Shown one piece after another: positions 1-64,000 of a stretch of 64,000 nucleotides of DNA; positions within the stretch are counted from its first letter, which is position 1, and the number at the start of each line of letters is the position of its first letter. The stretch comes from a virus. The position numbers and the translations under genes were made by a program. The notes under the pieces were generated by a model, which was not told the DNA's origin, did no database searches, and saw nothing but the letters and a program-made list of their open reading frames with translations. Where the stretch lies: the IMG/VR virus record IMGVR_UViG_3300030012_001696, positions 7,601 through 71,600 of that record. One strand, written 5' to 3'.

Positions 1-1109
1 GTTTTAAAAAATGGAACATTTTCTACAACGCTTTTTCTAAATTCTCCATCTTTCATCAAATTGTCAAATTGGTCTTTTTCCATAACAACTTGTTTAGTTT
101 TTGTTTGAGCTTGTACTAATTGCGCTTCTAGTAAAGCTTCTTGTTCAGCAATTTGAGATTGCATTTCTTTATACATTTTTTCTAGTTCTAGAACCATTCT
201 ATCTTCTAAAATTTTACCTTGTTCTACATCTGATTGTAAAGATAATTCTGTTTCTTTAATTTTTAACATCATTTCTTTTTTATATTCTTCAATAGATTCA
301 AATGTAGTTCTTTGTATATTTTTTACTTCTTGTTCAGACAAAGGTTGTTTTATCCAAGCGTTAACAAAAGGTATTTTTTCTTTTGTGTATACTTCGTAAA
401 AATCAAGTATATCATCTTGTTCTCCTTCTAAATTAAAAGCTTCTTGTTCTAAATCTCCTGGTTGAATACTATCTGATTCATGAATGTCTCTTCTAGAATA
501 TTGTTTACTTTCAGTACTTCCTGAAGCACGTACAATTTTACGTTTCATATCTGGAAACATTTGTATTAATGAAGTTTTTGGAATATTTTTTTGTACAATA
601 ATGTAATTAGCATCTCTAAATAAAAAATCTCTACTCATTGGGTCTACATATACATCATAAGGGTCTATAGATTTATATACTACTTCACCCATACCTTTAT
701 CAGCATCAGCATCTATTTCTATTTTAAAAAACCCTAAACCTTTTACTAAAGAATCTTGTATAACTTGTGAAAATAAACTTTTACCACTAGATAAATGCCA
801 ACAATAATCTGCAACCATACTATGAATATGTGCAATATCTGCATCACTACCTTCTACACCAACTGCTTGCCATCTAGGATTATTAGCTGTAATAAAAAAT
901 TTCATAATATCAATCGCTGGTGTAATACGATTAATAATAAAGTCTGGCATACCACCTTCTCTTAAATCTTCTTTTTCTTCTGCTGACAATTGGTCGTTTA
1001 GATAAAAATCCATACTTTTTTGAGAATCGCTAAACCATTTTTTTCTATAATAATTATTAGCTTTTTTAAAAAGTTGTCTATTTACTTCTGCTTTACTTTT
1101 ACGTGCCAT
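1..1109 (-). CDS. Portal protein A (P22-like), partial; runs off the window start
   Basis: Not in the ORF track. My translation from the ATG at 1109 (MARKSKAEVNRQLFKK...DADKGMGEVVYKSIDPYDVYVDPMSRDFLFRDA) aligns with portal 55910-57889 (DADYGRGEVKYTHVDPFRVYVDPASRDRFFNDA). It lies downstream of TerL. Confidence 0.85.
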   Translation of the reverse strand, partial: MARKSKAEVNRQLFKKANNYYRKKWFSDSQKSMDFYLNDQLSAEEKEDLREGGMPDFIINRITPAIDIMKFFITANNPRWQAVGVEGSDADIAHIHSMVADYCWHLSSGKSLFSQVIQDSLVKGLGFFKIEIDADADKGMGEVVYKSIDPYDVYVDPMSRDFLFRDANYIIVQKNIPKTSLIQMFPDMKRKIVRASGSTESKQYSRRDIHESDSIQPGDLEQEAFNLEGEQDDILDFYEVYTKEKIPFVNAWIKQPLSEQEVKNIQRTTFESIEEYKKEMMLKIKETELSLQSDVEQGKILEDRMVLELEKMYKEMQSQIAEQEALLEAQLVQAQTKTKQVVMEKDQFDNLMKDGEFRKSVVENVPFFK

Positions 1110-1110
1110 A

Positions 1111-1503
1111 TTAATCCCTTATTTCAAAATGTGGTAAATCATCAAAATTGTTATCTTTTAATTCAGTATCTCTATCCCAGTCTCCACCCCAACGTATAGT
1201 TAATCCCATTGAAGCGGCAATACCCATAACAAATCCAGCAAAGTATGTAAAGCGTTCTCTATCTTTCCAATCTATAGGATAAGGTGCTACATCTACAGCT
1301 AATGAAGGATATTGGTTATGTTTACCTTTAGGATATTTTAATTTGCTAAAACCTTTTTCAAACAATTCGTTTTGTTCTTTTTCTCCACGATGTCCTTGTA
1401 ATACCGAACAATCAAAATCTTCAACTACTCTTTCAAATAGTTCAATTAATCTTGGGTCGCAAGTATTTAATCTTTGTTGTGATTTTTTTCCAAATTTAGG
1501 CAT
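1111..1503 (-). CDS. Endolysin, M15 family L-Ala-D-Glu peptidase
   Basis: GHR..EQNELF, KH...SLAVD, IRWGGDW and DLPHFE motifs typical of T5/Ply500-like M15 peptidases. Confidence 0.9.
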   Translation of the reverse strand: MPKFGKKSQQRLNTCDPRLIELFERVVEDFDCSVLQGHRGEKEQNELFEKGFSKLKYPKGKHNQYPSLAVDVAPYPIDWKDRERFTYFAGFVMGIAASMGLTIRWGGDWDRDTELKDNNFDDLPHFEIRD

Positions 1504-1916
1504 TATTTTAATTTTAATAAGTGATTAAAAATTATATCTTTTGCTGATTTTGCTTTTTGACGCAACACTTCTGCGTTAGTAGGTGCATCAGGATATACTT
1601 CTCCATACTCTTCATCTGTTAAAGATGTAGGTTCAAACCATTTATCAAATAATTCTTTATTACCATCTAACAATAAATGATATGGAGCTTGTTCTTGTCT
1701 AGCTACATAAAGAATTTGTGCATGTGTATAATCATGTTTTTTTAATAAATTATATCTTTGTTCTGCTTTTCTAGTAGTTGAATCATAACCAATTGCTCCT
1801 TCAGAAATTTTAAAACCATTATCCATTAAAGTTTTTTTTAATTCATTTACTTGTTGTTCATTTTCATAAGGTCCTAATTGAACTGGTCTTTTATCTTGCA
1901 TCATGCTACTATCCAA
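1503..1916 (-). CDS. Hypothetical protein; N-terminus weakly resembles a peptidoglycan-binding module
   Basis: Translationally coupled between TerL and the endolysin; VNELKKTLMDNGF...GYDSTTRKA pattern. Confidence 0.5.
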   Translation of the reverse strand: MDSSMMQDKRPVQLGPYENEQQVNELKKTLMDNGFKISEGAIGYDSTTRKAEQRYNLLKKHDYTHAQILYVARQEQAPYHLLLDGNKELFDKWFEPTSLTDEEYGEVYPDAPTNAEVLRQKAKSAKDIIFNHLLKLK

Positions 1917-3472
1917 CTTTTTGCTTTACGTTTTGGTTTATACCATTTTGGTTTATCTGTTCCATTGTTTGCATAATTAGGCGGAAATGCGTGTAAATTT
2001 GCATAATAAAGTGCTTCAATTGTGTCATCATGCGCCATTCTTGGTCCGAAAGTTACAATTTCGTTAACCAAATCAAACATATTTTCCCTTAAATATAATG
2101 AACCTACAGAAAAAATGCCAGATAAACCTGAATAAATTCTGTTTCTTTTTTGTTGTCCACCTGGTTTTTCAGGTATTACAGCTATATCATAACGATTAAT
2201 TCTTCTTCTTTCATCATTTAATGCTTGAAGAATACTACGATTCATAGCAACATCTTCTACTGTAGCTTGTTTACAATTATATTTTTTATACAACTCAATA
2301 ATATAATCTACTACACCTTTTTTATCTATAATGTTTCCATCAACATCTTTTGCTCCTAATGTAGGAATACTACGATGACGTTCATATTCTAATACATAAC
2401 GATTATTATTTGCATCAACTGCAATTACCATAATTACACTAAAGTCTGCATTTTTTGTATTAATGTCTGTTGCTGGGTCGCATCCAATAAAAGTATTTAC
2501 AGGAGTTTGTACACCATCAATATTAATATATCCTTGACTTTCGCTTTCATTATAATCGTAATAACCTTCCCAATATTTTACGTGTTTTCTACCCCAAACT
2601 GAATCTTCTTCAGATTGTACTTCCATCATATATTCTTGATAAAATTTACTAGGCGTTCCACTATCTTGATAAAACTTTTTCTTTTCTTCTAATTTAGATA
2701 TAGGAAACCAACTATCCCATAATGACGTTCCATCTGGTTGAATTGCTTTATAAGTAATTACTCTCCACGCAAAATCATCTTTGCTTTTTTTACTACGTTC
2801 ATAATTAATGATGAGGTTATTGATAAAGCTATCATAGTGCACAGGAGTGCCATTGACCCGAAGACGACCAGTATGAGGCTCAATAGCAGGATAAACAACA
2901 GCAGTAACGAGATTGCTATTCTTAGCCCGTGCTTCAGCTGTAATAGTATTTGCTTCGTGTTCAAAGTCGTCAAGAATGATGAGGTCGTATCTTTTGTGTA
3001 ATTTAGCACCCCCTCTAATACCCGCAACATTCGATTTACTAATAAGTTTACATCCATTGGCTAACTCCACATCTTCTTCTGTCCATTTTTTTCCCTTCAA
3101 ACTACCAAAGTAGTATTTTATTTTTTCATTGTATTCAAAGTGGTACTTAATATAATCCATATTACCAGTACTTAATTTTTGTGTTGCTGATACCCAAGCG
3201 TAAAACAACATATCGTCTTTTGGACAAAAACAAAAATCTTTAATAATAGAACATTTAGTTAACACAGTTTTTCCGTGTCCTCTAGGTAAAATAACAGCTA
3301 ATTGTTTTACACTATTATCATCAATAGCATCAGCCATTTCGTAATGGAATGGAGGTGTTTCACTCCTCATGAAATCATCGGGAAGAAAAAGTTTACCAAA
3401 AGCTATTAAGTCTTTACTTGCTAGTTTTAGTGCTTTTTCTGCTTTGCTTACGTTGTTCTTGTTTATGTTCAT
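1901..3472 (-). CDS. terL: Terminase large subunit A
   Basis: Walker A LPRGHGKT, Walker B LIILDDFE, NGTP coupling motif, nuclease GCDPA...DFS and HDDTIEA. Confidence 0.95.
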   Translation of the reverse strand: MNINKNNVSKAEKALKLASKDLIAFGKLFLPDDFMRSETPPFHYEMADAIDDNSVKQLAVILPRGHGKTVLTKCSIIKDFCFCPKDDMLFYAWVSATQKLSTGNMDYIKYHFEYNEKIKYYFGSLKGKKWTEEDVELANGCKLISKSNVAGIRGGAKLHKRYDLIILDDFEHEANTITAEARAKNSNLVTAVVYPAIEPHTGRLRVNGTPVHYDSFINNLIINYERSKKSKDDFAWRVITYKAIQPDGTSLWDSWFPISKLEEKKKFYQDSGTPSKFYQEYMMEVQSEEDSVWGRKHVKYWEGYYDYNESESQGYINIDGVQTPVNTFIGCDPATDINTKNADFSVIMVIAVDANNNRYVLEYERHRSIPTLGAKDVDGNIIDKKGVVDYIIELYKKYNCKQATVEDVAMNRSILQALNDERRRINRYDIAVIPEKPGGQQKRNRIYSGLSGIFSVGSLYLRENMFDLVNEIVTFGPRMAHDDTIEALYYANLHAFPPNYANNGTDKPKWYKPKRKAKSWIVA

Positions 3473-3641
3473 TTTCCATGAACTCTACGAATTTGTCTTT
3501 GTCTTTTTTCATAACGATATATTTATCTAAAATATTATCTATCATTACAATATGTTGTTGAAGTTGCATAAGGTGTAGCTCTATGCCTTTTATAGCACGA
3601 ACCATATCGCCTTTAGTTACCCCTTTTCTTTGTATCGGCAT
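3414..3641 (-). CDS. Hypothetical protein
   Basis: ORF with AGGAG RBS within the operon. Confidence 0.6.
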   Translation of the reverse strand: MPIQRKGVTKGDMVRAIKGIELHLMQLQQHIVMIDNILDKYIVMKKDKDKFVEFMENEHKQEQRKQSRKSTKTSK

Positions 3642-3647
3642 AATCTC

Positions 3648-3914
3648 CTACCATTTAACTTTATTAGCCCAATAAGCTGCTGACATCTTACCTTTTTTAA
3701 TATTTTTTCTATGTCTAGCTTTAAACGATTTAGCTCTTTTAGTCATAGTTCTATCACCAGTTTTCCCTTGTTGACCAAATCTAATAGTTTTAATTTTACT
3801 ACCTTCTTTTGCTACAACAATGTGAGATTTTGTTTTGTGACTAGGAGTTCGTTTAGGTTTATTATAACCCGATACACCAGCTCGTTTGAGTCTTGGGTCT
3901 TTTTTTCTACTCAT
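3648..3914 (-). CDS. Small highly basic phage protein
   Basis: K/R-rich; IRFGQQG...SFKARH...SAAYWA pattern common in marine phages. Confidence 0.75.
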   Translation of the reverse strand: MSRKKDPRLKRAGVSGYNKPKRTPSHKTKSHIVVAKEGSKIKTIRFGQQGKTGDRTMTKRAKSFKARHRKNIKKGKMSAAYWANKVKW

Positions 3915-4051
3915 GTTCCTTGTCCTCTATAACGTTTTTTGTAATAGTTTTTACTACCTTTAGTTCCATATTTTGTTCTATGGCTTTGACCTTGTCTGGT
4001 TTTTTTCTTACCATTCGTGTGTCTTTTAACTTGTGGTCGTAAACCTCTCAT
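3911..4051 (-). CDS. 46-aa basic microprotein (MRGLRPQVKRHTNGKKKTRQG...KRYRGQGT)
   Basis: Below the ORF-track cutoff; overlapping start/stop coupling on both sides; clear homolog at 51943-52086. Confidence 0.8.
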   Translation of the reverse strand: MRGLRPQVKRHTNGKKKTRQGQSHRTKYGTKGSKNYYKKRYRGQGT

Positions 4052-4230
4052 CGTTTCTTTTTACGTTTTTTAGCAGTTTTAGCGGCTCTTTTGAAATTAG
4101 CTGCAGTAGGAGCGCCTTTGCTTCCAGGTTTTCTCATACGTTCTCCTGAACCTGCTTTAATACGTTTACGCTTTGCATGTATGTTAGCGTATAATCCTTT
4201 CTTTTTACTTTTTCTTTTTTTTACTGGCAC
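4048..4230 (-). CDS. Small basic protein (GLYANIHAKRKRIKAGSGE family)
   Basis: K/R-rich peptide of a type frequent in marine phages. Confidence 0.7.
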   Translation of the reverse strand: MPVKKRKSKKKGLYANIHAKRKRIKAGSGERMRKPGSKGAPTAANFKRAAKTAKKRKKKR

Positions 4231-4318
4231 GTTTCATACCTTTTTTTCTACCTGCAGCTTTTGCTTTTTTAGAGGGTCTACCTCTCTTACTTCCGTAAGT
4301 ACCTTTTCCATATGGCAT
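4205..4318 (-). CDS. 37-aa basic microprotein (MPYGKGTYGSKRGRPSKK...)
   Basis: GGAG RBS upstream; translated by eye; fills the gap in the operon. Confidence 0.65.
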   Translation of the reverse strand: MPYGKGTYGSKRGRPSKKAKAAGRKKGMKRASKKKKK

Positions 4319-4319
4319 T

Positions 4320-5207
4320 TTAATTCTCCCAACAGTTTATTTTATCTTTAGTAAATTCCATTGTTATCCACCCAGTTCGTTGTATTCCATAAAAAGAATA
4401 TCTTGCATAATCTGCGTAGCGTAAAAATGAACCTCCTCTAATATACCACTTTCTTTTTAAAGTTTCCAGACCTTCTTCATCAATAGTTAAAGAATCTATA
4501 GGTTTGCAATATAGTTGGTGATTATGTCCTAAGAAAAATACATCCCCATCACTATACACTGATGCCATTTTATCTAATTCAGTATCACCATTTTTAGCAC
4601 CACTTTTACCATGTCCACTAACCATGTACCAGTCTTTACCTTGTATTGTAATACGTGCATATCCAGGTAATCTATAGTAAGGAACACCCATTTCACTTGC
4701 TAATGTTTTGCAAATATCAAAGTCTAATATATTAAAACTTCGTAAATAATCATGATTACCACCACGAATAAACAAACATTTATCAGCAATTGGTTGTACC
4801 AATTTTAAAAATGCTAAGTATTGTTGTTCGGGTGTCATACATTGTCCACGTTGATTAATGTTATAGTTAGGCGGTATAAGTTCTATCATATCACCATTAC
4901 CAAACCATCGTGCATTTGGGTCTTCGTAAATAATTTTTATAGCTTCTTGGAACTTTTTTAAATCAAATTCGTTAGCACCTACGTGTACATCCGTTAATCC
5001 GTGCACTCTAAGTTTTTCATCGCTATCAACAGCAAATACTTTACCTGGTTCTATTTCTAATTTGTCATACTCTTTTACATCACTAGGTATAGGTATTGAA
5101 AACCATTTACCACACGATTTACAACTAAATTGTTGTTTGACAGTATCTTTATTTCGTTTCTTGCCCTCTTTTTTAGTGAGCATACTACTACAATGTGGAC
5201 AAATCAT
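4320..5207 (-). CDS. Calcineurin-like metallophosphoesterase with N-terminal zinc ribbon
   Basis: CPHC...CKSC; DVHVG, GNGD, GGNHD, HG and GHNH motifs. Confidence 0.85.
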   Translation of the reverse strand: MICPHCSSMLTKKEGKKRNKDTVKQQFSCKSCGKWFSIPIPSDVKEYDKLEIEPGKVFAVDSDEKLRVHGLTDVHVGANEFDLKKFQEAIKIIYEDPNARWFGNGDMIELIPPNYNINQRGQCMTPEQQYLAFLKLVQPIADKCLFIRGGNHDYLRSFNILDFDICKTLASEMGVPYYRLPGYARITIQGKDWYMVSGHGKSGAKNGDTELDKMASVYSDGDVFFLGHNHQLYCKPIDSLTIDEEGLETLKRKWYIRGGSFLRYADYARYSFYGIQRTGWITMEFTKDKINCWEN

Positions 5208-5983
5208 TAGTCCTCCTGTGTTGTTTCTGGTAATATTTTGCGTTGAGCACCTTCTATTTCATCAGGACTAAACCCTTGAAACAATCCTACTACACCTGTT
5301 TCTACTTTTTTAACTTGATTGCCTAACGTACCTATAGCTTTACCTAATTCTTTAATAGATTGTAATGCTATGTTTTGGTCTTCGCTAGTATCAGCTAGTT
5401 GTTTCAACGAACCTAATATGTATGCGTGGTCAATGCCTAGTTCTTTAGCTACTTCTTTAGAAGTTTTTTCTATTTCACTCATTACTCGCTCCTGTTTTAG
5501 TAATATTACTGCTTTTTTACGTGCAGTATTACGATTTTTTTCAGTAAACGCTTTCATATAAGCACTTACAGCATCCTTTCCAACTGCGACGCTAGTCGCA
5601 AAAATTTTTTCTTTATTGGTACACTTCGTGCGTTGTTTAACTCTTTTGTTTGTATTTTTAATTTTTTGTGAAAATGTGTATCTATTAGGGTGTTTGGCAA
5701 AATCGGTATCCATATATGTCTTTGCACTTCTTATAAATGTACCAACAACAGTTCTGACATAACCATCATTACTAGAATAGTTTTTGCTATCCTTCGGATG
5801 GTGCAGATTTTCAGATACTTTTAATAATTGTATTATGCGCCCATCATCGCTAAGTACCCAATCGCCCTCTCGCCCTTTTCTCCAATCTTTAACAAGAGGG
5901 GTCACTGGATAAGTTTCTCTAAATTCTTCAGTATTATCGTAAATGTAATGACGTACTCGTTTGATAACCTTACTTTGTGGCAT
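5207..5983 (-). CDS. Putative terminase small subunit A
   Basis: Upstream of TerL; C-terminal AYMKAF...A..LLK HTH-like segment; homolog of 60073-60828. Confidence 0.6.
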   Translation of the reverse strand: MPQSKVIKRVRHYIYDNTEEFRETYPVTPLVKDWRKGREGDWVLSDDGRIIQLLKVSENLHHPKDSKNYSSNDGYVRTVVGTFIRSAKTYMDTDFAKHPNRYTFSQKIKNTNKRVKQRTKCTNKEKIFATSVAVGKDAVSAYMKAFTEKNRNTARKKAVILLKQERVMSEIEKTSKEVAKELGIDHAYILGSLKQLADTSEDQNIALQSIKELGKAIGTLGNQVKKVETGVVGLFQGFSPDEIEGAQRKILPETTQED

Positions 5984-6278
5984 TCTTTTTTTCTAGTTGT
6001 TTATGTAATGATTCAATCAAAAACATTACTTGTTTTGGTATAAAATACTTTGTTCCGTTGATTTCTATAGGTACACTACTAGTTCCCTCGTCTGCATCCA
6101 TATCGTCTATTTCATTTAGTACATAACCTTCTTCTTCTATTTCAGATATAAGTATTTTTTCTAGCTTTACAAGCTTTTGTATATGTTCAAGTATTTTAAC
6201 TTGCTCTTTATACGGCAACTTGCCTAGCCATTTTATTGCTATTCCCATTGATTTTCCTTGACAAACTTTAGAAAACAC
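5970..6278 (-). CDS. Hypothetical protein (true start probably MGIAIKW, ~6248)
   Basis: ORF in the operon. Confidence 0.55.
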   Translation of the reverse strand: MFSKVCQGKSMGIAIKWLGKLPYKEQVKILEHIQKLVKLEKILISEIEEEGYVLNEIDDMDADEGTSSVPIEINGTKYFIPKQVMFLIESLHKQLEKKNATK

Positions 6279-6335
6279 CTTATTTTTAAGCTACCAAGTA
6301 GCTACTAAACAGATAACTAAGTTATATAACTAGTT

Positions 6336-6518
6336 CTATTTCTTTTTCTTTGGTACTTTCTTTTTCTTTAACTCGGCAGCTGCTCGTTCTTTTTCAGCTA
6401 AAATATCTAAGACAGCTTCTTCAAGCATCTCTTGTTCTCTTTGTTCAGCTAATTCAGCTTCTCGTCTAGCTACACCAGTTAAACCAGTCTTTTCTAAGTC
6501 TTTAGTTGTATACGTCAT
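6336..6518 (-). CDS. Hypothetical protein, possibly leaderless
   Basis: ATG lies 5 nt downstream of a putative -10 (TAAGTT) with no SD sequence. Confidence 0.5.
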   Translation of the reverse strand: MTYTTKDLEKTGLTGVARREAELAEQREQEMLEEAVLDILAEKERAAAELKKKKVPKKKK

Positions 6519-6523
6519 AATAT

Positions 6524-6552
6524 AACTTATGTATAACCCATGTTATTTCCAA
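6524..6552 (-). promoter_or_regulatory. Putative sigma70-type promoter for packaging operon A (TTGGAA-17-TAAGTT)
   Basis: Read on the minus strand; the same TAAGTT -10 is seen upstream of operon B (~62532). Confidence 0.4.
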
Positions 6553-6635
6553 GAAAAAATATAGCATTTTGAAATGGACCTATATACACACACCCTACCC
6601 CCCTTCGGTGGGTTTCGGTTTTTGTAGTTTACGTT

Positions 6636-6944
6636 ATGAGTGAAAATATATCTCAAGACCTAGTAAATGATGTGCCTAGTGAAGTAAAAGAACTTGTTAA
6701 TGACTTAACAAAGAAGTACTTTGCGAATGCTCAGCAGATTACTAAGATGCAAGCTATGGGTGTTAGAACCAAGATTCAACCATGGCAATTATCAAGTCAG
6801 TTCAAAGCAGACATTCAATTAGTTACTCAAGAACTTACTCGTTTCTACATGACACCTCAGCGTGTTAATGACAATGAGTCAAGACTGAGCACTCTTGAAA
6901 GTAAGCTAGACTCACTGATAGATGCATTGAAGCCGCCTAAATAA
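6636..6944 (+). CDS. Hypothetical early protein
   Basis: First ORF of the divergent plus-strand arm; C-terminal coiled coil. Confidence 0.6.
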   Translation: MSENISQDLVNDVPSEVKELVNDLTKKYFANAQQITKMQAMGVRTKIQPWQLSSQFKADIQLVTQELTRFYMTPQRVNDNESRLSTLESKLDSLIDALKPPK

Positions 6945-7147
6945 GCGGAGGTCCCAAGTTTTAGGGTTGTACTTGGTTAATCAACAGCCCTAACCTATCT
7001 AACTCTCTACTCTTTGAAGTTATAGTTACTTAGGTTTTTAGAATTATCTACTATTAATATTAACATATGGCAGTAGATTGTGAGTAGAGGGACCATAATA
7101 GTCGTATTATCGGAGGAGAGGTAATACCCGCATATATATACACATTA

Positions 7148-7167
7148 TGTGGATAACATGGGGATAA
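7148..7167. promoter_or_regulatory. Tandem DnaA boxes (TGTGGATAA, TGGGGATAA)
   Basis: Reverse complement TTATCCACA (perfect) and TTATCCCCA (one mismatch), 11 bp apart, after a TATATATA run. Confidence 0.55.
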
Positions 7168-7190
7168 ACATAAATCCTCTTTAAAGAGCT

Positions 7191-7276
7191 TCTGTAATAA
7201 CTATCACGACGTCGTAGCTTACCGAAAGGTTGAAGCGGTCAATATAGTTAGAATACGGCTATTATAGACATATTCT
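7191..7276 (+). ncRNA. Compact pseudoknotted structured RNA candidate
   Basis: Pairings: 7191-99/7260-68, 7200-04/7244-48, GCTT-ACC-GAAA-GGT-TG-AAGC hairpin, and crossing pair GTCGTA 7211-16/TACGGC 7254-59. Confidence 0.5.
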
Positions 7277-7309
7277 GAATAAACATATAACTATGAAATG
7301 GAGTGAACT

Positions 7310-7483
7310 ATGACTAAAGAAGTAATAAAAGAAATTGGTAATGTATTAACTAGTGGTTATCTTAACAATAATAAAGTGTTTACTATCTTATCTTTATTAG
7401 TGGCGAATGGTGACGCTAATGCGGATATGAACATGGAGGAAATTGATAGAGTCCTTCGTGAGCATTTTACTATCAAAAACTAA
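7310..7483 (+). CDS. 57-aa hypothetical early protein
   Basis: GGAGTG RBS; MTKEVIKEIGNV... translated by eye. Confidence 0.6.
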   Translation: MTKEVIKEIGNVLTSGYLNNNKVFTILSLLVANGDANADMNMEEIDRVLREHFTIKN

Positions 7484-7588
7484 ATTATGAGGGAGTAGGT
7501 AGAGCGACTAAGCAATCATTATATATACCATTAGTTAGTTCACTTCTCCTACTTCCTTATATTAATCTATAACTTACATGGAGGTCCT

Positions 7589-7741
7589 ATGTATATTAGA
7601 TTAGAAAAGTCCTTTAATGACTATCTTAGGATAAGTTATGAAGGCAATGGTATGTGGTATTATCGTTGGAATGGTCTAGTTCCAAATGATAATGTTGATA
7701 CCTGGACTATGATTGATGTAGTCCTAGCCTTTCTTAAATGA
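7589..7741 (+). CDS. 50-aa hypothetical early protein
   Basis: GGAGG RBS; MYIRLEKSFND... translated by eye. Confidence 0.6.
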   Translation: MYIRLEKSFNDYLRISYEGNGMWYYRWNGLVPNDNVDTWTMIDVVLAFLK

Positions 7742-7749
7742 AGGGCTTT

Positions 7750-8570
7750 AGAAAAAGTTTTCGTTTACTCAACGATGTCTAGAGTCGGGTGTATATGCTC
7801 GTTACATAAAACTCAGAAATGAGTATAAAGTCAGAAATGGCGACATTATCTTCGGATAGTGTTTATGTATAAAATTGGAATATCAATTATGGCGTACAGA
7901 TTCTCTCCTCGGTGAAAGCCAGGGTTTATCTAGATGTAATTGACTAGCACGATAGGGGTGTTAGTTGAGTTGGAAACAGCAATAAGAAAATCCAAAAGAT
8001 AATGAGTTAAGTGTCGTTGCGGTACTTGTTATCAGTCAGCATAGGTGAATGTCGTAGAAATACACAATCATCGTAGCTAGGACTACTTAAAACTCTAGAT
8101 AACGACTAGAGACGGTAGGAAGTACTTATACTATTCACTTCTCAAAAGGAAGTGAGGTATATAATTTTGTGCGGTACTTTCACATGACCCTTACTTTGCT
8201 ATAATATACAAACGTATTAACGTAAAAACTAATATCAAGCATATATAACAAAAGGAAAAGTCACAAAACGTTTTAAATCAAAAATGTTCTTGTTGTTGTC
8301 TGAAATACGATAGCTTCTAGTTGCCCCCAAAGCGCTAGAAAATTGACAAACAGCCAAGTTGGTCTAATTAACCATTAGTTGGAGCGGTAGCTTCGGATTG
8401 AGCTTAGTAGTCGGTTAACAGATTAAAACGATAAGAGTGATTAGCTATACTAATTGAACATGACATCGCAGTATGTAGGCAACTATAACTGGATAAAAGA
8501 CTTAAGGGTAGAAATCCGTACGGGTCTCAAGGAGATGTTGGTAAAGGTGTAATCTCAACCTTTGCAATAC
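7750..8570 (+). ncRNA. Large structured non-coding RNA (~820 nt), GOLLD-like in size and style
   Basis: No ORF of 60 aa or more. Many GAAA/UUCG hairpins (7811-24, 7830-41, 7843-62, 7911-20, 7969-80), a multibranch junction closed by 7803-10/7862-69, a stem at 8135-55 and a terminal stem-loop AAAGGT-GTAATCTCA-ACCTTT. Confidence 0.7.
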
Positions 8571-8837
8571 TTACTCAAAGAATTATTTGATGGTATATTA
8601 ATGTGTTGATTTCCCAAAGTATATTTTATACGTTAATATCTACAACATTTGTTAGTGATTGTAGTGTTTTTCGTATTTAACTGAGCAATAGCAAAAAAGC
8701 AGACGGATAGAAACGGCAACAGTTATTATATCTGGATAATGGAAGTGAGGTGATGAGCCGCATTCTAATCACATAAATACTAATGTAGGTTGAGCGTTGT
8801 AGTAAATACAGCGCAATACACCCTTTAAAGAAAGAAG

Positions 8838-9365
8838 GTGAACATGAAAGATTTATTAGCGCCATTTATACAAAGTGGTAGTCAAGGGTATGATACAGCA
8901 TTGAACTCTATGGCTTGGTGTAGAAGAACTAAAGATAAACATGGTAAAACATATTATATGGTAAAGTTTAGCGATAAATATTTATATCATATAACTCTTA
9001 ATGATTACTATGAAGATGCAATGAAAAAGTTTCACATTATGTGGGATGATACTATAATAGTAACAGATGAAGTTAAAGAATATAGAAAACATTATAAAAA
9101 TATACATACTATTCCACGTTATCAAATGTGGAGATTAGATAATAAAAAGTATACAAAAGTATCTTCCTTAAATTTACATGAAGACCAAAATGGTAGACCT
9201 TACTATTTTATACCAAAAACTAAAGTTATTCCATTTAAAACTGATATGAGATTTGTGCTGAAGAAAAATTATTATATATTTCATCAAGATATAAATAAAG
9301 ATGGAACTTTGAAAAATAAAGCGAGATTATGGTTTCCAGTGAAGCCATGGGCGTTTCAACCTTAA
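8838..9365 (+). CDS. Hypothetical protein
   Basis: 175-aa ORF immediately downstream of the RNA-rich region. Confidence 0.7.
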   Translation: MNMKDLLAPFIQSGSQGYDTALNSMAWCRRTKDKHGKTYYMVKFSDKYLYHITLNDYYEDAMKKFHIMWDDTIIVTDEVKEYRKHYKNIHTIPRYQMWRLDNKKYTKVSSLNLHEDQNGRPYYFIPKTKVIPFKTDMRFVLKKNYYIFHQDINKDGTLKNKARLWFPVKPWAFQP

Positions 9366-9374
9366 GGAGTGAAC

Positions 9375-9548
9375 ATGAAAGATACACCTAAACCTTATCA
9401 AGAATACTATTTAAGGATTCAAGATACGGACAACAGAAAAAGTAAAGCAGTATTATCAGCATACGCAAAGTATAGACGTGAAACATTACTTGGTCGTATT
9501 GCAGATAGATTTGATAGATTAATCGATATAATAAGTAAGAGGAGCTAA
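9375..9548 (+). CDS. 57-aa hypothetical protein
   Basis: AAGGAG RBS; MKDTPKPYQEYY... translated by eye. Confidence 0.6.
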   Translation: MKDTPKPYQEYYLRIQDTDNRKSKAVLSAYAKYRRETLLGRIADRFDRLIDIISKRS

Positions 9549-9550
9549 AC

Positions 9551-10171
9551 ATGGGATTCGATTTATATGGTGAGAAACCAATAGAAAATGAGTTTGAACA
9601 TCAAGAAAGATGGGATGAATTATCATCTATGTCTTATGAAGAAAGAGAAGAAAAAAACTTAGATGATGAATATTACACTTTAATGAGCAAATATGAAGAC
9701 ATAAATCCAGGTGCATATTTTAGAAATAATGTATGGTGGTGGAGACCTTTGTGGTCATTTGTTTGTGAAAATTGTGAAGACATATTAACTGAAAAAGATA
9801 TGAATAATGGTTGTTATAACGACGCACATATAATATCTAGAAGAAAAGCCGAAGCAATAGCCGTTAGACTTGAAGAGGTTATCGAATCGGAAGAAACAAA
9901 AATGTGGATTAAAGAACACGAAGATAATTTGCAACAAGCTAAGCGCAACAATAAACAAGTTGAAGCTGAACTAAAAGAACTCAAAAAATTAGTTGAAGTA
10001 GAAACAGGTAATCCTGACATTTACCCAGCTATATATCCAGACAAGTTTAAGAAAAAGTATGATGAAATTTATGATAGAAGAGATTGGGCAAGCAGTTATC
10101 CATTTTCTAAAGATAACGTCATTAACTTTATTAAATTTGCAAGACAATCAGGAGGATTTTCAATATGTTAA
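9551..10171 (+). CDS. Conserved hypothetical phage protein (MGFDLYG...YFRNNVWWWRPLW...SGGFSIC)
   Basis: Recognisable phage-family motif pattern; good RBS. Confidence 0.75.
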   Translation: MGFDLYGEKPIENEFEHQERWDELSSMSYEEREEKNLDDEYYTLMSKYEDINPGAYFRNNVWWWRPLWSFVCENCEDILTEKDMNNGCYNDAHIISRRKAEAIAVRLEEVIESEETKMWIKEHEDNLQQAKRNNKQVEAELKELKKLVEVETGNPDIYPAIYPDKFKKKYDEIYDRRDWASSYPFSKDNVINFIKFARQSGGFSIC

Positions 10172-10419
10172 GAGATAAAACTCAAACATTGCGTATTCTC
10201 GGACATCTAAAAAGACATGGTAACATTACATCTATGGAAGCATTTAAGAAATATAGTGCTACAAGATTAAGTGCAATCATATTTAGATTAAGAGAAGAGG
10301 GTTTTGACATTGATACCAGAAAAGAACACAAAAATAATAAGTCTTTCGGTAGATACGTGTTAGAAGACACTCAAAATAATCTTCAATTACTATACGAGTA
10401 TAGAAGATTGGTAAATTAA
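10165..10419 (+). CDS. Winged helix-turn-helix protein (HTH_39-like)
   Basis: Q..RIL.HL...G.ITS.EA...Y...RLSA.IF.LR..G pattern. Confidence 0.8.
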   Translation: MLRDKTQTLRILGHLKRHGNITSMEAFKKYSATRLSAIIFRLREEGFDIDTRKEHKNNKSFGRYVLEDTQNNLQLLYEYRRLVN

Positions 10420-10540
10420 TATCACCGTATCACCATTGGATACATACACTAAGAAGGAAGGGTTTCGTTTATTGTTTTCCTATTTATGATTTTGCAATCA
10501 ACAATACTCTTTTATCCTTCCTTTTTAGCCTGAATAGGTA

Positions 10541-10569
10541 TTGACTATAACCTGATAAATAGTTATATT
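10541..10569 (+). promoter_or_regulatory. sigma70-type promoter TTGACT-17-TATATT
   Basis: Near-consensus boxes with 17-bp spacing upstream of the recombination operon. Confidence 0.7.
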
Positions 10570-10583
10570 CTTGAGGAGGATTC

Positions 10584-11333
10584 ATGATAGACATACCAAA
10601 AATATATAACGAATACTTGCAACGTAAAAGTGTAGAAAACCGTAAGAAATATAAGAAATATAAAGGATGGTTTTCAGCTAGTAGCGCAGGTAGTTGTTAT
10701 AGAAAACAATTACATAGAAGACAAGACTTAGAGCTTGACCCTATGGATGAAAAGAGTGCTAGACTTCTAAGATTAGGTACATTAGTACACGCTGATTTCG
10801 AAGAAGCACTAAAAGAATTTGACATTGAAGAACGTGTAGACAAACCAGATGAGATTCAAGTACTAACAGAACATAGAATAGAAATACCAGAACTCATGGT
10901 TGTAGGACACTTAGATGTTGGTGTAGTAAACCTAGAAGGTGAAATGATACATGTATATGATATTAAAACCGCAGGTGCTTGGAAATGGCGTATGAAATTT
11001 GGTAGAAATCCAGACAAAAATCCAAGTGTAAACTATGAATTACAATTAGCTACTTATGCGATAGGATTAGGTAATGAAAAAGATATTACTGATTTAAGAC
11101 TATCTATTATGTGGTACAATAAAGACAATTCAATGATGCGTGAAGAAAAGATTAGTGAATTATATCTTGAAGAAGCGTTTGATTATTGGACAGATTTAAA
11201 TGAAACTTCTGATAGTGTTGCAGGTAAACCTGAAGAACTGAATCCAGGTGAACAGAATGTACCAGTATATAATTGGGAATGTAAATATTGTGAGTTTCAG
11301 GGTAAATATTGTCCTGGATTGTATAATATTTAG
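10584..11333 (+). CDS. Cas4-like PD-(D/E)XK exonuclease
   Basis: SAS...C, GHLD, DIKT, QLATY and C-terminal CKYC...C (four-Cys cluster). Confidence 0.85.
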   Translation: MIDIPKIYNEYLQRKSVENRKKYKKYKGWFSASSAGSCYRKQLHRRQDLELDPMDEKSARLLRLGTLVHADFEEALKEFDIEERVDKPDEIQVLTEHRIEIPELMVVGHLDVGVVNLEGEMIHVYDIKTAGAWKWRMKFGRNPDKNPSVNYELQLATYAIGLGNEKDITDLRLSIMWYNKDNSMMREEKISELYLEEAFDYWTDLNETSDSVAGKPEELNPGEQNVPVYNWECKYCEFQGKYCPGLYNI

Positions 11334-11341
11334 GAGAAAAA

Positions 11342-11542
11342 ATGAGCAAAGAAGAAACGCATTGTTGTTTGTGTGAAGGTGTATTAGACGACCCATACGG
11401 ACACAATGCTGAACCAATAATGACAGGTAGATGTTGTAGTATTTGTAATATATCTGCAGTAATACCTATAAGATTAAAACTTTTACAGATTAGTTTAGAT
11501 AAAGATGGAGGAAATAAATCGTGGAAGAAAAAAATAAAGTAA
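11342..11542 (+). CDS. Small zinc-finger protein
   Basis: CCLC...GHNAEP...CCSIC. Confidence 0.7.
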   Translation: MSKEETHCCLCEGVLDDPYGHNAEPIMTGRCCSICNISAVIPIRLKLLQISLDKDGGNKSWKKKIK

Positions 11543-11712
11543 CTAAAGATGAATGGATAGCTTTTCTGGAGGTAAGACAAGATGGACAATATAATATGTT
11601 TAGTCCTCAAGCTAGGGATAGTGCTGGTCTTGATAAAGATAAGTGGAAAGAAATAATGAATAATTTTGATGATTTATATGAAAAATGGGGGGACTTAAAT
11701 GAGTGCGTTTAG
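11521..11712 (+). CDS. Hypothetical protein (DUF5049-like)
   Basis: VRQDGQYNMF motif. Confidence 0.6.
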   Translation: MEEKNKVTKDEWIAFLEVRQDGQYNMFSPQARDSAGLDKDKWKEIMNNFDDLYEKWGDLNECV

Positions 11713-12256
11713 TGTATTAAGTAAAATAGATGTAAGTGAACATACAGAAAAGAAAGGTAAATTTACATATCTTTCTTGGGCTTGGGCTGTAAAAGTATTG
11801 CTAGAAGAGTTTCCCAAAGCTACATGGCAAATACATACTTTTATAGATAATGGTATAGAATCACCTTATATGCGTACTAACGCTGGTTGTTTTGTACAAG
11901 TATCTGTTGAGATAGATAAAGTTATTAGAACTCAAGTACATCCAGTATTAGACCACATGAATAAAAGTGTAGATGAACCTAACGCTTTTCAAATAAACAA
12001 TTCAATACAACGTTGTTTAGCGAAAGCAATAGCATTACACGGATTAGGATTATATATCTATGCTGGTGAAGATTTACCAACTGAGCCTGAAGCGTTAAAT
12101 ACAAAACAAGTAAATGAACTATTTACATTACTTGATGAAATAGATAACGCCCAACTTACTGAGCAAATAAAGAAAGCTGTTGATAGTAAAGAAATAAACG
12201 ATAGCAACTTTAAAGGAGCTATGGCTAAACTAAGGAGGCAACATGAAGTCTCTTAG
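11699..12256 (+). CDS. Sak/Rad52-like ssDNA-annealing protein (DUF1071)
   Basis: TYLSWAWA...QRCLAKAIALHGLGLYIYAGEDLP signature. Confidence 0.9.
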   Translation: MSAFSVLSKIDVSEHTEKKGKFTYLSWAWAVKVLLEEFPKATWQIHTFIDNGIESPYMRTNAGCFVQVSVEIDKVIRTQVHPVLDHMNKSVDEPNAFQINNSIQRCLAKAIALHGLGLYIYAGEDLPTEPEALNTKQVNELFTLLDEIDNAQLTEQIKKAVDSKEINDSNFKGAMAKLRRQHEVS

Positions 12257-12506
12257 TGTGGAAGGCAAAGCAGTTGATTTTAGAGATGATATATACAAAC
12301 TGCACACAAAGTATACAATAGGTGTAAACGATGGCAAGGAGTTTCGTGAAGCTACGTTTACTGGTACTAAGTTATATCACGGTAAACCTATGTTAACATT
12401 TGTAATGTATGGAGGTAGACGTAATGGTCATCTCAACTTAAATATTAATCAAAGCTATCTATCTTATGCGATAGAAGAACCTATGGAGGATAATCAAGAT
12501 GGGTAA
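12243..12506 (+). CDS. Hypothetical protein
   Basis: Coupled ORF with RBS. Confidence 0.6.
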   Translation: MKSLSVEGKAVDFRDDIYKLHTKYTIGVNDGKEFREATFTGTKLYHGKPMLTFVMYGGRRNGHLNLNINQSYLSYAIEEPMEDNQDG

Positions 12507-12774
12507 ATTAAGCGAAGGACAAGCAAAAGACTTGTTAGTTAAAGGTGTCATTGATAAAAGCACTTACAAAAAAATGGAAGACGATGGTATTATCAGCGCA
12601 GGTAGAGGTGTAAAGCGTAGATATATACAAACAGCTGATGGTAATTTTGTATCACCTATGCTGTACTTCTCAGGATTGAAAGGTGCTAAGTACTCAGATG
12701 ACATGAGAAAATTGAAAACGGAAGTAAACCAAGTAATAGAAAAGTTTACTACCACAACTACGGAGAACAAATAA
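12499..12774 (+). CDS. Hypothetical protein
   Basis: Coupled ORF with GGAGG RBS. Confidence 0.6.
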   Translation: MGKLSEGQAKDLLVKGVIDKSTYKKMEDDGIISAGRGVKRRYIQTADGNFVSPMLYFSGLKGAKYSDDMRKLKTEVNQVIEKFTTTTTENK

Positions 12775-12776
12775 AC

Positions 12777-13343
12777 ATGAAAGAAGCTAATATTAACTTT
12801 GTGAATAACGAAGGTTCAGGGTACACACCAGTACCAGAAGCTACATATCCAGCTCACGTATCTTCATTTAAGATGAATGAATACAATGGCAGTTATGTAT
12901 TTAATGTTACGTTTCAGGTAGCAGATGAAGCTAAAAAGCTAAAACTACCTAAACTACGTAAAGATAATAATGATAATCACGTTCCTACAGGTGAATTTAC
13001 TGATGGTACATTCGTTGTAGGTAAAGAGTATAGAACAGATAAAGGCGTATGGCTTACACCTAATCCTTCTGAAGGTGAAGAGTGGAAAAATAAACGCTAT
13101 AAAGAGTTCTTTGAAAAAATGGGCGTATCGTTTCCTAAAAATGAAAGTGGTGTTGTCCAATTAGGTATTGTTGAAGACGATGATGTCTTTGGTTTACCTT
13201 GTTTGATTACTCTAAAAGAAACATCATTCACTAATAAAGATGGTGAAACTAAGAAAGCACTACAAGTAGCTGAAGTTTCTTCTTGGGAAGGTGGTACAAG
13301 AGTATCAAAAGAAGAGTTTGATGCTGATGATTTACCATTTTAG
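12777..13343 (+). CDS. Phage ssDNA-binding protein (DUF669-like)
   Basis: YTPVPEATYPA N-terminus and acidic DDLPF C-terminal tail; adjacent to Sak. Confidence 0.75.
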   Translation: MKEANINFVNNEGSGYTPVPEATYPAHVSSFKMNEYNGSYVFNVTFQVADEAKKLKLPKLRKDNNDNHVPTGEFTDGTFVVGKEYRTDKGVWLTPNPSEGEEWKNKRYKEFFEKMGVSFPKNESGVVQLGIVEDDDVFGLPCLITLKETSFTNKDGETKKALQVAEVSSWEGGTRVSKEEFDADDLPF

Positions 13344-13345
13344 TA

Positions 13346-13374
13346 TTGAATAATTAATACTAATTTATTATATT
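13346..13374 (+). promoter_or_regulatory. sigma70-type promoter TTGAAT-17-TATATT
   Basis: Same GTATTGA...TTATATT frame as the promoter at 10541. Confidence 0.6.
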
Positions 13375-13375
13375 A

Positions 13376-13463
13376 TATGAGGGTTCAGCGTATTGAGATT
13401 AACCAGGATATTCGGTTATCCCTGGTCATGTAAATACAGGTATGGCTACTTAGAGCCCTCGTA
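13376..13463 (+). ncRNA. Structured leader or small RNA
   Basis: 11-bp closing stem 13376-86/13453-63 with G-U pairs, plus an internal ACCAGGATA...TATCCCTGGT hairpin; starts right at the promoter. Confidence 0.45.
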
Positions 13464-13598
13464 TAAAAGGAGGAATCTTGGATAAACTTAAACAAGCACA
13501 AGAATTGTTGCGTGTAAATACTGTTTGGAACAGAATCATACAACGAATAAAGAATAGTTTAGATATTGGTTCTAGTGAAAAAGATTTAATAGACGATA

Positions 13599-13847
13599 TT
13601 GTGCAAATTGAATGGGCGAAGGAAAAACGCAATGAACGAAGCAGTAATAACAATTAAATTAACAGATAGTGAAGTAAACTTAATGGTCGAAACACTAAGA
13701 AATAGCACCTTAAATGGTGAAATGAAAGAGCCGCTACAAAGATTAGAAAGCGATTTAGCTGATATTCTTGATATGGTATCTTTAAAACGAAGAGAACAAA
13801 AACTTATAAATAGTAGGGAGGTTACTATTGGGGAAAACTTATCTTAA
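13599..13847 (+). CDS. Hypothetical protein (start probably MNEAV, 13632)
   Basis: ORF in the operon. Confidence 0.55.
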   Translation: MCKLNGRRKNAMNEAVITIKLTDSEVNLMVETLRNSTLNGEMKEPLQRLESDLADILDMVSLKRREQKLINSREVTIGENLS

Positions 13848-14028
13848 TAAACTAAAACCTGGTTCTAGGTTTAGTCTACATGGTTTACAGGGAATACTAC
13901 TTAACGTAAGTATTAATGCAGAAGTATTGATAACTGAAATACCAAATGATGTATGGCATCAAGAAAACGAGTCTTACTATAAAGGTAGACACACTTGGTC
14001 TGCTAAAACATTAGTGGAGGAGTTATGA
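13828..14028 (+). CDS. Hypothetical protein
   Basis: GGGAGG RBS before a TTG start; coupled. Confidence 0.55.
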   Translation: MGKTYLNKLKPGSRFSLHGLQGILLNVSINAEVLITEIPNDVWHQENESYYKGRHTWSAKTLVEEL

Positions 14029-14456
14029 AATGCGAAGCATGTGGACACGAGAACGGAAGAAAATACAATCCAATAAGGCGTATCATTTCTCTCTTGGAAG
14101 CAAGAGGCGAAACGTTGTGCCAAAAAAGATTGAAACGAATAATAAAAATAATTCGTACACAAATAGTTTCTGATAGTAGTAATCAAAAAACCTTTTATTT
14201 TCTGCAAGCAATATCTAAAATACCTAACGATACTGTAGAAAGAGTACTTGGTAAGTATGAAATGGATGAGCACGCATATACTGGTAAAGGGTTTGCATAT
14301 CTTCAACAGATGATAATATCTGAACATGAAAATGAATCTAAACTATTAGAAAATGAGATTAAAAAGTTTGGTAGAACACCAAAGAAAACTAAAGTTGAGC
14401 GAGGAGAATATAAAAATGTCTATAGTAGCAATGGAGGAGACACTCTTTCCAGTTAA
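14025..14456 (+). CDS. Hypothetical protein with N-terminal CxxC
   Basis: GGAGG RBS; coupled ORF. Confidence 0.6.
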   Translation: MKCEACGHENGRKYNPIRRIISLLEARGETLCQKRLKRIIKIIRTQIVSDSSNQKTFYFLQAISKIPNDTVERVLGKYEMDEHAYTGKGFAYLQQMIISEHENESKLLENEIKKFGRTPKKTKVERGEYKNVYSSNGGDTLSS

Positions 14457-15201
14457 AGAAGTTCCAGCAACCTTTATGAAAGCTGAAGGTAAGAAAAGAA
14501 CTTTAATGACTGAAACAGGGTACAAGTTCATCGTAAGAGAAGATACAGGAGATGTACTATCTTGTATGACTGATGAATATAAAGTAGTTGACAACAAAAC
14601 AGTTGTTAATAAAGTACAAAAAGTATTAAAAGGAAACGGAGTTGAACTAGCTGAAGCAAGAACATTTTCTGGTGGACAACGTTCTATCTGGAAATGGAAT
14701 TTTCCTAATACTGAAGTCAAAGTTGATAAAGGCGACTTGATAAATCCACAATTAATCGTTGCAAATAGTTATGATGGTACAACATCAGTTAATGTAATGG
14801 GTGGTGCATTCAGACTTGTTTGTTTGAATGGTTTGACAATTGGTAATGTTTTAACTAAGAAAAAAGCAGTACATAAGAACAACAATACTGGTATTGTAGA
14901 TATTGATAAGACAATAACTGATACAGTAACTATGTTAGTTCAATTGTTTGAAAAGGAATTTCCTAGACTAACAAGTACTAAACTTAGAAGTAAACATATG
15001 ATAGATATATCTAAAATTATTCCAACACAATATATGGAAGACTTTACAAGATATTGCGTAAACAATAATATGAATACATATTGGGATTTACTAAATGCTT
15101 GTACTTATATCGCAACACACGTTGCACATAGAGATAGAGAGTCTGTACATTTGATGGAAAATCAGATATACCCTACAGTAACAAGATTAGCAAGAGCGTA
15201 G
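14416..15201 (+). CDS. DUF932/DUF945-family protein (start corrected to MSIVAMEE)
   Basis: Y.VVDN, NSYDGT and FRLVCLNGL motifs; GAGGAG RBS before 14416. Confidence 0.85.
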   Translation: MSIVAMEETLFPVKEVPATFMKAEGKKRTLMTETGYKFIVREDTGDVLSCMTDEYKVVDNKTVVNKVQKVLKGNGVELAEARTFSGGQRSIWKWNFPNTEVKVDKGDLINPQLIVANSYDGTTSVNVMGGAFRLVCLNGLTIGNVLTKKKAVHKNNNTGIVDIDKTITDTVTMLVQLFEKEFPRLTSTKLRSKHMIDISKIIPTQYMEDFTRYCVNNNMNTYWDLLNACTYIATHVAHRDRESVHLMENQIYPTVTRLARA

Positions 15202-15499
15202 GTTCCTAAAATGCATAAGGTCCCTGAGATTAGACCACTTGATAGAGACTGGCTACGTTAACCGAAGTCGTATAGAAGTGTAGCACGACCCTCTCTACAA
15301 AGTCTATTCTCTTGCTAGTAATTAGGAGTAGCAATACCTGGTCCAAAATAGGTGAGACTTACTTAAGGTCCATGGAAACCTGAATAGTGGAATATGTGAG
15401 CTACTCCTATAATATATTAATAAGGGCATATAAGGACAGGCGTATATATAGCAATACCTGCAGAGCTGGTCAAATGCGTTTAAGCGTTTGCCCTTATTA
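15188..15499 (+). ncRNA. Three consecutive stem-enclosed RNA domains
   Basis: Perfect 9-11 bp closing stems at 15188-15317, 15323-15409 and 15418-15499; the first contains a pseudoknot. Confidence 0.5.
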
Positions 15500-15516
15500 T
15501 AAAATTTGGAGAAAAT

Positions 15517-15759
15517 ATGAGTTTAAGTTTACATGATAAAAATAATAATCCTTTAAAAGTTGAAAGCAACTTTAAAGAAAGACTAAGCAAACATAAAACT
15601 TTATATGCTTATACAGAAGAGCACGATAGAATTACTGAAGAGTTTGCTGAAAAACACGGTAGAGCATGGTGGATATTTTGTGGAGTATCAGTAGTAGAAA
15701 AATATAAAGACCAATGGATTAACCAGTATAGAGTTTTAGATGGAGAAACAAATGAGTAA
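15517..15759 (+). CDS. Hypothetical protein
   Basis: GGAG RBS. Confidence 0.6.
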   Translation: MSLSLHDKNNNPLKVESNFKERLSKHKTLYAYTEEHDRITEEFAEKHGRAWWIFCGVSVVEKYKDQWINQYRVLDGETNE

Positions 15760-16003
15760 AAAAGATATGGATGAGATGTGGGTATGCGATTATTGCGGTA
15801 CAGAAGAAGTAGATGAAAAAGCGTGGGTTAATATGAATAGTATGGAAGTTACAGAACCTGTTGATGATACTTACTATTGGTGTAATTGCTGTAATGAAGA
15901 AGTACATCCAATGTATTACCCTGAATGGCAAGAAAAGATTATTGAAGAATGCGGAGGCAATAAAGACAAGTATGATAAAATAATGGATGGGAGCAGAATG
16001 TAA
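15740..16003 (+). CDS. Small zinc-ribbon protein
   Basis: CDYCG...WCNCC. Confidence 0.65.
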   Translation: MEKQMSKKDMDEMWVCDYCGTEEVDEKAWVNMNSMEVTEPVDDTYYWCNCCNEEVHPMYYPEWQEKIIEECGGNKDKYDKIMDGSRM

Positions 16004-16305
16004 TGGGTTATTACAAAAAATTGGAAATAGAAAAAATGGATAACTACAAGTTAAGAGAATCTGAAGACTTTGAAGATGGAGTAGATAGGTATCCTATGGA
16101 ACATGTACCTACAAAAGAAGAAATAGAAGATACTAAGCAAGAACTTTATAAAGAAGACCATCTTAGAAAAGATTTTGTGTGGAGTATTAAACACGAAAAA
16201 CACTTGAATAAAAATAATATAATCTTCCATACTAATAAATATCAAAAACTTTACCAAAAGATGAAAAAAGTTGATGATAAATTGAAGGAGCATAGAGATG
16301 AGTGA
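16003..16305 (+). CDS. Hypothetical protein
   Basis: TAATG coupling. Confidence 0.55.
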   Translation: MGYYKKLEIEKMDNYKLRESEDFEDGVDRYPMEHVPTKEEIEDTKQELYKEDHLRKDFVWSIKHEKHLNKNNIIFHTNKYQKLYQKMKKVDDKLKEHRDE

Positions 16306-16430
16306 CGCTGAAAAAGCATTTGATTTACAAGAAAAAATAGCAAAGTTAATAGATAAATTAAATGAGCTTGGATTTGAGTATATGTATTATAACAATATAA
16401 GCTCAATAAGAAGAAAGAGGAAAAACTAAC

Positions 16431-16655
16431 ATGATGAAATTTATAAGTATACCTGTATATAGTAGTACAGATGAAGAAACTGGAGTAACGCATTACGATA
16501 CAGATGCTATGCGTGAAAAGTTTGAAGAAGAAATGATATTGTTGGAAAGCTCTACACAAGCAGAACTTGATGGATGGGCTGACAAACAAGCAGATTATGC
16601 TATGGATAATATGACTAGCGACATATATGACCAAGCAATGGAGGTATTTGAATGA
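16431..16655 (+). CDS. Acidic hypothetical protein
   Basis: ORF with RBS. Confidence 0.55.
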   Translation: MMKFISIPVYSSTDEETGVTHYDTDAMREKFEEEMILLESSTQAELDGWADKQADYAMDNMTSDIYDQAMEVFE

Positions 16656-17050
16656 AAGAAACTTTAAAAGAAAAATACGATAGAACTAAAATGTGGTATA
16701 ATTCAGCACAAAAATTGCTTATGGATAGAACCATTATAAATGTATGGTGGCAAGAATGGGATGAAGATTATCCAGATGAAGGTACTGGCTTAGTATTTCA
16801 AACAGATAAAGGCGATGCATTCTTTGTAGGAATGGATGATGAAGGTAATGGTCCTGGTGCTTTACATGTTGGTATGAGCGATGAACGTAGAGAAGAGTTT
16901 AAGAAAGATGGATTATGTGCTTCTTGTTTACCAGTAGGTGTAGAAAGCAATTCATCATATAAAGAAATGTGGCTAACAATGCATGGTTTAAATAACAAAA
17001 GTTGGGAAGAAGCTGGTCATACTGAACTAACGGAGGCTGAAAATGAGTGA
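16652..17050 (+). CDS. Hypothetical protein (DDEGNGPGAL motif)
   Basis: Recurrent phage motif; coupled ORF. Confidence 0.65.
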   Translation: MKETLKEKYDRTKMWYNSAQKLLMDRTIINVWWQEWDEDYPDEGTGLVFQTDKGDAFFVGMDDEGNGPGALHVGMSDERREEFKKDGLCASCLPVGVESNSSYKEMWLTMHGLNNKSWEEAGHTELTEAENE

Positions 17051-17300
17051 GACACTTAAAACAAAAAAGAAAGTACAACTATTTGGTGCTGGTAGTACAG
17101 AACTAGTTAAGTTCTTAGACAATAAACTTGAAGAAGCACAATCTGGTTCAGTATGGTTTTGGTTACAAGGCATATACAAAGTAGAACAATATCTAGATGA
17201 AGACGGAACTCTTGATGAAATAATGATGCAAGGGGAGTTTAATGAAGAGATAGCCATTGTCAAAGAATGGATTGAAGAATGGAAACAAAATGAAGGATAA
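17043..17300 (+). CDS. Hypothetical protein
   Basis: GGAGG RBS; coupled. Confidence 0.55.
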   Translation: MSETLKTKKKVQLFGAGSTELVKFLDNKLEEAQSGSVWFWLQGIYKVEQYLDEDGTLDEIMMQGEFNEEIAIVKEWIEEWKQNEG

Positions 17301-18117
17301 CTGTCCTACTATCTTTCCTTATTATGGAGGCAAGTATATATTATCTAGAAAGCTGGTACCAATGCTACATAGACATACAAGATACGTAGAAGTGTTCTTT
17401 GGCGGGGGAAGTATGTTTTTTAGAAAAGATAAAGCTAAAATAAATATATTAAATGATTTGCATAATGATGTAATAAATTTGTATATTTCAGTAGCGGAGG
17501 ACTTCAATGAGTTTAAACGATATGCTAAACATATATTGTTATCAAGAACTCTTCACGAAAACTTTAGAAAACATATACACGAAAATAAATCTTTTGATAT
17601 ACCTGATGTAAAAAGAGCGGCAATGTACTTTTTTGTATTGAAAACGGCATTTAACAAAAACCCTTTTCTACCATTAAGTAAAGACGCTAGATGGAATGAT
17701 GGTATACTTGATGACTTAGAAGCTAGTAGATTAAAATTACAAGACACTTATATAGAGTGTATGGATTTTAGAAAGTTATTTGACAAATACAAACCAGATG
17801 AAAACGATATGTGGTATCTTGACCCACCATATGTAGCGGCTACTGATAGAAACGATTACTATATTCATTCATTTAAAGATGAAGACCATAGTGATTTAAA
17901 GACTATGTGTGATGACATTGATAAAACAGGGGGAAAGTTTATGGTTAGTTATGATAACAGACCAATTATCTGGGATATGTATAGGTACTATAACATACAG
18001 GAGATACCTATAAAGTACGCTGGACAACTACATAGCGATGAAAAGAAAATTGAACTAGTTATAACAAACTATATACCTAAAGAAAAACAACTTAGTTTAT
18101 TTGAAATGGAGGATTAA
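17290..18117 (+). CDS. DNA adenine methyltransferase (D12/Dam class); start probably MKDNCP
   Basis: PYYGGK, YVEVFFGGGS and LDPPY motifs. Confidence 0.9.
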   Translation: MKDNCPTIFPYYGGKYILSRKLVPMLHRHTRYVEVFFGGGSMFFRKDKAKINILNDLHNDVINLYISVAEDFNEFKRYAKHILLSRTLHENFRKHIHENKSFDIPDVKRAAMYFFVLKTAFNKNPFLPLSKDARWNDGILDDLEASRLKLQDTYIECMDFRKLFDKYKPDENDMWYLDPPYVAATDRNDYYIHSFKDEDHSDLKTMCDDIDKTGGKFMVSYDNRPIIWDMYRYYNIQEIPIKYAGQLHSDEKKIELVITNYIPKEKQLSLFEMED

Positions 18118-19460
18118 TGGATAAACTGAAAGACGTGAACGATATATTAGAAATGCCGAAAGCTGAACAAGCTGAAATTGCGGTATTAGGTTCTATATTA
18201 CTTGAAGGTAATGAAGTATTTGAAAAGTCTAAAGGTATTATTAGAAATGCAAAAGCGTTTTATTCTGATAAACACCAGAACGTTTGGAATACATTTGTAG
18301 AACTATATAGAAATAATGTAGCGATTGATACGGTAACAGTATACAATGCTATGAGAGATAGTAAAATAGATAAAAACTTAACTACTTATTATCTAACAGG
18401 ATTAGCCGATGGCGTTCCTACAACTGCGAACATTGAACATTATTCTAAAATTGTATGGTATAAATATATACAACGTAGAGTAATTAAAGGTTCCCAAGTA
18501 CTATATAATTTAAGTTTAAATAGCAAAGAAGATGTTATTGAATTGCTGCACGAACACGAGAAAGAAATAGAAGAACTAAAATCTGTTGCACCTAGCAAGA
18601 AAGTAGATACTAAAGATATAATTAACGATACTATATCAACACTTAAAACAGGTAGTAATCTAATTCCTTTTGGTATTGAACAGCTTGATAAAGCAGCAGG
18701 TGGTATGACTCGTAGTGAAATTACAGTTCTTGGCGGTAGACCAGGACATGGTAAAACTACTATGGTTATAAATGTTGTAAAACGATTACTTGAACAAGGC
18801 TTTAAAGTTATGTTATTTAATCGTGAAATGACTAACGTTGAAATGATGAAGAAGATATTAGTAATGGAAAATCCAAAGTTTAGTTACGAAAAGATTAGAA
18901 AAGCTAAAGACATTGATAATGAAATTGCTGAAATATCTCTTGCCAAAACAGAACTAGGAGAAAAGTATAAGAATCTGATTATGCATGATGATTGTAAAAC
19001 ACTTGCAGATGCTATGAAAGAGATAGCTAAAGAAAAACCAGACGTTGTACTTGATGACTATATCCAACTTATTCGTACAGACAACAAGAATAATAAAGAT
19101 AGACGTTTTGAAATCGAAGATATAATGTTAGATTATAAATGGATTTGTAAAAAAGTAAATTGTAGTGCTATACTAGTATCACAATTAAATAGAGAAATAG
19201 AGCGTAGGATAGACCCAAGACCAAAGCTATCAGACTTTGCGGAAAGTGGTGTTATAGAACAAACTGCGGAAGCAGCGTTCTTTGTATACTATCCTTATGC
19301 GGTTGACGACAAGGAAAATGATAGGTATCAAATGGAAATCATATGTCAAAAAGCAAGATATGGACAACTAGGTAGTTATGACCTAGGGTTTAATGGCGAC
19401 AAGTGTAGCGTTTACTTTGATAGAACAGAAGCTATAAGGGTAATGAGCAGTTATACCTGA
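18117..19460 (+). CDS. dnaB: Replicative DNA helicase, DnaB family
   Basis: N-terminal AE.AVLGSIL domain, Walker A GRPGHGKT, DYIQLI, VSQLNRE and SG.IEQ.A. Confidence 0.93.
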   Translation: MDKLKDVNDILEMPKAEQAEIAVLGSILLEGNEVFEKSKGIIRNAKAFYSDKHQNVWNTFVELYRNNVAIDTVTVYNAMRDSKIDKNLTTYYLTGLADGVPTTANIEHYSKIVWYKYIQRRVIKGSQVLYNLSLNSKEDVIELLHEHEKEIEELKSVAPSKKVDTKDIINDTISTLKTGSNLIPFGIEQLDKAAGGMTRSEITVLGGRPGHGKTTMVINVVKRLLEQGFKVMLFNREMTNVEMMKKILVMENPKFSYEKIRKAKDIDNEIAEISLAKTELGEKYKNLIMHDDCKTLADAMKEIAKEKPDVVLDDYIQLIRTDNKNNKDRRFEIEDIMLDYKWICKKVNCSAILVSQLNREIERRIDPRPKLSDFAESGVIEQTAEAAFFVYYPYAVDDKENDRYQMEIICQKARYGQLGSYDLGFNGDKCSVYFDRTEAIRVMSSYT

Positions 19461-19909
19461 TGAATATAATAGCTATAGACCCTGGATGGAATGGTGCAGT
19501 TGCTTTCTTTGCTCAAGACAACCTCCATTCAACAAGTAATTGCCCTTCCTCTAGGGAACCTATAGATATGGTTAATATTATAAAAACTCATAACAAAAAA
19601 AATACCATAGTCTATATAGAACGAGTATGGTCTAGACCTTACGAGAGAGGGGCATTCACATTTGGGAAGAACTACGGCATTTGGTTAGGTATTTGTAATG
19701 CGTTAGATTTACCTATTGTCAAGGTTCTTCCTAAACAATGGCAAGATGTTATAGGAAATAGAATACCAAAAGATTATCAAAAACGAAAACAATACTTTAA
19801 ACGTAGAGCAAAAGCTTTTGCAGGTAGTAAACATAAAGTTACACTTAAAAATGCAGATGCTATATGTATTGGAATGTATGCATTAAATAAGGAGGAACAA
19901 TGCAATTAG
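19460..19909 (+). CDS. RuvC-like Holliday junction resolvase
   Basis: IIAIDPG, VYIE, F.FG..YG, P..W and ADA. Confidence 0.85.
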   Translation: MNIIAIDPGWNGAVAFFAQDNLHSTSNCPSSREPIDMVNIIKTHNKKNTIVYIERVWSRPYERGAFTFGKNYGIWLGICNALDLPIVKVLPKQWQDVIGNRIPKDYQKRKQYFKRRAKAFAGSKHKVTLKNADAICIGMYALNKEEQCN

Positions 19910-20053
19910 ATAAAGAAACTATAAACAATATTAATACAGCTATTATGATAATGAAAGAAGAGCTTTCAGATATAGAGCTAAATCTATTTGAAAATCAAAA
20001 TAAACTAAAAAGAGTTGAAGTACTAAAAAGTAAAATAAATTCTTTGTATGAAA

Positions 20054-22837
20054 CTATAAATTATTCAACGACCTAAGTATTTCATTGATATTTTGTTTTG
20101 GCTTACCTTTAGATTTTTTCTTTTTTTCAGGTAAGTCAGGCAAATAATCGCCAACTAATCTATCTGCACCTTTGTATAAATTACGTAATCTTTCTTTTTG
20201 AGCTCTTGTATCTTTATTTGGAAACAGACCAAGTTCTCCTTGTACTAACACACCAAGATTAACACCTTTACTCATTCTAGGAAATGTATTTGTATATGCA
20301 CGATGCACTTGTGTATTTAATAATCTTATAACTTCTTGGAATTTTTCATTACCATCTTTTTCAGATTCGTCTTGATAACCAACTAAATAAGATAACATAT
20401 CATCTTCTTCTAATTCATATAAACCAGATAAATTTCCAATTGTAATTAAGTCTGATATAGTAGGACCACCAGCTGTACCAATAATAGGACCTTTACCAAA
20501 GAAAGCATCTTTTCTACGTTCTGGGTCATCTGATTGAAATGCATCACGATAATTTTTAAATCTTTCCCATGTATCGTTTTGTACAAGATTACCAAAGTTT
20601 GCATTTAATATAGGAGAAATTAATCCATTAATAGTAGCATACATAATACCTAATCTATACATTCTCCAACCAGCTGCGCTATTCCATTGTCCAGCAAATA
20701 TAGCATCTTTTGCATCTAAAGCAATTTTACGTTGTAGATTAAAAAAGTTTACACCATAGTGTTGAAATTGTCCAATAACCGCACCAGTAGGTGTAGTTAA
20801 AAATTTATTTTTACCAGTTAAACTATAATCAAAATGCAAGTTTTCAACTGCGGCATTACCTGCGTTATCAGCTAATTTTCTTTTATACATTTCTAATTCT
20901 ACTTCATATACAGTAGCATCCTTTTCTTTAAATATAGTTTCTGTTTTATTTCTATCAGCTTTAAGTCTTTCTACAGATAGATTAGCATTAGAAGCTACCA
21001 TTAATCTTTCTTTATCTTTGCCTTTAGCTTTTTTAATTTTTCTTTCTAAATGTCTATCAAATTTTGATACAAAGTTAGGGTCAGCACTCATTAATTTCCA
21101 TTGACTTGTATATCCTATTTTATATGTAAATCTTCTATTAATATTATTTTCTACAAATTCCATAGGTTTACCAGATATTCTAGCAACTTCTTCTAATTTA
21201 TTTTGCAATGATTGTCCTAAACTATTATCAATTTGTAATTTTATAGTACCAGATTTTTTATCAAAATATCTATTATATGGCAAAGCTCCATATATTTCTT
21301 GGAACTCAGGAAATAAAATACCATTATTTTCTAAACCTTGTTGTACTCTAGTTTGCATTTCTTTATTATTTAACATTCTGTTTGTATCTAATATACCTTT
21401 ACTACCAAACCATATATAATTAAACAAACTTTGTGTAGCGTTTCTAGCAGCTGCACGGAAGTTTAAACCAAGTTTACTTAAGAATTGATAAGATGTAAGC
21501 GTTCTAGCTAAGTTAGCACCACCAGCATCTTTAAATCCACCAGATATAACGTCATAATGGTCTGATGCATAATTTTCTAAAAACTTTAGTTTAGCATCTA
21601 ACTCATACATTCCTTTATCGTTTTGTGCTTTTAACGCTACATCATTTATATTTTTAAGTAATTCACTATATTTTAATACATTAAAAGAAGTGTAATTAAA
21701 ACGATTAGCACTTCTAACATAACTATCTATAATAGGAATAACATTATAATTAATAGGACCATTGATTTGTTTATTAGTGTTACCTAAATGTTCATTAATA
21801 TAAGCGTTGTCAGAAAATATTTTATCAACACTTTTAATCATGTCAATAGCTTCTTGCCTTGTATCTCCTTTACTACTGTATAACAATTCAGAAGCTCTAG
21901 ATAAAGTAGGCATAATATCAAATGTTAATACAGGAAAATATCCATCTTTTTGTAATTGTTTAGATTCATATTTTTTAATAATATTATCTAAAATACCAGT
22001 ATTTTCTTTATTAGTTAAATCTTTAGCTCCTTCTATATCTCTAAATTGAGACATACTTTTTCTAATACCATTTCTAAAATTTCTAATCCCTTGCATAATT
22101 CTTTGTTGCGCAACAGGTTGAATGTTTCTTCTATAAATAGTAGCAGCTTCATATATATTAGCATCGTATTTACCTAAGCTACTATCAAAGTCATTACTTT
22201 TCATTGTAACAAGTTCATGAAACTCTCTCAAAGCACGACCTTCGCCTTTTTGAATAAATTTATCTATTTCTGCGTAAGTATTAATTGCTTCTTCGTGTAA
22301 ACCTTTTTGTCTTTGTTTATTATAAGTAGCATATAATTTTCTTATGTCTGCCTGTGCTGATTTAAAATCATATCCATATCTAGCAGAAGCTTCTTTAAGA
22401 TTACGCATTACTGATGCTATTTGTGAGTCAAAATATTGACCAAATCCTTTTTGTTGGTAATTAGAATTTTGTACATCTTGATACCATTTTTCTACAAAAG
22501 GTATATCTTTATATATTTCTTTTGGTAAGTATAACCATTTTGCAAAAAAGCCTCTTTTTCTTGTTATATTTTTTAATTCTCTATCTCTAATTCTTTTAAA
22601 AACTTTTAGTTCTTCAGCGTTCGGAACTTCGTGATAGCGTTTTGTGTTAAAACCATGAACAGCATCTCTAGAATGATTTAAGATTCTTCTAAACATAGCT
22701 ACTCTATTACTGTTTCCAAGTATCTGCATAATAGGTAAGTTTTGAAACTCTCTAGCAGTTTTCATAAAAACTTCTTCTTCTTTTTGTTTTTGAGGGTTAG
22801 GGTCTAATGGTATACAATCTGGTTTTATCATGGACAA
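20054..22837 (-). CDS. Large putative internal virion/ejection protein
   Basis: 927 aa; last gene of the structural arm, after the vRNAP-like gene. Confidence 0.6.
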   Translation of the reverse strand: MSMIKPDCIPLDPNPQKQKEEEVFMKTAREFQNLPIMQILGNSNRVAMFRRILNHSRDAVHGFNTKRYHEVPNAEELKVFKRIRDRELKNITRKRGFFAKWLYLPKEIYKDIPFVEKWYQDVQNSNYQQKGFGQYFDSQIASVMRNLKEASARYGYDFKSAQADIRKLYATYNKQRQKGLHEEAINTYAEIDKFIQKGEGRALREFHELVTMKSNDFDSSLGKYDANIYEAATIYRRNIQPVAQQRIMQGIRNFRNGIRKSMSQFRDIEGAKDLTNKENTGILDNIIKKYESKQLQKDGYFPVLTFDIMPTLSRASELLYSSKGDTRQEAIDMIKSVDKIFSDNAYINEHLGNTNKQINGPINYNVIPIIDSYVRSANRFNYTSFNVLKYSELLKNINDVALKAQNDKGMYELDAKLKFLENYASDHYDVISGGFKDAGGANLARTLTSYQFLSKLGLNFRAAARNATQSLFNYIWFGSKGILDTNRMLNNKEMQTRVQQGLENNGILFPEFQEIYGALPYNRYFDKKSGTIKLQIDNSLGQSLQNKLEEVARISGKPMEFVENNINRRFTYKIGYTSQWKLMSADPNFVSKFDRHLERKIKKAKGKDKERLMVASNANLSVERLKADRNKTETIFKEKDATVYEVELEMYKRKLADNAGNAAVENLHFDYSLTGKNKFLTTPTGAVIGQFQHYGVNFFNLQRKIALDAKDAIFAGQWNSAAGWRMYRLGIMYATINGLISPILNANFGNLVQNDTWERFKNYRDAFQSDDPERRKDAFFGKGPIIGTAGGPTISDLITIGNLSGLYELEEDDMLSYLVGYQDESEKDGNEKFQEVIRLLNTQVHRAYTNTFPRMSKGVNLGVLVQGELGLFPNKDTRAQKERLRNLYKGADRLVGDYLPDLPEKKKKSKGKPKQNINEILRSLNNL

Positions 22838-25800
22838 TACCTTTTATTTTTCTTAATCATGTTACTTGCTTCATCTGTTACATCATATTTTCTTCTACTA
22901 GAAGAACCACTACCGCCTACGTTTCCTATTGGCTCAAATGGTCTTCTATAATCTACAATATGATTTACGCCATCTCTACGTACATATAATCTATTTTGTA
23001 AATCTAAACTATTCTCAAAATCTTTTATACCATTTATACTCATACGTCTAAAATCTCCTAAACCAGTTACGTCATAAAGACCACCAACTACACTATCTGG
23101 TGAGGTATCACGTAATTTAGGCAATAATTCTTGTACAGTTCCATATTTAAAATGTTTTACTAATAACTCATATGTACTTAATCTTGAAACACCAGCATAT
23201 TCTGGGTTAAATATTTGTACTAATTTACTTTTTTGGTGTCCCATAGCTGGAGAAAATATATCTACATAACCAGTATCTCCAGGAATAAAATCAGCATTAT
23301 TGTTTCTTGCTTGTTCACCAGTTCTTAATAATTGATTTGCATTAGAGTAATGTTTTCCTAATTCTTTTATAAATAATTTTTGCATTTCAGGGCTATCTTT
23401 AAACATTCTATTATTTACTCTTAAACCTAATGTAACAAATTTTTCTTGTCGTTTAGTTTCTGGTTTAGGAAATACTTTTCCTTTAAAAGTTATTAGTTTG
23501 TATGGTTCAATTCTAGGAGTCATAACCTTAGCTAAATAAACATTATTTAAACTTAAATCTCCTAATACAGACATTTCACCTAGCATTCTATTAGTAAAGT
23601 ACTCGTATATTTCTGCTGCATCAGAAAACTCTACAGGTTCCTTCATATCTTTAAATTGTACTTTTTCATTATTACGTAAAGAATACCAAGCTTGTTGAAA
23701 ATCTCTTCTTACATCTTGTGCATTTTTATTTAATTCAGAATATTCTTGTTTTCCTATACCTAAATCAAATTGTTTTAATTGACTATATCTACCAAAACCT
23801 TCTAACATAGCTAAAGAATGTATTAAATCTCTATCTGCATAAGGTTCAATGGTATATTTTTTATTTTTCATATCTTCTTTTGCTTCTGCTTTAATCTTTT
23901 TTAATTGTTCTTCTGAAGCTTCTTTTCCATTTTTTCTTATATAGTCTCTTAATTTGTCTACTACTAAATCATTTTCAATTTGTTTTAAAATACTTTCAGA
24001 AACAGGAATTTGTTTTTTTATTTCTTTTAAAAGATTTTCCAAATATAAAATATTTTTATTTAATCTATTTCTACTTGTAGGACTTTGTAATGTATCTTTT
24101 AAACGTTTCATTTTTCTTATTCTAGTATACAATGCATTAGCATATTCGTGTTTATTTCTTGAATAATCTATTTGATTTTCTAATGCTTTAGTTAAATTTT
24201 CGCTTATCATAAACTCATCTAATGTTTTATTATATTCTTCACTAGGTCTTGAATACAAATCTCTATCATTAATTTTTTGAGTAATGTTTCTAATATGCAT
24301 TATTTCTGATAATAATCTATCGTATGTCATAACACTACCACTAAAATCTGTACCATTTCTATTAGCTCTTATAATAGCATTATCACCAAATCCAAACAAA
24401 TCTATATCTGTTTGTTTTACGCCTAAATCTTTAGCCATATTAAATTGCAATGTTCTCATACTACTATTATATGTTTCTAAACCAGTTATCATATCTTGTA
24501 ATGATACGCTTTTTTGTCTACCTCTATCATATTGAAAGTTAGATAATCTTAATAAATCTGAATATGGAGTAAATAAATGTTCATAAATAACATCTTTTTC
24601 TTTTCCTGTTAAAGCGGCTACTCCTTCTTGTCCTTCTCTTTTTGATAAAATACTTGTTTTTAAATCTATTTCAGTACTTTGTTTACCTTCTGTAGTAGTT
24701 TTATATGCAATTTTATCTACACCATATACTTCAAAAATACCATCTTTTCCTAAAAATAAATCTTCATATATTGCTTTTCTTGATTGAAACAATCCATGAT
24801 TATATCCGTTGTAAGCATCTAATACATGTTGATTGTAGTCTGCAATTTTTTGATATACAGCTTTCATATCTAAATCTTGTTTAATAACTAAAAATCTATT
24901 ATCAGGTATTTTCATTATAAATCCATTAACTGTATCTATTTTACCTAATTCAGCTATAGTTCCATCTTCTTTCATAGTAGAATTTCTAGCTATTCTATAT
25001 TGAGTAGGTGAGTTAGCATAGTTATTTATTAACCATTGTAATAAACGTTGTGATTGCATAACAATACCTTTTGCAATATCTGATTGACGTAACTTATTAT
25101 GTATATAATCCATTCTAGTATCGTAATCTGTATATTTTAAATTAGCAAAACTCATTTCACTATTTGTAGTTTCAACATTTCTACTATCTGATATAACACC
25201 TCTATTATTCCAATATTCTTTCATAACATCATGTTTCATATTGTGGAAATAATTGATAGTGTCAATATCAAAATCACCTTCAGCCGCTCTTTTTAAATCT
25301 ACGGCATTAAGTTTTGCTACATTATCTGCGTTAAAGTTTTTTAAAGCTACTGGCATAATGCTAGAATGTTTTACGTGAGGTTGTCTTTCACCAATTATTA
25401 ATATTTTATATTCTGGGTGGTTAGCTTCTAACTTGTCAAATAATTCTCCTAAGTTTTTTATTTTTCCAAATCTATCTTTTACAACTGTATTAGCAGTTAC
25501 AATTGTATCAGCTTCACCTTTATTTTGTTTTACTAGAGTAATTAAATCTAAACTTTCAACACCTGTATTTCTTACAGATTCAGGTACAGATATTTCACCT
25601 GCTTGCCATATTTTTCCATCTAATATAATAGTGTTTTGAAGTTCTGCTTTTCCAAAAGCATTTATATCAGGAGCTAATACACTACTACCACCTTCTACTT
25701 TAGTTTTAAATAGAGGGTCAATTTCAAATGTTTTAAAAACAGCATCTAATCTTGTAGGTAGTAATCCAGGGTTTACATTTGCTTCAGCTAATAACGCATC

Positions 25801-28800
25801 TAAACCTAATGTTTCATTATTAAGTTCAGTAGTTCCTTCTTCATAAACTTTTTGTCTTTGCCATAATTTATATTGTGCAATAGCTTCAGCCTCTCTCATA
25901 GGGTCTGTAAATATTTCTGCATTATTTCTTACACGAGCTACTCTATCTCTAATAATATAATTATAAAATTCACCTACTGCATCTGGTGATAAATTAACTG
26001 TATGATTCAAACCTATTGCTGCTTTATTTTTATGTTCTTTAACACTTATTAGTTGCATATGTTCTGGGTTTAAAGCATTTGTTTGAGAAATATCTAACTC
26101 TTTTGCTTTAGCTGGAGTTATTTCGTTTCCTTTAGCATCTGTAACTGGAGGCTCAGACCATAAATCTTTACTTTCAATAGTTTTAATAGCATAGTTTTCT
26201 CCAATTTTTTTAGAAGCTGAAGTAAATGTTATACTAGCTACTCCTGGATTAGCGTCAAAAATCTTTTGTATTTCTGCGTTTTTCATAATAGCAGTTTTAT
26301 TAATAAAATAATTACTACCTTGTCTTAAAATAATAGGTTTAACACCGCTAACATCACCTAAATCTGTTTTACCTAATAATAAAGCTAATGCTTTCATTTT
26401 ATTTTCAGGCATAAAAGTAACACCATTAACATCACTAGCATCTGATACAGCGTCATTTCTTAATTCAGCTTGTTCTTTTGCTTTTAATTCTTGTAATTTA
26501 ACTATATCAGGGCTATTAGGATTAACTTCTCTTATAGCTTCTATAGCTCTATCATAAGCTTCTATTTGCTGTTTAACTACAGAGTGTATTTCATCTACTA
26601 ATTTACCTTCATATCCACCAGCTAATACTTCATCTGCTATAATTAATTGTCTCCATTTACCATCTGCAAAATCTTTTAATTCATTTCTTACTACTTTATC
26701 TTGAAGGCGAATACCAGGTTCATCTAAAAAATTAACAACATCATTTATGTCTTCTTTAGTAAATCTTTTTGCGCTTATGTTATCAAATAGTTTTAAACGT
26801 TTTACTAGTCCAGCAGAAGTTTTACCCTCTCCATTTCTTTGGTTACTCCACCATTCTTTTTTACCAAATAATTCTCCAACAATCATATCATTCAACATTA
26901 TATCTAATTCTTTTGTAGCTGTTTTATAATTATTAGAAAGAGAATCTTGTTTTAAAGTTTTCCATTCATAACGTGTTGTACCATCTGCTTGTGTTACTGG
27001 TTTTACATTTACTTTATCTAACAAGTCTTGTTTTTCTGCTGAGACAAGTTTATCTTTAATAACACTATCTAAATACTCAGCATATTTAGTTGCAATTCTA
27101 TTACCAACACTTGTGTCTTTTGGTATAAGATATAAATATTTGTTATCTCCATATTGATATGTTAAATATTTTTGATTTGTAGGAACTTCAGTTGGGTTCA
27201 TATTCATGTATCTATACATGTTATGAGAAGCTACATATTCTCCAGTATATAATAATCTTTGTGCTGTATTTAAAAATGATACATCATTAATACCTTTATA
27301 AAATCCTCCAAACCCTACACCTTGTGAATCTAATATGTGAATTGGCATATCAGCATTATCTGCAATCTCACTTAATCTTTCTATTACAATAGATTTTTTA
27401 ATTATTTCATTACTGAACGTAGCATTTTGAGTATTGTTAGCATTCATTACAATTCGTTTAGTATTATAATTACTTTTGCTATTTAACAAAAATGTCATAG
27501 TAGTTAATTCAATACTTTCTAAATCTCTTTTACTTAAATTAGGATTATTGTCAGTTAAGTCTTTCATAAAGTCTTTGGTGAAGTTTGTAATGTTTCCATT
27601 ATATCCACCTTGTGTAACTTCATCTAAAAATAACTTGTTTACATATTGACTATTACTTAAATCAACACCATTTTCTTTTGCACTAAATTTTTTAAATACG
27701 TTGTTGACTAATATTTGTTGTATGTCTGATATGTTATAATCATTTATAGTTAAACCTTCTTCTTTTAATAGTTGTCTATATAAAGAATTAATTTCTGTAT
27801 CTATTTCTTGAAACTTTGTAGTTTCTAACATTTTTTTCAAACGAGTTCTTAGTTCTAACCAAGTATTATTATTATACTCTTTAAAATCTTTTTTGTAAAA
27901 ATCATAAATTTTTAATTCAGTAGCTAATGAAACTAAATCTAATGCATCTCCTCTTCTACTAGCTTCTTTTATTGCGGCATAAAGATATTTTTTAGTTTTT
28001 AATTCTTCTTGTTTATCTAATATTTGTTTTTCAGTAAATGCTCCACGTTGTACAGATATATCAAATTGCATTAAATCTCTACTAATAGTATCCATTATTT
28101 CTGTAACAAAGTTTTGTTCTTTACCTAGCTTAATATCATTCATTGTTTGTAGTAATTGAACAGCATCTGCTTCAGTTATTACGGCTTTTTCAGTTGGACT
28201 AATTGTTACAAAACCACCTTTATCTGTTTTTATTAAAGGTCTCATTACTTCTTCTAATTCTTTAAATACTTGTTCTATATCAATATCTTTTCTTTGTTTA
28301 GATTCTATTAATTCTTTAAGTACCTCAACTTGAACTTCATTTAATCCATTAGATTCAGCGTTTTTTAATAACTCTTTTGCTTGTTCTACACTTAGTGTTG
28401 CATCTTTTGATATGTTATTAGCTTCTTTAAATGCTTCAATCTTTTTTATTGTATCCATACCACTTGCAATAAATCCTCTCATAGTGGTAGTGCCTGGTAT
28501 AATAAAACCTTTTTCTACTAGCTTAATATATTGATTAATATGAACATCAGTAATGTCAACTGGTTCTCCAGTTTTAGGGTCAATAACTTTAGCGCTAGAT
28601 ATTCTATCAAATAATATTTTTCTTTGTACATCATTAATAACTAATCTACCCTCACCAGCCCACTTAGTAACATTGTCAAATAATCTTATATCATTTCCAG
28701 GTTTAGAAAATTCATTTAATATATCTTTTGCTTCAGCTTGAGTAATTCTTTTATCAGCTACTGGTTTGTAATTAGAAGACAATACAGAACTACCAGATTC

Positions 28801-31533
28801 AGCAGCTCTAGCTAATTGTAATGCATAATTTATTTTTTCTTGAAGACTTCTAGGTACATTATCTCCTTTAATAGTAATTTTTTCTGGTAATCCTAAATCT
28901 TGTCCATTTTTGTTTACACGCAACAATGCGCTTAGTATAGGACTATTAGCAATAACATTACCTATTTCTTTACGTGCTTTACTAGATTCTCTATATGTGC
29001 TATTAAAATCTAATAATGCATTAATTTCTGGACTTTGTACTCTATAACCATGTTGGTCTTCTACCTTTAATATTTCATTTAATTTTCTTTGTCCGCTTAC
29101 TGCGTTTGAAATAAACTCTTCAAATGAACGAGGCATATTAGCTTCAGTAATTCTTATAGGAGCTTCATTAGCTTTTTGATGCATAGTAACTTCAGTAATT
29201 TTATCAACTAAATGATTGTATTCATTAATTTTATTAAGTATAACGTCTCCGTTAGGCATTGATGCTATTCTATTTGCTGATGTTCGTATGTCTATTTTTC
29301 TAAAAGTTTTAACTCCTGTTTCTGAATTTGTTTCTATAACTGGACCTGCGGTTTTTGCAATATCACCTTCAATACTATTTATCATATCTTCAGCAGTTTT
29401 TATAAAAGATGTTACAATATCATCTATAGTTTGATTATTTTTTTGATTGAACATTTCGTTCATTTTATCAAAACCTTTAGTATCAGCTTCAATACCTTTC
29501 TTTTTCATAAGCTCTACAAATGTTCTTTTTTGATTTGGAGTTAATTCACCCCATTCTTTAATAGATTTATTTTCACCAATGTATTGGTCTTTACTTAAAA
29601 ATACCATAGCATCATCATACAACTGTTTATTTTTTGCATCATTTTCTATAGGTTTGCTATCTACGTCTATATTTTGATTTTTATTTTTTATAAATATTCT
29701 ATTTTTTTGTTTACCTTCTCCTCTTTCTGTATTAATAACTTCATTAATAGCATCAAACACTTCAGGATTAGAATCTGTAGGTACAAAATCATGTTTTAAT
29801 TCGTTTTGTTTATGAACCATTTCACGAACTTTACCCCAATAACCCATACGAGGTCCACTCATATCACTACCAAGTGCTTGTACCCAGTTATCTACTTGTT
29901 GAAATTCTTTACTAAAACGATTTTGAGGTTTACGATTAAACGTTAATGCTCCTTCGTATGTTTTAAAAGCACCAGTATTAAAATCTTTGTATACTAAACC
30001 TTTACCATGTTTACTTAAAAAACCTCCAATTAACATAGACCTCATTTTATCTTGTACTGTTAAATTTTCATCCATTAACATTGAAGGTCCACCACCCATT
30101 ACTAAACCACCAAGGAACATACGAGGAGTACTACCAACTAAATCTTTTCTAACTTGTCTAGCAAATTCACCAGCCCATTCACCAGTTGTCATTTTAGAAT
30201 GAACTTTACTAATACTACGTTGCATAATTTGTGCAGCTATTTTCTTTTGTTCTGGAGTACCGCTTTGTAAATATTCTAATAATTTACTTGCACTTACACT
30301 AACAACTTTATCATCTTCTGTTCTAGTTAATTGTTTTAATAGACCTTGTAAATCTTTTGTTATATAATTTTCCATATAAAGTGGAGCAGCTTTACCTTGT
30401 TTACCTCCTACTCTACTACTACTTAATGCTAAATAAGAAAATATTTGACCAATAGAATTTTGACCAGAAGCTGAAGCAACATTATAATTATTTGCATAAG
30501 TTCCTCTAAATAACGCACCTATTCTTTCAAATGGATTTTTACCACGCATAAATGCACTTAATCCTGAAGCTCCTCCTTCTATACCTCCTGGTATAAATCT
30601 AACTGCTCCTAATGCGCCCCCTACAGCTAAAGCATGTAGTGTTGTATTCATAGGGTCATATTCAACTCCTTCTTGTCCAGCATCTAAAGCCGCAATTACA
30701 TTATCAACACCAGCAAATAAAATACCTTCTTCAGCCATATGCGTTAAAGCTAATCTTCCTGGTTTGTCATCTAATCCAAATACTTTTGCAAAATATCCTT
30801 GCAAGTTAGATACAGGTCTACCTCCAACGTCATCAATAGATTTTCTAACTAAATTACCTATTTGTTTAGCTGCGTCATCTGTAATAGAAATACCACTAGC
30901 TTCTGCAAATTCTTTAAATAATTTACCTGATTGGTCTTTTATGCTATCTAAAAACTCATTACGTAATTTTGCATTATGTAAAACATCATCAAAACCTTCA
31001 ATTTGTGTTTTAATTTTAGGAGTAATAATATCATCAATAAATCCTTTAGGAGTTAAATCATCAGCTAAATTAGCTGTAGTAGGCATAGTTCCTTTACCTA
31101 TTTTTATAGAACCATCATCAATTAATTTTGTAACTAGTCCATCAGCTTCTTTTTGAATTTCTTTAACTATTTTTTGACCACTTGCTTTACCAGCTGCAGC
31201 TCTACCTATTGCACTAATACCTATTTTACCAGCACCAAATGGTGCTAAAAATCCAAGAGCTGAACCAATGTCTCCACCCCATTTTTGTACTTCAGTTTCT
31301 CTTTTAGCTTCATAAAAAGGGTCTACTCCAAGTCTAGGTAATCCTCTTTCTGGTATTCCTAATAGCGCCATATTAACACCACCTTTTACAGCTTCTGTTG
31401 TAAAATCAAATATGTTAGAACCTAATCGTTCAAACATAGTTTTATCTGTATCAAATTGTGTGTTGTTATTAACTTGGGAATATTGGTCCCCAAAACGTTC
31501 ACGCATCTTTTTTTCAATGCTACTTTGTGGCAT
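22828..31533 (-). CDS. Giant virion protein carrying a putative two-barrel RNA polymerase (crAss/phi14:2 gp66-like)
   Basis: 2901 aa; GERQPH (RxP) about 35 residues before GDFDIDT (codons at 25261-25275); located in the ejection-protein cluster. Confidence 0.75.
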   Translation of the reverse strand: MPQSSIEKKMRERFGDQYSQVNNNTQFDTDKTMFERLGSNIFDFTTEAVKGGVNMALLGIPERGLPRLGVDPFYEAKRETEVQKWGGDIGSALGFLAPFGAGKIGISAIGRAAAGKASGQKIVKEIQKEADGLVTKLIDDGSIKIGKGTMPTTANLADDLTPKGFIDDIITPKIKTQIEGFDDVLHNAKLRNEFLDSIKDQSGKLFKEFAEASGISITDDAAKQIGNLVRKSIDDVGGRPVSNLQGYFAKVFGLDDKPGRLALTHMAEEGILFAGVDNVIAALDAGQEGVEYDPMNTTLHALAVGGALGAVRFIPGGIEGGASGLSAFMRGKNPFERIGALFRGTYANNYNVASASGQNSIGQIFSYLALSSSRVGGKQGKAAPLYMENYITKDLQGLLKQLTRTEDDKVVSVSASKLLEYLQSGTPEQKKIAAQIMQRSISKVHSKMTTGEWAGEFARQVRKDLVGSTPRMFLGGLVMGGGPSMLMDENLTVQDKMRSMLIGGFLSKHGKGLVYKDFNTGAFKTYEGALTFNRKPQNRFSKEFQQVDNWVQALGSDMSGPRMGYWGKVREMVHKQNELKHDFVPTDSNPEVFDAINEVINTERGEGKQKNRIFIKNKNQNIDVDSKPIENDAKNKQLYDDAMVFLSKDQYIGENKSIKEWGELTPNQKRTFVELMKKKGIEADTKGFDKMNEMFNQKNNQTIDDIVTSFIKTAEDMINSIEGDIAKTAGPVIETNSETGVKTFRKIDIRTSANRIASMPNGDVILNKINEYNHLVDKITEVTMHQKANEAPIRITEANMPRSFEEFISNAVSGQRKLNEILKVEDQHGYRVQSPEINALLDFNSTYRESSKARKEIGNVIANSPILSALLRVNKNGQDLGLPEKITIKGDNVPRSLQEKINYALQLARAAESGSSVLSSNYKPVADKRITQAEAKDILNEFSKPGNDIRLFDNVTKWAGEGRLVINDVQRKILFDRISSAKVIDPKTGEPVDITDVHINQYIKLVEKGFIIPGTTTMRGFIASGMDTIKKIEAFKEANNISKDATLSVEQAKELLKNAESNGLNEVQVEVLKELIESKQRKDIDIEQVFKELEEVMRPLIKTDKGGFVTISPTEKAVITEADAVQLLQTMNDIKLGKEQNFVTEIMDTISRDLMQFDISVQRGAFTEKQILDKQEELKTKKYLYAAIKEASRRGDALDLVSLATELKIYDFYKKDFKEYNNNTWLELRTRLKKMLETTKFQEIDTEINSLYRQLLKEEGLTINDYNISDIQQILVNNVFKKFSAKENGVDLSNSQYVNKLFLDEVTQGGYNGNITNFTKDFMKDLTDNNPNLSKRDLESIELTTMTFLLNSKSNYNTKRIVMNANNTQNATFSNEIIKKSIVIERLSEIADNADMPIHILDSQGVGFGGFYKGINDVSFLNTAQRLLYTGEYVASHNMYRYMNMNPTEVPTNQKYLTYQYGDNKYLYLIPKDTSVGNRIATKYAEYLDSVIKDKLVSAEKQDLLDKVNVKPVTQADGTTRYEWKTLKQDSLSNNYKTATKELDIMLNDMIVGELFGKKEWWSNQRNGEGKTSAGLVKRLKLFDNISAKRFTKEDINDVVNFLDEPGIRLQDKVVRNELKDFADGKWRQLIIADEVLAGGYEGKLVDEIHSVVKQQIEAYDRAIEAIREVNPNSPDIVKLQELKAKEQAELRNDAVSDASDVNGVTFMPENKMKALALLLGKTDLGDVSGVKPIILRQGSNYFINKTAIMKNAEIQKIFDANPGVASITFTSASKKIGENYAIKTIESKDLWSEPPVTDAKGNEITPAKAKELDISQTNALNPEHMQLISVKEHKNKAAIGLNHTVNLSPDAVGEFYNYIIRDRVARVRNNAEIFTDPMREAEAIAQYKLWQRQKVYEEGTTELNNETLGLDALLAEANVNPGLLPTRLDAVFKTFEIDPLFKTKVEGGSSVLAPDINAFGKAELQNTIILDGKIWQAGEISVPESVRNTGVESLDLITLVKQNKGEADTIVTANTVVKDRFGKIKNLGELFDKLEANHPEYKILIIGERQPHVKHSSIMPVALKNFNADNVAKLNAVDLKRAAEGDFDIDTINYFHNMKHDVMKEYWNNRGVISDSRNVETTNSEMSFANLKYTDYDTRMDYIHNKLRQSDIAKGIVMQSQRLLQWLINNYANSPTQYRIARNSTMKEDGTIAELGKIDTVNGFIMKIPDNRFLVIKQDLDMKAVYQKIADYNQHVLDAYNGYNHGLFQSRKAIYEDLFLGKDGIFEVYGVDKIAYKTTTEGKQSTEIDLKTSILSKREGQEGVAALTGKEKDVIYEHLFTPYSDLLRLSNFQYDRGRQKSVSLQDMITGLETYNSSMRTLQFNMAKDLGVKQTDIDLFGFGDNAIIRANRNGTDFSGSVMTYDRLLSEIMHIRNITQKINDRDLYSRPSEEYNKTLDEFMISENLTKALENQIDYSRNKHEYANALYTRIRKMKRLKDTLQSPTSRNRLNKNILYLENLLKEIKKQIPVSESILKQIENDLVVDKLRDYIRKNGKEASEEQLKKIKAEAKEDMKNKKYTIEPYADRDLIHSLAMLEGFGRYSQLKQFDLGIGKQEYSELNKNAQDVRRDFQQAWYSLRNNEKVQFKDMKEPVEFSDAAEIYEYFTNRMLGEMSVLGDLSLNNVYLAKVMTPRIEPYKLITFKGKVFPKPETKRQEKFVTLGLRVNNRMFKDSPEMQKLFIKELGKHYSNANQLLRTGEQARNNNADFIPGDTGYVDIFSPAMGHQKSKLVQIFNPEYAGVSRLSTYELLVKHFKYGTVQELLPKLRDTSPDSVVGGLYDVTGLGDFRRMSINGIKDFENSLDLQNRLYVRRDGVNHIVDYRRPFEPIGNVGGSGSSSRRKYDVTDEASNMIKKNKRYCP

Positions 31534-32945
31534 TAGTATTCCCTATTTTGATTATAAATGTATCCGTATTTACCTTGAGCTTTTGGTTTTTGAGCTTCAT
31601 AAGCATTTCCAGCTATGTAAGCTGCTTTTTGTCTTTTTTGTTGTTGTTCTATTGCTTGATTAATTGCATCTATTTCTAACATAGATATAGATTCTAATTT
31701 TTTTAATTCTTCTGTTCTAAAATCATACATTTCATCAGACATAAATGGTAATCCTAAATCCATATTTGTTGTTCTTTGTGTTGTAATAGTATAATGTTGA
31801 GACTTTTCATTGTTTAAATTTTTATTAATAGATACACGCCTTTTAATTAATGCATCTATGTTAGATTGGTATTTATTGCTCATATATTGATAATCACCGT
31901 ATCTACGATTAGAATAATCTGTAGAAGGGTCGTTGCTATCTAACATTTGCATCCATCCAAATGCATCTGTATTTCCTTCTTCAGAAATATAATCTTTTAC
32001 TACCCAACTTAATTCATTGTCAAAACTATTATAATAGTCATCTTTAACGTTTCCAGATAATAAATTAGTTTCAAATTTATCTAACGCTTCTAGATTAGCA
32101 TCATTAATTTGTTTTTGTATATCTTCATCAACACCTTCTGGTATAGAATAATCTTTTTTAGAAGGTTTTTCTGAAAGAGTTATTGGACTATCTTCGTACA
32201 TTCCTGCAGTTACAGGTTGATTTTCTTGAGCAAATTTATCTCCAAACTGAAAATCTCCAAACTCTGTTTGAAATGTTTCTTCTGCCATTCTATCATATAT
32301 TTCTTGATTTGTACTTAATTTTTTAAATTCTGGAAATTGTTGATTTAATTGTTCTGCATCTAAACCAAATGCTAATCCTATATCTTCTACAATTTGTCTA
32401 CTAGTTAATAAATTTTGTCCACCAGCTATATGCAAAGATAAATATTTTCTTGCTAATTCAGTAGACCAACGTTCACCATCTTTAACATCTTTTAAAAAAA
32501 CTTTTGAACCATCATTATTAGTTATAAAATAATTATCCATTAAATATTCAGATAAATCACTAGTTCCTTTTTTACTACTATATCCTGATAAAGTAGGAGT
32601 CTCTCCATCCATTTTAGTGTAACCTCCTGTGTCCATAAGAGGTTGTATATAGTTTGTATAAAATTCTAAACCTGCGGTTTCCATATTTGTAACTGCTAAA
32701 TTACTAAGACTAGTTTTAGTAGTATTAAATAATTCTCTATCTTTTGCTTCTTTATCTAAATCAAATTCGTCTTCTTGTAATCTTAATTTACTTTTTGCTA
32801 TATCTAATTCTTCAGCAAATTCAGCTTTGCTTTGTTCTAATTTAAGCATTTCTAATGCATTTCTTTCAGAAGAAGCTTGTCTTCTTAATTTAGCATCTAA
32901 CATACTATTTAATGTTTTGAATATATTTGCGTATTGTACTGCCAT
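31533..32945 (-). CDS. Putative internal virion/ejection protein
   Basis: Position in the cluster; coiled-coil N-terminus. Confidence 0.55.
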   Translation of the reverse strand: MAVQYANIFKTLNSMLDAKLRRQASSERNALEMLKLEQSKAEFAEELDIAKSKLRLQEDEFDLDKEAKDRELFNTTKTSLSNLAVTNMETAGLEFYTNYIQPLMDTGGYTKMDGETPTLSGYSSKKGTSDLSEYLMDNYFITNNDGSKVFLKDVKDGERWSTELARKYLSLHIAGGQNLLTSRQIVEDIGLAFGLDAEQLNQQFPEFKKLSTNQEIYDRMAEETFQTEFGDFQFGDKFAQENQPVTAGMYEDSPITLSEKPSKKDYSIPEGVDEDIQKQINDANLEALDKFETNLLSGNVKDDYYNSFDNELSWVVKDYISEEGNTDAFGWMQMLDSNDPSTDYSNRRYGDYQYMSNKYQSNIDALIKRRVSINKNLNNEKSQHYTITTQRTTNMDLGLPFMSDEMYDFRTEELKKLESISMLEIDAINQAIEQQQKRQKAAYIAGNAYEAQKPKAQGKYGYIYNQNREY

Positions 32946-32953
32946 TTTATTTC

Positions 32954-33460
32954 CTAAAATAATGTTTCAAAAAAAGAATCACGTTTACGAGCTTCTTGAT
33001 TTTGTTTTTTTAATAATTTAATTTGATTATCTATTCTCGCTGTTTCTTGAACTTCTTGTGCTTGTGCCATAGCAATAGCGTTATCTCTTGTATCTACAAG
33101 ATTTTTCATTTGCATTTGCAATTTATCTTGCATTCTACCTTCCATTCTATCATATGTAGACATTATTTGTCCGTAATTAGAAAATTTATTTGTATCTAAA
33201 GCACTATCTATTGATTGATTCATTTGTTCCCATTGTATGCCATAACCCATACCCATAGTATCCATAGCTGTATTCATTCTATCTTGAGCCATTTCTTCTT
33301 GTGCTTGTGTTAATTCTGGCAACAAACGTAATTGTTCTTGTAATCCGCCTAAAGCAATATTATTAAATCTTATTTGCGCTCTATTTTGTCTAGCTTCTGC
33401 TCCTGCTCCTGAAAGCAAACTAAAAGCTTGTAATCCAACTTGTGCTGTTACTGGGTCCAT
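32954..33460 (-). CDS. Putative small ejection protein
   Basis: MDPVTAQVG... A/Q/M-rich helical protein typical of podophage ejection proteins. Confidence 0.6.
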   Translation of the reverse strand: MDPVTAQVGLQAFSLLSGAGAEARQNRAQIRFNNIALGGLQEQLRLLPELTQAQEEMAQDRMNTAMDTMGMGYGIQWEQMNQSIDSALDTNKFSNYGQIMSTYDRMEGRMQDKLQMQMKNLVDTRDNAIAMAQAQEVQETARIDNQIKLLKKQNQEARKRDSFFETLF

Positions 33461-33461
33461 A

Positions 33462-34778
33462 TTATTCGTTCTCCGTAAAAGGTTTAAACATTGCTGGAGG
33501 TCTAAATGTTGTTGTAAAATCTGGATTTATTAATTTTGCATCTAATAAAGATTGATAAATATTAGGGTCTTCAAACACATTCATATAATTTGTTTGTTCG
33601 TTTTGTTTGCGTTTATTAAATATGCTATTGTCTCCAACTAAATCACCAAAATCAAATCCTTCTTTTTTTCCAAAGTTAGGAGTATAAGCTGGAGGTAATT
33701 TATCAGAATATTGTTGTATATTTTTATCTAAATATTCTTTTACTTTGTTAAATGCACTATATTCACCCATAGTGTTTCCTTGACTATCTTCAGCAAAATC
33801 ATAAGATGCTGAACCTATAGCTTCTTGTGGTAATAGCCATTGTAAATTATTTTGTAATGAACCTAAATCAAAACTATAAGGTAAAGGTTTGTTGTTACTA
33901 TCTACATTTTGATTAATATCGTAAGGTGTAGTTGATTCATATTTATCTAAATAAGGAGCTACTGTAGAAAAGTTTACATTTTGACTTATTGCATCTACTA
34001 AAAATGCTTGTTGTTTTTTTGCAGTTTTTCTAGCATCTTTACTTGCTTCTTTATCATTTAATATTTCAGTAGCTTTTAAAAATTGATTATAGTCTGCATC
34101 TGATAATGTTTCAGATAAAAATATTTTACCATCACGAGCATCTTGTATCATGTCTTTTATAGCTTTAGAATATGTAGACCATCTACCTATACCTCCAAAA
34201 TATTCATCTTTAGTTTCGTTATATATAATTTCTCCAATATTATAACTATGTTTAGGGTCTTGAGCTAATGCTGTATATAATCCAAATTTTTGTGCATTTT
34301 CTATAGATTTTCTTTGACCTTGTTTAAATGTCCATCCTGTACCACCGCTTATATCTACTGGATTATCTGTAGCAAAACTTTGTCTAACACGTCTACCTTC
34401 AGCTAACAAAGCACCTTCAGATATTTCTTTACCGCCTATAAAAAACTTTTGATTATTTATATCACTAAAATCAGTTCTACCTGCTAACCAGTCTAAAGCA
34501 GTATTACCTTCATAAATTAAAGGAGCGCCAAGTTGTGTTTCTAAACTAGATGCACCTAATTCTATTAATTTATTATTATCTTTAACTTCGTTTAAAGTAG
34601 AAAGTGATTCAAGAAAAGCAGAAGTAGCTTCATAAAATCTTTGTTCATCGTTTTCTCTCTCAATAATACCTTTTTGTACTTCTTTACTTTGCGACATAGT
34701 ACCAGAAACATCATATTTTAATGCGTTTAAAGATGCTTTTATATTGTAAACTCTAGCATTTGGTTTATTGATTGGCAT
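33462..34778 (-). CDS. Putative internal virion protein
   Basis: First gene of the ejection cluster. Confidence 0.55.
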   Translation of the reverse strand: MPINKPNARVYNIKASLNALKYDVSGTMSQSKEVQKGIIERENDEQRFYEATSAFLESLSTLNEVKDNNKLIELGASSLETQLGAPLIYEGNTALDWLAGRTDFSDINNQKFFIGGKEISEGALLAEGRRVRQSFATDNPVDISGGTGWTFKQGQRKSIENAQKFGLYTALAQDPKHSYNIGEIIYNETKDEYFGGIGRWSTYSKAIKDMIQDARDGKIFLSETLSDADYNQFLKATEILNDKEASKDARKTAKKQQAFLVDAISQNVNFSTVAPYLDKYESTTPYDINQNVDSNNKPLPYSFDLGSLQNNLQWLLPQEAIGSASYDFAEDSQGNTMGEYSAFNKVKEYLDKNIQQYSDKLPPAYTPNFGKKEGFDFGDLVGDNSIFNKRKQNEQTNYMNVFEDPNIYQSLLDAKLINPDFTTTFRPPAMFKPFTENE

Positions 34779-34801
34779 AATATTTCCCGATTTTTATATA
34801 T

Positions 34802-34830
34802 AATATATTACTTATAGTCATAACATTCAA
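34802..34830 (-). promoter_or_regulatory. sigma70-type promoter TTGAAT-17-TATATT for the ejection/vRNAP operon
   Basis: Minus-strand read ttgaat-gttatgactataagtaa-tatatt; same boxes as 13346. Confidence 0.55.
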
Positions 34831-34835
34831 CTGTT

Positions 34836-35135
34836 TTATCCAGATTTTGCCTTTACAAATTTTCTAACTACAGGACTATCATTTAATGGTCTACCATCAG
34901 ACAGATTAATCCACTCACCTCTTCTTTTAATATACTGTTCTACTTTATTTAAATTACCAGGATTTTCATAATAAACAATATCTCCTTCTACTCCTGATTC
35001 TTGCGTAGGTATTTCATCTACAAACCTTGGTCTTTGTTGGGAATAATGATTAGTTCTTCTTTTATTATCAGAAGTTCCCCCGCCTACTCCAGCAAAAATA
35101 GGAACGCTAAATTTTTTTTCTATTTCTTTTGCCAT
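34836..35135 (-). CDS. Small putative tail protein
   Basis: Coupled to the tail-tube gene. Confidence 0.55.
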   Translation of the reverse strand: MAKEIEKKFSVPIFAGVGGGTSDNKRRTNHYSQQRPRFVDEIPTQESGVEGDIVYYENPGNLNKVEQYIKRRGEWINLSDGRPLNDSPVVRKFVKAKSG

Positions 35136-36313
35136 TATTTTACACTCTTTTGTCTATATATTATTGACATATCATTTATTTCAAAATCAGCTGATACATC
35201 TTGACCGCTTACATCTTCAAACTTCATACTAAATGTTTTAATATTATTTGCATTAGATTGTGTATATAATTCTATTACTGTAAAGTTAGCACTACCTACT
35301 ATGTTTGTTATTTGAGCACCAGAACTATCTACAAAATTATTAGTGTATCCGCCTCCGTCTACTGAATATTTAGGCAATACATTTGTGTTACCACCACTAG
35401 CACCTTTATACGTTAATTCTACTTTAATTACTTTCTTTTTAGCTTGTGTTCCAAAGTTTAATTCTTTTAATTGAACATTAAAGTTATTTATAGCTTCTGA
35501 AGAACTTGATTGCCAAGGAACAATAGTAGTTTGGTTTGCAGTATTTTCGTATCCATATATTAAACTACCATTCCACATATTTACTAAGTTTGTTTTATCT
35601 TCAGCGTTTAATCTAGCTGTTCCTTTTACCCAAGAACTTGTTACCATATCATAAACTAAAATGTCCCCACTATTGCTTGTAGCATTTTTAAATGACTTCA
35701 TAATAATTAATTGTTTTGACTTAGGAGAAAAACCTACCATTGTTTCTCCGTTTACATAAAAACTACTCCATAAAGATTCTGATATAAAACGTACACCTTC
35801 TTTTACAAATAAATCACCTACTTGTCTACCATTGTATAAATATACTCCATGTTCATTACACCAAGCTACACCATAATCTGTTTCACATACTGCATTGTGA
35901 TGAGATACGCCTTTGTGTTTGTGTGTAGCTTCTAAAAACTCTTGGCTTTTTGTTGCATTGATAATATATAGAGTGTTTTGTTTGTATTGTAATAATCTAT
36001 CTGCATATGTAGCTAGTCTAATAATTTCTTCACCATCATTAACTGCAACATCAATTCTTCTATCCATTGTAAAAGTATCAAATTGTCCAGCTCTAGACTT
36101 AAATACACTATCGCTTAGAATGCGTTCTTTGTTATGTTTATCAACTAATTTTACATTTCCTAAGTATAACCTTTGTCCAATTAAAACAGACGTTTTCCAT
36201 TTGATTTGTTTTATTAAATGTTCTTGCCTTAATCTTTTATTAGCTAAAGGAGGAAAATTAAAAGGAACTCCTAATCTATACTTGCCTGGATTCATTACTG
36301 CATAATTAGCCAT
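35135..36313 (-). CDS. Tail tube/nozzle protein A, C-terminal half
   Basis: Aligns with the C-half of 45843-47972 (NDGE..RLLQYKQNTLYIIN vs NDGD..RLLAYKQNKLYIIN; EINDMSIIYR vs EINDITIEYR). Confidence 0.7.
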   Translation of the reverse strand: MANYAVMNPGKYRLGVPFNFPPLANKRLRQEHLIKQIKWKTSVLIGQRLYLGNVKLVDKHNKERILSDSVFKSRAGQFDTFTMDRRIDVAVNDGEEIIRLATYADRLLQYKQNTLYIINATKSQEFLEATHKHKGVSHHNAVCETDYGVAWCNEHGVYLYNGRQVGDLFVKEGVRFISESLWSSFYVNGETMVGFSPKSKQLIIMKSFKNATSNSGDILVYDMVTSSWVKGTARLNAEDKTNLVNMWNGSLIYGYENTANQTTIVPWQSSSSEAINNFNVQLKELNFGTQAKKKVIKVELTYKGASGGNTNVLPKYSVDGGGYTNNFVDSSGAQITNIVGSANFTVIELYTQSNANNIKTFSMKFEDVSGQDVSADFEINDMSIIYRQKSVK

Positions 36314-37872
36314 TAGTATTCCCTTTCTTGTTGGTCTTCATCATAGTCAGGTGGAGCTGATAAACCACTATCAGCTATAGTCATATATTGTATATCACTA
36401 TCTGCTATAACGTTAAAGTTTTCATCTAACACTTGTACTCTAAATTCTCTATCTGTTCCTGGTCCTGGTAGTGTTAAAGGAACATAATACGTATCTACTG
36501 TAGTTCCTGGTGTACCAGATATACCAGTCTTTAATGCAATTTTACTTCCAGATGCACCTCCTACATATAAAGGAGATACTGCTCCACCCCAAACTCTTAA
36601 GAATCCAAACCTATTATCAAAGCCATTAGCTGAATTATTATTATCTAATTTAACTCTTAAAAATACATTACTATAAGATTTTCCTGCAGTACTAGAAGTA
36701 TAAGCAGTTCCACTATTCATCCAATCAGTTCCAGTGCCATCATTTTTATCATGAAACGACAAAGCTGTATTTTGTTGTATAGCATTATAAATTTGTATTC
36801 CTTCTTTTTGTGCAAAAAACTTTGGCGTAACATTTTGTTCAGCGCTATCACCTTGCCATTTGCCATGAGTAGTTTCATTTTGAGGGTCATATACATTCCA
36901 AAAATGTTTACCACCTTCTTTTAAATCTGTGTGCATTAAAAATATCCAATCATCATCTGCTTGTTCTTTAAAATAAAAGTTTAATCCAATTAAACGATTA
37001 TCTCCAAATATGTTATCTCCAGATAAAGATGTTGGTTTAGAACCAGCAGTTCCTACACCTAAAAATACTTGAAAAGAAATTTGCTCGTTATACAAAGGTA
37101 TAGAATCTTCTATTCTATTTACAAAGTCGCTATAAAATATTGATATTTCTCCTTCTTGATTACCTTGATAAATTGCTGTAGCACCAAAGGTAAAGTTTCC
37201 ATTCCACTCTCCACCCTCAGTAGTTTTATATCCTAAAATTAAACTACCTTTTTGTGAACTAATAGTAGAAGCATCAGGACTAGCGCTTTCTATATCTATT
37301 AATTTCATAGTTGCTCCTGATAAAGCATCAAGCTTACGAAGTTTTTGATTGCCGCTATCCCATTTAGTTATATCGTGTAGATTTGTAGAATTACCTCTAT
37401 CATCAGTCCAAAACAATGACTGGTCTATATATCCAAACCATTTACTATTTTGACTAAAAGAAGCATCTCCAATACGTAATAAACCATCACCATAATAATA
37501 ATTAGGTTTTATAGCACCATCAAATGTTACTTCATCAGACAAAAAACTAGGACTAGAACCATCTTTGTCTCTATAATAAAAACGAACTTTAGTGTTCGCT
37601 TTGTCATATACAGCTAAATAGTCATCTGGGTTATTAGCACTACCATGGTCGTAATCAGAAGAAAAATAATGTAAGCCATATCCAGGCTCAACATCAGCGG
37701 TAGCACCACTTGTAATAGCACTACCTTTATTTCCTAATCCTACTAGTCTACCTATTTTATGAGTAGATACACCATCAGCTTCACGTAAGTCTATATCACG
37801 TATATCTTTTGAGTCTGAGTTATCATGAATACCACCATGAAACCCTAGTATTTTATACTCTTTTTTTGGCAT
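36313..37872 (-). CDS. Tail tube/nozzle protein A, N-terminal half
   Basis: MPKKEYKILGFHGGIH..S..KDI vs MPKQMLKLNDFSGGLN..S.PRDV of the 709-aa paralog; F.GG N-terminus typical of podophage nozzle proteins. Confidence 0.65.
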   Translation of the reverse strand: MPKKEYKILGFHGGIHDNSDSKDIRDIDLREADGVSTHKIGRLVGLGNKGSAITSGATADVEPGYGLHYFSSDYDHGSANNPDDYLAVYDKANTKVRFYYRDKDGSSPSFLSDEVTFDGAIKPNYYYGDGLLRIGDASFSQNSKWFGYIDQSLFWTDDRGNSTNLHDITKWDSGNQKLRKLDALSGATMKLIDIESASPDASTISSQKGSLILGYKTTEGGEWNGNFTFGATAIYQGNQEGEISIFYSDFVNRIEDSIPLYNEQISFQVFLGVGTAGSKPTSLSGDNIFGDNRLIGLNFYFKEQADDDWIFLMHTDLKEGGKHFWNVYDPQNETTHGKWQGDSAEQNVTPKFFAQKEGIQIYNAIQQNTALSFHDKNDGTGTDWMNSGTAYTSSTAGKSYSNVFLRVKLDNNNSANGFDNRFGFLRVWGGAVSPLYVGGASGSKIALKTGISGTPGTTVDTYYVPLTLPGPGTDREFRVQVLDENFNVIADSDIQYMTIADSGLSAPPDYDEDQQEREY

Positions 37873-37875
37873 TGA

Positions 37876-37905
37876 CTAGCATCCACATCCACATTCACAG
37901 TTCAT
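37876..37905 (-). CDS. 9-aa Cys-rich micropeptide MNCECGCGC, copy A
   Basis: AGGAGG RBS; the identical peptide is encoded at 47973-48002 with 5 synonymous changes. Confidence 0.75.
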   Translation of the reverse strand: MNCECGCGC

Positions 37906-37914
37906 GTTGCCCTC

Positions 37915-38067
37915 CTATTTCAATGCTTTTTTAACTTCAGCCCAAACTTCATCGTCTAGCTTATTATCAGACTTAGCAATAAAATAATCACCTAGTTTTA
38001 ATAATACAGCTTTTAGAATTTTTTCGCTTAAGAGGCTTGTAAGTAATTTACTAACTACAATATTCAT
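37915..38067 (-). CDS. 50-aa amphipathic protein, copy A
   Basis: AGGAG RBS; MNIVVSKLLTSL...AKSDNKLDDEVWAEVKKALK; homolog at 48012-48170. Confidence 0.75.
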   Translation of the reverse strand: MNIVVSKLLTSLLSEKILKAVLLKLGDYFIAKSDNKLDDEVWAEVKKALK

Positions 38068-38075
38068 ATTATCTC

Positions 38076-38459
38076 CTATTGAATTTCCTTTTTAATCTTA
38101 TCAAATACCTCTTTCTCATCAAATCTCATACTAATACCAGGTTCATATCTCATAACCTCTTTACCTTCTTTTAAAATAATAATAGTAGGAACAACTTTAA
38201 CTTTCCATTCTTTTTGTATAACTGCACCAATAGCTTTATTACTTAAATCTATTTCTGCTACATAACAAAGTTTAGCTAATTTTTCTACTTTAACTCTATT
38301 TGCATGATTCCAAGATGCGTTTACTTGGACTACTGCACATTTTTGTACATTTAACGCTTGTATTTCTTGAAAACTATTTAAGTTGACTGATTGTGAGTGC
38401 AACCAAGATAGTGACGAGAAGAGCGTTAATACCAAGTATGATATAAATTTGTTGTTCAT
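38076..38459 (-). CDS. Secreted thioredoxin-fold protein lacking CxxC, copy A
   Basis: Signal-peptide-like N-terminus; VVQVNASWNHAN in place of WCxxC; VVPTIIILKEGKEV cis-Pro segment. Confidence 0.75.
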   Translation of the reverse strand: MNNKFISYLVLTLFSSLSWLHSQSVNLNSFQEIQALNVQKCAVVQVNASWNHANRVKVEKLAKLCYVAEIDLSNKAIGAVIQKEWKVKVVPTIIILKEGKEVMRYEPGISMRFDEKEVFDKIKKEIQ

Positions 38460-38471
38460 TTGTAAACCTCA

Positions 38472-38768
38472 TTATTTGTTATTCATGTCTATAAGGGTTT
38501 CAGTGATAGCTCTTGTATCATCTTTAATGTCATCTACTTTTTCTTCAAGCTTATCTACTTTACCTTCTGTATTTAATATAGAATCACGAATCATTTGGTC
38601 TTTCAAATCATACTCCATACGTGATACTTCTGGTTCTGGTAGTTCTTTTGCAAGTTCTATTTCTGCTTGTAAAGAATACCACATACCGATTATCATTCCT
38701 ATAGTGACTACGATACTAATTCCAGTTTCTAAAGATAGTGTAAATTTTGTGTCTTTACCGACTTCCAT
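38472..38768 (-). CDS. Single-TM coiled-coil protein, copy A
   Basis: Hydrophobic N-terminal helix plus heptad repeats; 94/98 residues identical to 49020-49316. Confidence 0.75.
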   Translation of the reverse strand: MEVGKDTKFTLSLETGISIVVTIGMIIGMWYSLQAEIELAKELPEPEVSRMEYDLKDQMIRDSILNTEGKVDKLEEKVDDIKDDTRAITETLIDMNNK

Positions 38769-38822
38769 TGTATTCCCCTATTATTTTAAATTAAAGTAAG
38801 GGGGACTAAGCCCCCTCCCTTT

Positions 38823-38987
38823 CTACTTTTCTTCTTTTGGAAGAGGTGGTATTACTTTAAATCCTTGTTCTTTCAAACCAGAAATATAATTGTGCATACC
38901 ACGTAATTCAGCTATTTGAGCTTCAATAGATTTTAGAGTATCCTCTAAATTCATTTCCTGTTGTTGCTCTACTTTTTCTTTAGCCAT
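38823..38987 (-). CDS. 54-aa coiled-coil protein
   Basis: AAGGAG RBS; MAKEKVEQQQE... translated by eye. Confidence 0.6.
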   Translation of the reverse strand: MAKEKVEQQQEMNLEDTLKSIEAQIAELRGMHNYISGLKEQGFKVIPPLPKEEK

Positions 38988-39040
38988 TGTTTCTCCTTAT
39001 TTACTATTAATAGTATTAGAATTTATTACATAAATAGTAT

Positions 39041-40111
39041 TTATTCAAGTTCTGAATGAACTAATACGCCACCTGCGTAAAAATTATTGTTTTTTGTTAA
39101 TATTGTATATGTAGTGTCTTTGTCTGCTATATACTCAAACCTATGTATTTCTTTAGTGCCGTCTATCATTTGTATGCTATTGCCTACTTCTAATTGCTCA
39201 ACATCTAAATTGTATAAATCTTTACTCCTTTGCGGTCTATAACTAGCCATAGAGCCATCTGCTAAATAAATAGGGTGGTCTCTAGTAACTATTATATTTT
39301 TTAATTCATCATTATCATCATACATAACTTTAATTAAATTGTTATGTGCTACAAATAATGTATCTAATATTGGTACTTCTTCTATACTTTCTGTTTCAAA
39401 GTTATAAGAATATATAATATCACCATCATCTAAATCATATATACTTTTCATACCATCAGGAGTATTTACTAATATACTACCATGTATACAAAATCCACCA
39501 AATGCTTGGAATGTTATATTGCCAGTTATAGCTGCAGTATTAGCACCATTATTTACCAACGTAAAACTAAATGAACCTGTACCATCTTTATTAGAAGGTG
39601 TATGTTGCCAACCTGGTCTTAACTTTAATGTACCAGAATTAAAGCTACTTAATGAACTTTCTAATTGACTAATAGTAGATGCTCCACTTGTACTAGTACT
39701 TGGTGTGCTGCCGTCTGTAGTAAATTGAAACTTTAAATTACCAAATGGTCCACCACTGGTAGTAAAATTATTTACATCAACACCACCGCTACCACCAGAT
39801 AATGTTATTGTTGCAAAACTATTTGCCATATCAGTATCCCCAGCTTCTCCAGTACAATGTAATCCAGTGTTACCACTAATAGACCAAGATACTCCAGCGT
39901 CGTGGTCGTAACTATAAAACTCTGTCATTGAATGAGGTGCACTACCATCAGGTCTATCAGCACTTGCATTAGCTGTATTAATAGTGTGTCCATATAATGC
40001 ACCACTACCAGTAGATAAATTTTCTAATTCAGAATTAGCTCTATTACTAGCATAATCTAACTCAGTTAGTATCTGACTTATCTTTATTTCGCCTGATGAT
40101 TGTAAAGCCAT
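39041..40111 (-). CDS. Tail-associated protein with C-terminal Hint (intein-like) domain
   Basis: MALQSSG N-terminus; C-IHGSILV (block A), TRDHP (block B), NNNFYAGGVLVHS (blocks F/G). Confidence 0.8.
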   Translation of the reverse strand: MALQSSGEIKISQILTELDYASNRANSELENLSTGSGALYGHTINTANASADRPDGSAPHSMTEFYSYDHDAGVSWSISGNTGLHCTGEAGDTDMANSFATITLSGGSGGVDVNNFTTSGGPFGNLKFQFTTDGSTPSTSTSGASTISQLESSLSSFNSGTLKLRPGWQHTPSNKDGTGSFSFTLVNNGANTAAITGNITFQAFGGFCIHGSILVNTPDGMKSIYDLDDGDIIYSYNFETESIEEVPILDTLFVAHNNLIKVMYDDNDELKNIIVTRDHPIYLADGSMASYRPQRSKDLYNLDVEQLEVGNSIQMIDGTKEIHRFEYIADKDTTYTILTKNNNFYAGGVLVHSELE

Positions 40112-40157
40112 TATTTGCCCTTTATGCGATTAATTAATTTGATTAAATATGCAATCA

Positions 40158-40403
40158 TTACTCAGCGTCTCTAATTGCTTTTAAATCAACTAATTCAGCA
40201 TCTACTTCAGTAAGCTGTGCTTCTAAACTAGCTTTATGTGCTTCTGCTTGTGATATAGCATTATCCACTGGTTGAACATCAGTGTAATCTACTACTTCTA
40301 CATCTTTACCTGAAGCATCTTGCATTGTTCTTGTATGTTTAATTTCTACCATTTTAGGTGAATCAACTGCTTCTTGTGTTTTTTCTGCGATTACTTTAGC
40401 CAT
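40158..40403 (-). CDS. Small tail-fibre-associated protein
   Basis: Coupled to the fibre gene; coiled-coil C-terminus. Confidence 0.6.
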   Translation of the reverse strand: MAKVIAEKTQEAVDSPKMVEIKHTRTMQDASGKDVEVVDYTDVQPVDNAISQAEAHKASLEAQLTEVDAELVDLKAIRDAE

Positions 40404-43400
40404 TTAACTTCTCCTTAAGTTCGTTTATTTGTTGTTGTTGTTCTTGTACTGCTTTTATTAATACTGAAGTTAGTTTAGCATAGTCTACTGTTTTGTGAGT
40501 ATCCTCACTATTTAATGTATCTACTTCTACTACTACTTCTGGTATAATCTTTTCTATCTCTTGTGCTATCACACCAATATCGTGTTGTCCATTTCTTTTG
40601 TCTTTCCAGTCAAATGATACTGGTCTAATATCTAGCACATCTTTTAATCCATAATTTAGATTTTCTACATTTTCTTTTAGTTTTGCGTCTGATGCAATAG
40701 TTGTAGAAAATGCTACTACATCACCATCAAATAATCCATTACCATCTTCATCTACTCTAAAACAAACATCTGTAATAGGTGCCGTTGCACTATTTGAAAT
40801 ACTTCCACTTTCTATATCTGTTCTACCCCAAAATAAGTACTTATCACTATTAATTAACATTCCGTGAGTATTAGTACTATTACCAGCTGACTTTAAGTAT
40901 GTATAATCTCCTAAGTTACTACCATAAGAATTATAAATAATATCGTGAGTAGGAGCATTAGACCAAGATGATATATTCATTCTTAATAAAGTACCATTTG
41001 TGTTAGCTTGATAATAACTATGAGCATATCCTATATTGTAGTATAAATTTGCCCAACCATTACCACTATTTAAAAAGTTAAATGCACTATTTCCATTACC
41101 CTTCATACGTAATGTGTTTGTTAATTCTCCTAATGCAAAATCATCTCCAGCTTGTACTGTTATTGCTCCACTAACTTTTAAATCAGATGTTCCTCCATCT
41201 GCTTGCACAACATACAGTTGAGAAGCTCCACTTGCTCTAATACCAGGAGCATTTGCGTAATTAGATGATGTACTACTATAAAAACCACCACCTTGATTAG
41301 TACCAGATTCGTAAGCAAAATAACTACCATCTACAATAGTACTAATTTGTGCATTCTTTTCTACAATACTAAATACACCACCATCGTGTTGTACTCCACA
41401 AACTCTTTCCCAACCATTGCTTCCTAAATCTCCTATCCAAGAACCTGTGCTTAATACTCCAGATGTACTATCTCCAGCATAAGAACTACCGTTAGCTACT
41501 GTTAAATTACCAGCAATATCTACATTACCATTATCTAGTCTAACGCTCATTTTTCTATAAGCAGTTCTATCGTTACCAGAATTATTTTTAAATGTTTTTG
41601 AACCTAAACTTGGAGAACTTGAACCTCCAGTAAAATCAATTCTATTAGCACCATTTTCTGTATTTATACCCCACTCAACGTGCGGTTCAAAGTCAGCAAA
41701 TATAATAGTATCACCTTCAGTTGTTGCTTGTTGTATTGCTATTGCTGCTCCTGAATCTCCAGTTCCTGAAGAATGTATAGTTACAGCTGGATAATTATTT
41801 GTAGCAAAAGTCTTCTTAATAGTGTTGCTACCGCTTCCTAAATCTATACTAGCTTCAACTAAACCATCAGTATAAGACAATGTATTAACATCTCTTGTCC
41901 ACATAAAATCAGAACCCCAACCATGTAAAGTTCCATCGTCTGCTGCCATATCCCAAAGTTCTACAAAATATAAAATATTATATGCATTTGCATGATTGTG
42001 ATATACTTTTAAATTACTTCCATCTACAACTGCAAGAGGGTGATTAGAACTACTACCTTTTCTAGAAACAAGGTGTAATTTCCAAGCTGAATTGTCTTGG
42101 TCATAAGTTAAAATATATACAGCTCCAGTATCTGTACCAGTACCAGTTGTATTTAAAGTAATTCTATATTGATAATTTACATGTAAAGTTGTTCCTAATT
42201 CAGTACTTAAAGTAATAGCTTGTCCATTTGAAGTACCAGCACCAGTTACAGTTACACTACCTCTATTATATTTTCTACCAGCAAATTCTATACTACCATC
42301 TACGTGTAGCAATTCTCCAATAGAGCTAGTTCCAATACCCACCCTATCAGTACTTGCATCAGTATATAATAAAGTATCATCGTTTTGTCCTTTAACAATA
42401 AAGTCGTAATTATCTCCACCATTATTAACAGTAAATCCTCTGTAATAATTATGTCTTGATGATTCATAAATATAAGCTAATTCATTACCACTTGAAGTCG
42501 GCAAATATTCGTGCCAAGCGTCTGTGTTCCAACTTGGTATTCCTATCCAACCATTAGCATTGTTATCTGTATTTCTAAACTCTATTCTTTGTGTAGCTGT
42601 TCCAGATAGTAATAAATAAGTAGCACTTCCTCCACCTACGCTTTCAAAATTACTACCAGTACCATAAAACTTAAAATCACCATCAGTGGCAATATCAAAT
42701 CTAGTAGCACTTGCAGTGTTATCCCATAGACTAAATTTATCTGCATTATTTACACCTAAATTATATTGTTGTGCGTCATTAAAATATTGTACTTGTGCAT
42801 TACCATTTGTTTTATCAGTTTCTAATCTTAAATACACATCATTAGATGCATCTTTTACGTGCAATCTAACATCAGGATTTGTTAATCCCATCCCAATGTT
42901 TCCACCATTTAAATAACTATTACCATTAACATTTAATTTTACTCTTGTTTCATAATTAGCGTTGTTTGTTGGGTCTGTTGCTTTATATAATAGAAAATAA
43001 CCACTACTACCACTACTAAAAAATCTTGCTGTTGGAACTGCTCCACCTTGTCCGTTTCTAGCAAAAGATATATCTTGTCCCCAACGATATGATTTAATTT
43101 GTAAATGGTCTCCCGCATTTATAATACCACCTGCGTCGTCGTATGTGCTAAACTCATACATAAATGCACTATTAGAAGTTGTTTGTCCTAAATATAAATT
43201 AACAGCTTCACTAGACGTTCCTCTAAATTGACCTATACCAGCAACATCAAGAGTTGCATTTGGCGATGAACGAAGAATACCAATTCTATTAGAACTTGCA
43301 TCTGCAAATAATAAATGAGCATTTGTATCACTTTCTACTCTAAAATCTACATTGCTTTGACTTTCATTTACTACTACTTGATAACCACTTGCTGCTTTTA

Positions 43401-45843
43401 AATCTAAATTGTTTGCTCCAGTTGCTGTAACTATTGCTCTACCAGTATCCCAGGATAATATTCCATGTGCTGCTGCACTACCCCAATGTATAGTACCATC
43501 ATCTTTTAAATAAATTCTATCTCCTATATCTAAGGTAGCTCCAGGACTTGAAGTTGAAATACCAACTCTATCAGCACTCGCATCTACAAAAAATAAATGA
43601 GTGTCTGTATCTCCCTCAATTCTTGTATCGTAATTTCCACCATCTTGATTTACTGTTAATCCTCTATGAATTTGAACAGAATTAACACCCCAAGTCTGTA
43701 CCATAGCACTATTTGTAGTATCTCTTAGATATAATACATCTTCTCCACTATTGTTATATTGAAGAAAGTTAGTATTTCCATTTGTAAATGCTACACCATA
43801 ATTAGTAGTAATTGTTGAACTTGCACTCAATGCACCTGTTAATGCTAAGGTACTTCCATTAAAAGTAAGATTAGCTTCTCCATTTAAAGCTGTTGAACTA
43901 CTAAATGTTGCTATTCTATTATTACTACCATTTGCTACTGCTGATACTGCACCACTGCTTTGAGAGTCTACATATGCCTTAACACTTTGTTGAGTAGGTA
44001 CATGGTCAGCACTATTAGAAGCCATATTGTCTTCATCTTTAGTTGGAAGTCTATCTATATCTAATGAACCAGTTAAATTACCAGCATCTAAGTAATAGCT
44101 ACCTTGACTTCCATCTAGAGTATCAGCGTCTAGTCCACTACCACTTCCGTCATTACCACTATGCCACATCTCAAACCAACTACCAAAACTACCATTAGAA
44201 ACTCTTCTTATAAAAAATAATTGATTATCATTAGCTCCACCAGACATCTGTAATCCGTAATTACCACTACCGTCAGTTTGATGTGAGTATAAATTTAATC
44301 CCCAATTAGCATTATTAGCCATTGAGCCACTACCACCCAATGGAGTATTAGTAGAACTATTACTATATCTAAATGGTTGTAATCCAGATGCTTTGCTAGT
44401 TGATATATCACTAGTAAATGCAGTATTTAAATTTGTAAATTCAGCTCCATTAAGTATAGCTGTTGTAGTTGTATCTCCTAATAGTTTACCAGTAAAAGTA
44501 ATATTACCAGCAGCAGTATCTCCAGTATCACTTCTTAAATATTTAGTGTCTGTATGTTGTGTAATACTTGAAGCTGCTATTCTTGCATCTGCAAATGTGC
44601 CACTTGTTATTTTATTTGCTGATAAGTTAGGTATTCTTGAAGTTCCTAGTATACCAGTTGTAATCTTATTTGCTGATAAGTTAGGTATTCTACCAGTTGC
44701 TAGTGTACCAGATACTACTTTATTTGCAGGAATATCATCTAATGTTGCTAAGTCGCCTAAACTTGCAGTAGTTGCTAATCCACTAATTCTACTAGTTACG
44801 TGGTCATATATAGCGTTACCAGTTGCCAAAGTTGTAGCACCATCTGAAACTGCAGCAGTATCTAATTCAGCACCAGTTCCTAATCCTAAATTACTTCTTG
44901 CTGTTGAAGCACTTGCCAAGTCAGATAGGTTGCTTGATTTTAATAAGTTAAGACTTGCACTGCCAGTTACATTTCCTGTTACGTTTCCTGTTACATTGCC
45001 TGTAAAACTAGGTGCTGTTATCGTATGAGAAAAATCAAATTCATCATTAGTTGCATCCCATAGCATTGTTGCATCAGTTGATGAATTTACAGCATCTTGT
45101 ATTGTAATACCTGCACCATCTGCAGAGCTTGAAGTATCATTAGTAGCATGATAATTCATTACAATGTTTTTATCTTCTACTTGTAAAGTAGCTGTATTTA
45201 AAGTTGTAGTATCACCCTGTACAGTCAAATCTCCACTTATTTGTACACCATTTGAAAATATAGCATCTCCTGATGTAGAAAGTATTACAGCAATAGCAGA
45301 AGATGAGCCTGATTTCAATGTAAGTCCACCAAGAACTTGGCTTAATCTACCATATTCTGTGCCACCGTCTTTTAGTATAATTTCAGAACCATCTGCATCA
45401 AGAGTTATATTTCCTGCTACATCAATACTATCTGCTACTAAATTTCCTGTAACAATAGGACTTGCTAAAGTTTTGTTGGTAAGTGTTTGAGAGCCAGTAA
45501 GTGTTGCTACTGTAGAATCAATAGATATATCATCTGCATTAGCATCTATACCTGTACCGCCAACTACGTCTAAAGTTATCTCTCCAGTAAGACCGCCACC
45601 AGTAAGACCAGCACCAGCTATAATTTCATGAATGTTTCCTGTTTCGTCTGTTTCTGTTGACAAGGTAGGAGATACCTGTGTAAATTCTTGTTGATATACG
45701 ATACCATTTCTTTTTTCTTGCTTAAATAATTTACCTTTCTCAAGAAAAGAAATAGACTCACCTTCTCTTATGTTTGATATAGAAGGTCGTACCTTAAAGA
45801 AGGAGTCAATATTGTTGACTAAGTGTTTGCCAGATTTAGGCAT
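40396..45843 (-). CDS. Long tail fibre with C-terminal peptidase S74 intramolecular chaperone
   Basis: G/S/T/N-rich; QTLTNKTL, GSGLDADTLDG and RVGIGTSS repeats; SDAKLKENV...IGVIAQEIE..IPEVV...VDYAKL. Confidence 0.9.
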   Translation of the reverse strand: MPKSGKHLVNNIDSFFKVRPSISNIREGESISFLEKGKLFKQEKRNGIVYQQEFTQVSPTLSTETDETGNIHEIIAGAGLTGGGLTGEITLDVVGGTGIDANADDISIDSTVATLTGSQTLTNKTLASPIVTGNLVADSIDVAGNITLDADGSEIILKDGGTEYGRLSQVLGGLTLKSGSSSAIAVILSTSGDAIFSNGVQISGDLTVQGDTTTLNTATLQVEDKNIVMNYHATNDTSSSADGAGITIQDAVNSSTDATMLWDATNDEFDFSHTITAPSFTGNVTGNVTGNVTGSASLNLLKSSNLSDLASASTARSNLGLGTGAELDTAAVSDGATTLATGNAIYDHVTSRISGLATTASLGDLATLDDIPANKVVSGTLATGRIPNLSANKITTGILGTSRIPNLSANKITSGTFADARIAASSITQHTDTKYLRSDTGDTAAGNITFTGKLLGDTTTTAILNGAEFTNLNTAFTSDISTSKASGLQPFRYSNSSTNTPLGGSGSMANNANWGLNLYSHQTDGSGNYGLQMSGGANDNQLFFIRRVSNGSFGSWFEMWHSGNDGSGSGLDADTLDGSQGSYYLDAGNLTGSLDIDRLPTKDEDNMASNSADHVPTQQSVKAYVDSQSSGAVSAVANGSNNRIATFSSSTALNGEANLTFNGSTLALTGALSASSTITTNYGVAFTNGNTNFLQYNNSGEDVLYLRDTTNSAMVQTWGVNSVQIHRGLTVNQDGGNYDTRIEGDTDTHLFFVDASADRVGISTSSPGATLDIGDRIYLKDDGTIHWGSAAAHGILSWDTGRAIVTATGANNLDLKAASGYQVVVNESQSNVDFRVESDTNAHLLFADASSNRIGILRSSPNATLDVAGIGQFRGTSSEAVNLYLGQTTSNSAFMYEFSTYDDAGGIINAGDHLQIKSYRWGQDISFARNGQGGAVPTARFFSSGSSGYFLLYKATDPTNNANYETRVKLNVNGNSYLNGGNIGMGLTNPDVRLHVKDASNDVYLRLETDKTNGNAQVQYFNDAQQYNLGVNNADKFSLWDNTASATRFDIATDGDFKFYGTGSNFESVGGGSATYLLLSGTATQRIEFRNTDNNANGWIGIPSWNTDAWHEYLPTSSGNELAYIYESSRHNYYRGFTVNNGGDNYDFIVKGQNDDTLLYTDASTDRVGIGTSSIGELLHVDGSIEFAGRKYNRGSVTVTGAGTSNGQAITLSTELGTTLHVNYQYRITLNTTGTGTDTGAVYILTYDQDNSAWKLHLVSRKGSSSNHPLAVVDGSNLKVYHNHANAYNILYFVELWDMAADDGTLHGWGSDFMWTRDVNTLSYTDGLVEASIDLGSGSNTIKKTFATNNYPAVTIHSSGTGDSGAAIAIQQATTEGDTIIFADFEPHVEWGINTENGANRIDFTGGSSSPSLGSKTFKNNSGNDRTAYRKMSVRLDNGNVDIAGNLTVANGSSYAGDSTSGVLSTGSWIGDLGSNGWERVCGVQHDGGVFSIVEKNAQISTIVDGSYFAYESGTNQGGGFYSSTSSNYANAPGIRASGASQLYVVQADGGTSDLKVSGAITVQAGDDFALGELTNTLRMKGNGNSAFNFLNSGNGWANLYYNIGYAHSYYQANTNGTLLRMNISSWSNAPTHDIIYNSYGSNLGDYTYLKSAGNSTNTHGMLINSDKYLFWGRTDIESGSISNSATAPITDVCFRVDEDGNGLFDGDVVAFSTTIASDAKLKENVENLNYGLKDVLDIRPVSFDWKDKRNGQHDIGVIAQEIEKIIPEVVVEVDTLNSEDTHKTVDYAKLTSVLIKAVQEQQQQINELKEKLNG

Positions 45844-47972
45844 TATGAAGCTCTCTTATATTTAGTTCTGTATTCTATTGTAATATCATTTATTTCTAAT
45901 TCGTTAGTGGTATCTGCTCCACTTACATCTAATCTAATAGATTCACAGTCTTGGTTTACTGTAAAAACAAGTGTTTTGAACTGAGCAGAATCAATATCTA
46001 CAGTTTCTGTTGTAGTAAAAGTTCCTCCACTATTACCGTTTAAAAGAGTTTTTAATATAATACCAGCGCTTGAACCATCATCTTTTGCAGTCACATAAAC
46101 TTTATATACTTTTTTTACTCTACCTGGTTCATCAAAATCTATATCTTTCGTTCTAAAAAGCATATGCGAGCCACCGCTATCTCCAGAAGATAGTTTTCTT
46201 ATAGTCTTATTGTTGCTACTATGTGCATATTCTGCAAAGAACATACCGCCTACTGTAGATACTATATTAGACATACCTTTCATACCATTACTATCTACAA
46301 TATCTTGTCTATTTTGCTGAAACCAAGCTTGTGTGTTAAAGTCGTATACAAAAAAACTATTAGTTCCATTTGTTCCAGATTCAGTATTAGCAAAAACAAC
46401 TAACTGTTTGTTGATGTTGTTATAAGATATGGCATGAACTTTACCTGCGGTTCCAGTGTTCCATGAAGAGTCATCTAGCTTTACTGTAAGCTCTGTAGGA
46501 GCTGATTGTCCGTTATATAAGTATACGCCATTTTCATTCACCCAACATACTCCAAAAGCAGTTTTTGTTATAGACTCTGGATATTTACAACCCATACCTT
46601 CATATTCTGCTTCTAAATACCATCCAGCATCAGAGCTTGATGATACATTTATAATATATAATTTATTTTGTTTATATGCTAATAATCTATTTCCCATGCT
46701 AGATAAAGCATTAAAAGAATCTCCATCATTAATTCCTATGTCTAAGAAAAAAGATGTAGGAAATGTTTTAAATCTATTGACAGGACTGTAATGTATTCTG
46801 TCATCAAAAACTTCGTCATTAATTCTTACATTGCAAACCCAAGCCCTTCTAGAACATACAGTTGCTCCTTTAAATCCTCCGATAGTTCCAAAGTCTAGTC
46901 TATCTTCATCTTGAGAATAACCATTAATACTTTCATATGTATCTAGAGCTGGAGACTGTGCGCTTAATCCAGTTACAGAAGCATTCGCTGTACTTCCACT
47001 GGCATAAGTTCCTGAAGTAGACCAAGTTTTGTAATCATCAAATAAGTTTGTTCTAACTCCTCTTTCATAGTCCACATCTAATAACAGTTGATATCTTTCA
47101 TTGCTGTTTTGCGCTCTTACATATATTCTTATTCCTTTTTCACCCTCTCTAAATGCATTGGTTGTATTAATTTTAAAACCTATATCTTCAAAAAATTGAC
47201 CAGCAGTTAAAGTACAAGTGTCAGGACTAGAAAATACATGAGGCAAAGTTTCGTCTCCAGTATAATCTACAAAGGTATATGTAAATTCATATGTATCTGC
47301 TTCCCAACCGCCTCCTGATGCTCCTTTATCATATATAAGTTCGAACTCTCCATCTTGGTCTAATGAAGCTGAAAAAGAATCTGCATCAGCAAAGTTTGCA
47401 AGATTAGTTGCTGTATCTGATACTTTAGCAGAACCTGAGATAAACTTAGCTACATCTACTGTAAATCTAGGTTTGGTAACAAACTGTAATACTTTAGGGT
47501 TGCTATTAGCATCTCCAGATACTACTTTTTTATCTGAAACATATAAACTTCCATCAACAAAATAATATACAGGTTCTACATTTGTAGAGCCGCCTAAAGC
47601 TATTTGATTATCGGTTCCTTGATGTGTAAAATCACCTGTAGCATTATAAGCTCTTGTATAGAATTTTATATCAGTACCGTCTGGATACGCCAAAACTTCT
47701 ACTGATGACTCATATTGTGTTCTAGTGCCACTAGTTCTACCGACATCATATTGTGAATTAAAAGAGAATAAACCATTGCCTTTTGCAGCATGGTTTAATG
47801 AAGTTGCACCAGAAACAAGGTCTGTAGGGAATGCTGAGGTTCTTAAGGTTCCTGGAACGTTTGTCAATGTATTAATACATAAAGTTAACTCATTGAGCGC
47901 AACATCCCTAGGAGAGGACTTGGTATTAAGTCCTCCGCTAAAGTCATTCAGTTTTAACATCTGTTTAGGCAC
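45843..47972 (-). CDS. Tail tube/nozzle protein B (unsplit)
   Basis: DFSGGLN N-terminus; beta-rich; homologous to 35135-37872. Confidence 0.7.
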   Translation of the reverse strand: MPKQMLKLNDFSGGLNTKSSPRDVALNELTLCINTLTNVPGTLRTSAFPTDLVSGATSLNHAAKGNGLFSFNSQYDVGRTSGTRTQYESSVEVLAYPDGTDIKFYTRAYNATGDFTHQGTDNQIALGGSTNVEPVYYFVDGSLYVSDKKVVSGDANSNPKVLQFVTKPRFTVDVAKFISGSAKVSDTATNLANFADADSFSASLDQDGEFELIYDKGASGGGWEADTYEFTYTFVDYTGDETLPHVFSSPDTCTLTAGQFFEDIGFKINTTNAFREGEKGIRIYVRAQNSNERYQLLLDVDYERGVRTNLFDDYKTWSTSGTYASGSTANASVTGLSAQSPALDTYESINGYSQDEDRLDFGTIGGFKGATVCSRRAWVCNVRINDEVFDDRIHYSPVNRFKTFPTSFFLDIGINDGDSFNALSSMGNRLLAYKQNKLYIINVSSSSDAGWYLEAEYEGMGCKYPESITKTAFGVCWVNENGVYLYNGQSAPTELTVKLDDSSWNTGTAGKVHAISYNNINKQLVVFANTESGTNGTNSFFVYDFNTQAWFQQNRQDIVDSNGMKGMSNIVSTVGGMFFAEYAHSSNNKTIRKLSSGDSGGSHMLFRTKDIDFDEPGRVKKVYKVYVTAKDDGSSAGIILKTLLNGNSGGTFTTTETVDIDSAQFKTLVFTVNQDCESIRLDVSGADTTNELEINDITIEYRTKYKRAS

Positions 47973-48002
47973 TTAGCACCCGCATCCGCATTCGCAGTTC
48001 AT
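47973..48002 (-). CDS. 9-aa Cys-rich micropeptide MNCECGCGC, copy B
   Basis: AGGAG RBS; its stop codon abuts the GTG start of the nozzle gene. Confidence 0.75.
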   Translation of the reverse strand: MNCECGCGC

Positions 48003-48011
48003 ATTTCTCTC

Positions 48012-48170
48012 CTATTTTTTGTTTAGAGTTTTTTTCACTTCTGCCCATAACTTGTCATCTAATTTGTTAGATGATTTAGCTACAAGCCAATCTCCTAGGT
48101 GCATAATGATAGCTTTGATAAGCTTCTCTGTACCTAAACTTGTAAGAACTTTACCTAATATTGGTCCCAT
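48012..48170 (-). CDS. 52-aa amphipathic protein, copy B
   Basis: GAGGAGG-type RBS; MGPILGKVLTSL...AKSSNKLDDKLWAEVKK. Confidence 0.75.
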   Translation of the reverse strand: MGPILGKVLTSLGTEKLIKAIIMHLGDWLVAKSSNKLDDKLWAEVKKTLNKK

Positions 48171-48185
48171 GATTCCTCCTGTTAA

Positions 48186-48500
48186 TTAGCATTTCCATCT
48201 TCTACGTGCTTGTCTTATTCTAGAATTAGGATTATTCCTAGTTTTAGCAGAACTTCTTTTCAGTTGTCCTAAAGACCTTGCACAATAAGACTTTCTTCTT
48301 TTAGCTGCTTTGCTACCTTTCTTTACTTTACCAGTAACAGCAGTTTTTAATTTACTTCCAGGGTTTGCTCTTCTGTAAGCAGCAACACCCTTTTTAGTCA
48401 TTCCAGCGCCTTTTTTAGTAGGTCTGTAATTGGCATTCTTGCCTTTTGTAGTTCTTCTTATAGACTTTGCTTTTCTTTTACTTTTTTTGCGAGCTGGCAT
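48186..48500 (-). CDS. Small basic protein (DUF6321-like)
   Basis: G.T.KG...YRRANPGSKLK...RRKSYCAR...RRWKC. Confidence 0.75.
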   Translation of the reverse strand: MPARKKSKRKAKSIRRTTKGKNANYRPTKKGAGMTKKGVAAYRRANPGSKLKTAVTGKVKKGSKAAKRRKSYCARSLGQLKRSSAKTRNNPNSRIRQARRRWKC

Positions 48501-48624
48501 TTTTCATTTTACCTTTACCATTACCTTGTTTCATAGCTCTCAACGCTGCAAAATCTGCAGCAGTAATTTTACCAAAAGGTTTAGCTACATCTATATTTTT
48601 CATTTTACCTTTTAATCCAGGCAT
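48478..48624 (-). CDS. 48-aa basic microprotein (GKITAADF motif)
   Basis: TAATG coupling to the Trx-like gene; translated by eye. Confidence 0.55.
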   Translation of the reverse strand: MPGLKGKMKNIDVAKPFGKITAADFAALRAMKQGNGKGKMKNASSQKK

Positions 48625-49007
48625 TATTGAATCTCCTTCTTAATCTTATTAAAAACTTCTTGCTCATCAAATCTCATACTGATACCAGGTTCATATCTCA
48701 TAACCTCTTTACCTTCTTTAAGAATGATAATAGTAGGGACAACTTTAATATTCCATTCTTTTTGAATTACTGCACCAACAGCCTTGTTATTTAAGTCTAT
48801 TTCTCCTACGTAACAAAGTTTAGCTAGCTTTTCTACCTTAACTCTGTTTGCGTGATTCCAAGACGCATTAACTTGTACTACTGCGCATTTTTGTATGTTT
48901 AACGCTTGTATTTCTGCAAAATTATCTAAGTTGACTGATTGTGAGTGCAACCATGATAGTGATGAGCAGAGCGTTAATACCAAGTATGATATAAATCTGT
49001 TGTTCAT
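48624..49007 (-). CDS. Secreted thioredoxin-fold protein lacking CxxC, copy B
   Basis: 114/127 residues identical to 38076-38459. Confidence 0.75.
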   Translation of the reverse strand: MNNRFISYLVLTLCSSLSWLHSQSVNLDNFAEIQALNIQKCAVVQVNASWNHANRVKVEKLAKLCYVGEIDLNNKAVGAVIQKEWNIKVVPTIIILKEGKEVMRYEPGISMRFDEQEVFNKIKKEIQ

Positions 49008-49019
49008 TTGTAAACCTCA

Positions 49020-49316
49020 TTATTTGTTATTCATGTCTATAAGAGTCTCAGTGATAGCTCTAGTGTCTTCTTTAATATCATCTACTTTTTCTTCAAGCTT
49101 ATCTACTTTACCCTCTGTGTTTAATATTGAATCACGAATCATTTGGTCTTTTAAATCATATTCCATACGTGAAACCTCTGGTTCTGGTAGTTCTTTTGCA
49201 AGTTCTATTTCTGCTTGCAAAGAATACCACATACCAATAATCATACCTACAGTGACTAAGATACTGATACCTGTCTCTATAGATAATGTAAATTTAGTGT
49301 CTTTTCCTACTTCCAT
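49020..49316 (-). CDS. Single-TM coiled-coil protein, copy B
   Basis: Near-identical to 38472-38768. Confidence 0.75.
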   Translation of the reverse strand: MEVGKDTKFTLSIETGISILVTVGMIIGMWYSLQAEIELAKELPEPEVSRMEYDLKDQMIRDSILNTEGKVDKLEEKVDDIKEDTRAITETLIDMNNK

Positions 49317-49326
49317 TATTGCCCCT

Positions 49327-49779
49327 TTATCTCATATCTGCTGGAACTACAGCCCTAGTCCCGCCGACTTTATCGTTTTTCTTCATACCGTATCTACGTA
49401 CAGCTTCTTTGTAACTAGCCATACATTGTTGTGCGGAAGCCATTCTAATTTGAGCAAGACCTGGGTCTGTTGCTCTAGAAGCTGCGTCCATTAAAGCTTT
49501 TGATTTTACATAATCTATTAACGCTGGTTGTAAAACATTATCTATATCTATTGTACCAGTAATGCTTGTAAGTTTATCTGGTTCTGCATAATAAGAAACA
49601 ACAAGACCGTCAATCATCTGGTCTCCAGTAGAACCAAGCTGTACTGCTTTTAATCTACCTTTGTCAGTTTCTGTTGTACTTCCATCTCCTTCTGTGGTAG
49701 CAATAGCTAATCTATCGCCTTCTACCCACCATACAAAAGTTTTACTAGGGTCTTTATATGTGCTACTTACAAAAGCCAT
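49327..49779 (-). CDS. Putative head-tail adaptor component
   Basis: YYAEP...ID...QPALIDYVKSKA resembles adaptor C-termini; position between capsid and tail genes. Confidence 0.5.
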   Translation of the reverse strand: MAFVSSTYKDPSKTFVWWVEGDRLAIATTEGDGSTTETDKGRLKAVQLGSTGDQMIDGLVVSYYAEPDKLTSITGTIDIDNVLQPALIDYVKSKALMDAASRATDPGLAQIRMASAQQCMASYKEAVRRYGMKKNDKVGGTRAVVPADMR

Positions 49780-50120
49780 TATATCTCCGTCCAGTTTGTA
49801 TTAGCTGCTGTACTTGTTTCACTGTAGAATTGTTTTATCTCTCCATTTGTTAATCTAGGAATCTTTATATATTCTCCATCTGAATTAAGTATTGTACATC
49901 TAAATAACTTGTTAACAGTTATTGATTCATCGTCATCTAACGCATACCATAGTTGGTCATGCACTAAGTTTGTTTTTGCATTTTCTATTTGATTGGTGTA
50001 TCTACCCATGTCAATTAATGCTTCGTTGATTAAGTTTAGTACATAGTTCTCTGATATACCAGGAACTGCTTGCAGTACTCTACTATAAATTTCTTTTGCT
50101 GTAAATTCTATCGCAGCCAT
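49779..50120 (-). CDS. Putative head-tail adaptor component
   Basis: T..EI..RV...VLNLINEAL resembles adaptor N-termini. Confidence 0.5.
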   Translation of the reverse strand: MAAIEFTAKEIYSRVLQAVPGISENYVLNLINEALIDMGRYTNQIENAKTNLVHDQLWYALDDDESITVNKLFRCTILNSDGEYIKIPRLTNGEIKQFYSETSTAANTNWTEI

Positions 50121-51943
50121 TATAATACTCCTTGAAGGGTTTGTATTTGTTCTTTATATCTTGCATCTATTGCAGCATATTGTTTTTCATACCAGCTATA
50201 TTTTGCTATATCTTTTTGTAAATTAGAATTATATTCTTGAATTTCGTCGTTTACCTGAGCGGCATACTTTGATATTTCAGCAGAAAATTTGTTAAGAATA
50301 TCATCGTTATTTTGTATAGCTGCTGCCATTGTTTGTGCTGCATTTTGCAATGCTAACGCCTGGTCAGCTGCTTTGTTAGCTAAGTCAACTTGAGTTGCTT
50401 GTTGTGCTTCTTGTCTAGCATCAGCAGCATCTATGTTAGCTTGATTTAATGCTTTTTGCAAATCAGATTGATGTTTCTGTATTTCTGCTTGTATGTTTGC
50501 CTGATATCTAACATTATCTTTATTAAATTCATTTAACTCGTTTTGTATATCTAAACTGAAATTTTGTAATTCTGTATCTCTTTTTTTAGCAAAGATAGAA
50601 AAGTCTTTTTCATAGTTGGCTCTGTATAAGGTTACTTCCTTATTTATATTTTGTTCATACAATCTTAATTCAGAAACAAATTTAGAAACCAAGTCATCAT
50701 TGTTTTGTATTGTTGCTTGCATAGTTTGAGCTGCATTCTGTAATGCCAAGGCTTGGTCTTGAGCTTTATTAAATTTATCTACATCTGTAGCTTGAGATGC
50801 TTCTTGTTGAGCATCTCTAGCATCAAGCTCGGCTTGAGTGACAGCTTTTCTTAAATCTGAATTGTGTTTTGCTAGCTCTGCCTCAACATTAGCTCTATAC
50901 CTTGCATTTTCTTTGTTAAATTCATTAAGTTCATTTTGTATATCAGCTTGATATTCTGCTAGCTCGTTATTTAATCTACCTAATTGTAATTGTGCTAACT
51001 CTACATCTTCATTTGTTTCTAAAAATGTTTCAAACTGTGCTATGTCAAAAGTCTGTGTAGGTTTGTCATAAGTAGGGACATCTCCAGATATATCTGCCTT
51101 AGCAACTGTAGCAACTGTAATAGCTGATACAGCAGAAGCGCTAGCATCTGCGTTAGATGCAGCAGAATAGCTTACTGTACCCAAACTTGGAACACTAGGA
51201 GCAGATGAACTTATACTTAAATCTGATATACTAATACTTGACAAACTTACAGAAGGCTTGCTATAACTAGGAACGTCTCCTGATATATCAGCTTTTGATA
51301 CACTAGCAACTGTTATAGCTCCAACAGAACTAGCGCTTGCATCTGAATTACTAGCCGCTGAATAGCTTACTGTTGATATGCTTGGAGCACTTGGTGCGCT
51401 TACACTTACAGTTAGAGCGCTAATTGCATTCATATTATTCATTAGTCTGTTTAACGCATTTCTTGCTCCATATAAAACTACTGCTTCTTCTGCTTCATCT
51501 GGAAAGTTTGCTATTGAACTATCTCCATGTGCTACAGTTATTGAAGAGTTTACAAAAACAACTCTACTATCATTGCTTGCATTACTTCCTGGATATGTAT
51601 TTAACACATCATTTTGTATAATATATGCTGGGTCTGTTTCTGACGCAGCTTCCATATAGTTTGTATCGTTAACAATACCCATCATCATAGGTGATAATTT
51701 TCTACATGGCATATAAATCTTGCTTGCGTGATTGTCATCTTTTCTAACAACCGCTAAAATCTTTTTACCCTCTACATCTATATTGTTTGTAAAGTTTTCA
51801 TTGCTTGCTACTCTCTCTAGCTTGTTTAGAGGAAGTATATTCATCACAGAACGAGCACCAGCTGATAACCAGTCACTTAATGCTGTATCATCAGTGCTTG
51901 CAAAGCCTGTCAAATCATCTATTCTTGTTTTAAAATCAGCCAT
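50120..51943 (-). CDS. Structural protein with two internally duplicated blocks and long coiled coils
   Basis: Repeats visible in the translation; position in the structural operon. Confidence 0.65.
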   Translation of the reverse strand: MADFKTRIDDLTGFASTDDTALSDWLSAGARSVMNILPLNKLERVASNENFTNNIDVEGKKILAVVRKDDNHASKIYMPCRKLSPMMMGIVNDTNYMEAASETDPAYIIQNDVLNTYPGSNASNDSRVVFVNSSITVAHGDSSIANFPDEAEEAVVLYGARNALNRLMNNMNAISALTVSVSAPSAPSISTVSYSAASNSDASASSVGAITVASVSKADISGDVPSYSKPSVSLSSISISDLSISSSAPSVPSLGTVSYSAASNADASASAVSAITVATVAKADISGDVPTYDKPTQTFDIAQFETFLETNEDVELAQLQLGRLNNELAEYQADIQNELNEFNKENARYRANVEAELAKHNSDLRKAVTQAELDARDAQQEASQATDVDKFNKAQDQALALQNAAQTMQATIQNNDDLVSKFVSELRLYEQNINKEVTLYRANYEKDFSIFAKKRDTELQNFSLDIQNELNEFNKDNVRYQANIQAEIQKHQSDLQKALNQANIDAADARQEAQQATQVDLANKAADQALALQNAAQTMAAAIQNNDDILNKFSAEISKYAAQVNDEIQEYNSNLQKDIAKYSWYEKQYAAIDARYKEQIQTLQGVL

Positions 51944-52086
51944 TACTTACCTTGTCCTCTATACTTTTTTACGTAATACTTTTTACTTGTTTTAGTGCCA
52001 TACTTAGTATTTACACTCTTTCCTTGTCTTGTTTTTTTCTTTCCGTTAGTATGTCTAACTTGTGTTCCAAAAGCAGGTCTTCTCAT
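51943..52086 (-). CDS. 47-aa basic microprotein (RHTNGRKKTRQG...KKYRGQGK)
   Basis: Homolog of 3911-4051; coupled on both sides. Confidence 0.8.
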   Translation of the reverse strand: MRRPAFGTQVRHTNGKKKTRQGKSVNTKYGTKTSKKYYVKKYRGQGK

Positions 52087-52355
52087 TTCTTTCTCCTGCT
52101 TCTAGCAAATGTTCTAACGTTAGTTGGTTTACCTCCAACTCCTTGAGCTTTTGCTCTCTTTCTTGTTACTGCACTTCTTTTTTGTGAAGCGCTCATTGTT
52201 CTAGCTTTAGCAGCTGGAACACATTTAGGATATTTTCTTTTACTATTTTTAGCAGATTTACGTCCACACTTCTGATATTTACCACCTTTTTTCTTAGAGC
52301 CGATGTCTACCCAATCTTCTCTAAACCATTTACGTAATCCACCTTGATATGCCAT
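52083..52355 (-). CDS. Small basic protein (GLRKWFREDWVD...YPKCVP family)
   Basis: Motif common in marine phages. Confidence 0.75.
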   Translation of the reverse strand: MAYQGGLRKWFREDWVDIGSKKKGGKYQKCGRKSAKNSKRKYPKCVPAAKARTMSASQKRSAVTRKRAKAQGVGGKPTNVRTFARSRRKK

Positions 52356-52519
52356 TATCTATAACCGCCGCCACGTTTTTTATATGTTCTTACTAACCAC
52401 GCATTTGCGTATGCAGAAGGATATACTTTAAACTTTCTCTTTGCTTCAGACTTTACTCTTGAATACAAAGAAGGATTAGTTGGCGTAGGGCTTCCTTTTT
52501 TTCTTTTCTTTTTTGGCAT
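52355..52519 (-). CDS. 54-aa basic protein (YPSAYANAWLVRTYKKRGGGY; DUF5872-like)
   Basis: Translated by eye; TAATG/TGATG coupling. Confidence 0.7.
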   Translation of the reverse strand: MPKKKRKKGSPTPTNPSLYSRVKSEAKRKFKVYPSAYANAWLVRTYKKRGGGYR

Positions 52520-52665
52520 CACTTTCCTCCATGAGTTTTTACTACTTTCATAGGCATAGACAATGAAGCTCCTTTATGTCTTTTAAACTTAGCTCCATGT
52601 TTCATCAAAACATAGCCTTTGCCTTTTTTCATAAAATGATAGCCTTTAGGCGCTTTTACTCTCAT
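52519..52665 (-). CDS. 48-aa basic protein (MRVKAPKGYHFMK...)
   Basis: Translated by eye; coupled on both sides. Confidence 0.65.
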   Translation of the reverse strand: MRVKAPKGYHFMKKGKGYVLMKHGAKFKRHKGASLSMPMKVVKTHGGK

Positions 52666-52745
52666 TAGTACTTCTTACCGTAATTTTTTTTCTTCTTTAC
52701 TACTTTTTTCTTCTTTACTGCTTTTTTACCTTTTTTCATTGGCAT
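52665..52745 (-). CDS. 26-aa poly-lysine peptide (MPMKKGKKAVKKKKVVKKKKNYGKKY)
   Basis: TAATG coupling at both ends. Confidence 0.6.
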   Translation of the reverse strand: MPMKKGKKAVKKKKVVKKKKNYGKKY

Positions 52746-52999
52746 TACATTACCCTTATTCCTTTCCCACGCGGTGTGGGTTTTGCGTTCTTTTTGCTTT
52801 CTTGCATCTTTTTTACACCATCTTCCATTGACATATGATTGATGTCAATCTGGTCTTTTCTAATTGCTGTTGCAAAAGGATTACCTTCTCTTATAACAAA
52901 ATTAGTATTCCATTTGCTAGGAGCTGCTCTTAGCCCACATGAAGGACAGTTAAAGTAGCCTTCTGGATTAGGCGTGTCGCAGTGTTGACAATTAGCCAT
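52745..52999 (-). CDS. Zinc-ribbon protein
   Basis: CQHC...CPSCG. Confidence 0.65.
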   Translation of the reverse strand: MANCQHCDTPNPEGYFNCPSCGLRAAPSKWNTNFVIREGNPFATAIRKDQIDINHMSMEDGVKKMQESKKNAKPTPRGKGIRVM

Positions 53000-53196
53000 T
53001 ATCCTTTAGCTACTACTATGTAAGCAACTCTAGTAGAGTCAAGCTTAACTGCTTGAATATCTACAATAGCATTAGTGCTATCATCTAAAGTTTGAATATA
53101 GTCATTAATTTCTTTAGCTAATGAACCAGCAGTTGAATCTGATTTAACACTAAGGTCATTAATAATAATCTTTGTAGTTGTATTATAATTTGCCAT
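52999..53196 (-). CDS. Hypothetical (possibly structural) protein
   Basis: AGGAG RBS. Confidence 0.6.
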   Translation of the reverse strand: MANYNTTTKIIINDLSVKSDSTAGSLAKEINDYIQTLDDSTNAIVDIQAVKLDSTRVAYIVVAKG

Positions 53197-53232
53197 TTTT
53201 TCTCCTATTATTTAAAATTCTTTATAGGTTTC

Positions 53233-53253
53233 GGAGTGGGACTAGCCCACTCC
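53233..53253 (-). terminator. Stem-loop after the capsid/decoration genes (terminator or processing site)
   Basis: GGAGTGGG-actag-CCCACTCC, a perfect 8-bp stem. Confidence 0.55.
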
Positions 53254-53270
53254 ATAGTACCTAATAACTA

Positions 53271-53705
53271 TTATGATGTTGTAATACCGTCATTGATTGC
53301 GCTTAATCCATTAGCGTAGTACTCACCATTCCAGAACAGAAGTTCTACAAAGTCTCCTCTTTGAGAAGCAGCTTCTAAAATAATATTAGAAACCTGAGTT
53401 CCAGCAGTTGAATTAGCAGCGTCTCCGCCTGCATCTTTCATTACTAATGAAATGATTGCACTTCCTGCTTTAATTGTAACATCATTAGTAGGTGTTTCTT
53501 CATGTACAATAAATTTGTACACTGCTCCGTTTTGTGCTGTTGAAGCTGTAGGTAGAGTTATATCATAAGCTCCACCTTCAGAAGAAACCATAAAGACCTT
53601 ACCTGAGTCTGATTCTACTATTGTTTTTGCAGCGGTAATGTGTTCTACATTAACTAGTAAGCCACCAATACCACTATTTTTTTCTAGTAATCCACCTTTA
53701 GCCAT
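53271..53705 (-). CDS. Putative capsid decoration protein (start corrected to MAKGGLL)
   Basis: Follows the MCP; DSGKVF...ITLP...G..YKF pattern; GGAGG RBS before 53705. Confidence 0.6.
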   Translation of the reverse strand: MAKGGLLEKNSGIGGLLVNVEHITAAKTIVESDSGKVFMVSSEGGAYDITLPTASTAQNGAVYKFIVHEETPTNDVTIKAGSAIISLVMKDAGGDAANSTAGTQVSNIILEAASQRGDFVELLFWNGEYYANGLSAINDGITTS

Positions 53706-53706
53706 T

Positions 53707-55077
53707 TTATAATCCCTCCACGTTGTATAGAGCGTGACATTCAGGTAATGAGATTTCAAGACCAGCTTCAGTCATAATCATGTCTTTTCTCAAATCTTCA
53801 TCCGCAGCTTGTACGTTTGTCATAATTTGAGTGTCACGATTAATACCGTTACCAACTAATGGTCTGTATGCTAATTTAGACATATCAGCCATAAGCATGA
53901 AGCCACTTGCAATTCCTCTGAATAGAGGTTCTTTCACTAAGAACATTGAACCGTGCACAGTGTTGATTTCCATTAACTGGTGACCAAAACTACCTGCTAC
54001 ATTGTTCATGTTAACTCTGTATGGTCCATTTGCATGTCCAACAGAAGCGTCAATGAAAGCACCGTCGCCCATTTTGTTGAAGAATGTAATTACTGGCAAT
54101 GAAGCTAGTACAAGTCTTTCACTTGAACCGCCTCTTGCTGGGTCAAAAATAACCTCTAAGTCAGCAAGCAATCTATCATATGTAAGTTCACTCTGTGCTA
54201 CACTTCTGTAGTAAGGGTTACCTGATGAATATGAAAATGCTGAATCGTCAGTTACTGGTTGAACATTTTTAACAATGTGTCCAACTAGACCTTCAGTGTA
54301 TTGTACTCCGTTAACACGAGCTTTTTGACCGAAAAGCATAGCTCTTTCGATGTCTACTTTGTGTTCACGTAATTTTTGAGCCCAAATTCTATCGAACTCG
54401 TTTGCATAGCCACGATATCTTGTAGCTATTGCTGTGTTTGTCATCTCACAAGCTGTTTTAAAGATTTGAGTATAACCAAAGTCATCTTCAATAGTATCTG
54501 AGAAAGTGTCAGGTGAACCTGTTCCTTCTCCGAATGATGTACCAACAATTTGACATTCGTCATTGTCAGCTAATACATTGTATCCTGATACGTTTGAATT
54601 AGACAATTCAATAACTCTACCTGAGAAGGTAGTGTTAGCTGATTGTACGTTTGGTGCAGACTCAACTCTAACTAATGCTTGTGCATAACCGCCAGTCCCA
54701 TCGACTGTTTTAACAGCTACGACCATTCCTTTTGTAAGGAAGCCAATAGCTGAACCTGCTCCATCATCAACTGTAAAATCGTATAGATTTGGTGATGATA
54801 CAGCACTTCCACCGTTTACGGCTGCTGCTAAGCTGAAGTTACGTGCAGTGTAGTTAGTGACAGTTCTATTTTCAAGATATCTGAAAATATTATCGTCAGT
54901 AGCTACCTTAGCAACTTGACTTAGATAGACGAAAAAAGGTGACTCCTCTGGCATAAGTTCTGCAACTCTATCAGAGAAATCATACAGCTTTCTTTGGTCT
55001 GGAGCCTGTCCGTAATCTGCGCTAGTAGCAGCTGCGGTTATTTGTGATGCCTTTAATTGTCCTTGATTAAAAGCCAT
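53707..55077 (-). CDS. Major capsid protein (DUF5309/SU10-like, HK97 fold)
   Basis: E.PF, YTQIFKT, KLREHKVDIERAMLFG and D.IMTEAGLE; follows scaffold and portal. Confidence 0.88.
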   Translation of the reverse strand: MAFNQGQLKASQITAAATSADYGQAPDQRKLYDFSDRVAELMPEESPFFVYLSQVAKVATDDNIFRYLENRTVTNYTARNFSLAAAVNGGSAVSSPNLYDFTVDDGAGSAIGFLTKGMVVAVKTVDGTGGYAQALVRVESAPNVQSANTTFSGRVIELSNSNVSGYNVLADNDECQIVGTSFGEGTGSPDTFSDTIEDDFGYTQIFKTACEMTNTAIATRYRGYANEFDRIWAQKLREHKVDIERAMLFGQKARVNGVQYTEGLVGHIVKNVQPVTDDSAFSYSSGNPYYRSVAQSELTYDRLLADLEVIFDPARGGSSERLVLASLPVITFFNKMGDGAFIDASVGHANGPYRVNMNNVAGSFGHQLMEINTVHGSMFLVKEPLFRGIASGFMLMADMSKLAYRPLVGNGINRDTQIMTNVQAADEDLRKDMIMTEAGLEISLPECHALYNVEGL

Positions 55078-55094
55078 TTTATTTCACTCCTAAG

Positions 55095-55859
55095 TTAGTT
55101 TTTAGCTATTCTACCGATTCTTCCAGCATTCATAACTCTATCCCACACTTGGTCTTCTTCAGATTTCTGTGGTTGTTGACCACCTTGAAGAACACCTGCA
55201 GGTTTAGGAATTGATTTAGCTTTTTGTACAGCTTCTAAGTTTTCAGTTTTTTTCTCTACTTTGCCTTCTCCTTCTTTCCACACTTTAATAAGAGTTTCAA
55301 TAGGTAGGTTAGCTTTTGGAGTTGTTGCAAACTGTAAAAACTTTTCTGCATCATCCGCACCTAAGTTGTGCTTACTTACCAATTCTGTTTTTAAATTATT
55401 CATAGCCATCTGATTTTGTAGTTTAGCTAGTTCGTTATCTACTGTTTCATGTACAAGCTTTTTCTCTTGACTTACTCTAAATTTGTAAGATTCTGAGTCA
55501 GGCTTGTAATAGGCGTCCCAAGGGTCAAAATTATCTGGAGTTGTACTCTCAGATTCTGTTGACTCAATAGATTCTCCAGCAAGGCTTTTTTCAATTACAT
55601 TTACTAATTCAGGCTTTTCAGATAACACTTGTCTTAATTGTAGTAAGTCATTGCTGTCTTTCTTTAAGTTTTCGTGTTCTGCTACCTTTTTGTCGTACAT
55701 GGATTGAAACTTTTTAGCTTCTCCTTCCCAATTAACTTCTTCAGATGCTTCCACACCTTCTTCTGTTTGAGGTTCCATTGAAATAGTAGGCTCATTTCCA
55801 ACTCCCTCAACTATTGGGTCTTGCTGTTCAACCTGTTGTTTTTCTTGTTCTGTTGCCAT
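55095..55859 (-). CDS. Putative scaffolding protein
   Basis: Acidic N-terminus and coiled coil; lies between portal and MCP. Confidence 0.7.
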   Translation of the reverse strand: MATEQEKQQVEQQDPIVEGVGNEPTISMEPQTEEGVEASEEVNWEGEAKKFQSMYDKKVAEHENLKKDSNDLLQLRQVLSEKPELVNVIEKSLAGESIESTESESTTPDNFDPWDAYYKPDSESYKFRVSQEKKLVHETVDNELAKLQNQMAMNNLKTELVSKHNLGADDAEKFLQFATTPKANLPIETLIKVWKEGEGKVEKKTENLEAVQKAKSIPKPAGVLQGGQQPQKSEEDQVWDRVMNAGRIGRIAKN

Positions 55860-55909
55860 ATTTTTTTCTCCTTTCGCGATTTAGTCTAAGACTCTGAACC
55901 ACGATTGAT

Positions 55910-57889
55910 TTATTCTTCTTCCTCCAAAGATTGTCCCATTTGGTCTACCATAATGCCTAATTGCATCACCTTTTCTTTTTCTTTAGCTTTCGTAGAGCTT
56001 GTAATTTCACTCAATTGTGATTTAAACTTTTCAACCTCTGTACGTTTTCTAGCAGAAACCTGCTCACGTTCAGATGTTTGTAAATCACCACTTAGCTTTT
56101 TAACTTGATTTTCAAGCGATGTGATATACTGTTGCATTTGAGCCATCTGTCCTTTTCTTTGAAGAACACCTTCTTTGTCAAAGATTTCAGTTTTCTTTAA
56201 AACCTCGACATCATCTACCAGTCCAAGTTTATACGCATCAAGATACATGTTGTATTCAGATACCTTGTTGCTAGGCAAAGTTGAACCTGATATAATGCGA
56301 ATATCATGTTGACCTAGTTGAATATCATTCTCTATAGTTAACAATTCAGTTCGCTTATCATCGTACAATCTCATATTAACTGAAAATTCAGTAATATCGT
56401 TGTTTGGTTGTACAATTCTAAATGTTTTTGCAAATCTATAATGGTCTTTAGCTAGATTATAAACTACCTGACCTACCATTGATAAACTTGCTTCAATATC
56501 TCTTAATTTTGATTTACCTCTAGATTCTCCCATTTCTGACAAAAGCATAGTGCCTCTAACAGATTCTGGTGCATTATCTTTAAAACCTTGTAATAATTCT
56601 GGTATACCAAAATTTAAATCTATGTATTTTTCTACTCTGTCAATTAAATAATAAAACTCGCTCGTTAAAGGAGCAGGTTGTGGGTAATGAGGTTCTCCAA
56701 ACTCTGGATTATATTCAATCACAGCATTCGGGTTAGCCCAATCTTTTTCTAATTGACTTACACTGTCTACACTTCCCTCTGGTATTAAAAGTTTTAAACC
56801 AGCAGCAGATTGAGCGTGTGACAAGGTCAAAGAGAATAACTTGTTTAAAAGTCTCTGAGAGTCCTTAACCTTGTTCACATCTGACTTTGGATAGGGAGTA
56901 TTTGTCCAAATGTTCGTGAATGGAACAATTGGATAGATATCAGTGTTTAATATACGCTCATAAAGTAATGTGTCTCCAATGCTACTGCATTGTGCAATTC
57001 TTGTTTGTTGTATTTCTTCTACTTGTATAGCCCCAGATTCTATAGCTCTTTCTGTTTCTTCTTCTTGTATAACCTGAAGATAAATTTCAGGGTCAACTAT
57101 TTTCTCAGCGCCAGTTAAAGTGTTAAATAATCTATAGTAAGGAACTCTTACTTTATAAAATCTATCAAGTATTTGATACTTTTGATTTACATTATAGTCT
57201 AAATCTTTTGCTTCAGCAGGAGTCAAAACATTGTTACTGTTTTTTAAATTAGATGAAGGATAGTCTTCTCCGTACAAAGAATTTACTCCTACTTCTATAT
57301 CATCAATCATTTCTTCTAACTGAGGATATAAATCTAAAACTTGCTGTTTGGTTAAAAAAGTAGACAATATCATTCCTGACGCATCATTAAAAAATCTATC
57401 TCTAGATGCTGGGTCTACATATACTCTAAAAGGGTCTACGTGTGTATACTTTACCTCACCTCTACCATAATCTGCATCAGGGTCAACATATACATACATA
57501 TATCCCAGTCCAGTAACAGCATAATCGTGTACTACCTGTTTAAAAGTACTATCACCGTTTGAAATATCCCATACATACTCTAATATAGTTCTCCAAACGT
57601 TTGCTAATTTATTGTCAGAATCTTCTCTTGCAATTACAGAAAACCTCGCTGGTCTAGCTGTAAGTAAAGATTTTAATTTATCAACAGCTGCATATACTCT
57701 GTCAATAACAAAATCAGCCTGCCCTACTGCTTGTAAAGCATCTGATTCGTCGTTACTATAATGATTTCCTAAAGTAAAATCTACTGCATTTCTTGCTTCA
57801 GCGTCCCACTGCTCTCTAGCGTCTCTCCAACGCCTAAAGAGTTCTTTAGATATTTGTGGTTTGCTTTTATTATCGTCGTAGTTTGCCAT
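55910..57889 (-). CDS. Portal protein B (P22-like)
   Basis: 659 aa after TerL; G.G..V..D, VDPFRVYVDP, YPIVPF and V...KDSQR..NK. Confidence 0.9.
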   Translation of the reverse strand: MANYDDNKSKPQISKELFRRWRDAREQWDAEARNAVDFTLGNHYSNDESDALQAVGQADFVIDRVYAAVDKLKSLLTARPARFSVIAREDSDNKLANVWRTILEYVWDISNGDSTFKQVVHDYAVTGLGYMYVYVDPDADYGRGEVKYTHVDPFRVYVDPASRDRFFNDASGMILSTFLTKQQVLDLYPQLEEMIDDIEVGVNSLYGEDYPSSNLKNSNNVLTPAEAKDLDYNVNQKYQILDRFYKVRVPYYRLFNTLTGAEKIVDPEIYLQVIQEEETERAIESGAIQVEEIQQTRIAQCSSIGDTLLYERILNTDIYPIVPFTNIWTNTPYPKSDVNKVKDSQRLLNKLFSLTLSHAQSAAGLKLLIPEGSVDSVSQLEKDWANPNAVIEYNPEFGEPHYPQPAPLTSEFYYLIDRVEKYIDLNFGIPELLQGFKDNAPESVRGTMLLSEMGESRGKSKLRDIEASLSMVGQVVYNLAKDHYRFAKTFRIVQPNNDITEFSVNMRLYDDKRTELLTIENDIQLGQHDIRIISGSTLPSNKVSEYNMYLDAYKLGLVDDVEVLKKTEIFDKEGVLQRKGQMAQMQQYITSLENQVKKLSGDLQTSEREQVSARKRTEVEKFKSQLSEITSSTKAKEKEKVMQLGIMVDQMGQSLEEEE

Positions 57890-57953
57890 ATACTCCCAAT
57901 TTGTATTTTACGTCTAAAATAACAACTTTACGACGTTGTTGTCAAGAAAAAAA

Positions 57954-59540
57954 TTATATTTTTTGTCCAGTAATCCAACTTACTGCTCTAGATGTAACGC
58001 TTTTCTCCTTATTTAACATTCTTTCTTCGAATTTATCTCTATCTACAGCGTTACTTTTTGGAGGCTTTGCTGTTGTTACAGCATACCATAAGCCATCAAG
58101 AAGGTCGTCGTTTCTTCCTTTTGGAAACTCATACATTTCATCTACTATTTCTTGATGTTCTTTTTTGATATAAAGCTTTCTACCGTTTACAATAGGACAT
58201 AGTAGTGCTTCTAGTCTGTCTTCTTTTTTGATACCACCAGGCGGTCTAACACCCTGAGACAATCCAGGTGCTAGCTTTCTATCTTTACCTGCTAACTTAT
58301 TAACATGGTCTTTAATCAATCCTTGTGCTCCAACTTTTTCTACATTAACTCTTCTAACTGGGTGATATTTTCTAGCAATGTCTATAATTTGTTTTGGCAT
58401 ATCATATAAAGGAGAATGTTCTCTATAGTAATCAATTAAATATATATTTCTTTCACTATCTATTCCGATAGTTACAATTACTTGATAGTCGCTTTTTGCA
58501 TTTGCTTCATAAGCTAAGTCTACTCCCATATATACATTTACTGGTATAGCAGCCTCATCTATCATCATATAATTAAAACCATTTCTATTTTCCAAGTATC
58601 CTCTATAGTTATGTATTCTATCTATTAAGAACTTAGCATTTTCTACATCTCTTGCTTCATTTAAATATTCTTGTGCAAATTTATGAACAAGACCCATGTC
58701 TGTGAATCTGCTTTTAATATCAAGAAGTTTTTCTTTTGTAAAATAATTTGGCCATAAAGGTATTCCATCTAATATGGCCTTCTTATACATAACAGCCCAG
58801 GCTGATTTTCTATCATCTTTCTGAGCGTCTAACCAGCCGTCGTAAACTCCCTGAAGGAATGAATCGTAATGGACTATTGTACCAATAAGCCATATGGAAC
58901 CTTCGTTTTCTTTGGAGTTTTCTAGAGCGGGTTCTACTGTGGACATTACCCATTCTTTAATTTCCTTTCTTCTATCTGGTGTTTTTGTATTTAACTCTGA
59001 CTCAAAGTCATCAAGTATAATATTAGTATAACGTAATCCCAACTGCGAACGTCCACGCAATCTTTGAGATGTACCTTTTGCAATAATTCTATCTCCTCTA
59101 GCTGTAGTAAATTCTTTTTCTGTCCATTTACTACCTTTTAAGTCACCAAAATAATATTGTAAAGCAGGATTCATATCAATATGGTTTTGTATATATTTAA
59201 TATGGTCAATAGCCTGTGACTGTTCTTCAGATACCCAAGCAATAAATTGTTTTTTCTCTGGAGGTGCAAAATACAACTGATACAACAATGCCGTTTTTGC
59301 AAGAGTTGATTTAGCATGACCTCTAGGCAATATAATGCAGACTCTTTTTTCATCGCCTAGTAACAGGTCACTTAGCTCGTATTGGTATGGAGCAGGGCTA
59401 GATTTCATAAAATCTTCTGGTAAAAACATTTGACCAAAAGTTATTATGTCTTTTCTAGCTAACTCTAATGCTTTTTCTTTCTGATTTAAATCAGGAGGTA
59501 TAATATTAAATTGCTGGGGTTTGTTCGAATTTTTTTTCAT
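57954..59540 (-). CDS. terL: Terminase large subunit B
   Basis: LPRGHAKST, IILDDFE, IGTIVH, GVDLA...SDY and FPKGRNDDLLD. Confidence 0.95.
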   Translation of the reverse strand: MKKNSNKPQQFNIIPPDLNQKEKALELARKDIITFGQMFLPEDFMKSSPAPYQYELSDLLLGDEKRVCIILPRGHAKSTLAKTALLYQLYFAPPEKKQFIAWVSEEQSQAIDHIKYIQNHIDMNPALQYYFGDLKGSKWTEKEFTTARGDRIIAKGTSQRLRGRSQLGLRYTNIILDDFESELNTKTPDRRKEIKEWVMSTVEPALENSKENEGSIWLIGTIVHYDSFLQGVYDGWLDAQKDDRKSAWAVMYKKAILDGIPLWPNYFTKEKLLDIKSRFTDMGLVHKFAQEYLNEARDVENAKFLIDRIHNYRGYLENRNGFNYMMIDEAAIPVNVYMGVDLAYEANAKSDYQVIVTIGIDSERNIYLIDYYREHSPLYDMPKQIIDIARKYHPVRRVNVEKVGAQGLIKDHVNKLAGKDRKLAPGLSQGVRPPGGIKKEDRLEALLCPIVNGRKLYIKKEHQEIVDEMYEFPKGRNDDLLDGLWYAVTTAKPPKSNAVDRDKFEERMLNKEKSVTSRAVSWITGQKI

Positions 59541-59910
59541 ATACCCTATCTAGCATAATTAATGTTTTCATAGAATGCCAATCTCCATCTGGCACTTCTG
59601 TAAAAGTTTTAGACTTTTCCCACAACTTAGGTCCAGCTACATAAATCCAAGCTTTTTCAGTATCTCCGTTATATAGTTCTACATTTACTGTCGTTCTAAT
59701 GTATAAACCGCCATCAACGTTTTCATATTCGTCATACATATTAAGTTCTTCATCAGTTACGTCTATAAGCTCTACAACAGCTCCTTTACCTTTTTCATTC
59801 TTAATAATAGCAGGAAATGATTGTGTTCCAGGGAATACCAAGCTAAAACCTTCTATTTTACCTTTATCTGGATAATCTCTTCTTAATGTTCCATATACAG
59901 CTAATCTCAT
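59506..59910 (-). CDS. Gamma-glutamylcyclotransferase (AIG2-like)
   Basis: AVYGTLR, D.YE....LY.R and AWIY. Confidence 0.85.
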   Translation of the reverse strand: MRLAVYGTLRRDYPDKGKIEGFSLVFPGTQSFPAIIKNEKGKGAVVELIDVTDEELNMYDEYENVDGGLYIRTTVNVELYNGDTEKAWIYVAGPKLWEKSKTFTEVPDGDWHSMKTLIMLDRVYEKKFEQTPAI

Positions 59911-60134
59911 GAATATCCTACCTCTCTTACTATACCTAAGTCTGTTATTTCAAAATCAGTATCATACATAGTCAAACAGTTAATACATTTTAATCTATTT
60001 GTATCTTTTGTTTTGATATCCCAAATATATACTGCAGTTTTTCTTAAATGGTATGAACAGATGTGACAGCGCTTACTTCTCGCGTGTGACTTTAACTTCT
60101 TCCAGTTTTTTGACTTCTTTCCCTTGAATTGCAT
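59907..60134 (-). CDS. Small zinc-finger-like protein
   Basis: CHIC...CINC; coupled to the GGCT gene. Confidence 0.5.
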   Translation of the reverse strand: MQFKGKKSKNWKKLKSHARSKRCHICSYHLRKTAVYIWDIKTKDTNRLKCINCLTMYDTDFEITDLGIVREVGYS

Positions 60135-60828
60135 TTAGTTGCTCCTTCGTAAATCCTTGGAACAATGTTACAGATTCTGTTTGTTTTTCTGTATCCATCA
60201 TACCAGAAAGTTTCATTAATGTTGTTATAGCAGTAAGTTTATCTCTATCAGATGTACCGCCTTTATCTATTATATCACGCATTTCTTCTAATAGATATAA
60301 AGGTGTAATCTCTGCTTCTGCTAAATATTTATCTATTTCTTCTCTAATCAATTTTTTCACCCTATCAGTTTTTAATAATAGTTTTGCTTGTGACTTAGCA
60401 TAATCTTCTTTTTTACTAGGAAAAGCTTTCATATATGCTTCAACCACATCATCTCCTTTTGCTACGTACTTGCTAAACAAAAATTCTTTTTCTGTTGCGT
60501 GTTTACGTTCTTTCTTTCTAACAGAAGGAGATTTACCTTCAGTTGAAAAGGTGTGCATGTTTGTTCTCATTGGGCCATCCATATTAACTTTGTCGGAGCA
60601 TATAAAAGAACCTATGATAGTTCTTATAAACGTGGTTTCTTTTTTAGATTTTTTAAGAATACCTAAATGTAAAACCTGACAAACGTTTCCGTCATCCGTT
60701 AAAACCCAATCACCTGTATTTGAGTGTCTCCAATCAGTGACTAAAGAAACATCACTATGATGTTCTCTAAACTCAGATTCACTCTCGTAAAGGTAATGTG
60801 TCACACCTTTAACAACTCTTTCTAACAT
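60073..60828 (-). CDS. Putative terminase small subunit B
   Basis: Homolog of 5207-5983 (DWR....GDWVL.DDG, RT..G.FI, AYMKAF, LFQGF). Confidence 0.6.
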   Translation of the reverse strand: MLERVVKGVTHYLYESESEFREHHSDVSLVTDWRHSNTGDWVLTDDGNVCQVLHLGILKKSKKETTFIRTIIGSFICSDKVNMDGPMRTNMHTFSTEGKSPSVRKKERKHATEKEFLFSKYVAKGDDVVEAYMKAFPSKKEDYAKSQAKLLLKTDRVKKLIREEIDKYLAEAEITPLYLLEEMRDIIDKGGTSDRDKLTAITTLMKLSGMMDTEKQTESVTLFQGFTKEQLNAIQGKEVKKLEEVKVTREK

Positions 60829-60835
60829 AATTTAA

Positions 60836-61069
60836 CTATTTTTCTTCTTTTTCGTCAACGTCTTTTTCAAGTTCGTTAATTACGAATCTAATATAGTTAT
60901 TAGCAAGAAAACGTAGTTCATTAGCTTGTTGGTCTAATCTCATCAATTGACCAGCAAGTTCATTAGCTCTATTATACTGAGCTTGTGCTTCTTCTGTTAA
61001 ATCAGAATATAAGAACTCTATTTCCTTACCATCATTCATTATAGTTAGCTTTTCTTCTTTTTTAGCCAT
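60836..61069 (-). CDS. Hypothetical coiled-coil protein
   Basis: ORF with RBS. Confidence 0.6.
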   Translation of the reverse strand: MAKKEEKLTIMNDGKEIEFLYSDLTEEAQAQYNRANELAGQLMRLDQQANELRFLANNYIRFVINELEKDVDEKEEK

Positions 61070-61080
61070 GTTCTCTCCTA

Positions 61081-61812
61081 TTACAGTGGTCTCACCATTG
61101 GTGGTGCGTGTTCTTCTAGTTTTCTATGTAATAACTCTAATATCTCTACATCTGCGACATTATGGTCATATACATACTTTAAAGACTTTTTATCGCCCCA
61201 TCTTGCTTTTTGCCAGTATTCTGGTTTGATTCTTGTTTTACCATCAATACCAAAAAACTCTGTTGCAGCTTGCAAAGATGAACGATGTAGCTTTAATTTG
61301 GACCTAACTACATAATATAGGTCTTTATGTGACTTTTGCTTGTACATAGGGAAGTATGTTCCGTGATATAGAGCTCTAGTTCTAATAAACGGAATATCAA
61401 ACCTAGTACCATAATAAGTCATAATAACATCGTATTTGTTCATTTCATCTACTAAAAGCTCAACAATACGTGCATCTGACTTTTCTGACATAAGTTCTTC
61501 TCTTGTAATACAAGCACCAGCAACTTTCTTTACGCCTCTTCCTTTTATACACCAAGAAAGCATAACGTCAATATTAGCGCTAAACCCAGTAGATTCAATA
61601 TCTAGGTACCCAATAGTAATCTCATGCCCAGTTTTGTATCTCTTAGGTTTTCTAAACCCTAATGATTCTATTTTTCTAGTTACTGCTTTATACGTTCTAT
61701 TGTATCCTGCTAGCCTTACTTCTTGGTACAGTTGAAATGCAGACTTGTTTGTCTTTTCATACTGATGTAGTATTACTATTTCTTCATCTGACCATAGTTT
61801 TCTTTTAGCCAT
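61081..61812 (-). CDS. RNase H-fold (DnaQ/PolB-like) 3'-5' exonuclease with N-terminal HTH
   Basis: YLDIES (ExoI), YYGTRFDIPFI (ExoII), HNVADV (ExoIII); WSDEE N-terminus. Confidence 0.85.
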   Translation of the reverse strand: MAKRKLWSDEEIVILHQYEKTNKSAFQLYQEVRLAGYNRTYKAVTRKIESLGFRKPKRYKTGHEITIGYLDIESTGFSANIDVMLSWCIKGRGVKKVAGACITREELMSEKSDARIVELLVDEMNKYDVIMTYYGTRFDIPFIRTRALYHGTYFPMYKQKSHKDLYYVVRSKLKLHRSSLQAATEFFGIDGKTRIKPEYWQKARWGDKKSLKYVYDHNVADVEILELLHRKLEEHAPPMVRPL

Positions 61813-62015
61813 TACTTGCCTCTTTCATTATTAGTATAATTTTTATGCAATTCTAATGCAACAGCAGATAAATAAACACAAAGGTCTAATAACTCCTCAA
61901 TACTCTCTTTCAGATTGTCTCGAGTTCCGTCAATCGGCACCTGTTCGCCGTATTTTTTGGCTCCGATGTCAAGCCTATCTTTAATCATCTCTAGTATTTG
62001 GTCGTTATTAGTCAT
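61812..62015 (-). CDS. Hypothetical protein (R...G.KKYG...EELLD..VY family)
   Basis: Recurrent phage motif. Confidence 0.65.
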   Translation of the reverse strand: MTNNDQILEMIKDRLDIGAKKYGEQVPIDGTRDNLKESIEELLDLCVYLSAVALELHKNYTNNERGK

Positions 62016-62197
62016 TTCTTAGGAAAATCCTCCATATCTGGCCTATCTTCTTGCTCTCTAAGTACTTTTTCGTACCTTTTCCAGTCTAGGTTCTTACTTA
62101 TCTTTTCAAGAGCATCTAGTTCTTGCTGTAATTTCTGTACAATGTCTGTTCTACCTAGACTTTTAAATTTTAAGATTGCTTTTCTGATTTCTTCCAC
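62012..62197 (-). CDS. Hypothetical protein
   Basis: Coupled ORF. Confidence 0.55.
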   Translation of the reverse strand: MEEIRKAILKFKSLGRTDIVQKLQQELDALEKISKNLDWKRYEKVLREQEDRPDMEDFPKK

Positions 62198-62469
62198 AGA
62201 TAATCTCCTATTCCCAGTTGAAATAAACCATTACTTATAGCTTCTATCTGCCTTTCATCGTGTTCTAAGCCAGTATTGTAGAAAATGGCGTGTAAAACCT
62301 CATGAATTAGTGTTTCTTGCATTCTAGATGCTGCTATTTCATCGTTTATGTAAATAATATTCTCTTTTACTTCGTGTCTACCGTATAATTCTTTACGTGG
62401 GTTTTCGTGTTTTAACTCGTCAACCAGTATTTCATACGTATGTCCACCTATATTTAGTTTTCTTATCAT
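62170..62469 (-). CDS. Small HEXXH zinc metallopeptidase-like protein
   Basis: ETLIHEVLHAI. Confidence 0.75.
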   Translation of the reverse strand: MIRKLNIGGHTYEILVDELKHENPRKELYGRHEVKENIIYINDEIAASRMQETLIHEVLHAIFYNTGLEHDERQIEAISNGLFQLGIGDYLWKKSEKQS

Positions 62470-62645
62470 TTTTACCCTCCCAGTCGGTAAATGTGTACAT
62501 AAAATCTAGTACGTTTGTCTTTTGTGTATGCAACTTACATTCATTTTCTTACAGCAGTCAAGTAAATAATACAAATAAATAAAAATAAATCTTTAACAGA
62601 AGGTAAGAAATATCTTGACAACAAAATTTTTTTCTTTGTACCTTC

Positions 62646-62711
62646 TAATACTCGGTGCTCTTATAAAAATATATTTATTAAATCATTTTCTTAAATAATA
62701 CTCGGTGCTCT
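62646..62711. repeat. 16-bp direct repeat TAATACTCGGTGCTCT x2 (50-bp period)
   Basis: Copies at 62646-62661 and 62696-62711. Confidence 0.85.
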
Positions 62712-62959
62712 AGAGACCCTCTTTCAAAAAATAAACCGCCGAAATTTTTCTAAACACAAAAAAAACATAATATTAACAAAAAAACATCAAACCGCCGCAC
62801 TTGGTTGAAAAAATGCCCAAGATTGTGTGTCTTTCTTTTTTCGTCATTAGGGGTCGGGTCTTTTTCTAATTAGAAATTCTATAATTACGTTGAAAATTTG
62901 GATTTCGTTAAATAATCTTTTTTCTTGACTTTTTCAAAAAGTCTTTTTAACGTCTTAAC

Positions 62960-63301
62960 ATGACAACAAAAAATAAAATATGGATTATTAAGAGAGCTAA
63001 CAAGCTACAAAGCTTATATGAAGGCGACGCTTGGTCAGGTCATAGAGGTGCTACTTACCATTGTAGATTCTATATGCATGGCGTAGCACGTGATGAACGT
63101 TGTGAGCAACGTAGCACAAAGCCATGGCCAACACATAAGGACTATTGTCCTAAGTGTCATGAGCGTCAACTTAATGAGATACGTAGATATCCTATCAGAC
63201 GCAACCATGCAACAGGTAAAATGTTGTATGACTATTCTCATGGTAATCTAAGATTTAAACAAGATGAAAGGAAAGACGATGAAAATAAACATGAAAAGTA
63301 A
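62960..63301 (+). CDS. Hypothetical protein (Cys-containing)
   Basis: 113-aa ORF divergent from packaging operon B, followed by a terminator. Confidence 0.5.
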   Translation: MTTKNKIWIIKRANKLQSLYEGDAWSGHRGATYHCRFYMHGVARDERCEQRSTKPWPTHKDYCPKCHERQLNEIRRYPIRRNHATGKMLYDYSHGNLRFKQDERKDDENKHEK

Positions 63302-63424
63302 AAAAGATAGGCAAATCATATGGAATATAATGTATGCGAAGTCTACCTTAAATATCCTGTCAAGCGACCGCTTGGCACCTACTAAGCAATTCATACCATA
63401 CAATCTAAAGAAGTAATCTCACTG

Positions 63425-63452
63425 GCGGGGCCGAAAGGCCCTGCTTTCTTTT
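63425..63452 (+). terminator. Intrinsic terminator
   Basis: GCGGGGCC-GAAA-GGCCCTGC followed by TTTCTTTT. Confidence 0.8.
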
Positions 63453-63700
63453 AAATACCCGCAAAATATTTTTTTTTAGCTAGATTGCACGGGAGATTTT
63501 GAAAAGTGGCAAAATTTAAAAATCATAGACACCTAAGACGAGAAGGGGAGAAGTGGTCAGACGAGCTTCAATTATACATAATATATATTATGCTTAAAAT
63601 TATTTTTCTACGTGAGAAATCACATCAAAACTACACTTCTAAAAAAAACAATAGCTGAATCTCGTTTAATATTCACGTTTGCTAGATATAACGATATAAG

Positions 63701-63733
63701 AAAAACGCCGACCAAAATTAATTGAATCGGCGT
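63701..63733 (-). terminator. Probable intrinsic terminator for a minus-strand gene entering from the window end
   Basis: ACGCCGA...TCGGCGT stem with an adjacent A-run (U-tract on the minus strand). Confidence 0.5.
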
Positions 63734-64000
63734 CTTGTGAGAAGGGATTAACTGATAATAGGGTATGTATTATGATTCAGGGGTAGAAACTTTGTCAGGG
63801 TCTACAATTTCACATACTAGCTTTAATTGTGGCACTCCTTCGGTTTCTATGGTTGAATTTCTTTTCTTACGTGATAGTCTTACACCATCAACAATAAAAA
63901 GCAAATTAACATCTGCAACATCTTCAAGCATATGTTTAATAAGCTTCTTATACTTTTTATCTACGTTGCCTAATCTTACTAAGTGTGAATCTAATTTAGT

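Follow-up and report, generated by a model that had tools for sequence, protein, structure and literature searches.

The IMG/VR record to which this stretch belongs carries two sets of head and packaging genes, which raises the question of whether it describes a single phage with two packaging machines or two phages that have been joined. The record is 71,600 bp long, and the window (the whole 64,000-nucleotide stretch analysed here) corresponds to record bases 7601–71600; coordinates below are those of the window unless given as record positions. Judging from sequence comparisons, we put the probability at roughly 85% that the record is a chimeric metagenome contig, in which two different uncultured marine phages (here 'A' and 'B') are joined within a shared tail-fibre gene. 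A first-pass annotation had listed a chimera of two co-occurring phages as one of three options without choosing among them, and it is the best supported of the three. The same annotation placed both sets on 'one molecule'; the A and B sequences do share one contig, and the statement holds to that extent and no further.

Both sets are full, each with a TerS-like protein, TerL, portal, scaffold and SU10-type capsid protein, and protein identities between A and B range from 27 to 37%. Within the window, blastp aligned TerL A (1901–3472) with TerL B (57954–59540) at 34% identity over 518 aa (E = 3e-90), the TerS-like proteins (5207–5983 and 60073–60828) at 37% over 247 aa (E = 9e-43), and the partial portal A (3–1109) with portal B (55910–57889) at 32% over 250 aa (E = 1e-42). 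Comparison across the whole record gave 32–36% for the full portals, 36% for the capsid proteins and 27% for the scaffolds. Both TerL proteins belong to phrog_38, both TerS-like proteins to phrog_51, and both portals to phrog_156 and Pfam P22_portal; both capsid proteins matched SU10_MCP above its cut-off, and Terminase_2 fell below its curated cut-off of 26.1 bits in both TerS-like proteins (23.1 bits for A and 25.8 bits for B). Blastp and PHROGs therefore bear out the homologous duplicates that had been proposed for TerL, TerS and portal, and terminal redundancy had rightly been set aside, since the two sets are diverged throughout. Two tail-tube genes had been proposed as well, but PHROGs and Pfam gave no family match by the name of tube protein.

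Set A had been described as missing a capsid, with the advice to look for a second major capsid protein beyond portal A, and that is where it was found. The portal A sequence in the window (minus strand; phrog_156, E = 6e-51) is the C-terminal part of a 739-aa gene at record positions 6490–8709 (minus strand) and is 70% identical in aa sequence to the portal of G001, the closest A relative (52,946 bp, one head set). Capsid A lies at record positions 4026–5570, just left of the window along with the remaining A head genes. The presence of capsid, scaffold and full-portal homologues makes set A a full head module, within what is a complete 52.3-kb turn of A. Six small genes sit with scaffold A and capsid A to the left of portal A, beyond the window edge.

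Within the window, the A late genes on the minus strand further include an endolysin-like gene between TerL and portal (1111–1503; 130 aa; phrog_465, E = 1.5e-36), TerL itself (523 aa; phrog_38, E = 3e-75; 97% aa identity to TerL of G001) and the TerS-like gene (258 aa; phrog_51, E = 4e-8). A strand switch at 6519–6635 separates them from the A early and replication genes (6636–20076, plus strand), most of which are 78–99% identical in aa sequence to those of G001, and which encode a PD-(D/E)XK/Cas4-like nuclease, a Sak annealing protein, a DUF932 protein, a Dam methyltransferase, a DnaB helicase (18117–19460) and a Holliday junction resolvase. Four A-type relatives (L008, L006, L007 and L071) are colinear across this switch at 94–98% nucleotide identity. 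The A tail module (20054–37872, minus strand) encodes proteins of 927, 2901, 470, 168, 438 and 99 aa and then a split nozzle-like pair (392 aa, 35135–36313; 519 aa, 36313–37872; both minus strand). Its order and sizes are matched in G001 (992, 2925, 472, 171, 210, 95, 405 and 519 aa), with aa identities of 21–58% that refer only to pairs with any match, and none of its proteins has a Pfam or PHROG family. Beyond it lie a small cassette (38077–38784, minus strand), comprising a 127-aa minus-strand ORF (38076–38459) and a second small ORF; a Hint-like gene (39041–40111, minus strand; 356 aa; PT-HINT 24.5 bits and AXH 30.4 bits, both below cut-off) that is absent from G001, and thus an insertion relative to it, and whose homologue in G009 (37%) follows the fibre; and an 81-aa gene (40158–40403, minus strand) found 3' of the fibre in both lineages (aa identity 56% to G001, 77% to G006 and 59% to each of two copies in G005).

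The B-type part includes a nozzle-like gene in fused form (45843–47972, minus strand; 709 aa), which is 93% identical in aa sequence to that of G006, the closest B relative (83–97% aa identity overall, single-set). A duplicated 'nozzle' had been proposed; the homologous relationship stands, the B protein being 30% identical to the 392-aa and 26% to the 519-aa A protein, with no family match to supply a name (the SU10-type capsid and P22-like portal matches are the background to the term 'nozzle'; PMC9509320). A split nozzle is described for the Pseudomonas podophage A1002 (PMC13730344), and the A lineage likewise has 519- and 392-aa genes where B has one of 709 aa, a likeness that is by analogy only. 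The cassette had also been reported as duplicated, and its B copy (48625–49330, minus strand; 127-aa minus-strand ORF at 48624–49007) is indeed 89% identical to the A copy over 708 nt; G001 and B relatives carry it too, at 72–87% nucleotide identity. Between nozzle and head lie genes of 150, 113 and 607 aa (49327–51943, minus strand; 88–90% aa identity to G006), the first with a weak SU10_adaptor score (21.5 bits against a cut-off of 27). The head and packaging genes, all on the minus strand, encode capsid protein B (53707–55077; 456 aa; SU10_MCP, E = 1e-26; phrog_1328), a protein taken as scaffold-like from its position and its similarity to the A counterpart (55095–55859; 254 aa), portal B (659 aa; phrog_156, E = 7e-63; P22_portal, E = 2e-49), TerL B (528 aa; phrog_38, E = 9e-75; 100% aa identity in L084–L086) and the TerS-like protein (251 aa; phrog_51, E = 2e-10). 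A second strand switch (62470–62959) leads to the first kilobase of B early genes (62960–64000, plus strand), which is cut at the contig end and includes a 113-aa ORF with 79% aa identity to G006. Two switches 56 kb apart had been noted from the outset, and the ORF map agrees; the gene orders originally given for A and B also match those of their relatives.

The second switch is spanned colinearly by the B relatives L084, L086 and L087, which extend ∼5.5 kb beyond the right end of the record. Seven ORFs (106–1535 aa) that follow the fibre and 81-aa genes in G006 had no blastp match in the record, and a B-type DnaB homologue (38–39% aa identity to the A DnaB) is absent from it. Because the B tail and B DnaB are missing and the B relatives continue past the right end, the B part is a fragment. 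Record positions 52,424–71,600, which comprise a fibre N-terminal anchor, a nozzle-like gene, a head and packaging module and 1 kb of the early region (all B-type), are thus most likely a 19-kb piece of a different, B-type phage. Positions 1–52,346, which hold A head and packaging, early and replication, and tail genes as well as the fibre, are most likely an A-type genome with an SU10-like capsid, circular or circularly permuted, represented by one full turn and opened in the tail-fibre gene. Gene-by-gene colinearity between G001 and the record extends from position 305 to ∼51.4 kb, and G001 closes the circle by a path that runs from capsid A through genes including those of 135 and 272 aa to the fibre. 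GC content is 31.8% in the A part (31.75% in G001) and 34.8% in the B part (33.7–34.6% in B relatives).

A rival explanation is a natural, unit-length recombinant with a B head and A tail and early genes that would occupy ∼6.6–62.5 kb of the window, the left A head module being the sole addition by assembly. In that 56-kb interval between the switches every function is indeed represented once (A early, A tail, fibre, and B nozzle, head and terminase). Closing such a genome, however, requires the second switch to lead into A early genes, and the right end carries B-type early sequence instead, with which B relatives are colinear; the first switch joins A early to A head genes just as in the four A-type relatives; and two nozzle-like genes and two cassettes fall inside the interval. 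We regard this explanation as very improbable.

The chimeric reading centres on the tail fibre (40396–45843, minus strand), an intact ORF of 1815 aa with a C-terminal Peptidase_S74 domain (E = 6e-15). By its similarities the predicted protein is a mosaic, in which a B-type N-terminal anchor is followed by a distal part common to several lineages and the A/B junction lies inside. Its first ∼127 aa are 89% identical at the nucleotide level to B-type L183, beyond which similarity is patchy. Residues 776–1600 are 92–95% identical in aa sequence to G023, a scaffold of a third lineage (capsid 37% identical to capsid B and 32% to capsid A), patches match the G001 fibre at 62–78% aa identity, segments match A-type G024 at 74–80%, and G027, which has no A or B capsid homologue, matches at 78–86% at the nucleotide level. 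At least three head lineages carry fibre segments that are nearly identical.

The longest exact repeat of the record, of 77 nt, has one copy within the fibre gene (44747–44823; record 52347–52423) and the other at the left terminus of the contig (record 1–77). The alignment of the two comprises 77 identical bases and continues at ∼84% up to base 153, where similarity ends. At this left end (record 386 to 3, minus strand) only the first 128 aa of an A-type fibre are encoded, the gene being cut by the contig end. A crossover in the tail-fibre region between 39 and 46 kb had been suggested, and the junction does lie inside the fibre gene, at or near this repeat. The period that the repeat defines is 52,346 bp, against 51,532 bp in G001; a gene insertion of 1.07 kb further sets the record apart from G001. 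The right-terminal 77 nt of G001 are in turn identical to its own bases 1329–1405 (∼80% identity in the preceding sequence), at a locus next to the capsid gene, and the recurrence of an exact 77-nt terminal copy in another gene context suggests an assembler k-mer rather than biology. A length of 77 is a standard k value in SPAdes. A 40-mer from the repeat was found in no other contig of either collection searched, so that no independent contig shows closure of the A circle at high identity.

We infer that the join was probably made by the assembler and not by biology, and likewise take the distal fibre to be part of A. The A and B phages would have tail-fibre sequence in common, and the A-fibre and B-fibre paths of a de Bruijn graph would meet at a common 77-mer; the assembly would have entered from B, crossed the 77-mer into the distal fibre, made one lap of the A genome, and ended on its second encounter with the same 77-mer. 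Different lineages (G023, G024 and G027) do have fibre segments in common, as such a chimera requires. The terminal repeat reports graph branching, and a genuine molecule containing the 77-mer twice would give the same signature. Chimeric contigs are reported as frequent in short-read (Illumina) virome assemblies (PMC4247695; PMC3901335). The record resembles such chimeric or over-extended contigs in consisting of a full genome turn plus a foreign fragment joined in shared sequence, and in having a terminus that is an exact internal 77-mer copy, a signature also seen in G001. It differs from chimeras of strain variants in that lineages only 27–37% identical in their head proteins would be bridged by a horizontally shared fibre segment. 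As in the calling of circular contigs (for example G002, with a 99-nt exact end overlap), a terminal repeat of k-mer size marks the closure of a circle; here, unlike in that case, the partner is internal and 19 kb of foreign sequence lie beyond the closure point, and the IMG/VR topology label is accordingly 'linear'.

Of 18 relative contigs (37.9–71.7 kb) checked for an additional TerL or capsid gene, 16 have a single head set, among them G002, a 59.8-kb genome closed by terminal repeats. No contig longer than 59.8 kb was among the best 80 loci for each TerL. The other two, G018 (71,658 bp, two TerL genes) and G005 (56,880 bp, two capsid types), have A and B head genes, joined in the fibre gene in a mirror arrangement (A anchor to B tail) and with variants unlike those of the record. 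The junction of the record (B anchor to A tail) recurs in neither of them, nor in any other contig. Homologous contigs had been put forward as grounds for refuting an artefact; those found carry the reciprocal junction in different variants, and so do not serve that purpose. G018 appears to hold a full B length plus an A fragment, and includes two 10-N runs. It has no exact repeat of at least 25 nt, and its left-end and internal fibres cannot be shown to be the same, so that its reading as one turn plus a fragment is drawn from gene order alone.

Taken with the record, these two contigs count in favour of a natural cointegrate or hetero-concatemer, formed by recombination in the shared fibre segment during co-infection to give an A–B molecule of ∼100 kb, of which the assemblies captured different 57–72-kb stretches. 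In three contigs A-type head genes are connected to B-type ones, each time within the fibre gene; the junction of the record and that of G018 and G005 are reciprocal products of one crossover; fibre segments are plainly swapped between lineages in nature; and the ORF of the hybrid fibre is unbroken, an outcome that natural homologous recombination would give as well. The record, G018 and G005 could even be read as overlapping pieces of an A–B–A–B arrangement. The other fibre copy of G005, however, leads from a B anchor to a variant, at 76%, of the B tail in the same contig and not to an A tail, which makes that contig unfit for a simple A::B dimer. The A and B variants differ among the three contigs (74–90% nucleotide identity) and the gene order of the B part of G018 is unlike that of the record, so that three independent cointegrations would be needed. 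The closest relatives of both parts are single-set; a 100-kb molecule would probably exceed the head, as relatives are 46–60 kb long, one closed by terminal repeats; the 77-nt terminal signature occurs in G001 at an unrelated place; and G018 is interrupted by its two N runs. On balance we consider a cointegrate unlikely.

The least probable account, in our judgement, is a real phage lineage with a genome of at least 72 kb and two working head and packaging modules, the true dual-packaging genome of the first-pass annotation. The two sets are complete, their ORFs are intact and point the same way, the CheckV completeness of the record is 100%, and G018 is of nearly equal length and likewise has two TerL genes. 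The CheckV value, however, means only that the contig does not fall short of the expected length, and G018 is a mirror image with a different architecture. Nearly all long relatives have one set; the A genome is full, but the B part is a fragment lacking its tail and helicase; and a truncated A fibre gene forms the end of the contig, where the terminal 77 nt exactly duplicate an internal 77-mer.

Capsid-forming phage satellites (cf-PICI-like elements) have their own capsid and packaging genes, and the record resembles them in placing a second such set beside a full phage genome. It differs in that the B-type relatives are complete phages of 46–50 kb that encode tail and replication functions themselves, and in that no integrase or host flank is present in the record. 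Both phages resemble SU10-type phages in their capsid proteins and P22-like portals. They differ in the sub-threshold SU10_adaptor score and in 'nozzle' proteins that match no family, and membership of Kuravirus is not claimed; identity to any INPHARED phage was at most 27% for TerL and 31% for the capsid protein. The two gene sets are thus likely to be those of two phages joined by an assembler, and the record probably does not represent a single phage with two packaging machines.

The two packaging sets on this record are homologous and diverged throughout, as the first-pass annotation had read them. The TerL proteins of lineages A and B (window 1901–3472 and 57954–59540) are 34% identical over 518 amino acids (E 3e-90 in a blastp comparison within the window), and the same comparison gave 37% identity over 247 amino acids for the TerS-like pair and 32% over 250 amino acids for the portals. 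Both members of each pair fall into the same PHROG family (phrog_38, phrog_156 and phrog_51; phrog_1328 for the capsid proteins), and Pfam assigns P22_portal to both portals and SU10_MCP to both capsid proteins, with the Terminase_2 score of both TerS-like proteins slightly under the cut-off. The SU10-type capsid family (PF17236, cut-off 24.1 bits) was matched at 63.5 bits by A and 94.2 bits by B; SU10_adaptor reached 21.5 bits in one B protein, below its cut-off of 27. Contrary to what had been suggested, phage A is not short of a capsid: its gene sits left of the window (record 4026–5570, record positions being window positions plus 7,600), along with the remainder of set A (the whole 739-aa portal gene, a scaffold-like gene and a further seven late genes). 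Terminal redundancy, or a single-genome concatemer, is ruled out, in agreement with the earlier reading, by the 27–37% protein identity between the A and B sets and by DNA self-matches that are short only (77 exact nucleotides, and 708 nucleotides at 89% that correspond to the duplicated cassette, the small module beside the nozzle-like genes). The genes of both sets are genuine and most likely come from two different phages. IMG/VR classes the 71,600-bp record, of which the window covers bases 7601–71600, as ‘linear’ with a CheckV completeness of 100%, and it contains no N; tRNA and Rfam scans of the window gave no match.

The duplication of the nozzle-like genes was likewise borne out (709 aa versus 519 + 392 aa, 26–30% identity), with no Pfam or PHROG match for these proteins. 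Neither database gave any gene a family that denotes a tail-tube protein, and the two tail-tube genes of the first-pass annotation are putative. The nozzle-like protein is split in the A lineage (window 35135–37872), also in the A-type contigs G001 and G024, and is fused in the B lineage (709–844 aa; record copy at window 45843–47972) and in the more distant A-type genome G002 (939 aa).

Sequence comparison indicates that each head set belongs to its own large lineage. Relatives of TerL A are 72–98% identical among the best 80 of at least 594 confirmed loci (594 of 599 pattern matches, a lower bound), and those of TerL B are 69–100% identical among the best 80 of 172 confirmed loci (172 of 174 pattern matches); the longest contigs among these best 80 loci per TerL measure 59,842 bp and 56,880 bp. 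The INPHARED copy holds no close cultured relative (TerL A ≤25%, TerL B ≤27% and capsid B ≤31% identity) and gave no megablast match to window 38000–49500, so that there is no cultured phage to anchor genome size.

The A part of the record corresponds to one full turn of a genome. From record position 305 to ∼51.4 kb it is colinear, gene by gene, with the whole of G001 (52,946 bp), in which head A is followed by early genes, tail module, split nozzle-like pair, cassette, 81-aa gene (window 40158–40403 in the record) and fibre. Most early genes are 78–99% identical to those of G001 in amino acid sequence, and the tail module keeps its order and sizes at only 21–58%. On the circle of G001, which has one head set, the fibre is followed by the 272-aa gene and small genes that come after capsid A; G002 (59,842 bp, closed by a 99-nt exact terminal overlap) also has one head set. 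Four A-type contig loci (L008, L006, L007 and L071) track the record at 89–98% nucleotide identity, and L008 spans record 2632–21,000, across the first strand switch (window 6519–6635), which indicates that the A head module goes with the early genes that follow it. We rejected a 56-kb unit genome running between the two strand switches (the second at window 62470–62959), with the flanks as mere overlaps: the right end of the record, with B early genes, has no similarity to the region after the first switch, and A relatives link the A head to A early genes.

Two stretches of the A part depart from this pattern of conservation. Late proteins of 927 and 2901 aa (window 20054–31533), both lacking a family match, are 21–26% identical to their positional counterparts in G001, with flanking early genes at 92–98%, and would constitute a hypervariable tail or ejection-protein block. 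Portal A (record 6490–8709; window 3–1109 is its 3′ part) is 70% identical to that of G001 amid neighbouring genes at 93–100%, reflecting natural recombination at this locus or else a mixture of strains in one of the assemblies.

Record 53.06–71.6 kb is colinear with the B-type loci L183 (from contig G006), L084 and L086. L084, L086 and L085 match it at 96%, 97% and 98% nucleotide identity, the furthest from record 56.7 kb to the right end, and L084, L086 and L087 extend ∼5.5 kb beyond that end. The B-type order (G006, at 83–97% amino acid identity, G008 and G009) is head B, a 607-aa gene, a 113-aa gene, small genes, nozzle-like B, fibre and 81-aa gene, after which these contigs carry their own tail genes (ORFs of ∼100–640 aa and one of ∼1520–1590 aa) and then early genes, among which G005, G008 and G009 have a DnaB homologue. 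The record contains no match to any of the seven post-fibre ORFs of G006 and only a single DnaB gene; it thus comprises a complete A genome and a 19-kb fragment of B. GC content agrees weakly with this two-genome reading (A part 31.8% versus 31.75% in G001; B part 34.8% versus 33.7–34.6% in B relatives). Tetranucleotide windows split cleanly into A and B, each window contributing to the mean it is compared with. A satellite or tandem prophage was also considered and discarded: the record contains no host DNA, and the B relatives are complete phages, with tail genes of their own in G006, G008 and G009 and DnaB in the three contigs named for it.

Several smaller features lie among the late genes. 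A gamma-glutamyl cyclotransferase-like gene (GGACT, 58 bits; window 59506–59910) stands between TerS-like B and TerL B and is 71–92% identical in amino acids in B relatives. A stretch of ∼145 nt is 73% identical between the A and B parts (window 3918–4060 and 51950–52092), and a small opposite-strand ORF (window 4091–4351), which adjoins the A copy and has homologues of ∼204 aa at the equivalent B position in G006 and G009, is probably an antisense-oriented small gene within the late operon. About 400 nt of the A region are matched at 76% in the B-type locus L102.

The first-pass annotation had placed a crossover in the tail-fibre region, and the junction was indeed found inside the fibre gene (window 40396–45843, minus strand, 1815 aa), in sequence common to the lineages. 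B-type similarity (89% nucleotide identity to L183) extends across nozzle-like B into the fibre, covering its first ∼127 codons, and is then patchy, and the left end of the record encodes, on the minus strand, the first 128 aa of an A-type fibre, truncated by the contig end. Record 1–153 aligns to record 52347–52502 (window 44747–44902) at 90% overall, of which 77 nt are identical and the next 76 are ∼84% identical, with no similarity beyond. No exact repeat in the record is longer than this 77-mer, whose two copies start at record bases 1 and 52347. A circle closed at it would measure 52,346 bp, versus a period of 51,532 bp for G001, which is without the 1.07-kb Hint-like gene. The finest placement of the breakpoint is within the fibre, at or distal to window 44747–44823, since the distal-fibre relatives (19 loci) are all mosaic and none covers the whole fibre. 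An exact 40-mer from the repeat had no match in viral_contigs or metagenome_contigs (searches from which the record itself may be excluded), and hence gave no independent view of either path through it. A unit-length recombinant with a B head and an A tail seems highly unlikely. In the two nozzle-B contigs that reach past the fibre, L183 (G006) and L186, similarity to the A tail is absent beyond the 81-aa gene; the ORFs found there in G006 are B-type tail genes.

The terminus of G001 resembles that of the record. Its last 77 nt equal its bases 1329–1405 exactly, with the terminal copy running from 52870 to the final base; upstream of it the right end re-traverses a diverged copy of the left end (∼80% identity over 1.4 kb), and the repeat adjoins the capsid gene, not the fibre. 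Contigs that stop, as both of these do, exactly at the end of a 77-mer also present inside them would be expected from a de Bruijn assembler run at k = 77, a usual SPAdes value. Over-extended contigs seem common in this phage group: G001 (loci L174–L176; rated 99% complete) overruns its own circle closure, with bases 1–1405 and 51533–52946 only 76% identical, and G008 and G005 have similar over-runs at ∼75–76%. Runs of 10 N occur in G018 (L307–L310; 30148–30157 and 55985–55994), G023 (L311; three sites) and G024 (L312; one site); these are probably scaffold gaps, so that the records would be scaffolds rather than contigs, and could alternatively be masked stretches.

On these comparisons we consider it likely (probability roughly 0.85) that an assembly join at a k-mer shared by the fibres, placed after a full circuit of genome A, brought both sets onto one record. 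The blocks are colinear with different single-lineage genomes, the junction lies in shared sequence, and a k-mer-sized exact repeat stands at the contig terminus. Chimeric contigs are described as a common product of Illumina virome assembly (PMC4247695).

A second TerL or capsid gene was sought in 18 relative contigs of 37.9–71.7 kb (G001–G005, G008–G018, G022 and G026), by TerL search, capsid search or full ORF tables depending on the contig. Both types occur in two of them, G005 and G018, as they might in a true dual-module lineage; such a lineage is nevertheless the least credible reading, given that the other 16 are single-set and that G005 and G018 show a mirror arrangement with other variants. 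The junction of the record is repeated in none of the 18, and no independent relative has the same two-set architecture. Two TerL genes are present in G018 (71,658 bp). In G005 (56,880 bp) a B head set is accompanied, at the right end, by A-like late genes that run as far as a truncated A-like capsid gene. In each contig the join lies within the fibre gene, with the parts in mirror order (A head, then A-type fibre anchor, distal fibre and 81-aa gene, then B-type tail), and their A and B parts differ in variant from those of the record (74–90% nucleotide identity), as does the gene order of the G018 B part.

Recurrent joins in one gene are also what natural A::B cointegrates or hetero-concatemers would give, formed repeatedly by recombination in the shared tail-fibre segment between lineages ∼35% identical in head proteins; the record, G018 and G005 may then be sampled pieces of double genomes, each with two packaging machines. 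We regard this as unlikely. G018 amounts to about one B genome length (its fibre starts are 48.4 kb apart) plus 20 kb of A; it contains 10-N runs at two sites and lacks exact repeats of ≥25 nt. G005 covers a single B turn (period ∼46.4 kb): at the left it passes again into its own B tail, in a 76% variant, and at the right it exits into A-like genes, a poor fit to a simple A::B dimer. Two packaging sets in one genome are most likely not a real feature, and an assembly join remains our preferred account.

Natural exchange of fibre modules between lineages is real, and it supplies shared k-mers that an assembler can cross. Contig G023, whose capsid is 37% identical to B and 32% to A and which therefore represents a third lineage, has fibre stretches at 92–95% protein identity to residues 776–1600 of the record's fibre; the A-type G024 has such stretches at 74–80%. 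The 34-kb genome G027, which has terminal repeats, lacks an A or B capsid homologue; it carries an A-like anchor together with fibre segments at 78–86% nucleotide identity.

Genes near the fibre have their own distribution. The cassette (window 38077–38784 and 48625–49330) keeps its 89% DNA identity between lineages with head proteins only ∼35% identical, and is also present in G001 and B relatives at 72–87%; its ORFs (a 127-aa minus-strand ORF and a second small one) match no Pfam or PHROG family. Its sequence suggests a recently exchanged or strongly conserved module adjoining the nozzle-like genes. The 356-aa gene at window 39041–40111, an insertion relative to the close A-type G001, has weak PT-HINT and AXH matches, both below cut-off, and a 37% homologue after the fibre in the B-type G009; it appears to be a mobile Hint-domain gene.

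If the record is a chimera, a public virus entry with a completeness rating of 100% in fact combines one genome with part of a second, and gene-content, genome-size and host-range statistics drawn from it, G005, G018 and G001 would be wrong. Such records could be flagged by a contig terminus that is an exact copy of an internal k-mer, together with more than one TerL, portal or capsid gene. Were the molecule real instead, it would provide a rare example of two diverged packaging and head modules in one phage genome. The biological residue, ordinary but real, is that near-identical tail-fibre segments move among at least three uncultured marine phage lineages whose head genes are very different, a pattern that suggests shared hosts.

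Follow-up and report, generated by a model that had tools for sequence, protein, structure and literature searches.

GOLLD RNAs, reportedly first described by Weinberg et al. in 2009, are among the largest RNAs of bacteria and phages; their cage structures have been solved and they have no known function. A GOLLD has a less conserved 5' domain of ~350-420 nt and a total length of ~800 nt; phages or prophages encode it, frequently but not always beside or around tRNA genes. In the available portions of Kretsch et al. (10.1101/2024.12.08.627333, PMC12286853), the 3' region is universally conserved, the 5' region is less conserved, and the variable linker is unresolved. The env-38 GOLLD, 833 nt long, was solved as a 14-mer cage, according to the accessible parts of the same work and of a review (PMC12990946). 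The excerpted review gives the Streptococcus agalactiae GOLLD as a 700-nt RNA forming a 12-mer, with a 10-mer for its 3' domain alone, and states that family members lose or shorten helices and that the cage stoichiometry changes, the loss of individual helices going with 10-, 12- or 14-mer cages. For the symmetric kissing loop L21a, which pairs with itself, the available part of Kretsch et al. (10.1101/2024.12.08.627333) describes a switch between GC and CG. In the same excerpts (10.1101/2024.12.08.627333, PMC12286853), the ROOL family provides another likeness, as a large, ornate, phage-associated RNA that has no known function, forms an 8-mer or 6-mer cage, and often lies near tRNAs.

Here, we analysed a 64,000-nt stretch of DNA (the window), which is taken from a viral record of 71.6 kb (bases 7601-71600; completeness rating 100%). 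The original prediction placed an ornate non-coding RNA in an ORF-free interval of this stretch, as either a GOLLD variant or a new large RNA class. We found that the RNA has the same plan as canonical GOLLDs, namely a 5' domain, a hairpin with a UCAAAAG loop, a variable linker and a 3' domain ending in a hairpin with a GUAAUCUCA loop, and that it is likewise ~800 nt long and phage-encoded (Table 1). It is very likely that ~7780-8562 on the plus strand encodes a full-length GOLLD RNA (~780 nt) of a divergent clade in uncultured marine phages of ~72 kb. The GOLLD class is already known, and the discovery is modest; given the GOLLD homology of both halves, the claim that this locus was the best candidate for an undescribed system is not supported. 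A blastn search of 7700-8620 against 50,697 records of deposited phages gave no match. In the available portions of the literature on GOLLD with metatranscriptomes or phage context, we found nothing on this clade, and the clade may be represented in the GOLLD alignment that accompanies Kretsch et al. (Supplemental File 3).

Table 1. Features of the GOLLD locus and of the contigs placed on it (positions are those of the window)
Feature	Position	Strand	Basis or remark
Conserved 86-nt upstream element	7480..7565	+	alignment with relatives
50-aa ORF	7589..7741	+	ORF list; on ~200-nt insertion between upstream element and RNA
Small hairpin UCGUU-UACUC-AACGA	7761..7775	+	just upstream of first conserved GOLLD helix
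GOLLD 5' domain	7786..8117	+	profile homology, covariation, fold
Stem ACTCA-GAAA-TGAGT	7811-7824	+	
Stem GTCA-GAAA-TGGC	7830-7841	+	
Stem ACATTATC-TTCG-GATAGTGT	7843-7862	+	
Pairing TACATAAA/TTTATGTA	flanks stems 7811-7824, 7830-7841, 7843-7862	+	
Stem GGT-GAAA-GCC	near 7912	+	
Stem GTTG-GAAA-CAGC	7969-7980	+	
Stem GTA-GAAA-TAC	near 8056	+	
Stem CTCTAG/CTAGAG	8093-8111	+	
Long hairpin with conserved UCAAAAG loop	8118..8181	+	Rfam GOLLD model positions 1-64
Stem TCACTTC-TCAAAAG-GAAGTGA nested in AAGTAC/GTACTT	8118-8181	+	
A-rich variable linker ending in conserved AAAAGGAAAAGUC motif	8182..8268	+	aligned to Rfam unpaired linker
GOLLD 3' domain core	8269..8562	+	RF02032 alignment to model end 416: closing helix, multi-stem junction, 3' hairpins
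Stem TCTAG/CTAGA	8316-8340	+	
Hairpin UGGU-CUAAUUA-ACCA	8360..8374	+	Rfam model positions 232-244; palindrome UAAUUA at 8365-8370
Terminal hairpin with invariant GUAAUCUCA loop	8544..8562	+	RF02032 alignment
3' hairpin with loop GTAATCTCA	8544-8562	+	
3' extension or leader of next gene	8563..8844	+	282 nt, ORF-free, window lineage
Downstream ORF	8845..9365	+	173 aa from ATG 8845, 175 aa from GTG 8838
Contig of RNA run X3	7773-8822		depth 179; other contigs in region 4-33
Contig of RNA run X5	7897-8848		depth 76; other contigs in region 5-11
DNA run X8, same sample as X5			flat throughout, 2.6-4.8
Contigs of RNA run X17, different study	7779-8222 and 8237-8535		depths 10.7 and 18.7; others 2-3

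Fold of the interval and its homology to GOLLD

The interval 7742-8837 lacks coding potential, in agreement with the original prediction. It is flanked by the stop of the ORF 7589-7741 and the start of the ORF 8838/8845-9365, and the longest standard ORFs in it are 40 aa (minus strand) and 32 aa (plus strand). All six frames contain 22-33 stop codons each, and with one stop codon reassigned the longest open frame is at most 86 codons. The predicted stems were all present at or near their expected places. The minimum free energy (MFE) of 7745-8570 was -213.5 kcal/mol on the plus strand (z -3.76), with 0 of 20 dinucleotide shuffles as good, compared with z -0.72 and 3 of 20 shuffles as good on the minus strand; the 5' half alone gave z -3.55. 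This confirmed that the fold is strand-specific and better than chance on the plus strand, the strand that had been proposed and the one on which the covariance model matches. The locus had also been described as flanked by several more structured RNAs, which was not supported: the fold of the upstream gap at 6945-7309 is weak (z -1.84), and 8562-8840, in the 3' extension, gave no fold signal (z -0.89 on the plus and -0.39 on the minus strand).

The default Rfam scan, with gathering thresholds, returned no match in the whole window. With an E-value threshold, the Rfam GOLLD model RF02032 aligned over its full length (1-416 of 416) to 8118-8561 on the plus strand, with 136.3 bits and an E-value of 2.2e-37, and this match is the single one in the whole 71.6-kb record (E 1.9e-39 there). 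The curated gathering cut-off for GOLLD, 150 bits, is a working limit for annotation and does not describe the structure. Both the window RNA (136.3 bits vs 150) and its relatives (90-127 bits) fall below it, so the default scan is silent on this GOLLD, and a whole clade of marine-phage GOLLDs is missed by the curated threshold. ROOL had no match at E up to 10 in 6900-9000 and none at gathering score in the whole window; its secondary structure differs from that of the window RNA, and it is not the family here. Thus, the proposed check with Rfam models came out positive for GOLLD, at full length and below the cut-off, and negative for ROOL, and of the two classes originally offered the GOLLD variant stands and the new class does not.

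The RF02032 alignment of the window contains few non-canonical pairs. We found the family's signature motifs (the UCAAAAG loop, AAAAGUC before the junction and the terminal GUAAUCUCA loop) all at their aligned positions, and they are kept in the relatives, with a deviation in the last loop of L006. In this alignment, the A-rich unpaired linker ends in AAAAGUC, and a large closing helix (8269-8278 with 8421-8430) surrounds the multi-stem junction. The linker at 8182-8268 differs in sequence even between copies that are 98% identical. Compensatory changes were found in 10 of the 22 pairs of the hairpin 8118-8181 (helices 12-14). The 3' domain of group A has the same helices with different sequence, and helices 17-23 covary; the terminal hairpin has the stem AAGGU/ACCUU in the window, compared with AAUCC/GGAUU in group A.

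The window RNA also differs from canonical GOLLDs. Its 3' domain scores 136 bits, whereas those of canonical GOLLDs score 278-325 bits, and in the first 3'-domain hairpin a short GAAA-type loop takes the place of one inner stem. A tRNA lies 17-24 nt downstream in 8 of 15 canonical loci; the window has none and carries the ~280-nt extension instead. The loop at model positions 232-244 is CUAAUUA (8364-8370) in the window, CGCAA in canonical GOLLDs and UGUCGAAA in L040, and the hairpin at these positions is absent from group A and L006. From its position only, we infer that the window hairpin 8360-8374 is the published symmetric kissing loop. The clade of the window, and group A even more, resembles the S. 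agalactiae GOLLD in lacking individual hairpins; compared by description, the latter belongs to a Gram-positive host with tRNA arrays, whereas the window RNA belongs to an uncultured marine phage without tRNAs.

Since the Rfam model covers the 3' part only, 7786-8117 was tested separately. IMG/VR viral contigs were searched with a 3'-hairpin pattern, which gave 119 loci. With an nhmmer profile built from the 5' domain, 23 of these 119 loci matched at E < 0.01 in addition to relatives of the phage itself, 22 of the 23 at E 1e-10 to 7e-6. Each match lies ~800 nt upstream of a GOLLD 3' hairpin, and all 15 of the 23 that were tested contain a canonical GOLLD 3' domain at the Rfam gathering threshold (278-325 bits). 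An alignment of 16 sequences (the window, six relatives and nine canonical GOLLDs) gave an RNAalifold consensus of 34 pairs in seven helices, which include the hairpins 7811-7824, 7830-7841, 7843-7862 and 7969-7980. When this consensus was tested on the alignment from which it was derived, 97.8% of cells were paired and 24 of the 34 pairs showed compensatory changes, compared with 35-45% paired and 1-5 compensatory pairs after the partners were slid by 1-3 columns; the covariation score was reached by 0 of 500 shuffles. These matches and shared helices indicate that 7786-8117 and the canonical GOLLD 5' domains are homologous. Alignment and covariation with canonical GOLLDs extend over the first two thirds, whereas the last third (~7985-8117) is alignable within this phage group only. 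By our reading of the alignments, the window lineage alone has a perfect closing pairing TACATAAA/TTTATGTA, which the relatives do not retain.

Relatives and covariation across the whole RNA

Using the protein of the downstream ORF as a synteny anchor, we collected 14 related viral loci with 68-89% amino-acid identity. An ~800-nt RNA is located just upstream of the anchor ORF in nine of them (L002, L003, L004, L006, L007, L011, L013, L014 and L015). With cmscan, a sub-threshold GOLLD of 90-127 bits was found in five of nine scanned related loci. The misses in L003 and L013 were read as filter loss and not as absence, because these two are 87-95% identical to L002. The window RNA and the nine anchor-ORF relatives share only ~100 nt of blastn-detectable similarity, and copies 98% identical to the window RNA occur in L020, L023, L027 and part of L084. 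We also compared the small hairpin at 7761-7775, which reads UGGU/ACCA in group A and L020 and UGUC/GACA in L011 and L006; in the alignment these look like compensatory variants. This hairpin may be part of the RNA, a processing site or a promoter element.

To the whole-RNA alignment, ten sequences of this phage group contributed, corresponding to about three independent lineages. Its RNAalifold consensus, minus one implausible long-range helix, contains 133 pairs in 23 helices; on the alignment from which it was derived, 95.6% of cells are paired and 64 of the 133 pairs show compensatory changes. Sliding the partners left 7-14 compensatory pairs, and 0 of 500 shuffles reached the observed value. 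The covariation check suggested with the original prediction therefore supports the RNA, both for the whole molecule and for the 5' domain. The RNAalifold consensus of alignment A1 lacks the Rfam closing helix, with which its helices 15 and 16 conflict. This miss is probably a local misalignment; the cmscan alignments of the window and L015 both contain the closing helix, with different sequences. As judged from the aligned sequences, the base pairs are shown to be under purifying selection.

The 3' extension was found only in L020, L023, L027 and L084, with 96.5-96.8% identity. It was considered as a further structured RNA and rejected, given z-scores near those of shuffles, relatives that are near-identical copies only, and the absence of Rfam matches at E below 2. 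In L020, L023 and L084, the GOLLD-plus-extension cassette is followed by a different gene, indicating that GOLLD and extension recombine as a unit.

Phage context, RNA libraries and competing explanations

The phage origin of the RNA is supported by a large terminase, a DnaB-like helicase and a Sak-like annealing protein in the record. Leftward (minus-strand) genes on the left encode the large terminase (PHROG 38) and a small terminase, and plus-strand genes on the right encode a PD-(D/E)XK nuclease, the Sak-like annealing protein, a DNA methyltransferase and the DnaB-like helicase. The terminases of the closest cultured phages are less than 25% identical. GOLLD lies close to where the rightward block of replication and recombination genes begins, and from this gene content its assignment to the early region is a reasonable inference. 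The assignment of the phage as one encoding a virion RNA polymerase is not supported: searches of Pfam, PHROG and PDB sequences with the 2901-aa protein, including relaxed ones over residues 1701-2400, gave no match. Its sole hints, a language-model lead (Atlas, score 0.80) to an RdRP-domain cluster and a single DFDID motif, are insufficient for this assignment.

As predicted, no tRNA was found in the window; the other 7.6 kb of the record and 18 related loci have none either. A search for a tRNA or tRNA relic in the linker and the 3' extension gave no match at E up to 10, and ARAGORN reported nothing there.

Upstream of the RNA, the 86-nt element is 92-100% identical over 86 nt in L002, L012-L015, L020 and L027. 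In the relatives it directly adjoins either the GOLLD RNA or an alternative 233-nt element; in group A and L020, the RNA begins a few bases after it. The window and L023 carry between the two a ~200-nt insertion with the 50-aa ORF, which is absent from L020, L027 and group A. Neither this ORF nor the downstream ORF has a Pfam or PHROG match. Its conservation and position make the 86-nt element possibly a promoter or leader. A scan of 6200-9000 found no sigma-70 consensus for it; 12 promoter-like sites were found in the scan compared with 12.5 expected, and two terminator-like sites compared with 0.9 expected, none of either kind sensibly placed for the RNA.

To assess metatranscriptome coverage, which had been proposed as a check, we used public sequencing runs. 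The stretch 7600-9000 is contained in 20 of 24 listed public runs, all from marine, seawater or estuary samples, and eight of the 20 are RNA libraries. Contigs of four runs (X3, X5, X8 and X17), chosen for containing the stretch, were placed on 5000-12000 (Table 1). The evidence consists of assembled contigs with one depth figure each, which do not give strand, ends or true level. In all three RNA runs examined, from two studies, the GOLLD-covering contig was the deepest of the region, at 5-45 times the depth of neighbour-gene contigs. Because the contigs lack strand, ends and level and the runs were selected, we take this unstranded contig depth as good evidence that the GOLLD RNA exists and is abundant in marine RNA libraries, and the contig starts as a weak hint only of the RNA 5' end. 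These starts, at 7773 and 7779 in two studies, have no loose ends, lie in or just after the hairpin 7761-7775, and coincide with the onset of homology to L020 and L027 (7781).

The X3 and X5 contigs run past the GOLLD 3' hairpin through the extension to the start of the next gene, which fits either co-transcription with that gene or a stable species of ~1050 nt. The X17 contigs cover the GOLLD part only and break in the linker, with a variant loose end. This break (8222-8237), uncovered stretches (such as 8978-9445 in X3) and a joint in the DNA run (8285>10634, one side of which has just 21 letters) were not counted as evidence. These marine contigs suggest, from field samples, that levels of the RNA may be much higher than those of neighbouring phage transcripts.

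We considered whether the RNA could represent a new large structured class with a superficial resemblance to GOLLD. Its score under the gathering cut-off, the absence of blastn similarity to deposited phages, and the stretches without a counterpart in canonical GOLLDs, namely the 280-nt 3' extension and a part of the 5' domain, would all fit such a class. This explanation is nevertheless barely credible in view of the full-length covariance-model alignment at E 2e-37 with the signature loops kept, and of a 5' domain that shares covarying helices with, and is homologous to, RNAs whose GOLLD 3' halves reach 278-325 bits. A decaying, non-functional GOLLD remnant, on the other hand, would explain both the low score and the absence of tRNAs. 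The score is about half that of canonical GOLLDs, one hairpin is gone in group A and L006, and GOLLD is missing from its slot in 5 of 14 related contigs. Yet 95.6% pairing and 64 compensatory pairs are found across lineages that have diverged beyond blastn detection, and the covering contig is the deepest piece of the region in three RNA runs. Moreover, the 98%-identical copies stand in different flanking contexts, which suggests that the cassette is retained and exchanged, and we regard decay as very unlikely.

The interval might also be mainly a DNA element or an ordinary long 5' untranslated leader, that is, a promoter region, an origin or a set of regulatory hairpins. Its location downstream of the conserved 86-nt element and upstream of the next ORF, RNA contigs that continue into the ORF start, and the lack of a terminator-like site after the RNA are consistent with this. 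Compensatory changes over ~130 pairs and homology to a solved RNA family would be unexpected for a DNA element or leader, however, and the X17 contigs are confined to the GOLLD part. Co-transcription with the next gene fits a full-length GOLLD RNA too, and we give the leader explanation a very slim chance.

Possible function and the alternative 233-nt element

By analogy with the published GOLLD cryo-EM structures, the transcript would fold into a 5' cap domain and a 3' ring domain and may self-assemble as a homo-oligomer, forming a closed RNA cage with its linkers directed towards the interior. Speculatively, such a cage could enclose or sequester host or phage macromolecules during lytic infection; tRNAs, ribosomes and stress proteins are the cargoes suggested for GOLLD cages in the available portions of the published work. 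The phage lacks any tRNA gene, which speaks against tRNA handling as the core function, at least for this clade. That a GOLLD is possible in a phage without tRNA genes also argues against a function that strictly requires phage tRNAs. The natural variants described here (presence or absence of GOLLD, hairpin loss, loop change and the 233-nt element) provide a comparison set for cage size and purpose. If the kissing-loop reading of the hairpin 8360-8374 is true, the UAAUUA switch and the loss of this hairpin in sister lineages would predict different cage stoichiometries in near-identical phages.

The most novel by-product of this analysis lies outside the window and is a 233-nt structured element that replaces GOLLD in sister phages. 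Among the 14 related contigs, the slot is occupied by GOLLD in nine and by this unannotated element in five (L005, L008, L009, L010 and L012), at the same position, and none was seen to carry both. No GOLLD match was found at E up to 0.01 anywhere in the records of these five, which are 19-84% complete. In L012, the element has an MFE z-score of -5.22, and 0 of 200 shuffles were as good; it has no Rfam match better than E 2.7. We identified it in 16 viral contigs with 10 distinct sequences. Its consensus contains 68 predicted pairs, of which 14 show compensatory changes, mostly from one divergent member and one hairpin.

We tentatively propose, with considerable doubt, that the leader downstream of the 86-nt element is a swap site for alternative large structured RNAs. 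If GOLLD and the 233-nt element can functionally replace each other as cassettes expressed early, the smaller RNA would represent a new class and would provide a handle on GOLLD function. One hairpin of the 233-nt element has a CAAAAG loop, which is GOLLD-like.

Exchange and replacement at the GOLLD slot

We found that the cassette formed by the giant phage RNA GOLLD (Rfam RF02032) and its 3' extension, window 7781-8850, is 96-98% identical in four of the other viral contigs compared with the window (L020, L023, L027, and L084). The upstream flank of this cassette is unlike that of the window in L020 and L027, and the gene downstream of it is unlike that of the window in L020, L023, and L084. 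Because a near-identical cassette sits beside differing flanks, the RNA cassette is subject to mosaic exchange among related phages.

Fourteen related contigs were recovered via the protein of window ORF 8845-9365. In the five that lack GOLLD, the slot between the conserved 86-nt element and the downstream ORF is filled by a 233-nt element, found in a total of 16 viral contigs as 10 distinct sequences. The MFE z of the L012 copy was -5.22, and compensatory changes were identified in 14 of the 68 consensus pairs. One of its hairpins carries a CAAAAG loop, and an Rfam scan of the element returned no match. We consider the 233-nt element a candidate for an undescribed structured RNA.

In two large viral contigs that carry canonical GOLLDs, L080 (108 kb) and L025 (321 kb), a tmRNA (90-93 bits) is encoded within 1-2 kb of the GOLLD, in addition to tRNAs.

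Coordinates of features in the window and in the compared viral contigs (L-numbers)
Feature	Location	Strand or note
233-nt element	L012:3757-3986	
233-nt element	L005:3740-3974	
233-nt element	L009/L010:3615-3847	
233-nt element	L008:198-430	
233-nt element	L136-L151	
tmRNA locus in canonical GOLLD contig	L080:2012-2389	-
tmRNA locus in canonical GOLLD contig	L025:5469-5846	-
TGTGGATAA	window 7148-7156	inside ~37-nt core
60-aa ORF	within window 6280-6615	-
Terminator-like hairpin	window 6594-6612	
2901-aa protein	window 22828-31533	-

Conserved sequences upstream of the RNA slot

Within the conserved 86-nt element (window 7480-7565), upstream of the slot, GGGAGTAGG ... CCTACTTCC form an imperfect inverted repeat whose arms were read by eye as ~45 nt apart.

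Further upstream, a ~37-nt core (window 7133-7169) is kept in essentially all related loci, with diverging sequence on its flanks. Here, TGTGGATAA, which we take to be the DnaA-box consensus, is followed by the near-repeat TGGGGATAA. Since the single exact TGTGGATAA match in the window is not above the chance expectation of 0.87, conservation is the sole signal for this DnaA-box-like core.

The stretch at window 6280-6615 separates the leftward from the rightward gene block. Its conservation is unusually strong: it shows 98-99% identity in L002 and L012-L015, where identity to the window drops to 68-89% for the neighbouring protein.

The 2901-aa protein

The 2901-aa protein had no sequence match in Pfam, PHROG, or PDB. 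Its closest named language-model cluster was an RdRP-domain (PF05183) phage protein (score 0.80), which serves as a lead only. This protein might be a two-barrel virion RNA polymerase; it carries one copy of the DFDID motif, at residue 2087.

Follow-up and report, generated by a model that had tools for sequence, protein, structure and literature searches.

A nine-codon open reading frame (ORF), which encodes the peptide MNCECGCGC and occurs twice in the genome of a marine virus, is established here by codon-level comparison as a genuine coding micro-gene of an unannotated family in an uncultivated marine podovirus lineage. Judged from the variation among its relatives, selection keeps the frame of this micro-ORF, its start, its SD sequence and four cysteines. 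The coding status is well supported by codon-periodic variation, by length changes of whole codons, by the kept start, SD sequence and stop, and by a constraint that is specific to the cysteines. The novelty lies in finding an ORF of the Cys-rich leader or micro-peptide kind within the late operon of a phage, merged with the ribosome-binding site (RBS) of the next gene.

Two micro-ORF copies in a duplicated cassette

The window, i.e., the whole stretch of 64,000 nt that was analyzed, comes from an IMG/VR virus record of 71.6 kb, which is rated complete and has a GC content of ~32%. The genome encodes a P22-type portal, an SU10-type capsid protein, a DnaB helicase and terminase subunits, and no tRNA genes were found in the source record. 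Searches against cultured phages returned zero matches for the DNA of the locus (blastn) and for nozzle B (tblastn), and only four distant matches for the capsid protein. The micro-ORF copies, termed A and B, are located in a duplicated cassette that consists of 98-aa and 32-aa putative membrane proteins, a 127-aa thioredoxin (Trx)-like protein, a small protein, the micro-ORF and a nozzle protein:

35135..36313, minus strand: C-terminal part of nozzle A (392 aa), encoded by its own ORF; aligns with residues 367-704 of nozzle B (E = 3e-37)
36313..37872, minus strand: nozzle A, N-terminal part, 519 aa; ATG located 3 nt after the micro-ORF stop; aligns with residues 1-223 of nozzle B (E = 5e-7)
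37876..37905, minus strand: micro-ORF copy A, MNCECGCGC with a TAG stop; identified by degenerate pattern, codon comparison and IMG/VR matches
37915..38067, minus strand: 50-aa amphipathic small protein, phrog_402 (E = 4e-9), directly upstream of copy A
38076..38459, minus strand: 127-aa Trx-like protein of cassette A with a signal-like N-terminal segment and no CxxC; paralogue at 48624-49007 with 90% aa identity
38472..38768, minus strand: 98-aa protein of cassette A with an N-terminal hydrophobic stretch; paralogue at 49020-49316 with 96% aa identity
45843..47972, minus strand: nozzle B, 709 aa; GTG start abutting the TAA of copy B; AF2 model with pLDDT 75.8
47973..48002, minus strand: micro-ORF copy B, MNCECGCGC with a TAA stop; identified by degenerate pattern and codon comparison
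48012..48170, minus strand: second small protein (52 aa, phrog_402), paralogous to the first and located upstream of copy B
48186..48500, minus strand: basic protein of 104 aa (DUF6321), located upstream of small protein B; the same neighbour relation exists in sister phages

Copy A reads ATG AAC TGT GAA TGT GGA TGT GGA TGC TAG and copy B reads ATG AAC TGC GAA TGC GGA TGC GGG TGC TAA. An earlier note on this DNA had reported both sequences and had described five silent third-position differences between them, one of which lies in the stop codon; these were reproduced on the minus strand. It had also claimed that the flanks diverge, and indeed the upstream small proteins are identical at only 29 of 50 positions and the N-termini of the nozzle proteins share 26% identity over 247 aligned columns. 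The small protein and the nozzle have thus diverged between the cassette copies, and the first three proteins of the cassette (98, 32 and 127 aa) show 90-96% protein identity. Within codons 2-9 of the micro-ORF, differences were found at 4 of 4.0 synonymous and at 0 of 20 non-synonymous sites (Nei-Gojobori; Fisher p = 9.4e-5), which bears out the suggestion that the micro-ORF is coding and under purifying selection.

A degenerate micro-ORF pattern matched the window twice, at copies A and B, compared with 0 matches in 100 shuffles, and a scan of the window for short Cys-rich ORFs with an ATG and an SD sequence returned none beyond these two copies. Cysteine accounts for 0.49% of the 15,565 codons in the 32 long ORFs of the window. 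Both micro-ORF copies carry four Cys in nine residues (44%), arranged in C-x-C repeats with small and acidic spacers and no aromatics, so that the Cys codons alternate as C-x-C-x-C-x-C.

The hydrophobic stretch of the 98-aa protein may form one membrane segment. The Trx-like assignment is based on weak thioredoxin matches (E = 0.03-0.9), and this protein is probably periplasmic because its N-terminus reads as signal-peptide-like. The idea that the peptide serves as a thiol donor for this CxxC-less thioredoxin is therefore unlikely, as the peptide has no such signal-like N-terminus and the thioredoxin matches are weak. In Citrobacter phage Mijalis (Ounavirinae), which we take to be a FelixO1-like phage, a homologue of the small phrog_402 protein is flanked by tail-fibre genes on one side and a putative holin on the other.

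For nozzle B, no sequence-level family was found, and the search of a nozzle profile against PDB sequences returned a single match with an E-value of 0.66. With no useful match at the sequence level, a fold search was needed. An AF2 model built from an alignment of 15 sequences was compared by Foldseek and matched podovirus portal-tail chains with a probability of 1.00 and E-values of 9e-18 to 3e-11. The top fold matches were from cyanophage A4, SU10, HRP29 and T7, and one of them is titled “tail nozzle protein gp12” (7boy_s). At the level of the modelled fold, the gene after copy B is thus confirmed as a T7 gp12-type nozzle. The tail and fibre proteins of the phage are nearly Cys-free, with no Cys in the 519-aa part of nozzle A and one in a 2901-aa protein.

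Conservation of the micro-ORF in viral contigs

A search for MNCECGCGC followed by a stop codon identified 81 stretches in IMG/VR, where by our estimate fewer than 0.001 are expected by chance. In all 81 stretches, the micro-ORF follows a gene of the phrog_402 type and precedes one of the nozzle type. The identical 9-mer is encoded by 15 nucleotide versions across 83 copies, and among 33 unique 9-mer versions each variable column is codon position 3, which answers the call for a codon-level conservation check in the earlier note. As this pattern admitted silent changes only, two further searches were performed that were blind to the peptide.

The first of these, search (a), was anchored on the C-terminus of the small protein and identified at least 119 stretches (58 new loci and 61 found before). 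Among the matches listed, the small gene is followed by a nozzle gene or an extra tail gene in 75 of 119 cases, and 71 of these 75 carry an intact micro-ORF with at least four Cys. Sixty-one encode the 9-mer and ten are length variants that differ by whole codons, namely MNCECGCGGC, MNCECNCCGGC, MNCECQCGWCI and MNCECGCGCVR. The remaining four of the 75 listed matches have no micro-ORF, and there is an 8-nt overlap between their small gene and the nozzle start. For the 44 matches listed outside this group, the small gene precedes a metallophosphatase-like (39) or a zinc-ribbon-like (5) gene, again without a micro-ORF.

Search (b) was anchored on the nozzle and covered 80 loci, with the nozzle N-terminus not matched by the pattern in 11 of them. 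A micro-ORF directly preceding the nozzle was found in 39 of the 80 loci (32 MNCECGCGC, four MNCECGCGGC and three MNCDCGCGGCVNA). Pooling of all searches yielded ~80 distinct sequence contexts and ~21 peptide variants of 9-14 codons with four or five Cys, which can be described by the family pattern M-N-C-[E/D]-C-x-C-x(1-2)-C.

Across the ~21 variants, at least 12 amino-acid changes were counted at x positions and none at Cys3, Cys5 or Cys7, and each variant has a fourth Cys. By our own count, the chance of sparing Cys3, Cys5 and Cys7 is (4/7)^12 = 0.001. Two rare variants, MNCECNCCGGC and MNCECGCCICLS, are the only ones with adjacent cysteines, W or Y are likewise limited to rare variants, and the hydrophobic residues L, I, M and W are found at x positions. 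N2 and E4 are conserved within the 9-mer clade. In the 9-11-mers, the fourth Cys does not overlap with the next gene. The only strict match to the 9-mer in bacterial genomes (L142) lies on a contig that looks chimeric, as its phage-like sequence changes abruptly to GC-rich sequence, and no host was inferred from it.

These comparisons also bear on the highly improbable reading that the micro-ORF is a readthrough or recoding extension, added to the nozzle at its N-terminus or to the small protein at its C-terminus. In the window, the small gene, its TAG, three codons, the micro-ORF, its stop, zero or one codon and the nozzle do share one frame, and a 63-aa database protein (P0004) joins the small protein in frame to LGEN-MNCECGCGC. 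However, P0004 is represented by one sequence only, from a contig of 859 nt. The gap between the small gene and the 9-mer is 8, 9, 10, 11 or 13 nt, i.e., the frame is not conserved, and many loci carry the double stop TAA TAG. Furthermore, TAA and TAG are interchangeable as stops, and in MNCECNCCGGC as well as in the 12-mer variants, the ORF runs across the next start in a different frame. A readthrough or fusion with the neighbours is thereby largely refuted by frame variation, double stops and out-of-frame overlaps.

Ribosome-binding sites and the stop-start junction

Four elements with the potential to pair with the anti-SD sequence surround or lie within the two copies:

37910..37916, minus strand: SD sequence of copy A, AGGAGGG, overlapping the TAG stop of the upstream small gene; anti-SD duplex of about -10 kcal/mol for the sequence class
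48009..48013, minus strand: SD sequence of copy B, AGGAG, overlapping the TAG stop of the upstream small gene; anti-SD duplex of about -7.5 kcal/mol
37879..37890, minus strand: embedded SD-like element for the nozzle start, copy A codons 6-9, GGATGTGGATGC; -7.2 kcal/mol
47976..47987, minus strand: embedded SD-like element for the nozzle start, copy B codons 6-9, GGATGCGGGTGC; -6.9 kcal/mol

The SD sequence of the micro-ORF is located 4-7 nt upstream of the ATG and pairs at -7.3 to -11.4 kcal/mol in the nozzle-adjacent classes and at -5.6 kcal/mol in one holin class. Thus, the RBS that had been noted for each copy, AGGAGGG for A and AGGAG for B, is present, as is the short gap to the nozzle start (3 nt for copy A and 0 nt for copy B). 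The accompanying statement that the nozzle has no obvious SD sequence of its own is wrong. GGATG or GGGTG of the micro-ORF pairs with the anti-SD sequence at -6.7 to -7.4 kcal/mol in the 9-mer, and values of -9.3 to -10.5 kcal/mol are reached in variants with GGAGG, compared with about -6.6 kcal/mol for typical genes of the phage. Consequently, an SD sequence of ordinary strength for the gene after the micro-ORF sits inside the micro-ORF itself.

A stop codon near or overlapping the next start, as is characteristic of coupled gene pairs, was found throughout the family, at a distance of 0 or +3 nt in 83 of 83 9-mer copies and of -1 (TAATG/TAGTG), -8 or -13 nt in variants. Abutting or overlapping genes are, on the other hand, the norm within this phage operon. 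The Gly codons of the micro-ORF are exclusively GGA or GGG, while GGT makes up 52% and GGG 3% of the Gly codons in the genome. AAC and TGC are commoner in the micro-ORF than in the genome at large; assuming that both codons are read at speed in the host, this preference may be no pointer to designed slowness.

The nucleotide constraint on the Gly codons, which forms the downstream SD sequence, could be taken to indicate that the ORF is incidental to a non-coding element, which would serve the next gene as a standby site or an extension of its ribosome-binding site, or else as a GGA/UG-rich RNA motif that binds protein. The GGAUGU repeats of the micro-ORF presumably resemble GGA motifs of the CsrA type. 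We consider such an element very unlikely, as the variable columns all fall on codon position 3, and the length variants differ by whole codons and retain the ATG, the frame, the stop and at least four Cys. In addition, the micro-ORF has its own SD sequence at proper spacing in each locus class, and no significant RNA structure was detected at the micro-ORF, with fold z-scores of -1.29 and -0.50. A further argument is provided by the holin-type loci described below, where the alternative frame is stopped in some cases and the Cys frame is open.

A holin gene as the downstream partner in sister phages

In 30 of the 80 loci of search (b), 26 of which were parsed further, a gene with a GTA_holin_3TM domain (PF11351, 51 bits) intervenes upstream of the nozzle. 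PF11351 had no match in the genome of the window, a result that carries no weight because control genomes gave none either. A separate parse of 30 holin-type loci revealed that 18 carry a 12-14-codon homologue of the micro-ORF, the last 13 nt of which overlap the holin start (e.g., MNCDCGCGICLS, MNCECGCNLCLN, MYCDCGCGICLS and MNCNCMCGLCLN). In 11 of the 30, a 34-41-aa protein with a Cys-rich tail (..WCKYGGCLNGCDC..) occupies the place of the micro-ORF and may be anchored in the membrane by one helix, as read from its sequence. One further locus (L209) encodes a similar small membrane protein with three Cys. DNA alignment of the loci encoding membrane-anchored Cys proteins with the 12-mer loci revealed no convincing homology.

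A pattern for the 12-mer matched 25 stretches, and the ATG of the holin lies inside the ORF in all 25. The fourth Cys and Leu11 of the 12-mer are dictated by the overlapping ATG-CCT-AAR of the holin. Many 12-mer loci exhibit upstream in-frame ATGs in the frame of the holin (MWMWNMPKL), which are interrupted in six of the 25, i.e., a stop occurs in the alternative frame and the Cys frame remains open.

The gene next to the micro-ORF is therefore the nozzle in the window phage and in about half of its relatives, and a GTA-type holin in sister phages. This modifies the earlier claim that the peptide is coupled to the tail-tube gene in both modules. The stop-to-start wiring is present in both modules, but it is not specific to the nozzle. 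Similarly, the pairing of micro-ORF and nozzle holds for most of the nozzle-type relatives listed in search (a), with the exception of the four in which the small gene and the nozzle start overlap directly.

A proposed leader mini-cistron

The build of the micro-ORF, as established from the sequences, is that of a leader, with a strong SD sequence of its own, Gly codons that double as the next SD sequence and a stop codon adjacent to, or overlapping, the start that follows. We tentatively propose, with somewhat less than even confidence, that the micro-ORF is translated as a leader mini-cistron, the four Cys codons of which serve to couple or gate translation of the late gene behind it. In this model, ribosomes loading at the micro-ORF would cover the RBS of the next gene, read the four Cys codons and then terminate atop the next start. 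Since loaded ribosomes would both occlude the next RBS and terminate on the next start, the micro-ORF would act mainly in cis, by termination-reinitiation and RBS occlusion. Throughput to the next gene would depend on the supply of Cys-tRNA, and the released nine-residue peptide may be a by-product or have a second role.

A cis-acting gate is favoured by the finding that one and the same ORF precedes either of two late genes, nozzle and holin, that are unrelated to each other. It is also favoured by contigs from two RNA libraries of one sample, which cover positions 37626-38296 and 37628-38109 of the window with no differences and bridge the small gene, the micro-ORF and the 5' end of the nozzle gene, although these contigs indicate presence only and may stem from DNA carry-over. 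Several observations argue against it. Gene overlap is the norm in the operon, which weakens the specificity of a leader, the downstream genes are unrelated to sulfur, and the tail and fibre proteins are almost Cys-free. The C-x-C-x-C spacing, the fourth Cys and the conservation of N2 and E4 are stricter than a codon sensor needs, the membrane-anchored Cys-tail protein of the holin-type loci hints at a role at the protein level, and four relatives manage without a micro-ORF. Finally, no RNA structure like that of the mycobacterial system discussed below was found.

Some of these observations would be better explained if the product were a free Cys4 thiolate peptide of 9-12 residues, either resembling a mini metallothionein or binding Zn, Fe or Cu through (Cys)4. 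Such a peptide would work in trans, together with the neighbouring late proteins of the membrane/lysis or tail group, and ordinary gene packing would account for the tight junction, in line with the frequency of overlaps in the operon. We regard this as a serious possibility, though a less probable one. Three invariant Cys at C-x-C-x-C spacing, a fourth that is always there and lies outside the next gene in the 9-11-mers, the variation of the x positions and the extreme enrichment of Cys over the background of the window all point to a thiolate ligand, as do the Cys-tail protein at the same position in 11 of the 30 holin-type loci and the in-frame fusion in P0004. Short motifs of the CxC type are described to bind Cu(I) and Zn(II) in the part of the literature considered here, which includes CxCxxxxCxC as the C-terminal motif of CopY (PMC12648655). 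The dependence of the fourth Cys and Leu11 on the holin start in the 12-mers, the hydrophobic x residues and the four relatives without a micro-ORF speak against a peptide product. To our knowledge, free, unprocessed and functional ribosomal peptides of nine residues are almost without precedent.

Known small Cys-rich or ribosomally made peptides differ from the micro-ORF product in several respects. The fungal Cu-metallothionein consists of 25 residues. The 44% Cys in C-x-C repeats and the scarcity of aromatics are metallothionein-like, whereas the phage family, with 9-14 residues and four or five Cys, is smaller than metallothioneins, which have about 25 or more residues and at least seven Cys. 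In contrast to metallothionein settings, no metal regulator or transporter is located nearby, and the neighbourhood is one of phage tail and lysis genes. MccA of microcin C7 is encoded by a seven-codon gene with its own SD sequence and is a functional ribosomal peptide, which requires adjacent modifying and export enzymes. The micro-ORF is similarly a gene of fewer than ten codons with an SD sequence of its own, but no modifying or export genes were detected beside it, and dedicated enzymes like those of microcin C7 were not seen among its neighbours, which weighs against a free peptide. As a precursor of ribosomally synthesized and post-translationally modified peptides (RiPPs), nine residues leave no room for a leader, and no maturase-type family was found among the neighbours in the part of the genome scanned with Pfam and PHROGs.

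Among regulatory systems, the closest parallels to the proposed leader are the polycysteine short ORFs of mycobacteria (“Cys ribulon,” Canestrari et al.), which are described as Cys-responsive, ribosome-stalling regulators (10.1101/834739). As far as these are characterized in the portion of that report considered here, both systems feature a tiny, unannotated, Cys-codon-rich first cistron before another gene, and in both the passage of ribosomes over Cys codons is proposed to set downstream expression (10.1101/834739). Four differences emerge from the same portion. The mycobacterial short ORFs are leaderless, whereas the phage ORF is SD-led and located inside a late operon, with RNA contigs, indicative of presence only, running through from the upstream gene. 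At least two of their Cys codons are consecutive, and those of the phage copies alternate. An RBS-sequestering duplex is part of the mycobacterial system, unlike in the phage, where the z-scores given above do not indicate structure and stalling would occlude the embedded RBS rather than unmask it. Finally, the genes downstream of the Cys ribulon ORFs belong to Cys/sulfur metabolism, not to tail or lysis functions such as nozzle or holin. The micro-ORF is thus comparable in principle to the mycobacterial short ORFs but differs from them in each feature of membership that was compared.

With respect to translational coupling and RBS occlusion by upstream ORFs, as far as covered by the source considered, the junction of -13 to +3 nt, the upstream SD sequence and the covered downstream RBS are in agreement with known cases (PMC13285730). 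Ordinary translational coupling needs no conserved peptide, whereas four Cys are held by selection in the phage ORF. In sister phages, the gene that would be regulated is a holin. Control of a holin through dual starts is known from lambda S.

Two stronger forms of these readings are unlikely, namely that the micro-ORF is a phage sensor of the reduced-sulfur state of the host, or that its product, as a Cys4 metallopeptide, is the smallest known functional phage gene product. In the former case, low Cys-tRNA would cause ribosomes to stall on the Cys codons of the micro-ORF and, because the ORF covers the RBS and the start of the holin or nozzle gene, lysis and tail completion would be delayed in sulfur-starved cells. 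In the latter case, the Cys4 peptide would work with the holin or the nozzle.

Occurrence and implications

The locus was found in metagenome runs of marine or seawater origin that belong to 13 studies. The peptide string MNCECGCGC was not found in the literature searched, with supplements outside its scope, and no description of a phage Cys-rich micro-ORF of this kind was found in connection with holins, micropeptides or metallothioneins, or leader-peptide coupling. The expectation that standard annotation would miss the micro-ORF was upheld: gene callers pass over ORFs as short as nine codons, and a gene that is intact in ~80 distinct contexts from marine virus contigs has consequently gone unseen.

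If the cis-acting gate is real, the micro-ORF would be without precedent as an amino-acid-sensing leader cistron in the late operon of a phage, and it would link lysis or tail synthesis to the cysteine supply of the host. As a sensor of reduced sulfur, it would constitute a nutrient-gated clock for lysis and assembly; the phages in question are abundant in the ocean, and their low-GC marine hosts may need external reduced sulfur. If, instead, the peptide is the product, it would rank among the smallest functional ribosomal peptides known and would represent a thiolate ligand from phages with otherwise hardly any cysteine in their tail and fibre proteins, which is relevant to the idea that marine phages carry metals in their tails. 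Whichever reading applies, the micro-ORF belongs to a conserved gene junction of this uncultivated podovirus lineage, in which a basic DUF6321 gene is followed by small membrane/lysis genes, a Cys mini-gene and a holin or nozzle gene.

Settings of the small gene and variants of the micro-ORF

The small gene assigned to phrog_402, whose 50/52-aa product is encoded directly upstream of the 9-codon MNCECGCGC micro-ORF, was also found without the micro-ORF in two further gene contexts. At 39 loci (a subset of L082-L139) it is followed by a TTG-started, metallophosphatase-like gene (LKLKKRGIVIPDQHYPL..), and at five loci (L090, L115, L117, L119, and L133) by a gene for a 71-74-aa zinc-ribbon-like protein (MPIYEYMCKCKCKK..CDEC..), which itself adjoins a terminase small subunit gene.

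In the database protein P0004 (63 aa), a single sequence from one 859-nt contig, the phrog_402 small protein is joined in frame to LGEN-MNCECGCGC, as a sense codon takes the place of the stop between the two ORFs. The sole match to the 9-mer pattern in bacterial genomes was at 960-1200 of L142, a contig of a metagenome-assembled genome labelled Ilumatobacteraceae. Here, a phage-like, low-GC stretch comprising the small gene, the micro-ORF, and the nozzle start breaks off some 50 nt inside the nozzle gene, where the sequence suddenly becomes GC-rich, and L142 looks like a chimeric contig.

Cysteine-rich ORFs upstream of the holin gene

In relatives that carry a GTA-type holin gene (PF11351) between a 12-codon Cys ORF and the nozzle gene, the reading frame of the holin extends at 19 of 25 loci (L224-L247), free of stops, back to in-frame ATGs that lie within the micro-ORF, 9-15 nt before the holin start. 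The extended frame reads MWMWNMPKL.. or MWNMPKL.., and at six of the 25 it is broken by a stop. This organization may represent a dual-start holin/antiholin arrangement, possible at these loci and not conserved among them.

The site of the 12-codon Cys ORF is occupied in sister phages (L166, L168, L171, L173, L178, L185, L212, L216, and others) by a gene for a 34-41-aa protein directly upstream of the holin gene, the start of which is overlapped by its stop codon (TAATG). By our reading of its sequence, this protein would possess one N-terminal membrane helix; its tail is rich in cysteine and lysine (e.g., ..WCKYGGCLNGCDC.. or ..CKYGNGCDC..).

Neighboring genes and duplicated modules

The tail and fibre genes at 20054-45843 encode structural proteins nearly devoid of cysteine (one residue in the 2901-aa, two in the 1815-aa, and one in the 927-aa protein; none in four others). 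The following features lie near the two micro-ORF copies:

35135-37872, minus strand: nozzle A (T7 gp12-type tail nozzle), two abutting ORFs of 519 aa and 392 aa
38076-38768 and 48624-49316: duplicated small genes for 98-aa, 32-aa, and 127-aa Trx-like proteins
39041-40111, minus strand: 356-aa protein whose C-terminal region is Hint-like (24.5 bits to PT-HINT and 30.4 bits to AXH, both slightly under the Pfam cut-offs)
48186-48500, minus strand: very basic DUF6321 protein of about 100 aa, with homologues at sister loci

In the window and at sister loci of the phage group, the DUF6321 gene is regularly situated upstream of the small-gene, micro-ORF, or holin block. Nozzle B is a single chain of 709 aa; in alignments, the 519-aa ORF of nozzle A matches its N-terminal 223 residues and the 392-aa ORF its residues 367-704.

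The three duplicated small genes share 89-94% nucleotide identity, whereas between copies the adjoining small protein and nozzle retain only 58 and 26% identity, respectively; the phage genome thus carries two mosaic tail/nozzle modules. Two nozzle modules are also present on a second IMG/VR contig of 64 kb (L151, L203).
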